Shown here: positions 1-32,000 of the stretch, one piece after another
Layout of the letters: each line of letters begins with the position of its first letter
How positions within the stretch are numbered: the first letter of the stretch is position 1
Origin: Opitutales bacterium
GTDB taxonomy: Bacteria; Verrucomicrobiota; Verrucomicrobiia; Opitutales; PNEW01
Length of the DNA stretch: 32,000 bases
Assembly: GCA_965219535.1 (NCBI GenBank)
Contig: CBDCNV010000002.1
Location: forward strand, 1,320,001-1,352,000
Direction: 5' to 3'
The notes under the pieces: generated by a model
Seen by the model: only the letters and a program-made list of their open reading frames with translations
Database searches by the model: none
What the model was told of the DNA's origin: nothing
Made by a program: the position numbers and the translations under genes

Positions 1-1
1 C

Positions 2-535
2 GCCCCCTCCGGTGCAATTAAGGCAGATAAAATATTGCTCGAACGATCGGATAATATTGTCAGTGGCAATTACCGTTTTCGACTCTGTGAAGATCTAAAC
101 AAAGTGCGAAAAGCTTATCTAATATTTCGTGCCGGAAACATGACAATGGACGACCAAATAAAAGTGCTTATCAACAATGAAGAGATCCCTCACCGTTTGA
201 TCAGACAGACGCAAAATGAAAAGCGTATAAAAGCCGCACCGATTGAAACGGCAACCGATAGATCGATACGCATGTATAGGGAAGGAAAAATAAAAGAAGC
301 TGTAAAAAGCGAAACCACGAATAAGGATACTTTTAAACATGACCCACTATCCACGGAGAAAGGCCATCCCATTATTCAAGGAGAGATTGATCGTCCTTTT
401 ACTACTTGCTGGTTTGAACTGACAACCCCGCCCGCAATCTATGGTGATAACTGGTTGGACGTGACTTTAATCGAGGGTGATCCCCAGGCAACCGAGAGTA
501 TCATCATTGATGAACTCGAAGTGATTGTGGTTTAG
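2..535 (+). CDS. hypothetical protein, C-terminal fragment (5' end outside window)
   Basis: Frame is open from base 2 with no stop upstream of the TTG listed at 35. It ends at TAG 533-535. No family motif recognised by eye. Confidence 0.5.
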   Translation, partial: APSGAIKADKILLERSDNIVSGNYRFRLCEDLNKVRKAYLIFRAGNMTMDDQIKVLINNEEIPHRLIRQTQNEKRIKAAPIETATDRSIRMYREGKIKEAVKSETTNKDTFKHDPLSTEKGHPIIQGEIDRPFTTCWFELTTPPAIYGDNWLDVTLIEGDPQATESIIIDELEVIVV

Positions 536-617
536 AGAAAAGTATATTTACTCCTAACGACATGGATATTATCACGTAGATCTGGCATCGAATGCATGTA
601 GGCAGTGAGATTTTTAT

Positions 618-646
618 GTCGAAAGTCGAAGGTCGAAAGTCAAAAG
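618..646 (+). repeat. octamer array (GTCGAAAG/GTCAAAAG)x3-4
   Basis: gtcgaaagtcgaaggtcgaaagtcaaaag, 83 nt after the stop at 535. Confidence 0.8.
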
Positions 647-677
647 AGGGAGTGTAAGTAAAAACCGATAGGATTTT

Positions 678-708
678 CTTGCATCTTGTATTCTGAATCC
701 TGCATCCT
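678..708 (+). repeat. heptamer array (TTGCATC/TTGTATT-type)
   Basis: cttgcatcttgtattctgaatcctgcatcct, between the octamer array and MITE copy 1. Confidence 0.7.
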
Positions 709-711
709 CTC

Positions 712-819
712 TTGTCATTGCGAAGGAGGAGTAGCCGACTGCGGCAATCCAGGGGCTGACGATATGCGTACGAAATTCCTCTGGATCGCCACGGCTGTAA
801 ATCAGCCTCGCGATGACAA
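712..819 (+). repeat. MITE-like palindromic element, copy 1
   Basis: Termini TTGTCATTGCGAAGG / CCTCGCGATGACAA and inner inverted pair GCGGCAATCCAGGGG / CCTCTGGATCGCCAC. Lies 40 nt upstream of the 859 start. Confidence 0.85.
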
Positions 820-858
820 ATATAATAATACAACAATACGTCCAAACGAAACGCCAAA

Positions 859-2001
859 TTGGTAAATCCTAAAACATACGAAATAGCCGTCCTCAAGGGA
901 GACGGTATCGGTCTCGAAGTCGTCGATGAAGCCTTGCGAGTACTGGAGGCGGTTGCAGTAGTGGAAGAGATACGATTTAACTTTAATGATTATCCCTCGG
1001 GTGCTGACTGCTACCTGGCACAGGGCACGCCGTTGCCGGATGATACCCTGGTCGCCTGTCGGCAAGCGGATGCGGTGCTGCTCGGCGCAATGGGAAACCC
1101 GGAGATCCGTTGGCCCGACGGTACGGAGATGCGACCCCAGGTGGATCTGCGCTTCAAGCTCGATCTCTATGCCGGGGTGCGTCCAATCTATCTATACGCT
1201 TCACACCATACACCGCTCAAAGGCTACGAAGCAGGGGATATCGATTTTGTCCTCCTCCGTGAAAATGTTGAAGGGTTGTTTGCGTCGATGGACTCCGGCA
1301 TCGAGCTGCGGGGTGAGGTGGCGACTGATACGATGGTTATTACGAAGGATGGCACGGAACGCATTGTCGCCTATGCATTCCAACTTGCACGAGAGCGACA
1401 GTTGGCAAGGGGATCAAGTGGTATAACTGAATTTGTCCCCAAAGTTACCTGTGTCGACAAGGCCAACATTTTTCGATCGATGGCATTCTTTCGTCGCGTT
1501 TATGATGAAGTGGCTGAGAACTATAATGAAGTTGGCCGGGAGTACGCCTACGTCGACGCGATGGCCCAATATCTGGTTCAGCGGCCCGAAGAATATGACG
1601 TCATGGTCATGGAGAATATGTACGGTGATATACTTTCGGATCTTGCCGCAGGTATTGTCGGCGGACTGGGGATGACGCCATCGGGAGATATAGGTAAGGA
1701 TGCGGCGGTCTTTCAGCCGTCACATGGAACCGCACCCGACATTGCCGGTAAGGGTATCGCTAACCCCGTTGCCACGATTCTCTCAGCGGGTATGATGATG
1801 AAATGGCTGGGCAGTTGCTTTAATGACGAAGCGACAACGCGTGCCAGCGAATGCATCGAGCAAGCAGTTAAAAGCGTGTTGGCTGATCCGACTAATGGGA
1901 CACCGGATCTTGGTGGCGATATGACCACCTCACAATTCGGAACCAAAATCGCAGAAGCGATTTTTGAGTCAAAAAGTCAAAAGGTCAAAAAGTCAAAATG
2001 A
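859..2001 (+). CDS. isocitrate/isopropylmalate dehydrogenase family oxidoreductase (LeuB/TtuC-like)
   Basis: IAVLKGDGIGLEV near the N-terminus and NMYGDILSDLAAGIVGGLGMTPSGDIG match the family signature. TTG at 859 is the only start near the conserved N-terminus. The last 11 codons (ESKSQKVKKSK) are encoded by the octamer array at 1967-1998. Confidence 0.8.
   Translation: MVNPKTYEIAVLKGDGIGLEVVDEALRVLEAVAVVEEIRFNFNDYPSGADCYLAQGTPLPDDTLVACRQADAVLLGAMGNPEIRWPDGTEMRPQVDLRFKLDLYAGVRPIYLYASHHTPLKGYEAGDIDFVLLRENVEGLFASMDSGIELRGEVATDTMVITKDGTERIVAYAFQLARERQLARGSSGITEFVPKVTCVDKANIFRSMAFFRRVYDEVAENYNEVGREYAYVDAMAQYLVQRPEEYDVMVMENMYGDILSDLAAGIVGGLGMTPSGDIGKDAAVFQPSHGTAPDIAGKGIANPVATILSAGMMMKWLGSCFNDEATTRASECIEQAVKSVLADPTNGTPDLGGDMTTSQFGTKIAEAIFESKSQKVKKSK
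1967..1998 (+). repeat. octamer array (GTCAAAAR)x4
   Basis: agtcaaaaagtcaaaaggtcaaaaagtcaaaa, forming the last codons of the 859-2001 CDS. TGA follows directly. Confidence 0.9.
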
Positions 2002-2008
2002 GAATATT

Positions 2009-2049
2009 TTGTATCTTGAATCTTGCATCCCGCATCACCGTATCCTGTC
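2009..2049 (+). repeat. heptamer array (TTGTATC/TTGCATC-type)
   Basis: ttgtatcttgaatcttgcatcccgcatcaccgtatcctgtc, 10 nt after the octamer array at 1967-1998. Confidence 0.75.
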
Positions 2050-2055
2050 ACACAC

Positions 2056-3251
2056 TTATTCAGCCTTATACTTATAGGACGATAGCTGTTCTTCGGTAAT
2101 TTGCACACCGAAGCCCGGTCCGTCAGAGGGGGTCAATATGCTATCTTTAGGCGTAGCCATTCCCGGCAGTAGATCTGCTTTCTGGGGCGACTCACCGGGT
2201 GGTGCCACTACCGAGCATTCCGCCCATGAGATGGCGGGCATGGCATAACAGGCGTGCTGCCCATAAGGTGTATTGCCACCGCCGTGAGGGATAACCGAGA
2301 TTCCCGCCGCTTCAGCGATCGCACAGATCTTTGTAATCGCCGTTAATCCTCCCACCCAGTGAATGTCTGGCTGGAATATGTCTACCAGGTGGCGGCTGGC
2401 AGCGTGCTGAAAAGGTACTGGTGTGTACCAATGTTCTCCTGTAGCCAGTGTCTGCCAGGGAACACGCTGACGCAGTTGGGCATGGGCATCGAAATCCTCA
2501 GAGCGCAGCGTTTCCTCCATCCACTTAAGCTTGTATGGCCGCAACTCCTCTGCCAGGCGCACGGCGTAATCCACGTCGAATGCCATCCAGCAGTCTAACA
2601 TCAACTCTACATCATCGCCGACCAGTTCACGATTCCTCGCTACAAATTCTACGTTCTTCTTTAGACCTTCCAAGCCATCGGCGGGACCGTAGGGGCAGGG
2701 CAGTTTAGTAGCTTTGAACCCGAGCTCCATGTACCAGTCGGTGTCCCCTCCAGTGGAGTAACAGAACAACTCCTCTCGCGCCGGGCCACCCAGCAATTCG
2801 TAAACCGGTCGATCCATTAATTTTCCTTTCAAATCCCACAAGGCAAGATCGATAGCGCTCACGGCGTAGGAGTGGAGCCCCGTCGCACCAAAAGGTGCGC
2901 CCATGCGCACCATCATATCGTAGCATTTTTCAGTCGCGGTGCAGTTTTCACCGACGAGACGCGGCCCGAGGTAGTCATCGATGATCGCGGCCACGGGGCG
3001 GCCGTGATTGGCGACGGAAAAACCCCAGGTTCCGTCTTCAGCTTCGACTACACAGCCGAAATTTTTCCAGGTAGGGTACCAGATGGGCGGAACGCTGCGT
3101 AGCGAGGGTAGCGTGTCACGGGGTTGGCGACGGGACCATTTTCTCTCCACGAAGGTCGGCGCGCAGTCTTGTACTTATCGCTCGAGGAGCTCCCTTTGGT
3201 GTTGGTCTCCGGGAAACTCACATTGACGGCACGGATGGATTTGATTTTCAT
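2056..3251 (-). pseudogene. L-rhamnonate dehydratase-like enolase-superfamily gene interrupted by a 1-nt frameshift (or assembly error)
   Basis: ORF 2056-3150 (VEAEDGTWGF, DLALWDLKGK, LMLDCWMAFDV, LKWMEE, PDIHWVGG) resembles the RhamD/YfaW subgroup. The expected N-terminus (MKIKSIRAV...VANPVTRYPRY) lies in ORF 3048-3251 in another frame. The two frames join near 3083-3090. Confidence 0.75.
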
Positions 3252-3259
3252 GGGTAGAT

Positions 3260-3293
3260 AGTCAAAAAGTCAAAAGGTCAAAAAGTCAAAAAG
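3260..3293 (+). repeat. octamer array (GTCAAAAR)x4
   Basis: Same 32-34-nt sequence as at 1967 and 5294. Ends 8 nt from the minus-strand ATG at 3251. Confidence 0.9.
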
Positions 3294-3333
3294 TTCATCG
3301 AAGGTCTGTCATTGTATTTTAATTATTGAAACC

Positions 3334-3783
3334 ATGAAATTTAGAAACGCTAATCTCGATGAATCGGATTATCTCATCGAGATATTTTGTGACTCGAAAA
3401 GGCATTGGGGTTACGACGATGAATTAATTGAGCTGTGGCGTGATGATATGTCGATTAACGAGGAATATATTAGAAATAATAAGGTCGTTGTTTTTTCGGT
3501 TGATGATGTGGAGATTGGGTACTTCGCGATGCGGTTAAAAGAAAGAGAATTAGATGATTTCTTCATCCGACGTGAATGGATTGGCAAGAGGTATGGAAGG
3601 GAAGCCTTCGAGCAGGTTAAAAAATTTATGAAAGATAATAATATTGATGCACTAAAATTTAGTGCCGATCCAAACGCTGCTGGATTTTATGAACACATGG
3701 GGGCAAAACATATCGGTGAATTTGAATCCATACCAAAAGGCAGATTTATTCCTCTTTTTGAATACACTCTAAGTTCTCAATAG
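3334..3783 (+). CDS. GNAT family N-acetyltransferase
   Basis: FIRREWIGKRYGREAFEQV (acetyl-CoA motif A-like R-x-x-G-x-G/A) and DPNAAGFYEHMGAKHIGE. Clearly more AT-rich than neighbouring genes. Confidence 0.8.
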   Translation: MKFRNANLDESDYLIEIFCDSKRHWGYDDELIELWRDDMSINEEYIRNNKVVVFSVDDVEIGYFAMRLKERELDDFFIRREWIGKRYGREAFEQVKKFMKDNNIDALKFSADPNAAGFYEHMGAKHIGEFESIPKGRFIPLFEYTLSSQ

Positions 3784-3818
3784 TAATTTATATTTAAAAG
3801 TCGAATGACTATATCCCT

Positions 3819-3923
3819 TTGTCATTGCGAGAAGCAACGTGACGAAGCAATCCAGGCGGCTATCAGTACGCATCCGGCATTCCCCTGGATCGCCGCGGCT
3901 GACCAACAGCCTCGCGATGACAA
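3819..3923 (+). repeat. MITE-like palindromic element, copy 2
   Basis: TTGTCATTGCGAG...GCAATCCAGG...CCTGGATCGCC...CTCGCGATGACAA, between the GNAT stop and the serine hydrolase start. Confidence 0.85.
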
Positions 3924-4020
3924 TAATAAAAGTAATTATATTGTCATAAGGTAGATTGCATTTTAACCCTTTTATCAGCTGAAAGAAGAATAATAAATCA
4001 AACAAACTGAAGCCTCATCT

Positions 4021-5295
4021 ATGTACAAATTTAATCCCCGATTTTTATTAACCGCATTCGTTTTGTTGCTCACCTGTTTGTCGGTTTCAGCACAGGGATT
4101 ATCTAGAGCCAAACCAGAAGAGGTCGGACTTTCATCGGAGCGGCTTCAGCGCTTGAGTGCTGTCTTTCAGGAATATGTAGACGAGGGTAAACTCTCTGGT
4201 TCGGTGATCATGATCGCTCGGCATGGAAAAGTTGCCTACCTGGAAGCGTTTGGTCAACGCGATCGCGAATCAAAATCACCGATGAAAACTGATACCATCT
4301 TCCGTATCGCCTCTCAGACCAAAGCCTTGGTCAGTGTGGGCGTGATGATCCTTCAGGAAGAGGGGCAACTTCTCATCTCCGATCCTGTAGGAAAGTATAT
4401 TCCCGAATTCCAGGAGACGACGGTGGCCGTTGCAAAGGAAGGCGGCGGGTATGATGTTGTGAAAGCAAAACGACCTATAACGATCCGTGACCTGCTCACT
4501 CACACTGCGGGTATCAATTATGGCGGTGGAGTGGCCAGTGAACGCTGGGAGGAGGCCGGAATTCAAGGCTGGTATTTTGCCGATCGAGATGAACCGATAA
4601 GTGCAACAGTTTCTCGCATGGCTTCTCTTCCTTTTGTCGCACAGCCCGGTGAGCGCTGGGTCTATGGATACAACACCGACATTCTCGGTGTTGTCATCGA
4701 AAGTGCCTCCGGACAAGCTCTCGATGATTTTCTCCATGCCCGACTATTCAAACCACTGGGTATGCGTGACACCCATTTCTATTTACCACCAAAATATAAA
4801 AATCGATTGGCCGTCGTATATTCGGCGTCAAAAGAAAATGATCTTGAACGATCTCCGGACGCGGGAGGCATGATTGGACAGGGAGCCTATGTCGAGGGTC
4901 CGCGTAAAAGTTTCTCTGGCGGTGCCGGTATACTCTCGACCGCGATAGATTATACCAGCTTCCTGCAGATGATGCTCAATGGAGGTTTGTTCAATGGTAA
5001 TCGTATTCTCTCTCCCAAAACCGTCGATTTGATGACTGTGGATCACGTGGGTGATATCTTTCGTGGAGACGGAAGGGGTTTTGGCCTGGGCTTTTCTTTA
5101 GTGGAAGATTTAGGAGAGAGAGGCGTGCCGGGTTCAGTTGGCGAGTTTGGCTGGGGTGGGGCCTACCACACAACCTACTGGGTCGATCCGGAGGAGCAGT
5201 TGGTGGTAACCTATTTTACACAGTTGCGGCCTACCAATAATCTCGACGATCACGGTAAACTACGCGCTCTCATCTACCAGGCGATAATTGAGTAG
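4021..5295 (+). CDS. secreted serine hydrolase, beta-lactamase/esterase (class C-like) family
   Basis: Signal peptide (LLLTCLSVSAQG), S-x-x-K motif (ASQTK), Y-x-N (YGYN) and GWGG near the C-terminus. Confidence 0.85.
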   Translation: MYKFNPRFLLTAFVLLLTCLSVSAQGLSRAKPEEVGLSSERLQRLSAVFQEYVDEGKLSGSVIMIARHGKVAYLEAFGQRDRESKSPMKTDTIFRIASQTKALVSVGVMILQEEGQLLISDPVGKYIPEFQETTVAVAKEGGGYDVVKAKRPITIRDLLTHTAGINYGGGVASERWEEAGIQGWYFADRDEPISATVSRMASLPFVAQPGERWVYGYNTDILGVVIESASGQALDDFLHARLFKPLGMRDTHFYLPPKYKNRLAVVYSASKENDLERSPDAGGMIGQGAYVEGPRKSFSGGAGILSTAIDYTSFLQMMLNGGLFNGNRILSPKTVDLMTVDHVGDIFRGDGRGFGLGFSLVEDLGERGVPGSVGEFGWGGAYHTTYWVDPEEQLVVTYFTQLRPTNNLDDHGKLRALIYQAIIE

Positions 5296-5327
5296 TCAAA
5301 AAGTCAAAAGGTCAAAAAGTCAAAAAG
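5294..5327 (+). repeat. octamer array (GTCAAAAR)x4
   Basis: Begins inside the TAG stop (5293-5295) of the serine hydrolase gene. Followed by GGGAAATGCGTATACGCGG. Confidence 0.9.
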
Positions 5328-5433
5328 GGAAATGCGTATACGCGGACATGCGTGTATGCGACGAAGCGGATTGGGAAAAATTAGGAATAGACCACATGAG
5401 AAGCGAAGGGTTTCAATTTCTTTTTGTGCCTTT

Positions 5434-5472
5434 GAAAGATGTCGCCACGCTGCCGCGGGACTCGGTAGTGGC
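5434..5472 (+). repeat. GAAGATGTCG...CTCGGTA motif, divergent copy
   Basis: gaaagatgtcgccacgctgccgcgggactcggtagtggc, with a GCCAC/GTGGC stem. Confidence 0.55.
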
Positions 5473-5490
5473 TATCTATTCATTTACTCC

Positions 5491-7095
5491 TTATATTTCT
5501 TTCTTCAATAACTCGTGTAGCGACAATTTTTCGAAGACGAGATCGGACTGGCTGCCTTCGTATACGATTCCGATGTGATTATCGTCAACACGTGAGAGGC
5601 TAGGGTAGCCGGCTCCGAGGCCGACATCGAGGAGAGTATGATATTCCGCCGGCCAGGTTAGGCCGTCATCGAAGCTTACACGAATCGTGTGGTTCTCGCG
5701 GCGGGTCTGTGAGTAGGGATTGGCAAACAAGAGGATGTGTTTGGACTCTCCATTCTCCGTATAATCGAAGCGGTAGGTGCTGCCGTTGCAATTAGGTTCG
5801 ATCAGTACTTTGCGATTAGTGACGTGTGGACGCCAGGTCTTCCCCAGATCGTTGGTGATAGCGACGGTGCGAAACATCGTCGGTCGTTGCGACCGGCAGT
5901 TAAGCATAATTGATCCGTCACCGAGCAGTACAGCCTGGCTTTCCGTATTATCGTAGGAGGCGGGATTACTGAGCGACCAGGTCTTACCGTGGTTGCGGCT
6001 GATCATCAGGTTAGAGAAATGCTTATCCTCAGCGTCGCGTCCCTCACCGGGCATAATAAGCGTGCCATCGGGGAGGGCGATGCCCTGCTGAGGTGAGGGC
6101 GCGTAGAGTATCCAAGCTTCTTCTTTAAGCTGGCGCGTAAGGTTTTCCGGTTCCGACCAGGTTAGTCCATCGTCGGTCGAACGAACGATCATAAACTGCG
6201 CGGTTTTTCCTATTTCAAATCCGGGTTCGGATCCACCTTCAGACCATTGGTGGGTTCCCGGTCGCCCCCATGTCCACACGGCTGTAACAAATATTTCGCC
6301 GGTCTGTGGATCGACCACGATACCCGGATCACTGCAGCCATTTTGTTCCTGCGGCAATCCTCCGTATTCATGCATGTCCATGATTATGCGCTGAGGTTCC
6401 CATGTCCTGCCCCCATCGATGCTGCGCATAAGTCCGATGTCGATGTCTTCCTGCAGATCGCGACCCGCGCGACGACGCACGTCGTAAACACATAAGAGCG
6501 TGCCCTTGGGTGTCGTCGCGAGGGCGGGTATGCGATAGGTGTTAACGCCATCGTCAAATTCCTTTCGCAGGGCGATACCTATCCGCTTGCGAATTCCCGG
6601 AGTCTTGTCCGTTGGAGTGATCGTGCCGGATGATGTAACGATTGCGGTGCAGACCGCGTCGACTTTATGACTGAGGTTAGCCTTTGCATTCAGTCGACAG
6701 GAGAGCCAGAAAATGTTTGTCCCGCTATCGAGTCGGACATTTCCCCGAAATGTAACTTCCCGATTCGCGGGTGCACGGTCACCAAAGGTATCTTTCGTTT
6801 TAAACTTTTCTTCTACTCGTGTGAGAGAGATTTGCAGCGAATCTATATCGTCGCGGTCATCGGTGCCGGCGAGGGAAAAGGTCAACGAGTGAAGAAAAAC
6901 TGATTTCTCCAGACTCTCGATTCGTATCTGCAGTAACGCGTTGTTATCATTGCGAATTAAAACCGGGTGAATTCTTTGATGCTGCGTCGCCGTGACTGAA
7001 TTCGACATTGAGCTTCCCATTGCCGCTGTCCCGGCAAAGATAACACTCAATGAAACGGCAATGATACGGATTAAAGGTGAGAGAATAGCTTTCAT
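5491..7095 (-). CDS. exo-alpha-sialidase (GH33) with N-terminal accessory domain
   Basis: Signal peptide. YRIP motif (TYRIPALATTPKG). Five Asp-boxes (SIDGGRTW, STDDGLTW, SRNHGKTW, TNDLGKTW, SFDDGLTW). Confidence 0.9.
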   Translation of the reverse strand: MKAILSPLIRIIAVSLSVIFAGTAAMGSSMSNSVTATQHQRIHPVLIRNDNNALLQIRIESLEKSVFLHSLTFSLAGTDDRDDIDSLQISLTRVEEKFKTKDTFGDRAPANREVTFRGNVRLDSGTNIFWLSCRLNAKANLSHKVDAVCTAIVTSSGTITPTDKTPGIRKRIGIALRKEFDDGVNTYRIPALATTPKGTLLCVYDVRRRAGRDLQEDIDIGLMRSIDGGRTWEPQRIIMDMHEYGGLPQEQNGCSDPGIVVDPQTGEIFVTAVWTWGRPGTHQWSEGGSEPGFEIGKTAQFMIVRSTDDGLTWSEPENLTRQLKEEAWILYAPSPQQGIALPDGTLIMPGEGRDAEDKHFSNLMISRNHGKTWSLSNPASYDNTESQAVLLGDGSIMLNCRSQRPTMFRTVAITNDLGKTWRPHVTNRKVLIEPNCNGSTYRFDYTENGESKHILLFANPYSQTRRENHTIRVSFDDGLTWPAEYHTLLDVGLGAGYPSLSRVDDNHIGIVYEGSQSDLVFEKLSLHELLKKEI

Positions 7096-7110
7096 GAATT
7101 ATATATAAAT

Positions 7111-7141
7111 CTTCGTCTTCGTCTGCGTCTACGTCTTCGTC
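7111..7141 (+). repeat. hexamer array (CTTCGT)x5, left arm of a long inverted repeat
   Basis: cttcgtcttcgtctgcgtctacgtcttcgtc, 15 nt upstream of the sialidase ATG (7095, minus strand). Confidence 0.85.
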
Positions 7142-7198
7142 AATGTATTAATAAATAATTATTGCATTACAATTTATTTTGGTAGGATCGCGTTATCC

Positions 7199-7263
7199 CG
7201 GCCACGACGGAGCGTGGCCCTCCAGATAAAGAAAAAATGGAGGGCCACGCTCCGTCGTGGCCG
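7199..7263. repeat. perfect 26-bp-stem hairpin with 13-nt A-rich loop
   Basis: cggccacgacggagcgtggccctcca / gataaagaaaaaa / tggagggccacgctccgtcgtggccg. Each arm also contains its own 7-bp palindrome GGCCACG-n6-CGTGGCC. Confidence 0.9.
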
Positions 7264-7357
7264 CTTTGATGCATGATAATTATTTTATCTAGTATTTAGG
7301 TATAAAGCTATGCTCAAAAGAGTTTCTAATTTGTGTCTCTTGTGCCTATCTCAGCAA

Positions 7358-7390
7358 GGACGAAGACGAAGAGATAGACGAAGACGAAGC
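7358..7390 (-). repeat. hexamer array (GACGAA)x5, right arm of a long inverted repeat
   Basis: ggacgaagacgaagagatagacgaagacgaagc, an imperfect reverse complement of 7111-7141. Confidence 0.85.
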
Positions 7391-7419
7391 TATTGCTATA
7401 TGTGGTCACAATTCTTTAG

Positions 7420-8037
7420 TCACCAACTATAAATATACTCCACCTTAACGCCGACTCCTTCCACTTCTACACCTCGTTCGATTTCAGTTTCTCCAAGGAA
7501 TTCGGATGATAGGCTGAGAGAATGTTTTTCGTTGAGCTTATAGATCAGGTTTACACCAGCATTATAGGTGAGTGATCCGTCCGAAAAGGACTCGGGAAAA
7601 GCGCCACCGCTCCCTGTCAACTCGGCATCCAAATAGGTGGCACCCGCGAATACTGAAATGAGAAATTCGCCCGTGATCGCGTGAATGAATTTTATATTGC
7701 TTGATATAAAATACAGCGATGTGTCATAGCGTGTATTGGGTTGAGCATAGCGAACGTTAGGCAGGGTAACGGCAGTTGAAGGATCGGTTCGCAAATCAAC
7801 ATCTGCGACCATCGCGCCATTGACTTCAAATGCCAACCAGGACGCAAGTGGGAATTCAACGCCAACTGAAAAGTAGGATGTCCATTCACTGTCTTCCTGG
7901 AGCGACGCAAAAATCGGCAAGTCGGATGCTTCGACCATAAATCCACCTCCGCCAATTTTTAACTTCGGATTGCCCTCAACCTTATGAATTAGAACGAATA
8001 ACAAAATTGAAAATAAGCTGAGAAACAGGTTCTTCAT
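7420..8037 (-). CDS. putative small outer-membrane beta-barrel protein
   Basis: Signal peptide MKNLFLSLFSILLFVLIHKVEG (ATG at 8037 preferred over 8064). Alternating hydrophobic pattern and aromatic C-terminus (EYIYSW). Function inferred from composition only. Confidence 0.55.
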   Translation of the reverse strand: MKNLFLSLFSILLFVLIHKVEGNPKLKIGGGGFMVEASDLPIFASLQEDSEWTSYFSVGVEFPLASWLAFEVNGAMVADVDLRTDPSTAVTLPNVRYAQPNTRYDTSLYFISSNIKFIHAITGEFLISVFAGATYLDAELTGSGGAFPESFSDGSLTYNAGVNLIYKLNEKHSLSLSSEFLGETEIERGVEVEGVGVKVEYIYSW

Positions 8038-8097
8038 TATTAGGTTGAGCGCTTTGAAAATCATTGAACAGTGGAAGTACTTCTCCTACCCCCCCTC

Positions 8098-8225
8098 TTG
8101 TCATTGCGAGGAGCATAGAGACGAAGCAAACCAGGGGGATAACGTTATGCTTCCGGTATTTCTCTGGAATGTAATATGTCGTTGCGCTCGGTAGCCACGG
8201 CTGATAAGCAGCCTCGCGATGACAA
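8098..8225 (+). repeat. MITE-like palindromic element, copy 3 (about 22-nt internal insertion)
   Basis: Same termini. The right inner arm is interrupted (TCTCTGGAAT-gtaatatgtcgttgcgctcggtag-CCACGGCTG). Confidence 0.8.
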
Positions 8226-8248
8226 AGTAAATAAAATGGGTATCACAA

Positions 8249-9367
8249 TCAATCGATATTCACCCGCACCCAGGGAATATTATAACTACCCTCTTCCACA
8301 CCCCAGAAGATTATGAGCAGATCGCCGTCCTGGAGTTGAGTAATTGCGGGGCATCCGAACTTAAGGGTTCCCATCTGGGCCCAATGGCTTTCCAAGTCAG
8401 TTCGGTGGGAGACCACTTCACCACCCCATAAGAGTTCCTCGTCAATTGTTTCCCAGGATGTGCCGTCGATCCGGACTACCGCTGCCCAGAGGCCTCGCTT
8501 ATCTGTCCTGCGGTAGGCAACAAGGATACGATCGTCACCTAAATTTATCAGGCGAGGTGTTTCACCGTTCAAGGGTGTCTCCAGGGGCGGATCAAATCCC
8601 TGTTCCGGGTCGTTGGAAAACGCCATCCGGTTGCGGACGCTTGCATTAATATTAAAGTCCCAGGTCCAGCACATCGCCATCCACCGACCGTCACTCAGAC
8701 GTGTCATGTCCTGCTCGTACCCGGTAAGCTTTTGTTCCCAGCCGGTGAAGACGGTGATTAAATCGGTCCAGGTGTTTCCGTTGTCTGGTGAGAAAAAGGC
8801 AAAGCCGTCAGGTCCCCATTTTCCAATCCCACCTTCCCAATTGGGCGAGGCTGAGGTTAAGGTAATCAGTTTTCCTTCGCCGATATGCATGGGAGGGGCG
8901 CAGGTTTCAAAGTTATGCCAATTGACCGGCATTTTTACGGGATGCAGTTCCGACCAGGTTTTCCCGTTGTCGGTCGAGCGAATGGTTGCAAAATCGGTTC
9001 GGCAGAATCCACCCGTCTCGTAGTTCGCAAAGCCCTCGTCGACTCGCGTCCGGTCAAAGAGGCACACCCAGCCCAGGAGGTCGCCACTGTCTACACGGCC
9101 AATGCGACAGGTGGTTGAGACTGGATGTTCAGACTCGTCGGGTTCGAATATTTTTTCCGGTTCCGACCAGCTGCGTCCGCCATCTTTGGACCGACAAAGG
9201 TAGGTACGGATATCCAGGCTCTCAAAAGCGCTCCCGATGTCCATAGCCGCCAGCAACTCGCCGTCATCCAACTGGACGAGGGTTGGAAAAGATGCGCCGC
9301 GCGCCCAAAGATGGGGCTTCGGGTTCCGGTAGACATGACCGGTATCGACGATGTTAATTTTCCCCAT
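8249..9367 (-). CDS. BNR-repeat sialidase-like glycosidase, no signal peptide
   Basis: Asp-boxes SKDGGRSW, STDNGKTW and SPDNGNTW. N-terminal VYRNP resembles the (F/Y)RIP motif. Confidence 0.75.
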   Translation of the reverse strand: MGKINIVDTGHVYRNPKPHLWARGASFPTLVQLDDGELLAAMDIGSAFESLDIRTYLCRSKDGGRSWSEPEKIFEPDESEHPVSTTCRIGRVDSGDLLGWVCLFDRTRVDEGFANYETGGFCRTDFATIRSTDNGKTWSELHPVKMPVNWHNFETCAPPMHIGEGKLITLTSASPNWEGGIGKWGPDGFAFFSPDNGNTWTDLITVFTGWEQKLTGYEQDMTRLSDGRWMAMCWTWDFNINASVRNRMAFSNDPEQGFDPPLETPLNGETPRLINLGDDRILVAYRRTDKRGLWAAVVRIDGTSWETIDEELLWGGEVVSHRTDLESHWAQMGTLKFGCPAITQLQDGDLLIIFWGVEEGSYNIPWVRVNID

Positions 9368-9460
9368 TATATATCCCTAGCTCTTATTTTATTCTCCAGC
9401 AGTGTCGCACTGTAAGTCGTGGTGAAAATCGTCATGTCCTGTCAAGATGAGGAAGGGATG

Positions 9461-9489
9461 GTAAAAAGTCAAAGGTCGAAGGTTTAAAG
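9461..9489 (+). repeat. degenerate octamer array
   Basis: gtaaaaagtcaaaggtcgaaggtttaaag in the divergent gap 9368-9570. Confidence 0.6.
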
Positions 9490-9570
9490 CTTATCCTTCA
9501 ATAATTAAAAATCGATTGGATAAACTTGTCTTTTGCGTCCGCTATCGTGCAACCTGTAAGCAATCCCGTT

Positions 9571-11562
9571 ATGTCTATCGAATTTAAAATTGAAGAAACG
9601 GCAATCGAGTTGGAGTTCAAGTTAGAGCCATCGGTTTCCCGCTGGGAAAGAAGATCCGAGAGCGAAAATGGCAAGCCGTTAACTTATAAAGGTGACGATT
9701 ACACCCTGGTATTAGAAAAATATCCTGCTGATGGCTATGTCTCGGTGGAATTCACCTTGCGGCGCGCCTCGGGAGTACCTTTTGTTCTCCACAATTACGT
9801 GCTGCAGACCCACAGTAGCGGGGTCGGTGTGGACAGGATATGGACGCCTTTTCACTTGGATGATTGGGTGGAAGGGATAGGTATGCCCAGGTATGTTAAA
9901 CACTCGGGTGGCCCTATGATTAGCATGGCATCTAAAGGGATTCCTCTCATAGCTGCGTTTAACAGAAAAGGGATAACCAAACTCGCTGTTGGATTCCTCG
10001 ATCAGCGAATCGAGACAGAGATTCGACATCATGCCCCTACGACACACCCTTCTTCGACCCAGCCTCGTGGATCACTGAATTTTCGTTTACAAAGACCTAT
10101 TGATGGATATTCCCTCGGTGAAGTAGTCGAGCATAGCGATGGATTTTTGATCTCCTCTGGTTCACCCTACCTTGAAAACTTGAAATATCTGCGTTCTGCC
10201 TTTGATAGCAGAACCGGAAGGAAATTCCGTCCAAGTCCTGACGCTGCATGGGAACCCCTCCTCGCTCCCTGGGGCGCACCGAAAGGAAATTGGGAGTGGA
10301 TGGAATACAATGATCAGGGGCCCGACGATTTGTGTGAAGTTGCGAACCTAGCAGCCGATCTAGGCTTTAAAGGTTTTGTAAACTATAGTGGTTGGTTTCT
10401 AGACTCGATGAGGGAAAAAACACGTACCGAGATGCCTGAAATCACTTTTTGGGGGTACCCTGACGAAATAGGAGATTATGTACCAAACCCAAAGTTTCCC
10501 AATTACAAGGGGTTTATCAGTCGAATTAAAAAATCAGGTATGTTGTGGTTGCCTTGGATTTCACCCTGGTTGGCGGGAAAGAATACCAGCGCCAGTGAGA
10601 AACTCAAAGATGCTTTTATCGAAGTGGAAGTTGAGCCCTCCCAATTACGTTATTATCCTGACCTGAAGAAGTCATTCCTGTGTCCGCGTAATCCTTTCAC
10701 TCAGGAATACGTTGTCGATTTGGTGACAAAAGTATTTAAAGTGAGCGAAGCCGATGGATTCGTGATAGACATGATCGATTCCATGCCGTTAGAGCCTTGC
10801 ATCGCTGATCATGAGCACAACTATTCTTCCATTGGCATGGCAATGGCGGATTCTCTTGATCGTATCGTGGAAGCTATTCGTGCTATAAATCCTAATGCAC
10901 TAATCGAGTTCAGACCTCGTTATTCGAATATCTTAAATATGTATAATGCGACTCAGCACCGGTCGCATGATTCTGGAGAAGCGGGGGCTTATGATATGAA
11001 TCGGAGGCATTGCCTGCTAATGCGTTCATTCATTCCACCGGGTATCGCCGTTCACACGGATCCTGAATATTGGCACATCCAAGAGAAGAACGAGACAGTG
11101 GCGAAGAAGCTTTCGACACTGGTAATTTCTGGAGTGCCCCAATTGTGTACCGACATCGTAAATATGACCGACGATCATCGCAGGCTGACAAAAGCCTGGC
11201 TCTCTTTTTATCAAGAACATAAGGAAGATTTCCGGCACAGCCGGATGCGGCCGATACAGAATGATCCGCAGTTCTCTACCATCCTCGTTGAAAGCGACAA
11301 GAAAGCTTTCGTCAGCTATGCGAGTTTCCCTGCATTAAAAGTGCCTTTGAGTAAACAATTCGAAGAGATATACCTTTTTAATTGTACGAATGAGGATTCG
11401 CTTTATACCATCCTTTTGAATATTGAGGGAGAATTCCGATCGATCACTTATCACTACGACCTGTCACCTCTTTCTGAGACAACATTACGGTCTTCCGATA
11501 ATTCTCTACTCGTTGACCTGAATATTCCTGAAGGCGGTTTGGTAGCGCTTACACGTGTATAA
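9571..11562 (+). CDS. hypothetical protein, possibly clan GH-D (alpha-galactosidase-like) TIM-barrel glycosidase
   Basis: Long ORF. The central region (GFKGFVNYSGWF ... GDYVPNPKFPNYKGFISRIKKSGMLWLPWISPW ... LCPRNPFTQEYVVDLV ... ADGFVIDMID) has the block order of GH36/GH27-type enzymes by eye. ATG at 9571 preferred over TTG at 9526. No signal peptide. Confidence 0.55.
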   Translation: MSIEFKIEETAIELEFKLEPSVSRWERRSESENGKPLTYKGDDYTLVLEKYPADGYVSVEFTLRRASGVPFVLHNYVLQTHSSGVGVDRIWTPFHLDDWVEGIGMPRYVKHSGGPMISMASKGIPLIAAFNRKGITKLAVGFLDQRIETEIRHHAPTTHPSSTQPRGSLNFRLQRPIDGYSLGEVVEHSDGFLISSGSPYLENLKYLRSAFDSRTGRKFRPSPDAAWEPLLAPWGAPKGNWEWMEYNDQGPDDLCEVANLAADLGFKGFVNYSGWFLDSMREKTRTEMPEITFWGYPDEIGDYVPNPKFPNYKGFISRIKKSGMLWLPWISPWLAGKNTSASEKLKDAFIEVEVEPSQLRYYPDLKKSFLCPRNPFTQEYVVDLVTKVFKVSEADGFVIDMIDSMPLEPCIADHEHNYSSIGMAMADSLDRIVEAIRAINPNALIEFRPRYSNILNMYNATQHRSHDSGEAGAYDMNRRHCLLMRSFIPPGIAVHTDPEYWHIQEKNETVAKKLSTLVISGVPQLCTDIVNMTDDHRRLTKAWLSFYQEHKEDFRHSRMRPIQNDPQFSTILVESDKKAFVSYASFPALKVPLSKQFEEIYLFNCTNEDSLYTILLNIEGEFRSITYHYDLSPLSETTLRSSDNSLLVDLNIPEGGLVALTRV

Positions 11563-11646
11563 TCACTTCTTCAATAATAAATTAATCAAACGCGCTAGGA
11601 AACAGCTTTCCGTTCCACCTTATGTCTATCCAATCCAAAAAAGTTA

Positions 11647-11695
11647 ATCTTGCATCCTGTATCATGCATCTTGTATCAATCCTCAATCTGAAATC
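11647..11695 (+). repeat. heptamer array (TTGCATC/TGTATCA-type)
   Basis: atcttgcatcctgtatcatgcatcttgtatcaatcctcaatctgaaatc. Confidence 0.75.
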
Positions 11696-11696
11696 A

Positions 11697-11720
11697 GTAC
11701 TGAGGGCGAAGCCCGACAGC
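11697..11720 (-). repeat. TGTCGGGCTWCGCCCTCRGTAC motif copy (inverted)
   Basis: The reverse complement reads gctgtcgggcttcgccctcagtac. Lies 14 nt upstream of ATG 11734. Confidence 0.65.
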
Positions 11721-11733
11721 CCCCTAAATTGAA

Positions 11734-13224
11734 ATGACCTGTTATCGTACTGCTTATCACTATCAACCGCCTTCCGGGTATTGTGGTGACCCGTTATCAT
11801 TCTGTTGGAATGGTGAGTATCACATTTTCCCCAATCATATTGAGTGCACAGGGAAAGATTGGAACCCGTGGTTACATGGGGGGGGCGACTGGGGGCATAT
11901 CGTGAGTAATGACCTGGTGCACTGGCGACAATTGCCGGACGCCCTGGTAACGACACCAGGAGGAGTTGACAGTGACGGCTGCTGGAGCGGTAGTATTGTT
12001 GAGAACAACGGGGTGTTTCATATCCTCTATACAGGGCTTCACAAAAACACACCCATCTCGCATCCCAAGGAAGGTGCGACATTCACTCAGAATCATGCGA
12101 CAAGCACCGATATGATTCACTGGGTAAAGGATCCCCGGAATCCGATTCTTTCCTCACCACCCAAAGGCTACGGTGAGAACAAATTCCCGGGTACCTTCTT
12201 TCACGACCCGTTCGTGTGGAAGGAAGCAGATAGTTGGTACATGATCGTGGACACCTACGACGCGGCTGTGCCGATTGACAGAATGCTGCTTTACCGCTCG
12301 AACAATCTCATCGACTGGGAGTTCCTCCAATCGCTTTTCGAAAACGAGGGAAAGATACATTCACCCCTGCCGGATTTCTTTCCCTTGGATGGGAAACACG
12401 TGCTTTTAATTAATGGTTTAAGAAAAGAAGGGGATACCTATTCATTCGGTTATTACAACCATTGGTATGTCGGGCAATATCGGGACCATCGATTTTATCC
12501 CGAAACAGAGGGGGAACTTGATGGTGGATACCTGCATGCGGTAAGGACCTGTTACGATCATAGAAAGAGGCGTTTATTATGGGGGATGGTACGGGAAGGC
12601 AGACCTCGTGAAGAAGTACTGAAGGAAAATTGGGCGCAGGCCATGTCACTGCCGAGAGTCCTCTCGCTGTCTGATGATGGTCAACTCTTAGTCGAGCCGG
12701 TACCCGAGTTGGAGGCGCTTCGTTTGCGACACAAGCGCGTGGAAAAGTTTGATTATCGGCCGACACACAAGATTGCGGATCATGGTGTGCAGATTATGGA
12801 GAGTATTAAGGGCGACTGTTTAGAGATTGTAGCACGGCTGCGGCCCCTAACCGCGCAACAGTTCGGGCTCGCTGTCTGCTGCGCTCCAGACATGAGTGAA
12901 TACACGACAATCACCCTGGATTGCATTAACGGGACGTTAAAGACCTGCAATTACTCTTCTCCTGCTGGAGGCGAAGTCGTGATGGATGGGGTATTCAACA
13001 CAGCGCCATGGAGCCCGGAGAAAAATGATGAGGTCGAGTTGCACGTATATGTCGACCACTCTGTAATTGAGATATTTGTCGGTGAAGGCAGAACCTCACT
13101 GACCTGGCGCGTGTATCCGACGCATCCCGAAAGCAACCACCTCGGTGTGTTTGCAATGCAGGGTGAAGTCGAGGTGACATCACTCGAGGTCTGGGAGATG
13201 AGATCAGTGAACAGTAAACAGTGA
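11734..13224 (+). CDS. glycoside hydrolase family 32 homolog (beta-fructofuranosidase-like), atypical active site
   Basis: YHYQPPSGYCGDPLS...YHIF (block A, Asp kept), WGHIVSNDLVHWRQLP, CWSGSIV, FHDPFVW (RDP-like) and AMSLPRVL. The EC-motif Glu position reads SPLPDFF. The tail SVNSKQ is encoded by a GTGAACA-type array. Confidence 0.8.
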   Translation: MTCYRTAYHYQPPSGYCGDPLSFCWNGEYHIFPNHIECTGKDWNPWLHGGGDWGHIVSNDLVHWRQLPDALVTTPGGVDSDGCWSGSIVENNGVFHILYTGLHKNTPISHPKEGATFTQNHATSTDMIHWVKDPRNPILSSPPKGYGENKFPGTFFHDPFVWKEADSWYMIVDTYDAAVPIDRMLLYRSNNLIDWEFLQSLFENEGKIHSPLPDFFPLDGKHVLLINGLRKEGDTYSFGYYNHWYVGQYRDHRFYPETEGELDGGYLHAVRTCYDHRKRRLLWGMVREGRPREEVLKENWAQAMSLPRVLSLSDDGQLLVEPVPELEALRLRHKRVEKFDYRPTHKIADHGVQIMESIKGDCLEIVARLRPLTAQQFGLAVCCAPDMSEYTTITLDCINGTLKTCNYSSPAGGEVVMDGVFNTAPWSPEKNDEVELHVYVDHSVIEIFVGEGRTSLTWRVYPTHPESNHLGVFAMQGEVEVTSLEVWEMRSVNSKQ

Positions 13225-13225
13225 G
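13205..13225 (+). repeat. heptamer array (GTGAACA-type)
   Basis: cagtgaacagtaaacagtgag. Overlaps the last codons and TGA of the GH32 gene. Confidence 0.7.
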
Positions 13226-13239
13226 GCAATGGCCAATTT

Positions 13240-13270
13240 GAAAGATGTCGGACTTTGCCCTCGGTACGCG
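13240..13270 (+). repeat. GAAGATGTCGG...CTCGGTAC motif copy
   Basis: gaaagatgtcggactttgccctcggtacgcg, 16 nt after the GH32 stop. Confidence 0.7.
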
Positions 13271-13293
13271 TATATGTATTTCCTCATTTGACT

Positions 13294-13761
13294 TTAGACT
13301 TTATCTGATAATTCAGCCATCCGGGGATTCTCAACTCTTTGAAAATCTTTAAACGAGAGAGAAAAAGAGATGCAGTGATCACCGGCATTGAAATTTATTT
13401 TTTCTTCCTCGGCGAGTGCGAGATCACATACTGTTCGGATCGACCATAAACTGCCAAACGGGGGGATCGCACCCGGCTTCAGTCCCGTTAGTTCAAATAG
13501 TTCATCCTCGCTCGCGAACCTGAACTTTTTAAAACGCAGTTCTTTACGCACGCGTTTTGTCGCGAGCCGACGATTACCCGGCATCGCAAAAAGGACGTAA
13601 TCGTCATTGGTTTTGCATATCAACGCCTTGGCACCGCTCGATAAAGAAACCCCGCGGACTTTCGCTGCCTCTTCACTCGTATAGACCGGCTCGTGCTTCA
13701 TGACCTCATACGGAATAGATTTTTCCGTCAGGAATTGTGCAAGTCTGTCTGAGACGGGCAT
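13294..13761 (-). CDS. YbaK/EbsC-type aminoacyl-tRNA editing (deacylase) domain protein
   Basis: About 155 aa with SGAKALICK...GAIPPFG pattern typical of the YbaK/ProX family. Confidence 0.8.
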   Translation of the reverse strand: MPVSDRLAQFLTEKSIPYEVMKHEPVYTSEEAAKVRGVSLSSGAKALICKTNDDYVLFAMPGNRRLATKRVRKELRFKKFRFASEDELFELTGLKPGAIPPFGSLWSIRTVCDLALAEEEKINFNAGDHCISFSLSFKDFQRVENPRMAELSDKV

Positions 13762-13764
13762 TGT

Positions 13765-13804
13765 GAATTAAGTTAAGAATTAGAAATTAGGAATTATGAA
13801 ATAA
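13765..13804 (+). repeat. heptamer array (GAATTAR-type)
   Basis: gaattaagttaagaattagaaattaggaattatgaaataa. Begins 4 nt from the minus-strand ATG at 13761. Confidence 0.75.
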
Positions 13805-13825
13805 TCGTGGAGGGACATGCGGTGC

Positions 13826-13861
13826 CTGTCGGCCATAGCCCATAGGGCGAAGGGTGATAGC
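13826..13861 (+). repeat. GCCATAGCC...GGCGAAGG motif copy
   Basis: ctgtcggccatagcccatagggcgaagggtgatagc. Confidence 0.55.
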
Positions 13862-14005
13862 ATCCGTGAATACGCATCCTGACTTAACCTCAAAGACGTT
13901 AGTAGTACAATTTCTCGTTATCAATTGACTCAATTTCTTTTAAATATTAATTAGATATAGCGCTTCGCAAGTGATCAAGTACAATGCCTACATCATTATA
14001 GAACG

Positions 14006-16228
14006 ATGAGCACTAAAAAATATAATATAACAGTTATATTATTATTATGTTTACCTCCCATGGTCTTAGCCCAACCTCAGACCCTTGATACTTTTTTCGA
14101 TTTTGAGAATGTCACGGCTGAAGGATCAGAATTCATCATCGGGGAAGCACCTTTTACGATCCGGATTATTGGCTTCACTTTGCAAGATGTAGAAAACCCC
14201 AGCCTCGCTCATTCGGGTAGTCGAGCATTGGTTCTAGATCCAAGTGTTTCGGATCATAAAATATTATTTGAAAGGGGAGTTAACCTGCTTCAGTTCTACG
14301 CTACGGATACATTGGGAGGTGGTAGGATCGAACTTAGAGATAAAAATTTTCTGACTTTAGCCACTGCAGGCGTTGTCAACGGCTTGCCGACCACTCCCGG
14401 TTTACAAAGTTTCGTCGCCTTCAGTGGGGATGTTCAGGATTTAACTGATTTGAATTTTACGAGTGGCATAACAGAGGTAAAAATAGTCAATCCGGGAGGA
14501 CAAGTCGCTATCGATGACTTCGGATTTACTTATGTCGTGGGGCCACCGAATAATACGATATTTGATGATTTTGAGATGGCTGCGCAACGTGCGATTTTTC
14601 TACCCCCTAATGGTAGCAAAAATAATTTTACTATCGGCTTTCCGCCTTACACCGCCACCGTTACGGGGGGTGTTGTCTCAAAAGGCCTGATAAATTTTTA
14701 CCACACCGAACCTGGAGCGGATGGGTGGTTTTGGGCGGTTGTAGCCCCGGAGATCACAGGCCAACCAATAGTAGAAGCTACAGGAGTGATCGATTTTGAA
14801 ACCCCGGTAGCCCAGGTACAGTTCTATGCTGCTGTATTTTTAGAGAACGATGGCTTAATCGAAATATTCGATCCTGAAGGTAATCTACTTACTTCGACCG
14901 ATGATATTGGCATGAATATAAATATTGGCTTGAGTCAGCCTTTTACCTTTCTCGACTTCAATGCGATGGAATTGGGCGCCCCAGGTGGGATCGGAAGTGT
15001 CCACTATACAAATAGGGTGAGCGCCTCGACACAGGGAGATGTTGATAGTATCAGTATTGATGACATTGGGTATACCCCTGTTGGCGCGCCAGGTAGTGGA
15101 ACAGCTGGACCACCGCCCGTGCAAGGCCCCTCTATTACTACCCAACCTACAAGCCAGGAAGTGCAGTCCGGAATGGCTATAGTTTTAACAGTTGCGGCGA
15201 GCGGTGATGATCTAAATTACCAATGGTATACTGGCAACAGCGGTGACACCGCTAATCCCATATCCGGTGCCACCAACAACACTTTAACTACCGGCGCTCA
15301 AACCGCGAGCACGAACTACTGGGTTCAGGTAACTAACACCGGAGGCATTGTTGACAGCGAAACCGCGGTCATAACGGTAGCAGCACCCTCTGTGCCCCTC
15401 GTCCTCAACGGTATGGGTGATATCGCCGGTGAGAATATCCAGCATCCCAATGGAAACGTATTCGACCAGATTTTACTCACCGGTGAATCCATCCAACTGC
15501 AGGCCAGACCCGGACAAATCACACGGGTCTCCTTCATGGATGAAACCGAGGACATAGTGCAGGTTGAGTTTTCAGGTACGGGGACCTTTACCGTTACCCT
15601 TGATCCGGCCACCTTCCTGCCCCCGGCCATTCCCCCACGCTACAACCAGGCGGTAGAGTATGTAACAGGGAAACCCAGCGTGGTCATCGATGGAGCCGAT
15701 TCCAGTACTTTCTTCAGTATCTTCACGGTAGGATCAATCAACGCCGTAAACCAGGCGCTGTTCCCCGAAGGACAGGTCTATGATGCCCAAGCCGACGTCA
15801 CCCTGGTTGAAGTAATCAACTCCATGGGAATGGGAGGAATGCAGCTATCGAATACTGTCTTCAGTGGAAGCACCGGCAAGACCGGTGTCGATGCGCGAGG
15901 AGTCCCGATCGCGGTACGCTTAACCGTCGGCGACATCGATGCCGATGGCGATGCGGTACCGCACCTTTTATTCGGGGAAGGGTCCTTCACGGTTGCTGCC
16001 GGTAACCCCGGGTTGCGAATCACCGGAGGTGACCTGTTTCAGACGAATGGAGCTTCGGTCGTAGTCGCGGAGAGTGGTTCGACAACCACCGGGTTTCAGA
16101 CTTTGATTACGCAGAACAATTTTAAATCGGACAACACCCCTCAGCCGACTCAGAGCATCGATGCCACCTTTGCCAACGAGGACGGAGACGACATCACGGC
16201 AATTCTCGAGGAGATCACTATTGAGTGA
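14006..16228 (+). CDS. secreted modular protein with two paralogous N-terminal modules and an Ig-like domain
   Basis: Signal peptide (LLLCLPPMVLAQP). Two about 170-aa modules end in IDDFGFTYV and IDDIGYTPV. An Ig-like segment (ITTQPTSQEVQSG...YQWYTGNSGD...YWVQVTN) follows, then a C-terminal region with no family motif recognised by eye. Confidence 0.7.
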   Translation: MSTKKYNITVILLLCLPPMVLAQPQTLDTFFDFENVTAEGSEFIIGEAPFTIRIIGFTLQDVENPSLAHSGSRALVLDPSVSDHKILFERGVNLLQFYATDTLGGGRIELRDKNFLTLATAGVVNGLPTTPGLQSFVAFSGDVQDLTDLNFTSGITEVKIVNPGGQVAIDDFGFTYVVGPPNNTIFDDFEMAAQRAIFLPPNGSKNNFTIGFPPYTATVTGGVVSKGLINFYHTEPGADGWFWAVVAPEITGQPIVEATGVIDFETPVAQVQFYAAVFLENDGLIEIFDPEGNLLTSTDDIGMNINIGLSQPFTFLDFNAMELGAPGGIGSVHYTNRVSASTQGDVDSISIDDIGYTPVGAPGSGTAGPPPVQGPSITTQPTSQEVQSGMAIVLTVAASGDDLNYQWYTGNSGDTANPISGATNNTLTTGAQTASTNYWVQVTNTGGIVDSETAVITVAAPSVPLVLNGMGDIAGENIQHPNGNVFDQILLTGESIQLQARPGQITRVSFMDETEDIVQVEFSGTGTFTVTLDPATFLPPAIPPRYNQAVEYVTGKPSVVIDGADSSTFFSIFTVGSINAVNQALFPEGQVYDAQADVTLVEVINSMGMGGMQLSNTVFSGSTGKTGVDARGVPIAVRLTVGDIDADGDAVPHLLFGEGSFTVAAGNPGLRITGGDLFQTNGASVVVAESGSTTTGFQTLITQNNFKSDNTPQPTQSIDATFANEDGDDITAILEEITIE

Positions 16229-16297
16229 TCTCACCGAGAAGTGGTAGGTTATAAATAAAGACGGAACTCGATCACCGGTTATCCGGCTACCTGGTCT

Positions 16298-17074
16298 TCA
16301 GGTTTTCGCTTTAACCCGGAACTTGCTCAAACTTTCATATATTTCTGGGGATTCGGAACTTAAAAGCCAGCCATCGCTCATACAGAGTACAAAGAGAAAA
16401 CCGTCCGGTAAATATTCCTTGGCGCCATCGACACCGGTTGCAATGCCGGGCAGTTTGCCGCACTTTTCGGCGACCGATTTTACATGCAAGATGGCTTCCC
16501 GATGTTTTTTCTTGTCGCCCTTGTCCTTGAGGGTCCAATTACTCGTAAGGGCCAGATCACCGGGACCGATCATGCATCCATCGACGCCTTCGACACTGAG
16601 TATCGCTTCGGCCTGTTCCACGGCCTCTTTAGTTTCAATCTGCACCATGAGTAGAATCTCCTCATTGGCGACTGTGGCATAGTCATTGCCGTAAGTCAGA
16701 CGACCGGCGCTACCCCCTTTAGACCGCGCTCCCAGAGGAGGATAGCGGGTGGATCGCACCGCTTCCTCTGCTTCCTCGCGACTGTTCACCATTGGGACAA
16801 TGATACTCTGTGCACCGCGGTCGAGCATCCGACCAATGTCCCCGTAATCGTTAAAAGGCACGCGAACGGAGGGTGTGGCATCGCCCAGGAGAATGTGATG
16901 AAACGCCTGGAACGCTCCCTCGTCATCCCATATCCCATGCTGGCAGTCGACCTGCACAAAGTCGTAACCTGACAACGAAAATATTTCACCAATCACAGGG
17001 CATCCCAGTCCGAGTTCCGCCCCTATTACCTGCTCCCCGGCCAGCATCTTTCGTTTCATCGAATTTTTGAACAT
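16298..17074 (-). CDS. HpcH/HpaI family aldolase (2-keto-3-deoxy-sugar-acid aldolase, RhmA-like)
   Basis: MFKNSMKRKMLAGEQVIG...DFVQVDCQHG...VRVP...IIVPMV...RYPPLG pattern of the HpcH family. ATG at 17074 preferred because TTG at 17086 lies inside the octamer array. Confidence 0.85.
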   Translation of the reverse strand: MFKNSMKRKMLAGEQVIGAELGLGCPVIGEIFSLSGYDFVQVDCQHGIWDDEGAFQAFHHILLGDATPSVRVPFNDYGDIGRMLDRGAQSIIVPMVNSREEAEEAVRSTRYPPLGARSKGGSAGRLTYGNDYATVANEEILLMVQIETKEAVEQAEAILSVEGVDGCMIGPGDLALTSNWTLKDKGDKKKHREAILHVKSVAEKCGKLPGIATGVDGAKEYLPDGFLFVLCMSDGWLLSSESPEIYESLSKFRVKAKT

Positions 17075-17080
17075 GGTTCT

Positions 17081-17113
17081 AGTCAAAAGGTCAAAAGGTC
17101 AAAAAGTCAAAAG
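17081..17113 (+). repeat. octamer array (GTCAAAAG)x4
   Basis: agtcaaaaggtcaaaaggtcaaaaagtcaaaag. Ends 6 nt from the minus-strand ATG at 17074. Followed by GGGAAGAAG. Confidence 0.9.
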
Positions 17114-17130
17114 GGAAGAAGTGCTAAATC

Positions 17131-17198
17131 GCGTTTTATGTTTTATGTGTTAGATTTTAGGTTGATATTCTTAACACTTAACGCCTAAAACTTAACAC
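17131..17198. repeat. inverted pair of heptamer arrays (CYTAAMA family)
   Basis: Left arm gcgttttatgttttatgtgttagattttaggttg (reverse orientation). Right arm cttaacacttaacgcctaaaacttaacac. Lies in the divergent gap between the aldolase and PhyH starts. Confidence 0.75.
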
Positions 17199-17213
17199 TG
17201 ATCTTTTCCCTAT

Positions 17214-17978
17214 ATGTTATCTGAAAAACAAAAACACGAATTTGAAACGCTGGGGTTTCTCTGTCTGAAACAGTTAATTCCGCCGGATGAGATGCGGGTG
17301 TACATCGACGCCTTCGACGAAACGATGGTGAAGGCGAACGGCGGGCAAGCTTGGACCGGTGCGCCGAAACGTCAGCAGGTGGTGCCTTTTTATAAACATA
17401 ATCCGGCAGTCTATCACCACATGTTGGACAGCGAGCACATTCTCGATGTTGTAGAGGACTTACTGGGCGAAGATTATGTCTTCGCCGTGTCCGAGGGTAT
17501 TCAACATTATGAAGGCAGTAAATGGCATCATGACAGTATAAGCCCCGAGGGCCATATCCATATTAAAGTGGTGCTGTATTTGGATCCAGTCCGCGCCGAT
17601 ACCGGTTGCCTGAGCATATTACCGGGCAGCCAGTACACGCCCTATAGGGAGAGGATGGAAAAGTACGGCAATGAAATTCTTTCCTTGGATAGAAAAGTGC
17701 CCGGCACATATCCGATCGAGTCCGATCCGGGTGATGTCGTCGTTTTTGACGTTAAGCTTTATCACGGAGCCTATGGTAACAATTCCCGTCGTGCGGTATA
17801 CCTCAACTTTTTTCAAAAACCCGTTACCCAGGAGGAGCAGGACCATATCATCCACATCTATCGCAACGATAGCACAAAAAATGGATGGACTTATTACACA
17901 CCCGAGCTTTTTGAGAACGCCTCACCCAGCAGGATGCGAATGTTAGCCTTCCTTAAGGAACACTGTTATGATGGGTGA
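17214..17978 (+). CDS. phytanoyl-CoA dioxygenase (PhyH) family Fe(II)/2-oxoglutarate oxygenase
   Basis: N-terminal QKHEFETLGFLCLKQLIPPDEM, H-x-D (WHHD) and distal His (LYHGAYG). Confidence 0.85.
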   Translation: MLSEKQKHEFETLGFLCLKQLIPPDEMRVYIDAFDETMVKANGGQAWTGAPKRQQVVPFYKHNPAVYHHMLDSEHILDVVEDLLGEDYVFAVSEGIQHYEGSKWHHDSISPEGHIHIKVVLYLDPVRADTGCLSILPGSQYTPYRERMEKYGNEILSLDRKVPGTYPIESDPGDVVVFDVKLYHGAYGNNSRRAVYLNFFQKPVTQEEQDHIIHIYRNDSTKNGWTYYTPELFENASPSRMRMLAFLKEHCYDG

Positions 17979-17980
17979 TT

Positions 17981-18006
17981 AGTCAAAAAGTCAAAAGGTC
18001 AAAAAG
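17981..18006 (+). repeat. octamer array (GTCAAAAR)x3
   Basis: Starts 2 nt after TGA 17976-17978. Followed by GGGAAGAGCGC. Partner of the inverted array at 18053-18084. Confidence 0.9.
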
Positions 18007-18049
18007 GGAAGAGCGCTGGCACGCATGTTCGCTTACTAGAATTCAGCAT

Positions 18050-18937
18050 TTAGACTTTTGACCTTCGACCTTTGACTTTCGACTGGCCAGAAACTGGCCT
18101 AGGCAGCCCCTCGGGGAAACCATAAGGGGTGTCGTTTCGGTGTGCAGGTAGAGGCCAGCTCTGACCACCGAGGTTCTGAAATTTCTCATATTCACCGCAC
18201 AGCCATAAAAACATTTTCGCTACCTTGATGTCTGAACGGAACTGTTCGACAAAGGCCTCGATAGGGCTTGAGTAGTCGACGGTGGCAAAATCAAAGTCCT
18301 CTTCAACGGTCCAATCACGAAGTGGAGGTGTGGTGCGCCAATAAAAGTACTTCAGCATATTGCGCATACCTTCAGCCGTGGCAGGTCCTCTGCGATGCCA
18401 GATCTGGTAGGCGGTAATGAAAATAGATCCTGCTGGCGCAGTCGCGGACACGGTCCCTGCAATACCACCCAGGTGGGCCATGAATTTTGCCATATTGCGT
18501 ACCAGGTGAGAACCGGGCAGAATCTGTGTTGGCCCCATCTCTAACGGTGTGTCCTGCGGGTAGTAAAATACCTGGAGATAGTTTAGTTCGTGTCCGAAGT
18601 CGAAATTGCCGTCCACATGCCAGTTCTGTTGTGAATAGGGAGCCATCATACGGTGGTTGCTCATCAGTATAGGCAGATGAAAGTCTCGACCCAGGAGTGA
18701 GCGCACAGCACCGGCTACCTTTTGGTTAAGGATGACATTATCTATGAACCAATCCTCTTTCAGGATGTCAGTGGGTTCGTAATAATCGTCTTGACCACAA
18801 TACTGCGTGGTCATGCGGTTTATTTCGTCAGGGACCACTCCCTTGAATAGGATGTACCCCCGCTTGCAGAATTCCAAAACCTGGCCGTCTGTCAGCGTCG
18901 GCGCGCAGTTGGCACATTTTTCTTTTTTTTCGGTCAT
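18050..18937 (-). CDS. phytanoyl-CoA dioxygenase (PhyH) family oxygenase
   Basis: LTDGQVLEFCKRGYILFKGVVPDE, H-x-D (NWHVDGN) and distal His (IWHRRG). The C-terminal SGQSKVKGRRSKV is encoded by the inverted octamer array at 18053-18084. Confidence 0.85.
   Translation of the reverse strand: MTEKKEKCANCAPTLTDGQVLEFCKRGYILFKGVVPDEINRMTTQYCGQDDYYEPTDILKEDWFIDNVILNQKVAGAVRSLLGRDFHLPILMSNHRMMAPYSQQNWHVDGNFDFGHELNYLQVFYYPQDTPLEMGPTQILPGSHLVRNMAKFMAHLGGIAGTVSATAPAGSIFITAYQIWHRRGPATAEGMRNMLKYFYWRTTPPLRDWTVEEDFDFATVDYSSPIEAFVEQFRSDIKVAKMFLWLCGEYEKFQNLGGQSWPLPAHRNDTPYGFPEGLPRPVSGQSKVKGRRSKV
18053..18084 (-). repeat. octamer array, inverted orientation
   Basis: gacttttgaccttcgacctttgactttcgact. Encodes the C-terminal tail of the 18050-18937 CDS. 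Confidence 0.85.
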
Positions 18938-19311
18938 CGATTGTTAAAGCGTTCGAGGATGAATTCAAAGCCGAGGCCCTGCGGATCAGATTCTGATACA
19001 GCCAGCAGGGCCATGTTGGGAAAACTGATGATCCGCCAGCCATCACGAACCGCTTCCAGCACCGTCTTGTAGGGCCAGTTTTTCGGGTCCGGTGGGCCTT
19101 CAAATAACTGACCGTCCTCGATCATCGTCATGCCGATGACATCTCCCTGTAGTGATGTATTGTTGCTCTGCAGGTAGAGAATGTCTTGCCGCATCTTGTC
19201 GGCGTGCGGCAATAGTGTATCGATACCCCGGCGCAATTCATCGACCGTCAGCGTACCCGCTTCAAGTTTAGTTGCGAGCGCCTCAGTAATTTCACTTTGC
19301 TTTTCGGTCAT
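18934..19311 (-). CDS. hypothetical small protein, translationally coupled to the downstream PhyH gene
   Basis: 125-aa ORF from ATG 19311 (AGGA about 10-13 nt upstream). Its stop overlaps the PhyH start in ATGA at 18934-18937. No motif recognised. Confidence 0.6.
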   Translation of the reverse strand: MTEKQSEITEALATKLEAGTLTVDELRRGIDTLLPHADKMRQDILYLQSNNTSLQGDVIGMTMIEDGQLFEGPPDPKNWPYKTVLEAVRDGWRIISFPNMALLAVSESDPQGLGFEFILERFNNR

Positions 19312-19437
19312 TACCTTGTTTCCTAAAATTGTTCTTGTGCCTTTGGTAGATCTCACTTCGCTTAGGTAGTGTATCTTGTGGCTATCTATTCAATCGGCAA
19401 TCGAAAATTTTCAATATGTATACGCGGGAATTTCTAA

Positions 19438-20565
19438 ATGAAAATCACCGACATAAAAGTTAATGAAATAAAAGCCCCGGAGGGTCGAGACGGAAAACAA
19501 TTTCCTGACTACGCTGCGAAAGTGCTTGTCCAGGTATTCACTGACGAGGGTTTGGTGGGGATTGCCGAGGGGGTGCGAAACGTGAGCGTCTTTCGCGCCT
19601 ATGTGGATGACCTGATCAAGCCTTTAATTGTGGGAATGGATCCTCGTCAGCCTAAACAGATCTGGGAGATTCTCGCCCTGGGAATCGGACAGCGAGCGAC
19701 GCGGTTTCCCTCACAAATAGTTGGGGCTATCGATGTGGCCTGTTGGGACATCACGGGCAAAGCCGCAGGTATGCCACTCTACAAGCTCTTTGGAGGTGCG
19801 CATAGGCTGACGATCCCGCTTTACTGGAGCAGGGGCAACGGATGGAAAAAAGAGCCCTCGGAAATGCTCGAGGAAGTTCAGGAGGGGTACGAGCGCGGCT
19901 TTCGTGCATTTAAGGTTCGCATGGACTGGAAGGACCGCCGGCAGGATATCAATCCGGCAAAGGACCTGGCAATTTTTCAAAAATGTCGGGAGTGGCTGCC
20001 CGATGATGTCTACCTGGCATTCGATGCCAATAATGGTTATTCGGTTCCGACAGCGATCGAGCAGGGTCGTAGATTTGAAGAACTCGGGATTTCGCATTTC
20101 GAGGAGCCGTTGCCGCAGTACGACTGGAAGGGGTTGAGGCAAGTCGTTGACGCCCTCGACTGCGCGGTCTCATCCGGAGAACTGGAAATCTCCGCGTGGC
20201 GAATCCGAGATCTGATGGAAATTGCCAACCCTGATATCCTGCAACCCGATGTATTGAATGTCGGTGGGTTGTCCGAGATGAGAAGAGTCTATGAGATGGC
20301 GGAAACCTACAATAAGGTCATCATGCCTCACAGTCCTAACGTAGGCGCCAATTTCCTTGCCAGCTTACATGCATACTGCACGGTAACCCACGCTGTCCGG
20401 CCGCACGAATTCTCCGAAGAATTCACCGGCCCGGCGGATCATGTTGCCGAGCTGTTTATCGACCCCATCATTCCCGAGAATGGAGAGGTCACCCTTTCAG
20501 ACCGTCCCGGCCTCGGCATGGAGATAGACGAAAAAGCCCTCGCAAAAGCTATTGTTGATCAGTGA
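19438..20565 (+). CDS. mandelate racemase/muconate lactonizing enzyme family protein (enolase superfamily, putative acid-sugar dehydratase)
   Basis: AIDVACWDITGKAAGMPLYKLFGG, metal-ligand blocks AFDANNGY and FEEP, SSGELE. Confidence 0.85.
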   Translation: MKITDIKVNEIKAPEGRDGKQFPDYAAKVLVQVFTDEGLVGIAEGVRNVSVFRAYVDDLIKPLIVGMDPRQPKQIWEILALGIGQRATRFPSQIVGAIDVACWDITGKAAGMPLYKLFGGAHRLTIPLYWSRGNGWKKEPSEMLEEVQEGYERGFRAFKVRMDWKDRRQDINPAKDLAIFQKCREWLPDDVYLAFDANNGYSVPTAIEQGRRFEELGISHFEEPLPQYDWKGLRQVVDALDCAVSSGELEISAWRIRDLMEIANPDILQPDVLNVGGLSEMRRVYEMAETYNKVIMPHSPNVGANFLASLHAYCTVTHAVRPHEFSEEFTGPADHVAELFIDPIIPENGEVTLSDRPGLGMEIDEKALAKAIVDQ

Positions 20566-20578
20566 TCAGCAATAGCCG

Positions 20579-20657
20579 TGTTAGGTGTTAAGTAATTCAA
20601 CCTAAAACTTAACACCTAAAACCTAAAACGCGCAGGTGCGCCTTCGCGCATCAGCGC
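20579..20657. terminator. hairpin built from CYTAAMA heptamers plus GC-rich mini-hairpins; candidate bidirectional terminator
   Basis: gtgttaggtgttaagt pairs with acttaacacctaaaac. Followed by cctaaaacctaaaac and gcgcaggtgcgccttcgcgcatcagcgc. Sits between convergent stops at 20565 and 20657. Confidence 0.45.
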
Positions 20658-22396
20658 TACTGCCAGGGAAATTGCAGGGTCGGTTGGTTCGCGTAGCGAT
20701 TGATTTTAATCGTCATCGTCGCGCCCGATCCTGGTGCCAGTCGCACTTCAAATGAAGGGCTTCCAACTTCAATCTCCTTACCTTCTACATTCACTGACAG
20801 ACATTCATGCTCACCGTAAGCCCCATTCTGTACGATAACACTCCGTTCTTCTAATTGATTAACATTGACCAGAGTCACCCGTGTCGTCTCCTCGGTAATC
20901 GTATCGATGAGTGCGCCTACTTCATCGGGGAGACCGGGTCTGCGTAATTCAGGATCAAAATAGCGCAGACGACAATGTGTCGCCTGGGCGCGGTAAGGTG
21001 GGGGGCCTCCAGCCATCAACTGAAATAAATTCCCAACCAGGGCGGGATTAGAGTGATTGGGATTATCGGAAAGACGCGTATCTGGAGTGGTCGGGTCGTT
21101 TTTGATCAGTTCTAACCTTTCATGCAGAGTGACAAAATCTTTTTGCAGGGCATCGATGGGGAAATTTGGATTGTCACCATCGAGAAAAGCCAGCCATTCA
21201 TTATCGCTCACGCGTTCTTTGTCTTTCTCCTTCATTGACCAGTAATACACATTGAGTGCACCCTCGGAATAAGGTGTGGGTGAAAATTCATACCAGCCTT
21301 CATCGCCGTACATGTGCGGATATACGGTCTCACCCTCGACCGTCTTTTTATTGGCATTTACTGCATCGATCATAGCGCTCCACGTGTCTACATATTTCAT
21401 GTTCCCGGTGAGGATAAGTGCGTTTCCGAATCCGGCTATCCCCAGTCGAGTCGTATTCCGATGAGCGAGTTCACCGTTTTGAGGGATGACCGTGGTAAAA
21501 CCCCAACCGTAACAACCGCCATACCATTTTCCATCACATGCGCCACCAATGGTACCATCGAGTCCTATATTTGAGGGCAGGATGTCATTGTTTGCCGCCG
21601 CTCTTTCGATCCAGGCATCCACATATTCTAATACCCAATCGCGGTACTTTTCTTCTCCCAAAACACAGTAGGCGTCGAAAGCGAGTCCCGTGGCGACGAG
21701 GTTAGAGGGATGATCACCGATCACGTCCGTATAATCCTGGAAATGCGCGAGCATCTCCTGGTAATTGCGTTCACCATGTATAAGAATGAAACGGCCTTCT
21801 TCAATAGGATCACCGGTCCAGTCGAGGGCCGTTGCTTTTCGAAGCATCGGGCCTCGGCTTCCATTGAACAGGCTGCGAATTATCTTATGCTCCGGGTCAT
21901 AATTTGGGGCCTCTTCGTCTTCGTTCATGTAGAGACCCGACCAGAGCTTGAGCCTTCGCTGATAGTCGGCATCAGCCGGATCACAAAGACCGATAGCGCC
22001 AAAAACGGACATGCTTTCACCGTTGTGCAGCCAGTCTCCCATGACCGGGAACTCTTTATAGTACATCCCGTCCCGGGCAAAAGGCACCTCGACCGTTTTC
22101 GCCTCGGTGTATTGCTGGATGTGACATTCCTGAGCGTGGTGGCACATCTCGAGCAGGATTTCAGAACCGCCCAGCGCATAGAGTATCGGCCAATCCGTGA
22201 GATTTTCTATCGCGTCATCCGGACCATCATCTCCACCCCAGCGAGGGACACAACGCATGTATCCTCGGTCGTCGAAATACTTGTCATAAAATATTTCACA
22301 CGCCTGGGTCTGGGCATGGATGAGTTCAAGTTCCATTAACGCCCATGATGGTGGGACCATCGGGGTTTCGATTTCAATCACTACGGGTTGATTCAT
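20657..22396 (-). CDS. hypothetical protein, possibly (alpha/alpha)-barrel glycosidase/lyase-like with C-terminal beta-sandwich
   Basis: 579-aa ORF with coding-like composition and no signal peptide. Function is guessed only from Trp/Gly/Tyr-rich helical-repeat-like core blocks (KWYGGCYGWGF) and a beta-rich tail. Confidence 0.55.
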   Translation of the reverse strand: MNQPVVIEIETPMVPPSWALMELELIHAQTQACEIFYDKYFDDRGYMRCVPRWGGDDGPDDAIENLTDWPILYALGGSEILLEMCHHAQECHIQQYTEAKTVEVPFARDGMYYKEFPVMGDWLHNGESMSVFGAIGLCDPADADYQRRLKLWSGLYMNEDEEAPNYDPEHKIIRSLFNGSRGPMLRKATALDWTGDPIEEGRFILIHGERNYQEMLAHFQDYTDVIGDHPSNLVATGLAFDAYCVLGEEKYRDWVLEYVDAWIERAAANNDILPSNIGLDGTIGGACDGKWYGGCYGWGFTTVIPQNGELAHRNTTRLGIAGFGNALILTGNMKYVDTWSAMIDAVNANKKTVEGETVYPHMYGDEGWYEFSPTPYSEGALNVYYWSMKEKDKERVSDNEWLAFLDGDNPNFPIDALQKDFVTLHERLELIKNDPTTPDTRLSDNPNHSNPALVGNLFQLMAGGPPPYRAQATHCRLRYFDPELRRPGLPDEVGALIDTITEETTRVTLVNVNQLEERSVIVQNGAYGEHECLSVNVEGKEIEVGSPSFEVRLAPGSGATMTIKINRYANQPTLQFPWQ

Positions 22397-22403
22397 GAGG
22401 GAA

Positions 22404-22434
22404 GGGTTCAGGGTTCAGGGTTCAGGGTTCAGGG
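22404..22434 (+). repeat. heptamer array (GGGTTCA)x4
   Basis: gggttcagggttcagggttcagggttcaggg. Begins 7 nt from the minus-strand ATG at 22396. One extra unit at 22463-22472. Confidence 0.9.
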
Positions 22435-22436
22435 TG

Positions 22437-22463
22437 GAAGATGTCGGGCTACGCCCTCGGTAC
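22437..22463 (+). repeat. GAAGATGTCGG...CTCGGTAC motif copy
   Basis: gaagatgtcgggctacgccctcggtac, immediately after the (GGGTTCA)4 array. Confidence 0.7.
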
Positions 22464-22535
22464 AGGGTTCAGTAAACCGTGAAGCAATATTTAAATGTTA
22501 AATGATCTAATCAGATTCTATACTCTTTCTATCAA

Positions 22536-22558
22536 CTTAAAACTTACACTTAACACTG
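22536..22558 (+). repeat. heptamer array (CYTAAMA family)
   Basis: cttaaaacttacacttaacactg. Confidence 0.7.
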
Positions 22559-22587
22559 AATATTTGAAAAAGTTATCATTAATTGAA

Positions 22588-22926
22588 TTAAAAATTCAAC
22601 AAACCGGGTTTCTGTTTTTCCCAGCCATCATCGGAGGGGAAGACGGTCTGCATATCATGTTTTGAGGGTTCGCCATCGAAAAACGGGGCGACGGCTTCTT
22701 TCCATACAAGAAAATGCGGTGTTTCGAGATGTGCCTGGAAGGCGTCTCTATCGCGGTAGACTTCATGGAGATAAAATCGCGAGGGGATTTCCGAGTCCTG
22801 ATGGATGTCGAAACGAAAGCAACCGGGTTCGTCGCGCACAGATCCCTGCGAGTCTCCAAGGCTGGCCACTTTGAACGCTTCTACATTTACCGGTTTAATG
22901 TTAATGGTGACGAATATTGAATACAT
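22588..22926 (-). CDS. antibiotic-biosynthesis-monooxygenase (ABM) domain protein (YgiN-like)
   Basis: About 110 aa, with FRFDIHQD...FYLHEVYRDRDAFQAHLETPHF typical of the ABM fold. Confidence 0.8.
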   Translation of the reverse strand: MYSIFVTINIKPVNVEAFKVASLGDSQGSVRDEPGCFRFDIHQDSEIPSRFYLHEVYRDRDAFQAHLETPHFLVWKEAVAPFFDGEPSKHDMQTVFPSDDGWEKQKPGLLNF

Positions 22927-23013
22927 ATCTTCCTTTGCTTTTATTATGTGAATTGTTCATTAGGTTTTTCGACTCCTTTTCAACTCGGGCAATCAATTGT
23001 AGATTAATTCTCT

Positions 23014-23122
23014 TTGTCATCGCGAGGGCGCTTGTCGACCGTGGCGATCCAGGGAAATGTCGGACGCGTGATATTAATCCCTTGGTTTGCCGCAGTCGGC
23101 TACGCCTCTTTCGCAATGACAA
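23014..23122 (-). repeat. MITE-like palindromic element, copy 4 (inverted orientation)
   Basis: Its reverse complement begins TTGTCATTGCGAAAGAGGCGTAGCCGACTGCGGCAAACCAAGGG, matching the start of copy 1. Lies in the divergent ABM/DLH promoter region. Confidence 0.85.
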
Positions 23123-23181
23123 GAGAGGATTACTATGCGGAATGTACAATGCAAGTTAATCTAACTGCGCTTCTGTATATT

Positions 23182-23213
23182 CCTTTTGACCTTTGTTCTT
23201 TCGGCTTCTTGAC
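23182..23213 (-). repeat. degenerate octamer array, inverted orientation
   Basis: ccttttgacctttgttctttcggcttcttgac. Ends 7 nt before ATG 23221. Confidence 0.55.
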
Positions 23214-23220
23214 TATCAAC

Positions 23221-24099
23221 ATGAAGAAAAAGAATCCCTATGATCAAGAACTTCTGGATTTATATGATGGCTATGCACACGGCTTGATCAGCCGACGCGA
23301 ATTTCTCGATCGCGCTGTTGTATTCACGACCGGTGGACTGACCGCGGCTGGGTTGTTGAGCAGTCTCAGTCCGAATTATGTTTTGGCTCAACAGGTATTG
23401 CCAAATGATAAGAAAATCGCCGCCGAGTACAAAGAATATTCATCCCCTCATGGGGGCGGAGCGATGCGCGGTTACCTTGTGCGTCCCACTGAAGCGGATG
23501 GTAAAATGCCCGGCATTCTCGTCGTTCACGAGAACAGGGGATTGAACCCCTACATAGAAGACGTGGCCCGGCGGGCGGCTGTAGCGGGATTTATCGCCTT
23601 TGCACCGGATGCGCTCACTCCCTTAGGTGGCTATCCGGGTACTGACGATGAGGGTCGTGAATTACAGCGACAGCGTGACTCGGCGGAAATGGTTGAGGAC
23701 TTCATTGCCGGAGTAGATTTTTTGAAATCTCATGAACAGTGTACCGGTAGGGTCGGTGTCGTGGGTTTCTGCTTTGGTGGGGGAATGGCAAATAAATTGG
23801 CCGTGCGTATTCCCGATCTGGGAGCGGCGGTTGCTTTCTATGGCCGTCAACCCGCAGGTGAGGATGTACCTAAAATTCAAGCGCCGGTAATGATCCATAA
23901 CGCTGAACTGGATAAACGCATCAATGCCGGTTGGCCGGCCTATGAAGCTGCCCTTAAGGCAGGTGAGAAAAAGTATATCGCGCACATGTATGAAGGCGTT
24001 AATCATGGATTTCACAATGATACAACGCCCCGTTATGATAAGCCCATGGCCGATCTTGCCTGGAAGCGAACGATCGAATTTTTCAGAGAAATGTTGTGA
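23221..24099 (+). CDS. dienelactone hydrolase family protein with Tat-type signal
   Basis: [12 protein letters not shown] twin-arginine signal, [21 protein letters not shown], and nucleophile motif GFCFGGG. ATG at 23221 preferred because the listed 23014 start runs through the palindromic repeat. Confidence 0.85.
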
Positions 24100-24110
24100 T
24101 TAAGCACTTT

Positions 24111-24130
24111 CGCGCGTTTTAAGTTTAAGG
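24111..24130 (-). repeat. heptamer array (CYTAAMA family, inverted) with GCGC end
   Basis: The reverse complement reads ccttaaacttaaaacgcgcg. Lies 12 nt after the DLH stop. Confidence 0.6.
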
Positions 24131-24139
24131 TGGAGCGAG

Positions 24140-24180
24140 CTGCCAGCCAGCCATAGCCTTGGCGAAGGTTGGTCCCTAGC
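24140..24180 (+). repeat. GCCATAGCC...GGCGAAGG motif copy
   Basis: ctgccagccagccatagccttggcgaaggttggtccctagc. Confidence 0.55.
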
Positions 24181-24244
24181 GCGCTTCTTAAGTAATGAGA
24201 AAGAGCTGATAGGGATTTGCTTATTAAAAGAAAGGTAGATAAAA

Positions 24245-24628
24245 ATGAAAATTACTGAATTCGCATTTGTGGGGCATCCGGTAGAGAGTATGCAACGGGC
24301 ACGAAAATTTTATGAAGAAGTACTTCGACTTCCACCACCCAACGTCATCGATGGAGAATTAGATTCAGATAGTGGCTTTTTCGAATATGAAATAGGTCCC
24401 CACACACTCGCTATCACAACTGCATGGGAGGATGGTAAACCACCTGAGTTTCCAAGTTCTGGACTCGCACTTGAAGTCGAAAACTTTGACGAAGCTATCC
24501 AACACATTAAGGACTGCGGTGTCAGCATTGATCTTGGGCCCGCTGAGTGCTGGAGTTGTTTTATTGCCATAATCTCTGATCCCGATGGTAACAAGATAGG
24601 CATTCATAAGAGAAAACCAGGCAGATAA
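24245..24628 (+). CDS. VOC/glyoxalase family protein
   Basis: GHPVESMQRARKFYEEVL and DPDGNKIGIH blocks; 127 aa. Confidence 0.8.
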   Translation: MKITEFAFVGHPVESMQRARKFYEEVLRLPPPNVIDGELDSDSGFFEYEIGPHTLAITTAWEDGKPPEFPSSGLALEVENFDEAIQHIKDCGVSIDLGPAECWSCFIAIISDPDGNKIGIHKRKPGR

Positions 24629-25083
24629 TGAATCATCAGATTTCAGCTGGAGGTCTGGTGGTCAAAGACGACAAGCTTTTGCTTGTTCGTCACAATAAAG
24701 AGGGTGCCTATGATTTTTGGGTGGCACCGGGCGGCGGAGTACAGGGATCTGAAAGCATTTTCGAGGCTGTAAAAAGGGAAGTTTTGGAAGAGACACGCAT
24801 TCTCGTAGAGCCGTGCAAGATGGCGTATATAGAGGAATTATATAACCCTAAGGATAGATTAATTAAAGTTTGGGTGTTTTGTGACTATCTATCCGGGACC
24901 CCGTTTGTAGCGGAATCGGAAACTGCTCGTGAATACATAATTGAGGCGGGTTGGTTCGATAAATCAGAGTTGCAGAATCGAACTTTATTTCCTGATGTCT
25001 TAAAGAATGGATTCTTGAATGACCTCGAAAATAACTTCAACGAAGTAAAATATCTTCCAATTCGTGAGATGGAGTTTTATTAA
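24628..25083 (+). CDS. NUDIX hydrolase
   Basis: Nudix box GGGVQGSESIFEAVKREVLEETRI (G-x5-E-x7-REVxEE). The start overlaps the previous stop by 1 nt (TAATG). Confidence 0.9.
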   Translation: MNHQISAGGLVVKDDKLLLVRHNKEGAYDFWVAPGGGVQGSESIFEAVKREVLEETRILVEPCKMAYIEELYNPKDRLIKVWVFCDYLSGTPFVAESETAREYIIEAGWFDKSELQNRTLFPDVLKNGFLNDLENNFNEVKYLPIREMEFY

Positions 25084-25116
25084 GAAATAATGATTTTATG
25101 GCCCTCTTGACTTCTA

Positions 25117-25158
25117 CTTAAAACTTAACACCTAAAATCTAAAACTGAAAAATCTTAA
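25117..25158 (+). repeat. heptamer array (CYTAAMA family)
   Basis: cttaaaa cttaaca cctaaaa tctaaaa ctgaaaa atcttaaa. Ends 11 nt before ATG 25170. Confidence 0.85.
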
Positions 25159-25169
25159 ATTTTTCAACA

Positions 25170-25967
25170 ATGCTAACCCCTGGACAGAAAGAACACTTCG
25201 ATACCTTTGGTTTTCTTGTCATACGACAGGTTTTCTCATCGCAGGAGATGAAAACGATTACCTGTGAGACGGAAAGGTTGTTTGATGAGCATCTTCACAA
25301 AAAACCTGTTGATAAAAATGAAGTGATAGATTTTTTCAAAATACACATAGATTATTTCGTTGAACAGAGCACAATATTGACCGACTTTTTAGTGGATGAC
25401 CGTATCTATCAAGTGATAGAAGATCTGTTGGAGCCGGAATTTATCTGGGTGGGTTCCGAGGGTAATAGATCGGATGGACCAAAAAGCGAGTGGCACCCGG
25501 ACCGCCGGTCGTATTTGAAAGGTGAAGAGCCGGACATTAATTACGTGCGGATAAAAGTTATGATTTATCTCGATAAGCTGACAGAAGATACGGGGAGCAT
25601 TCGATTTATTCCTGGTTCTCATAGGATGTCCTTTCATCAAGAGCTTGGCATTCAGGAGGAAAAACTCAGCACCAGGCCATTCGGTGTGGAGGGAAAAGAT
25701 ATTCCCTGTTTTCCTGTGGAATCCATACCGGGTGATATTGTCTTCTTTAATCAATGCCTTTGGCATGCAGTCTTCAACGGTCGAAATGGCCGCCGGTTTG
25801 TCGCGTTTAAATTTGCGGAAAAACCTACAACCAGGCGTCACCTTAACACCCTTTATCAATACCAGAAGGAAAAAGTAAAACCCCACGATCTCTACCGGAA
25901 GAGCGACCATCCGCGTATCCGGAGGATGGCGGTAGATATCACAGAGCTTGATTCCCAGTTTACATAA
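25170..25967 (+). CDS. phytanoyl-CoA dioxygenase (PhyH) family oxygenase
   Basis: N-terminus QKEHFDTFGFLVIRQVFSSQEM is paralogous to the 17214 gene. H-x-D (WHPD) and distal His (LWHAVFNG). Confidence 0.85.
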   Translation: MLTPGQKEHFDTFGFLVIRQVFSSQEMKTITCETERLFDEHLHKKPVDKNEVIDFFKIHIDYFVEQSTILTDFLVDDRIYQVIEDLLEPEFIWVGSEGNRSDGPKSEWHPDRRSYLKGEEPDINYVRIKVMIYLDKLTEDTGSIRFIPGSHRMSFHQELGIQEEKLSTRPFGVEGKDIPCFPVESIPGDIVFFNQCLWHAVFNGRNGRRFVAFKFAEKPTTRRHLNTLYQYQKEKVKPHDLYRKSDHPRIRRMAVDITELDSQFT

Positions 25968-25977
25968 TCCTTTTGTA

Positions 25978-26010
25978 TTAACACCTAAAACCTGACACGC
26001 GCATCAGCGC
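25978..26010 (+). repeat. heptamer array (CYTAAMA family) + GCGCATCAGCGC
   Basis: ttaacacctaaaacctgacac followed by gcgcatcagcgc, the same 12-mer as at 20646-20657. Confidence 0.8.
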
Positions 26011-26036
26011 ATCGTCCTTATGGCTCATTCTCAATA

Positions 26037-27344
26037 ATGGGATACTTGAGATCAAAGAATAAGATTACGGTACCACAAATACTCCTGGGGGTAGCAGTAA
26101 TCGGTGTTTTGTTTCTAGGGTGGGGTTATTACAGATCGCATCGCGAACAAAGTGCGAATGGGAAAGTCCATCTCGTTCTCGCTCTCAATGTTGATAGCTA
26201 TACACTGCCAATATTCAAAGCCGCAGTAGAGTCATTTACGCAAACGCACCGGCATATTGAGGTGGAAATACGAACTGTATCTGGAAGTCGTTATTACCAG
26301 AAAGTATTGACCATGATGGCAGGAAAAATGGCGCCCGACTTAATGTGGATGGGTGTAAGCTTTGCGGAATTTGCTGACCGCGGTGCATTTTTTGATATCA
26401 CCAATAAGGTGAATAAAGAGGTTAATACAGAAGATTTTTTACCCCGGGCTCTCAGTTGGTACCGCGTTAATGGCAGGCAATATGGTGTTCCCTATGCCAT
26501 TCATATGAACATCTTTGCTTACAATAAAAAGCTCTTTGATGAGGCGGGCATACCCTATCCCTCGGACGACTGGAACTTTGATGAGTTTTTGGCGATCGCT
26601 AAAAAATTGACAATCGACAAAGATGGCGATGGTCGAATCGATCAATACGGTTTCCGTGGCGGGTTATACCCAGGTTCTTTTGGCGCCGAGATTATTTCTA
26701 CGGACGGTCAGCGAGCCCTATGTAATACTCCAGAGATGATTAAGTATATCCAGACGGATTTGGATCTCGCCCATAAATATAAGGTTCAACCATCAATGGA
26801 AATTCAACTTCACGAGGGAACACATAATCCTGATATATATACTCCTTTTATCCAGGGGCGTTATGCGATAATTAATATATGGGATGCGCAGCGACCAAGA
26901 TCGATTGAGAAATTTTCAATGATGGATTGGGACTTTGTCCTCAGCCCTAAAGTGAAACGGCGTATACAATGGGCCTCAAGCGCGGCTATTGTTATTTCCG
27001 CGGATACACGATATCCCGATGAAGCCTGGGAACTGTGTAAAGTTTTTTTCGGTGATGAATTTCAAAAAGCGATCGCGATTATTTGCCTTCCCCCCAATTT
27101 AAGGGTAGCAGCAGAGTTCATCGCTGAACACAGAGGTCCCCCCATGAATTTAAAAGCTCTGCTCAAAGCAAAAGACTATATTTATGTTACTCCTCGTGTG
27201 CCCAATATATCAGAACTGAATGCCATTTGGGGCAATGAAAAGGATCGAGCGTTATTGGGCTTTGCAACACCAACCGAAGCGATGGAAGAAGCGCAAAAGA
27301 AGATTACCCGTGCAATAGAAAAATTTAATAGAAGAAAGTATTAG
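26037..27344 (+). CDS. ABC transporter substrate-binding protein (carbohydrate-type, family 1), membrane-anchored
   Basis: N-terminal TM anchor, YYQKVLTMMAGKMAPDLMWMG and later blocks typical of sugar SBPs. No permease or ATPase genes adjacent. Confidence 0.7.
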   Translation: MGYLRSKNKITVPQILLGVAVIGVLFLGWGYYRSHREQSANGKVHLVLALNVDSYTLPIFKAAVESFTQTHRHIEVEIRTVSGSRYYQKVLTMMAGKMAPDLMWMGVSFAEFADRGAFFDITNKVNKEVNTEDFLPRALSWYRVNGRQYGVPYAIHMNIFAYNKKLFDEAGIPYPSDDWNFDEFLAIAKKLTIDKDGDGRIDQYGFRGGLYPGSFGAEIISTDGQRALCNTPEMIKYIQTDLDLAHKYKVQPSMEIQLHEGTHNPDIYTPFIQGRYAIINIWDAQRPRSIEKFSMMDWDFVLSPKVKRRIQWASSAAIVISADTRYPDEAWELCKVFFGDEFQKAIAIICLPPNLRVAAEFIAEHRGPPMNLKALLKAKDYIYVTPRVPNISELNAIWGNEKDRALLGFATPTEAMEEAQKKITRAIEKFNRRKY

Positions 27345-27366
27345 CAGAGGAGGCGCTGAAGCGCCA

Positions 27367-27395
27367 GTGAACAGTGAACAGTGAACAGTGAATCA
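27367..27395 (+). repeat. heptamer array (GTGAACA)x4
   Basis: gtgaacagtgaacagtgaacagtgaatca. Preceded by the mini-hairpin GGCGCTGAAGCGCC (27352-27365) just after the SBP stop. Confidence 0.9.
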
Positions 27396-27479
27396 ATTTC
27401 CGATTTCCGATTGTCGATAGACGATTGTAGAGTGACGTGGATGTATGGATGATTAGAATATTGGAAAGTTGGGTAAACC
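27396..27479 (+). repeat. decaying heptamer array (ATTTCCG-derived), 12 units
   Basis: Parses in strict 7-nt register: atttccg atttccg attgtcg atagacg attgtag agtgacg tggatgt atggatg attagaa tattgga aagttgg gtaaacc. Confidence 0.7.
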
Positions 27480-27527
27480 AGTAGTATACCCCCGTATTCA
27501 TCCATACTTTCAAAAATCCAGCTAAGA

Positions 27528-27578
27528 TCTGAAACTTGACCCCAAAAACTTAAAACCTAACACGCACGTAAGCGCTCC
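27528..27578 (+). repeat. heptamer array (CYTAAMA family) + GC-rich end
   Basis: tctgaaacttgaccccaaaaacttaaaacctaacac followed by gcacgtaagcgc. Confidence 0.7.
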
Positions 27579-27581
27579 CCA

Positions 27582-27601
27582 CTTTGGACCTTCGACTTTT
27601 C
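27582..27601 (-). repeat. short octamer array, inverted orientation
   Basis: ctttggaccttcgacttttc, 32 nt upstream of ATG 27634. Confidence 0.6.
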
Positions 27602-27633
27602 AATACCTATTTTAGCATTCTTATAATTCAACA

Positions 27634-28440
27634 ATGACATTTAAGTTAGGCTACTGTGCAATACACTGGAAAAATCCGGATTTAGAACCGGCCTTAGAAG
27701 CGCTTAAGGAAGCGGGTTGGGACGGTTGGGAAGGGCGCTTGCCCCTGAATTGGCTTGGTACACCGCAACACGTACGGCGTATATGTGAAAATGTCGACAT
27801 GCCCCTGGCCATATTTACAGCCGCTGGTTCGCCAGATAATCGCGCACGCGAAAACAGCGAACTGAACAAGCGTCGTATCGACTTTGCCGCTGAAGTCGGG
27901 GCCGATTGCTTTATGTATATGAACGGGGACAAGCCGGAGGGGCGAGTAGTGAATGATGATGATCTCAAGATTGCGGCTGAAGGTGCTGAGATGTGGGCTG
28001 ATTATGCCGCGCAATACAACTTGGAGATAAGTTATCATATTCATACCAACTTATTGGTCGATAGTTCAGAGCACTGGAAATCCTATATGGGTTATCTCAA
28101 CAAGGCTAAACTCTGTATCGATGTATCGCACTCACATTTATGGGGCTATGACCCGGTCGAATCTATTCGAGACTTTAAAGATCACCTGAATTACATTCAT
28201 TTACAGGACTATACCTCCTACACTCAGCATGAGGATGGCTACCATGATCCCGTCTGGTGCGCCGTTGGGGAGGCAGAAGCCTGTGACTTCCCCGCGATAG
28301 CGACAGTACTCAAAGAAATTAACTATGATAGTTGGGTTACAGGTTGTCCCGGTGCGCCGCAGCCAGGAAAAGATGATGCATTGAGCATGGCTGAGTCCAG
28401 TCAATCGATGTGCGCTTATATGCGCCGGGTTGGTTACTGA
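27634..28440 (+). CDS. sugar phosphate isomerase/epimerase (xylose isomerase-like TIM barrel)
   Basis: About 268 aa, with LEALKEAGWDGWEG, YHIHTN and IHLQDY blocks. Confidence 0.8.
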   Translation: MTFKLGYCAIHWKNPDLEPALEALKEAGWDGWEGRLPLNWLGTPQHVRRICENVDMPLAIFTAAGSPDNRARENSELNKRRIDFAAEVGADCFMYMNGDKPEGRVVNDDDLKIAAEGAEMWADYAAQYNLEISYHIHTNLLVDSSEHWKSYMGYLNKAKLCIDVSHSHLWGYDPVESIRDFKDHLNYIHLQDYTSYTQHEDGYHDPVWCAVGEAEACDFPAIATVLKEINYDSWVTGCPGAPQPGKDDALSMAESSQSMCAYMRRVGY

Positions 28441-28451
28441 ATAAGGGGTTC

Positions 28452-28559
28452 AGGGAGAAAGATATACGATGTTTGATATCCGACCTTTGATGTGCGAAGG
28501 AAATTCCAATACATCATAAATCGAATATCGGATATCAAACGTCGGATATCTTTCCCCCT
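28452..28559. terminator. about 32-bp imperfect inverted repeat of GATATCC-type heptamers; candidate bidirectional terminator
   Basis: Left arm agggagaaagatatacgatgtttgatatccga (28452-28483). Right arm tcggatatcaaacgtcggatatctttccccct (28528-28559), about 4 mismatches. Between convergent stops at 28440 and 28591. A further direct copy cgtcggatatcatt lies at 28564-28577. Confidence 0.45.
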
Positions 28560-28590
28560 CGCACGTCGGATATCATTCCCAAAACGAAAA

Positions 28591-29733
28591 CTACCAGTCA
28601 GCTACGCTACCATCGGTCTCGTAAAAATATTCACCGCCCAGTTCTTCTGAGTATTGGTCAATATTCTTTTCCACCGCCTGTTCATCAATTTCGAAACCGA
28701 GACCCGGTTTGGTCGGTAACTCGATATGGCCGTCTACAACCTGCCAGGGATCTTTGAATAGTCCCTCACCGAGGCCCTGATCGATTTGTTCCTGGGCGAG
28801 GAAGTTGGGTATCACCGCGTCGACGTGCATACACGCCGTAAATGCAATCGGCCCGATGGCACAGTGGGGGAGGACATGAATATAGTAAACTTCAGCCATG
28901 TTTGCGATTTTCTTGAGTTCGGTGATACCGCCAGCATGTGAGCCGTCAGGCTGAATGAAGGCGACAGCCTGTTTCTCAAACACCTCGCGAAATTCCCAGC
29001 GTGAGAGCAGGCGTTCCCCGGTCGCAATTGGAAAAGGTACGTGGTCTGAGACCTGTTTGAGCGCGTCGACGTTCTCCTGCGGGACCGGTTCTTCGACAAA
29101 GAGCGGACGCATCCCTTTAATCTCATGGCAAATCTCAATCGCGAGAGCAGGCGTCATCTTGCCGTGGAAGTCAAAAGCCAGTTCAATATCCGGGCCGACC
29201 CACTCACGCATCAGGTAGGCGCGTTTTACAAATTCATCAATAACCTTGGGCGGCTCATGGCCGCGCCACTTGCCACCGGGCCCCGTCTTAAATGCGGTGT
29301 AGCTGCTTTTCTGGAGCCATTCCAAGCGTTCTTTTGCTTCAGCCAAACCTTCATCGCTCAAGTCATGAATACCCCAGTGGGCATAGACGCAGATGCGGTC
29401 ACGGACAGGTCCGCCCAACAGTTCATAAACCGGCACACCGTAGTGCTTGCCCGCAATATCCCACAGTGCCTGATCGAGCCCGGAAAGCGCAGTCATCAGG
29501 ATAGGGCCACCCCGGTAAAATGCCGAGCGGTAGATGTGCTGCCAGTGGTGTTCGATGCGGAGAGGGTCTTTCCCGACGAGATAATCCGCCAACTCTTCGA
29601 CCGCGGATGAAGTGCTTTTAGGTTTACCTTCGAGTGTGGTTTCTCCCCAACCGACGAGGCCATTATCGGTGGTTACTTTAACAAAGCGTACTCGTGGGCG
29701 TGGAAAAAACTGTTCAACTTTTGCGATTTTCAA
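28591..29733 (-). CDS. dgoD: D-galactonate dehydratase-like enolase-superfamily enzyme
   Basis: (M)KIAKVEQFFPRPRVRFVKVTTDNGLVGWGE...FYRGGPILMTALSGLDQALWDIAGKHYGVPVYELLGGPVRD closely parallels E. coli DgoD as I remember it. TTG at 29733 with AGGA 8 nt upstream gives about 380 aa. The listed 29832 start runs into the palindromic repeat. Confidence 0.85.
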   Translation of the reverse strand: MKIAKVEQFFPRPRVRFVKVTTDNGLVGWGETTLEGKPKSTSSAVEELADYLVGKDPLRIEHHWQHIYRSAFYRGGPILMTALSGLDQALWDIAGKHYGVPVYELLGGPVRDRICVYAHWGIHDLSDEGLAEAKERLEWLQKSSYTAFKTGPGGKWRGHEPPKVIDEFVKRAYLMREWVGPDIELAFDFHGKMTPALAIEICHEIKGMRPLFVEEPVPQENVDALKQVSDHVPFPIATGERLLSRWEFREVFEKQAVAFIQPDGSHAGGITELKKIANMAEVYYIHVLPHCAIGPIAFTACMHVDAVIPNFLAQEQIDQGLGEGLFKDPWQVVDGHIELPTKPGLGFEIDEQAVEKNIDQYSEELGGEYFYETDGSVADW

Positions 29734-29832
29734 AGTGGTTATCCTTTTTTTAATTATGAGATATGAACGGTGAATTTTTTTTGGAAAAGTAGCAAAACGA
29801 TTCTGAGAATTTATAAAAGTCAATTCCTCCAA

Positions 29833-29938
29833 TTGTCATTGCGAGGAGCAACGCGACGCGGCAATCCAGGGGGTAACTATACGCAACAGACATTTCCCTG
29901 GATCGCCGCATTCAGCTACGCTTCATTCGCGATGACAA
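29833..29938 (+). repeat. MITE-like palindromic element, copy 5
   Basis: TTGTCATTGCGAGGAGCAACGCGACGCGGCAATCCAGGGGG...CCCTGGATCGCCGC...CATTCGCGATGACAA, between the cytochrome stop and the dgoD start. Confidence 0.85.
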
Positions 29939-29963
29939 AACAAGGTATGACCTTTTGACTATT

Positions 29964-30944
29964 TCAAAATAAATCATTAATTGTCACCGGTTCGGTTGTC
30001 TCACCATTTGTTGATTTGAGGAAGGCAATAATGTCCAACAGTTGGACAAGGGTGTAGCGTTGACCATAAGTGTCTGGCATCGCCGATGGACGTAGTAACT
30101 CAAAGCTTTTTATCTGGTCTGTTTTTATCGACCTCAGGACAGGGGGGAGACTCGTGACGTCGTAAACTTTGGTACGTGTAGAGCTTTCACTGACTTTTAC
30201 CGCCTCAAGTTTCTCACCGTCATGAGTCGTCAGCGAAAAAAGTTGTCCAGCTGCGGTGGAGACGGAGTCGGGAAGGATTATATCTTTGAGAATCTCACGC
30301 GCGGACCTTCCCGCAATGCCACTTAGATCAGGTCCTACATTTGTGGCATTGCTGTTAAAGCGGTGACAGGCAGCACAATTCAAATCATCACTGAGATCAA
30401 AAAACAGCAACTTTCCTTTTTCCGGATCACCCGTCATAACAGAAGAATGATTCTCGCCTGACGCTTGATTGTCCGTGATAGGCTGAGATGCGACTCTTTT
30501 CAACGGTGTGGGTGCTGAGAGATCAGATGAAGTTACATCACTGTGAAGTGGAGGCTCGGGATCGTTCGGACCCAATTTTGAAAGCGTCCCGATATAGGCT
30601 ACGACCGCTAGGATTTCCTCACCGCTGAGTCGGGATTTCCAACCGGCCATGGATGAGTTCGGAACACCATCCTCTATCACTTTAATTAAATAATCACTAT
30701 CCCAGTTTTTTCCCCGTAAGCGAGGACCTCCTCCGACACGACCGGCTTTTCCATGGCAATAACCTACTGAGCAACTCTGCTCGAAAACAGCGCGCCCCAC
30801 CTTTAGGACATTTACGTCCGGGGACGAAATGGCCGGCACTTTCGAAATTAACGGAATTGGTGAGAGGCATACACACCCTATTACGAGACTGAAGATCAAT
30901 CTCTCTCGCCACTTCAGACTCGACCTCTTAGCGTAACCGCGCAT
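29964..30944 (-). CDS. membrane-anchored dihaem c-type cytochrome with Pirellula/Verrucomicrobium-type heme-binding domain
   Basis: N-terminal TM segment. First site CSVGYCH (C-x4-CH), second CAACH followed by GPDLSGI...ILPDS...DGEKLEAV...SAMP...LLDIIAFL. ATG at 30944 preferred; TTG at 30968 is possible. Confidence 0.8.
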   Translation of the reverse strand: MRGYAKRSSLKWRERLIFSLVIGCVCLSPIPLISKVPAISSPDVNVLKVGRAVFEQSCSVGYCHGKAGRVGGGPRLRGKNWDSDYLIKVIEDGVPNSSMAGWKSRLSGEEILAVVAYIGTLSKLGPNDPEPPLHSDVTSSDLSAPTPLKRVASQPITDNQASGENHSSVMTGDPEKGKLLFFDLSDDLNCAACHRFNSNATNVGPDLSGIAGRSAREILKDIILPDSVSTAAGQLFSLTTHDGEKLEAVKVSESSTRTKVYDVTSLPPVLRSIKTDQIKSFELLRPSAMPDTYGQRYTLVQLLDIIAFLKSTNGETTEPVTINDLF

Positions 30945-30988
30945 GTGAACCCTATCTCGATGACGCAACGCTCAGGTGAAGTAGGTAT

Positions 30989-32000
30989 TTATTTTCCAAG
31001 CGCAAAAACGAAAAGAGCGCTGCCACTCGGGAAGTCTTCAATCTCTGGCCAAATTTGCGGCATGATGCCGGCGACAGCAGAACCCCAACCAGCGGGAACC
31101 GCGATGTACTGTCTTCCGTCGACCGCGTATGTCATGGGTGAACCACGATGACCTGAACCCGTGTTGAAACTCCAAAGCTTCTTACCCGAAACCGCATCGA
31201 GGGCAAAAAAATCTCCCTCTGGGTCACCCGTGAATACGAGATTGCCCCCTGTTGCTACGGCGGAAGCGAGGAGGGGATATTTAGAACGGTAACTCCATTT
31301 CTTTTTTCCAGTAACCGGATCGTAGGCATCGAAGTGGCTCCATGCCTCTCCTTCAGGTGTTCGCCGAAGCTCAAAGACCCCACCAAAAAAAGGCTCTCCC
31401 GGTTTTGGTTTCTCTTCTTGTACCGTCAAGTTCTGACACCACTCAATTCCCGTTGTATAAAACAATCCCGTTTTCGGGCTATAGGCTGCGTGGTTCCAAC
31501 TGCGTCCCCCGCCAATCGAGGGGCAGATGATCGTTTGCTCTCCTACCTTGGGTTCAAATCGATCCAGGAGCTGACCATTTGCATCGATACCACTGATCCA
31601 GTTGATCTTTTCAGCGAGCGGCCAGGCGTTTATGAACTCACCATTGGTTCGATCCATTACCCACGTGTAGCCACCCTTGTTTGGATTAACCAGTAGTTTA
31701 CGTTTTACGCCTTTGACTTTCAAATCCAGTAAAACGCATTCATAGGCCGCGTCCCAGTCCCAGACATCATGGGGAATCTCCTGGTGATACCATATAAGCT
31801 CCCCACTGTCCGGATTCAGGGCAACAATACTATCGGTATAGAGATTATCCCCCTCGCGGTCTTTCCCATAAAAGTCGGCCGCGGGATTACCCACACCCCA
31901 GTATACTAAATTGAGCTCTGGATCGTAGGAACCGGTCATCCAGGTAGAGCCACCTCCATACTTCCAGCTATCCCCAAGCCAGGTCTCATTACCCTCCACT
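30989..32000 (-). CDS. PQQ-dependent dehydrogenase (quinoprotein alcohol/sugar dehydrogenase family), C-terminal part; N-terminus outside window
   Basis: YGGGSTWMTGSYDPELNLVYWGVGNP, GDNLYTDSIVALNPDSGELIWYHQEIPHDVWDWD. The frame is open to the window edge. Confidence 0.85.
   Translation of the reverse strand, partial: VEGNETWLGDSWKYGGGSTWMTGSYDPELNLVYWGVGNPAADFYGKDREGDNLYTDSIVALNPDSGELIWYHQEIPHDVWDWDAAYECVLLDLKVKGVKRKLLVNPNKGGYTWVMDRTNGEFINAWPLAEKINWISGIDANGQLLDRFEPKVGEQTIICPSIGGGRSWNHAAYSPKTGLFYTTGIEWCQNLTVQEEKPKPGEPFFGGVFELRRTPEGEAWSHFDAYDPVTGKKKWSYRSKYPLLASAVATGGNLVFTGDPEGDFFALDAVSGKKLWSFNTGSGHRGSPMTYAVDGRQYIAVPAGWGSAVAGIMPQIWPEIEDFPSGSALFVFALGK

Follow-up and report, generated by a model that had tools for sequence, protein, structure and literature searches.

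The window analysed here, a 32,000-nt stretch, belongs to a marine bacterium of the Opitutales (Verrucomicrobiota) whose closest named relative is an Opitutales MAG, which bears out the earlier impression of a non-cyanobacterial gene content. Between its genes, and at the ends of some open reading frames, lie short arrays of tandemly repeated words of 7, 8 or 9 nt, arranged as direct arrays or as inverted pairs (Table 1). The modal array comprises four units over about 30 nt, and this mode is common to the families.

Table 1. Repeat arrays and foldback elements in the window.
Positions	Strand	Feature	Basis
618-646	+	(GTCRAAR)4, GTCAAAAR family (W1), downstream of ORF 35-535	TRF, direct reading
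678-708	+	(YTGYATC)4 (W3), after W1 array as at 1967/2009	TRF, direct reading
1967-1998	+	(AGTCAAAA)4, last 32 nt of ORF 859-2001 (tail ...SKSQKVKKSK, stop)	TRF; L005 orthologue ends ...SKSQ, stop
2009-2040	+	(TTGYATC)~5 (W3), convergent gap	direct reading
3260-3294	+	(AGTCAAAA)4.4; 5' end 9 nt from true start (ATG 3249-3251, minus strand) of enolase-family gene	TRF, direct reading
5294-5327	+	(AGTCAAAA)4.2, overlapping TAG stop of ORF 4021-5295	TRF
5330-5368	+	(ATGCGNNN)~5 octamer array (W10), directly 3' of W1 array; recurrent composite W1-W10-E2	direct reading; hairpin z -2.5
7110-7141	+	(TCTTCG)5, arm of foldback module	TRF; folding
7200-7274	.	near-perfect 26-bp hairpin, centre of foldback module	direct reading; folding
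7359-7389	-	inverted (TCTTCG)5 arm, plus strand reads GACGAA	TRF; folding
9461-9485	+	degenerate W1 array (GTAAAAAGTCAAAGGTCGAAGG)	direct reading
11647-11678	+	(YTGYATC)4.5 (W3); L004 orthologous site 2 units shorter	TRF; comparison with L004
13205-13224	+	CAGTGAA CAGTAAA CAGTGA (W5); provides TGA stop of GH32 gene	direct reading
13765-13802	+	(GAATTAR)5, 3 nt from start of tRNA-editing-domain gene (13294-13761, minus strand)	TRF
17082-17114	+	(GTCAAAAR)4; 5' end 7 nt from start codon of HpcH-family aldolase (minus strand)	TRF
17133-17199	.	inverted pair (GTKTTAR)4 ... (CYTAAMA)4, hairpin; right arm stops 15 nt before PhyH ATG	TRF; folding z -3.1
17981-18006	+	(AGTCAAAA)3, begins 3 nt past PhyH stop codon	TRF
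18049-18084	-	W1 array, 3' end of ORF 18050-18937 (tail ...QSKVKGRRSKV, stop); pairs with 17981-18006	TRF; folding
20579-20629	.	GTGTTAGGTGTTAAG ... (CYTAAMA)4 hairpin, convergent gap, then two GCGC-N4-GCGC mini-palindromes	TRF; folding z -4.9
22403-22435	+	(AGGGTTC)4.7, perfect, 6 nt from start of minus-strand gene 20657-22396	TRF
22536-22560	+	(CYTAAMA)3.5 near stop of gene 22588-22926 (minus strand)	direct reading
22966-22986	-	degenerate W1 remnant (TTTTTCGACTCCTTTTCAACTC)	TRF, direct reading
23182-23214	-	degenerate (YTTTTGAC), ends TTGACT; 6 nt, then ATG 23221, true start of dienelactone hydrolase	direct reading
24116-24130	-	GTTTTAAGTTTAAGG, 2 inverted CYTAAMA units, 16 nt past stop codon; abuts half E3 palindrome	direct reading
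25116-25151	+	(CYTAAMA)5, stops 19 nt before ATG 25170	TRF, direct reading
25978-25998	+	(CYTAAMA)3, then GCGCATCAGCGC	direct reading
27365-27392	+	(CAGTGAA)4, perfect, after GCGCTGAAGCGC mini-hairpin, 20 nt beyond stop codon	TRF
27396-27437	+	(ATTKYCG) heptamer series, ~6 recognisable units	TRF
27528-27565	+	(CYTAAMA)~5	direct reading
27582-27603	-	W1 array, 30 nt before ATG 27634; member of composite W1-GC core-CYTAAMA	direct reading
28461-28577	.	inverted GATATCCGAC-type 14-nt arrays, -45.7 kcal/mol hairpin, GGGGTTCAGGG in front	TRF; folding z -5.9
29948-29962	-	W1, 1.5 units (AGTCAAAAGGTCA on minus strand), 4 nt past stop of gene 29964-30968	direct reading

Periodicity, reproducibility and vocabulary

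The arrays are real and occur only between genes and at the very ends of ORFs. In the window, the intergenic autocorrelation at lag 7 is 0.342 versus 0.261 in 100 dinucleotide shuffles (z 10.5), and lags 8, 14 and 6 also exceed the shuffles (z 8.1, 6.6 and 5.0), whereas coding DNA yields period 3 only, without an excess at 7 or 8. A strict detector finds 10 arrays in the window and none inside 26.5 kb of coding cores. The original prediction had anticipated both the intergenic excess and the lack of comparable arrays in coding DNA. Its array positions are likewise recovered, nearly all by TRF (618, 680, 1967, 3260, 5294, 7110/7359, 11647, 13773, 17082, 17133/17170, 17981, 18049, 20599, 22403, 25116, 27365, 27396 and 28461) and the weaker ones by direct reading (2009, 9461, 13205, 22536, 23182, 24111, 25978 and 27528/27582), although the CYTAAMA copy placed at 17131 is the inverted form. 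Two of its counts need qualification. Arrays in about 22 of some 25 gaps are reached (about 22 of 24) only by including two-unit remnants and the palindromic element; among gaps of at least 40 nt, 15/24 hold an array at a TRF score of at least 30, and 13/24 on the automatic gene map. In the proposed 12-unit decaying series at 27396-27479, about six units are recognisable, but the later ones match unit 1 poorly (7,7,5,4,4,4,0,3,3,2,3,2 matches). Furthermore, the arrays at 1967-1998, 5294, 13205-13224 and 18053-18083 enter or provide stop codons and are therefore not strictly intergenic.

As had been expected of genuine repeats, the arrays are present in an independent ENA assembly (L003, spanning 9441-21719), where they are reproduced exactly, the sole differences being two intragenic homopolymer indels; array sequence is identical across three independent assemblies from different samples. 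Two short-read contigs, 100% identical to the window, both end within the array at 17090, so that such regions are evidently hard to assemble, but assembly or sequencing artefacts or chance low-complexity sequence are rejected as a practically untenable explanation, given this agreement, z-scores of 8-10 against the shuffles and the occurrence of the same families in related genomes and more than 100 metagenome contigs. Two close relatives, L004 and L005, show the periodicity as well (lag 7 autocorrelation 0.33 and 0.32), as do about 20 marine metagenome contigs. The lag 7 signal is absent in L006 (0.257) and L007 (0.260), and relatives further removed (66–68% protein identity) lack period 7/8. 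A GC-rich lineage (L102) has the same organisation with different words.

Pooled over 245 kb from the clade, arrays are about 15 times as dense outside genes as within them (141 arrays vs 33). The 149 arrays of the clade sample represent 41 families, of which 16 recur; the sample was collected via a search for one word, which inflates the share of that word's family. A small vocabulary recurs (GTCAAAAR, CYTAAMA, CACAAGRGG, CAGTGAA and GGGTTCA), and at many unrelated loci its words are combined in the same fixed ways: W1-core-CYTAAMA(inverted) and W1-(ATGCGNNN)n-E2, two such composites, are each found at 4-8 or more loci. In some gaps, arrays are stacked end to end (e.g. L103 4393-4674 and window 27365-27603).

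Polarity and turnover at gene boundaries

Every word has a fixed end toward the adjacent gene, at start and stop codons alike. The 5' end of GTCAAAAR faces the gene in 40 of 43 cases (40 vs 3), placed either 6–12 nt from an opposite-strand start codon or at or over a stop codon; the polarity of CYTAAMA is 11 vs 3, and that of smaller families 4:0, 3:0 and 5:2. Since it is identical at starts and stops, polarity is set by the gene body and not by the direction of transcription. On the strand reading away from the gene, G outnumbers C at 68 of the 85 adjacencies, with array-free flanks unskewed, but counted per family the skew is no more than marginal (17:7, p 0.06). Direct arrays are less prone to fold than their shuffled versions (z +0.7 to +1.5). 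Inverted pairs form strong hairpins (z -3 to -12.6), as in the foldback gap with (TCTTCG)5 arms (7110-7389; whole-gap fold -127 kcal/mol, z -12.6).

Between relatives, arrays change by unit-length indels, by a swap for another word and by nested insertion. Copy number shifts in whole units, as expected of slippage: contigs that are 99.6% identical differ by a single multi-nucleotide indel, one 7-nt unit long, the indels between L061 and L004 are one 8-nt and one 7-nt unit, site 17082 holds 4, 1 and 3.5 copies in three relatives, and CAGTGAA at 27365 has 4 copies in the window versus 7 in L005. Arrays are also replaced or interrupted at orthologous sites while their surroundings stay about 95% identical. 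Exactly where the window carries GAATTAR (13765), L004 and L005 carry GTCAAAAR (x2/x3), the remaining 200 nt of the gap being about 95% conserved despite the swap, and in L004 the GGGTTCA array (window 22403) is interrupted by a 120-nt GATATCCGAC-type module. Genes flanking changed arrays are 93–95% identical and neighbouring non-array intergenic DNA also about 95%; C-terminal tails encoded by arrays vary among orthologues.

Origin and possible roles

In the best reading, which as a whole is about as likely as not, the arrays are STRR-type long simple-sequence repeats, lineage-specific and occupying the non-coding DNA of one Opitutales sub-lineage; slippage would alter their length, they would spread from gap to gap, and selection would filter the outcome. 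Replication slippage would create and resize them, favouring units of about 7-8 nt, and small modular, partly foldback intergenic elements may carry them between gaps; template switching or gene conversion between arrays could be another route. Selection would retain only placements that gene expression tolerates, such that arrays near a start codon have their G-poor, unstructured strand in mRNA sense and inverted pairs, with their strong hairpins, keep their distance from start codons. In line with such a filter, array-bearing leaders are poorer in G and less structured than others (values below), and direct arrays fold poorly. Most arrays would then be tolerated or selfish filler with generic side-effects (unstructured 5' leaders, 3' hairpins and short K/S/Q-rich C-terminal tails) and not gene-specific regulators. 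The earlier suggestion that one generating or selecting mechanism, as opposed to one mobile sequence, underlies the arrays is a candidate explanation that fits the unit-length indels, the four-unit mode and the polarity shared across words. The same few words recur at many unrelated loci, for which local slippage alone is insufficient, so that inter-locus copying or convergent selection must also act. Other points weigh against the preferred reading. No spreading enzyme (transposase, reverse transcriptase or other) was seen in the examined DNA, and very tight start-codon spacing and the swap, at one and the same site, of an array for another similar in length and composition look more like selected function than tolerance. 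A pure filter model offers no obvious selective reason for the polarity at stop codons, and, as most GTCAAAAR arrays lack an inverted partner, the foldback-arm picture misses the family of strongest polarity.

Such a selected function could lie in RNA-level cis-elements, although this appears unlikely. Arrays would form G-poor, pyrimidine/A-rich unstructured leaders 6-12 nt upstream of start codons, their mRNA-sense words (YUUUUGAC, CYUAAMA, UGAACCC) providing a ribosome standby or S1/Csp-type binding platform in a host largely without Shine-Dalgarno; composition would outweigh the word itself, making words interchangeable. Consistent with this, of the 27 GTCAAAAR arrays next to a start codon, 25 run in one sense, with a modal spacing of 7-9 nt (13 cases at 6-12 nt), and array-bearing leaders have a lower G fraction than others (0.133 vs 0.188, p 2e-5) and weaker MFE at equal GC (-5.25 vs -7.37 kcal/mol, p 0.02), in line with the poor folding of direct arrays. 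At 13765 and 17170, relatives have a different word with the same properties in the same leader position, SD-like motifs are rare upstream of window genes by direct reading, and a like proposal exists for Beggiatoaceae TAACTGA (PMC4679880). However, 15 of the 43 gene-adjacent GTCAAAAR arrays sit at stop codons with the reverse sense, a position that precludes a leader role, the majority of clade genes lack an upstream array and have leaders that are not G-poor, copy number and even presence vary among close relatives that keep the gene, and the arrays are only putative 5' UTR.

A role as gene-boundary insulators or terminators, at the DNA or RNA level, or as tandem protein-binding sites is more doubtful still. 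Here, the C>G unstructured strand would always point into the gene and the G>C strand out of it, and inverted pairs, as well as GC mini-hairpins followed by U-rich GUUUUAG arrays, would stop read-through and antisense transcription in an intrinsic-like or Rho-dependent manner. The shared polarity at starts and stops and the away-strand skew suit such a role, but the per-family skew is marginal, and a gene whose start codon lies 7 nt from a roadblock or rut site would have its own transcript hit as well. Strong hairpins occur in three convergent or tandem gaps, GCGC-N4-GCGC mini-palindromes adjoin arrays at 20630, 20646, 25999 and 27353, and L102 keeps the organisation with other words; yet 3' flanks with arrays are not more structured (12% vs 10% at z<-2). 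Canonical intrinsic terminators showed no enrichment, so that another 3'-end signal is needed, as this explanation would supply. For the protein-binding variant, the TTTTGAT heptads of the Vibrio ctx promoter, bound by ToxR/H-NS, offer a parallel, but a 7-8 bp period is unlike the helical repeat and many unrelated words would require many binding proteins.

Very improbable is a dedicated templated-addition enzyme (reverse transcriptase or primase-polymerase) acting telomerase-like at DNA ends or nicks beside genes. If true, it would account for the 7-8-nt unit across unrelated words and the 5'->3' layout away from the gene: addition of the telomere type would match the outward polarity seen at either end of a gene, families and phyla have period and modal length in common (PMC4692102), and stacked arrays resemble concatenated products. 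The enzyme is purely hypothetical, no such gene being seen in an unsystematic look at about 300 kb, and unit-length indels with gradual unit decay correspond to ordinary slippage and point mutation.

Relation to known heptameric repeats

The analogy with cyanobacterial STRRs drawn in the original prediction is apt, as both are dispersed tandem repeats of short words, and the window arrays are likewise multi-family, mostly heptameric or octameric and kept out of coding DNA. Members outside cyanobacteria are already known, namely Mrazek's long SSRs, GGGAATC in Xanthomonas and TAACTGA in Beggiatoaceae and Bacteroidetes. The window arrays follow the same polarity rule relative to genes as the heptamers of Xanthomonas and Nostoc, which share one polarity, a 4-unit mode, inverted pairs and rapid divergence (PMC4692102). 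In Beggiatoaceae, TAACTGA repeats lie a few nt upstream of start codons and a leader-type role has been proposed for them (PMC4679880), in a paper that also cites the slippage bias toward heptamers proposed by Mrazek in 2007. The arrays belong to a poorly understood class of repeats already seen in cyanobacteria, Xanthomonas and Beggiatoa.

Tandem arrays in the window and in clade DNA

Tandem Repeats Finder lists the short arrays of the window in 27 rows, at periods of 6, 7, 8 and 14, and all of them are located in gaps between long open reading frames (ORFs) or at ORF edges. Almost all of the arrays listed in the original prediction are recovered in this way, and the weaker ones were confirmed by direct reading of every gap. 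The autocorrelation at lags 7 and 8 that had been proposed with it reveals an intergenic excess: across 3.8 kb of intergenic sequence, identity at lag 7 is 0.342, compared with 0.261 in dinucleotide shuffles (z 10.5), and lag 8 (z 8.1), lag 14 (z 6.6) and lag 6 (z 5.0) are elevated against the same control, whereas the coding cores (26.5 kb) show a period-3 signal only. A strict detector places none of its 10 arrays inside coding cores, which bears out the claim that coding DNA of the window holds nothing comparable. That almost every gap (about 22) is filled was too broad a statement, since arrays with a Tandem Repeats Finder score of at least 30 occupy 15 of 24 gaps (13 when genes are mapped automatically) and a figure of about 22 of 24 is approached only if two-unit remnants and a separate palindromic element are included. 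The series at 27396, described as having 12 units, is indeed a heptamer series, recognisable for only about six.

The possibility, raised with the prediction, that the arrays are assembly artefacts was ruled out by the agreement of three independent assemblies, arrays included. A contig from an ENA metagenome assembly spans 9441-21719 with two homopolymer indels within genes as the sole differences, and two short-read contigs are 100% identical to the window; both stop inside the array at 17090, as expected of a multi-copy repeat. In practical terms, the arrays break short-read assemblies.

The window genes encode enolase-superfamily enzymes, PhyH dioxygenases, BNR sialidases, GH32, a PQQ dehydrogenase and cytochrome c, a content of heterotrophic polysaccharide and sugar-acid metabolism. 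Together with the closest named genome, the Opitutales MAG chromosome OY829953.1 (locus L004; genes at 93-95% nucleotide identity), this agrees with the earlier view of a non-cyanobacterial host. The same intergenic signal, sought in related genomes as had been suggested, is found in L004 and in a syntenic JGI contig (L005; 91% protein identity), with lag-7 identities of 0.332 and 0.322, but is absent from two loci of more distant relatives (68% and 66% protein identity; 0.257 and 0.260), which indicates a trait restricted to a sub-lineage. Metagenomes were scanned for (GTCAAAAR)3 in order to sample the clade; at least 120 contigs matched, with 26-62% GC among the matches listed. The word alone is therefore not diagnostic, and the clade set was defined instead by tetranucleotide signature (r >= 0.8 to the window), by which about 28 marine contigs were assigned to the same clade.

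In the non-redundant 245 kb of clade DNA, 141 arrays (period 7, 8, 9, 14 or 16) lie in 53 kb of non-coding sequence and 33 in 191 kb of coding sequence, a 15-fold difference in density. Non-coding arrays have period 7 in 37 cases (plus 19 detected as 14), period 8 in 51 (plus 11 as 16; a count inflated by the search word) and period 9 in 23, the last being relatively commoner in ORFs (12 arrays) than other periods. The catalogue of unit families for which the prediction had called comprises 41 families among 149 intergenic arrays on 21 contigs, 16 recurrent and 25 singletons. The largest is GTCAAAAR (about 59 arrays, inflated by the search), followed by CYTAAMA (21), the 9-mer CACAAGRGG (17), GGGTTCA-like words (9), CAGTGAA (7) and CTTCGT (5). 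The modal copy number is 4 (56 of 118 arrays) and the median length 29.5 nt.

Two GC-rich contigs, L102 (8.4 kb, GC 0.59) and L096 (8.9 kb, GC 0.60), belong to another lineage and carry even denser 7/8-nt arrays with entirely different words, among them TAGAAAA, CTTCTCA, GAAGAGA, TTCTATC, ATCTGGGT, GGTAACT, TTTCGACG and GAATGGC, often side by side as near-complementary pairs that face two genes in divergent orientation. A conserved element unrelated to the arrays, (GGTCAAAA)3 between GGTCACATGCGACTCCCACACCGACTTCAA and GTCAAGGTCACGGGGCGGGGGCATATTGTGGCGGCCACC, is carried by metagenome contigs L014, L033, L034, L042, L044, L057, L075 and L080; many freshwater contigs, whose tetranucleotide signature is unlike that of the window clade, contain it, and it could represent iterons of a phage or plasmid.

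Companion elements, folding and expression signals

Several dispersed modules accompany the arrays and are present in some relatives and absent in others at orthologous gaps. An element of 105-128 nt whose ends are palindromic (TTGTCATTGCGAGG ... CCTCGCGATGACAA) and whose core is CCAGG/CCTGG occurs in five copies in the window, without an Rfam match, and is a separate dispersed repeat of MITE/REP-like type that fills gaps without strong arrays. A small hairpin element, GATGTCGGGCT-N3-GCCCTCGGTA with a GGGC/GCCC stem, lies in one case inside a GGGTTCA array, with CAGGG on either side. A palindrome of about 80 nt, AAGGTGGAGCGGGCTGTCCCTAGCACGC ... GCGCTAGGGACAGCGCGTTCCACCTT, found complete in the two close relatives and as half copies in the window, likewise varies in presence or absence at orthologous gaps; since its termini merge into words of GTTTTAAGG/CCTTAAAAC type, they may have given rise to CYTAAMA arrays. 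GCGC-N4-GCGC mini-palindromes, four of six of which are intergenic in the window, directly adjoin CYTAAMA and CAGTGAA arrays, and one of them, GCGCATCAGCGC, is present twice. Neither a clear target-site duplication nor a cognate transposase (e.g. RAYT) was found in the locus-scale DNA examined.

Coordinates of inverted array pairs, companion elements and the gene block of L004
Feature	Sequence	Position	Orientation	Paired arrays	Folding
Inverted pair, whole gap	window	7096-7419		7110/7359	z -12.6, -127 kcal/mol
Inverted pair hairpin	window	17125-17205		17133/17170	z -3.1
Inverted pair	window			17981/18049	
Inverted pair hairpin	window	20575-20635		20579/20599	z -4.9
Inverted pair hairpin	window	28455-28580		28461-28577	z -5.9, -45.7 kcal/mol
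105-128-nt element	window	705-819	minus		
105-128-nt element	window	3819-3923			
105-128-nt element	window	8098-8225			
105-128-nt element	window	23014-23120			
105-128-nt element	window	29833-29940			
Small hairpin element	window	5438-5467			
Small hairpin element	window	near 11690-11715	inverted		
Small hairpin element	window	13244-13266			
Small hairpin element (in GGGTTCA array)	window	22440-22462			
Small hairpin element	L004	9870-9895			
Small hairpin element	L004	10835-10855			
~80-nt palindrome	L004	18367-18450			
~80-nt palindrome	L005	~8160-8240			
~80-nt palindrome	L005	~10050-10130			
~80-nt palindrome, half copy	window	11588-11620			
~80-nt palindrome, half copy	window	24126-24190			
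GC-rich terminator-like hairpin	window	7200-7274			
GCGC-N4-GCGC mini-palindrome	window	20630-20657 (two motifs)			
GCGC-N4-GCGC mini-palindrome	window	25999-26010			
GCGC-N4-GCGC mini-palindrome	window	27353-27364			
Four-gene block, 5.1 kb	L004	10763-15859 (window gap 17979-18049)			

Strong folding is limited to specific inverted pairs (see table), and direct arrays fold worse than their own shuffles (z +0.7 to +1.5). The idea that arrays generally supply 3' hairpins was rejected, since array-bearing 3' flanks are no more structured than array-free ones. In the clade, genes with an upstream array differ from other genes in the region from -50 to +12, which folds less strongly (-5.25 vs -7.37 kcal/mol, p 0.02) and has a lower mRNA-sense G content (0.133 vs 0.188, p 2e-5) at equal GC. 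The sole canonical terminator-like site in a window gap is a nearly perfect GC-rich hairpin of 26 bp (GGCCACGACGGAGCGTGGCCCTCC ... GGAGGGCCACGCTCCGTCGTGGCC) that has an A/T-rich loop and a T-run and is bracketed at 60-85 nt by inverted (TCTTCG)5 arrays.

At the gathering score, Rfam 15 yields no match in the window, and counts of sigma-70-type promoters and canonical intrinsic terminators do not exceed those of shuffles. Direct reading of reversed GTCAAAAR arrays, which present TTGAC, never found a usable -10 element at the correct spacing. Few start codons in the window are preceded by Shine-Dalgarno-like motifs; considered together with the lack of promoter and terminator excess, this suggests that expression signals are non-canonical in this organism.

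Polarity, turnover and possible origin

The orientation of GTCAAAAR arrays is fixed with respect to genes. Within 45 nt of a gene boundary, the 5' (GTC) end faces the gene in 40 cases (25 starts, 15 stops) and the 3' end in three. The 5' end lies at the stop codon of a co-oriented gene in 14-15 cases (-47 to +29 nt) and at the start codon of an opposite-strand gene in 25-30 cases, with a mode of 7-9 nt; 13 arrays are 6-12 nt from the start codon and 23 of 30 are at most 42 nt away, and the 3' end is never less than 40 nt from a gene. CYTAAMA has a fixed polarity of the opposite sense (11 vs 3), and the counts for CAGTGAA, the 9-mer and GGGTTCA are 4:0, 3:0 and 5:2. Two apparent exceptions in the window conform once gene starts are corrected; the true start of the enolase-family gene is the ATG at 3249-3251 (MKIKSIRAVNV...), at a distance of 9 nt to the array, and that of the dienelactone hydrolase gene is ATG 23221, 6 nt past TTGACT. 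In the enolase-superfamily gene (2056-3251, minus strand), the long ORF runs from 3150 in a different frame, and the frameshift at about 3045-3150 is either a homopolymer error of a long-read assembly or the mark of a pseudogene. Because of this frameshift, an exact-sequence look-up of the protein was unsuccessful.

GTCAAAAR arrays have fairly constant ends (T-A|GTCAAAA ... AAAAG|GGRR) and are followed on their 3' side by a purine-rich GGGRRG. Beyond it often lies a GCGC-N4-GCGC mini-palindrome and then an inverted CYTAAMA array or, alternatively, a (ATGCGNNN)n array and then the small hairpin element (GATGTCGGGC...CCCTCGGTA), which recurs as the terminus of the second kind of composite. These composites are found at four to eight or more unrelated loci. 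An excess of G over C on the array strand reading away from the gene was also considered as a unifying rule (68 of 85 adjacencies, array-free flanks being without skew); with just 17:7 per family (p 0.06), it was rejected as such and is retained as a lead only.

The arrays change by whole units. Between contigs 99.6% identical, a single 7-nt unit makes up the sole indel of more than one nucleotide in 7.9 kb, and the alignment of metagenome contig L061 with L004 contains one 8-nt GTCAAAAA unit and one 7-nt unit as indels. The GTCAAAAR array beside an HpcH-family gene has 4, 1 and 3.5 copies in three relatives, and for the CAGTGAA array that follows a solute-binding-protein gene the counts are 4 (window) and 7 (L005). 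Words and modules are also exchanged: (GAATTAR)5 at 13765 corresponds to two or three GTCAAAAR units in L004 and L005, the remaining 200 nt of the gap being about 95% conserved, and in L004 a module of 120 nt, consisting of inverted arrays of GATATCCGAC type, interrupts the GGGTTCA array at 22403; this module recurs at 28446 in the window with an identical junction. Array turnover extends into gene ends. The PhyH start codon is an ATG at an array junction in the window and a TTG within an AATCGNN array in L004 and L005; an IMDH-like protein ends in ...SKSQKVKKSK* in the window and in ...SKSQ* in L005; PhyH-like proteins of three genomes end in ...QSKVKGRRSKV*, ...KKSEQ* and ...ASD*; and a CAGTGAA array contributes the GH32 stop codon. 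For annotation, this means that array-encoded C-terminal tails and array-supplied start codons alter predicted gene ends. Exactly at an array-filled convergent gap of the window, L004 has four genes (PhyH, two BNR_4 and one Reg_prop propeller) in a block of 5.1 kb, with GTCAAAAR/ATGCGNNN arrays at one edge and CAGTGAA/GACACCC/GAACCC arrays at the other. Genes may be gained and lost at array gaps; none of the genes in this block encodes a spreading enzyme.

We file the arrays as STRR/long-SSR-type repeats in a phylum new for them. According to the account that we favour, slippage would generate and resize arrays, as the unit indels suggest; arrays and their companion modules would be copied between gaps, to which the recurrent vocabulary, constant junctions and presence/absence differences point; and selection would purge placements that harm expression, in keeping with the exclusion from genes and the G-poor, unstructured sense strand beside starts. 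As a whole, we regard this account as having about an even chance of being correct. The main rival, a function in leaders or translation, would explain the tight spacing of 7-9 nt to start codons and the like-for-like replacement of words at the same site, and we consider it unlikely. A boundary or insulator function would fit the identical polarity at starts and stops and appears quite improbable, and templated outward synthesis, to which the same polarity would be congenial, we judge extremely improbable.

A unit size of 7-8 nt, a mode of four units (about 30 nt) and an outward 5'->3' polarity are common to unrelated words here and also hold in Xanthomonas, Nostoc and the GC-rich L102; that gene-facing polarity, the mode of about four units and whole-unit turnover recur regardless of the word argues for a general mechanism. 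Rather than slippage and selection, these shared features could reflect one conserved process of reiterative templated synthesis at DNA ends or nicks beside genes, for which the enzyme may be a polymerase, primase or reverse transcriptase, although we hold this to be very improbable. Were it true, Opitutales populations abundant in marine metagenomes would be a system for identifying that process. The many closely related marine populations in public metagenomes allow array birth, spread and loss to be followed.

Comparison with known repeat systems

Cyanobacteria have been known since 1990 to carry heptamer arrays between genes; Xanthomonas and Beggiatoaceae were added later, and the origin and function of such arrays are not understood. 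The present case adds a fourth, unrelated phylum with an unusually rich vocabulary. No account of such repeats in Opitutales or Verrucomicrobia was found in a literature search. The STRRs that Mazel and colleagues described in 1990 from Calothrix, Nostoc and Anabaena are said to use the words CCCCAGT, TTGGTCA and CAACAGT, none of which occurs as a dimer in the 245 kb of clade DNA; CAGTGAA/GAACAGT is presumably the nearest word here, compared with CAACAGT of STRR3. In heterocystous cyanobacteria, STRRs are usually of 7 bp, often form hairpins and have no known function, with transcript stability or translational coupling as proposed roles (PMC2670836). The present arrays resemble STRRs in that several words coexist in one genome, in tandem, dispersed at many non-coding sites and often capable of forming hairpins, and differ in their verrucomicrobial host, an octamer as the top family and an additional 9-mer family.

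Other intergenic repeats of bacteria include REP/BIME and MITEs, and the Foldback (FB) elements of Drosophila have inverted arms of tandem short repeats. Like these, the arrays are small fillers of non-coding gaps, often palindromic, mosaic or nested and variable in presence among relatives, but they are direct tandem repeats with whole-unit changes in copy number. Integron attC sites, whose GTTRRRY/RYYYAAC cores resemble CYTAAMA, were rejected, since the core order is reversed and syntenic chromosomal genes occur in both orientations.

In marine Beggiatoaceae, some Cyanobacteria and Bacteroidetes, genes lacking Shine-Dalgarno sequences carry TAACTGA arrays (2-6 copies) a few nucleotides before their start codons, with a patchy distribution and an unknown spreading mechanism, and binding of S1, Csp or CsrA has been proposed (MacGregor, 2015; PMC4679880). 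Arrays at the expected position of the ribosome-binding site, a few nucleotides before start codons, are shared with that system. There, however, a single word predominates, with few related heptamers, whereas many words occur together here and a third of the gene-adjacent arrays lie at stop codons; no TAACTGA dimer is present in the 245 kb of clade DNA.

According to the summary in PMC4679880 of Mrazek, Guo and Shah (2007), LSSRs have units of 5-11 nt, most commonly heptamers, are longer than expected, are scattered among phyla and, where the units are non-triplet, are kept out of genes; polymerase slippage was suggested to favour the heptamer length. The arrays described here likewise exceed expectation from composition, exclude non-triplet units from coding DNA and change by whole units. 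LSSR denotes a statistical class and not a mechanism, and Verrucomicrobia are not among the genomes highlighted in that summary.

A parallel in placement rules comes from heptamer arrays of GGGAATC in Xanthomonas and GGGGAYT in Nostoc. These are mostly of four units, frequently form inverted pairs, vary extensively in length and sequence among close relatives and are rare in coding DNA; up to 50 bp upstream of an ORF the repeat occupies the non-coding strand, and at a stop codon, which it overlaps or approaches to within 50 bp, the coding strand (Rehm et al., 2015; PMC4692102). No dimer of either word is found in the 245 kb of clade DNA. A single G-rich family, potentially forming G-quadruplexes, is present in Xanthomonas and Nostoc, whereas more than 10 mostly A/T-rich families exist here, a G3 run being confined to GGGTTCA and G-tracts of quadruplex type otherwise lacking; the Xanthomonas repeats are under-represented between divergent ORFs, whereas many arrays here lie in divergent gaps beside start codons. 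Although the words differ, both systems share the polarity rule, the mode of four units, inverted pairs, rarity in coding DNA and rapid divergence.
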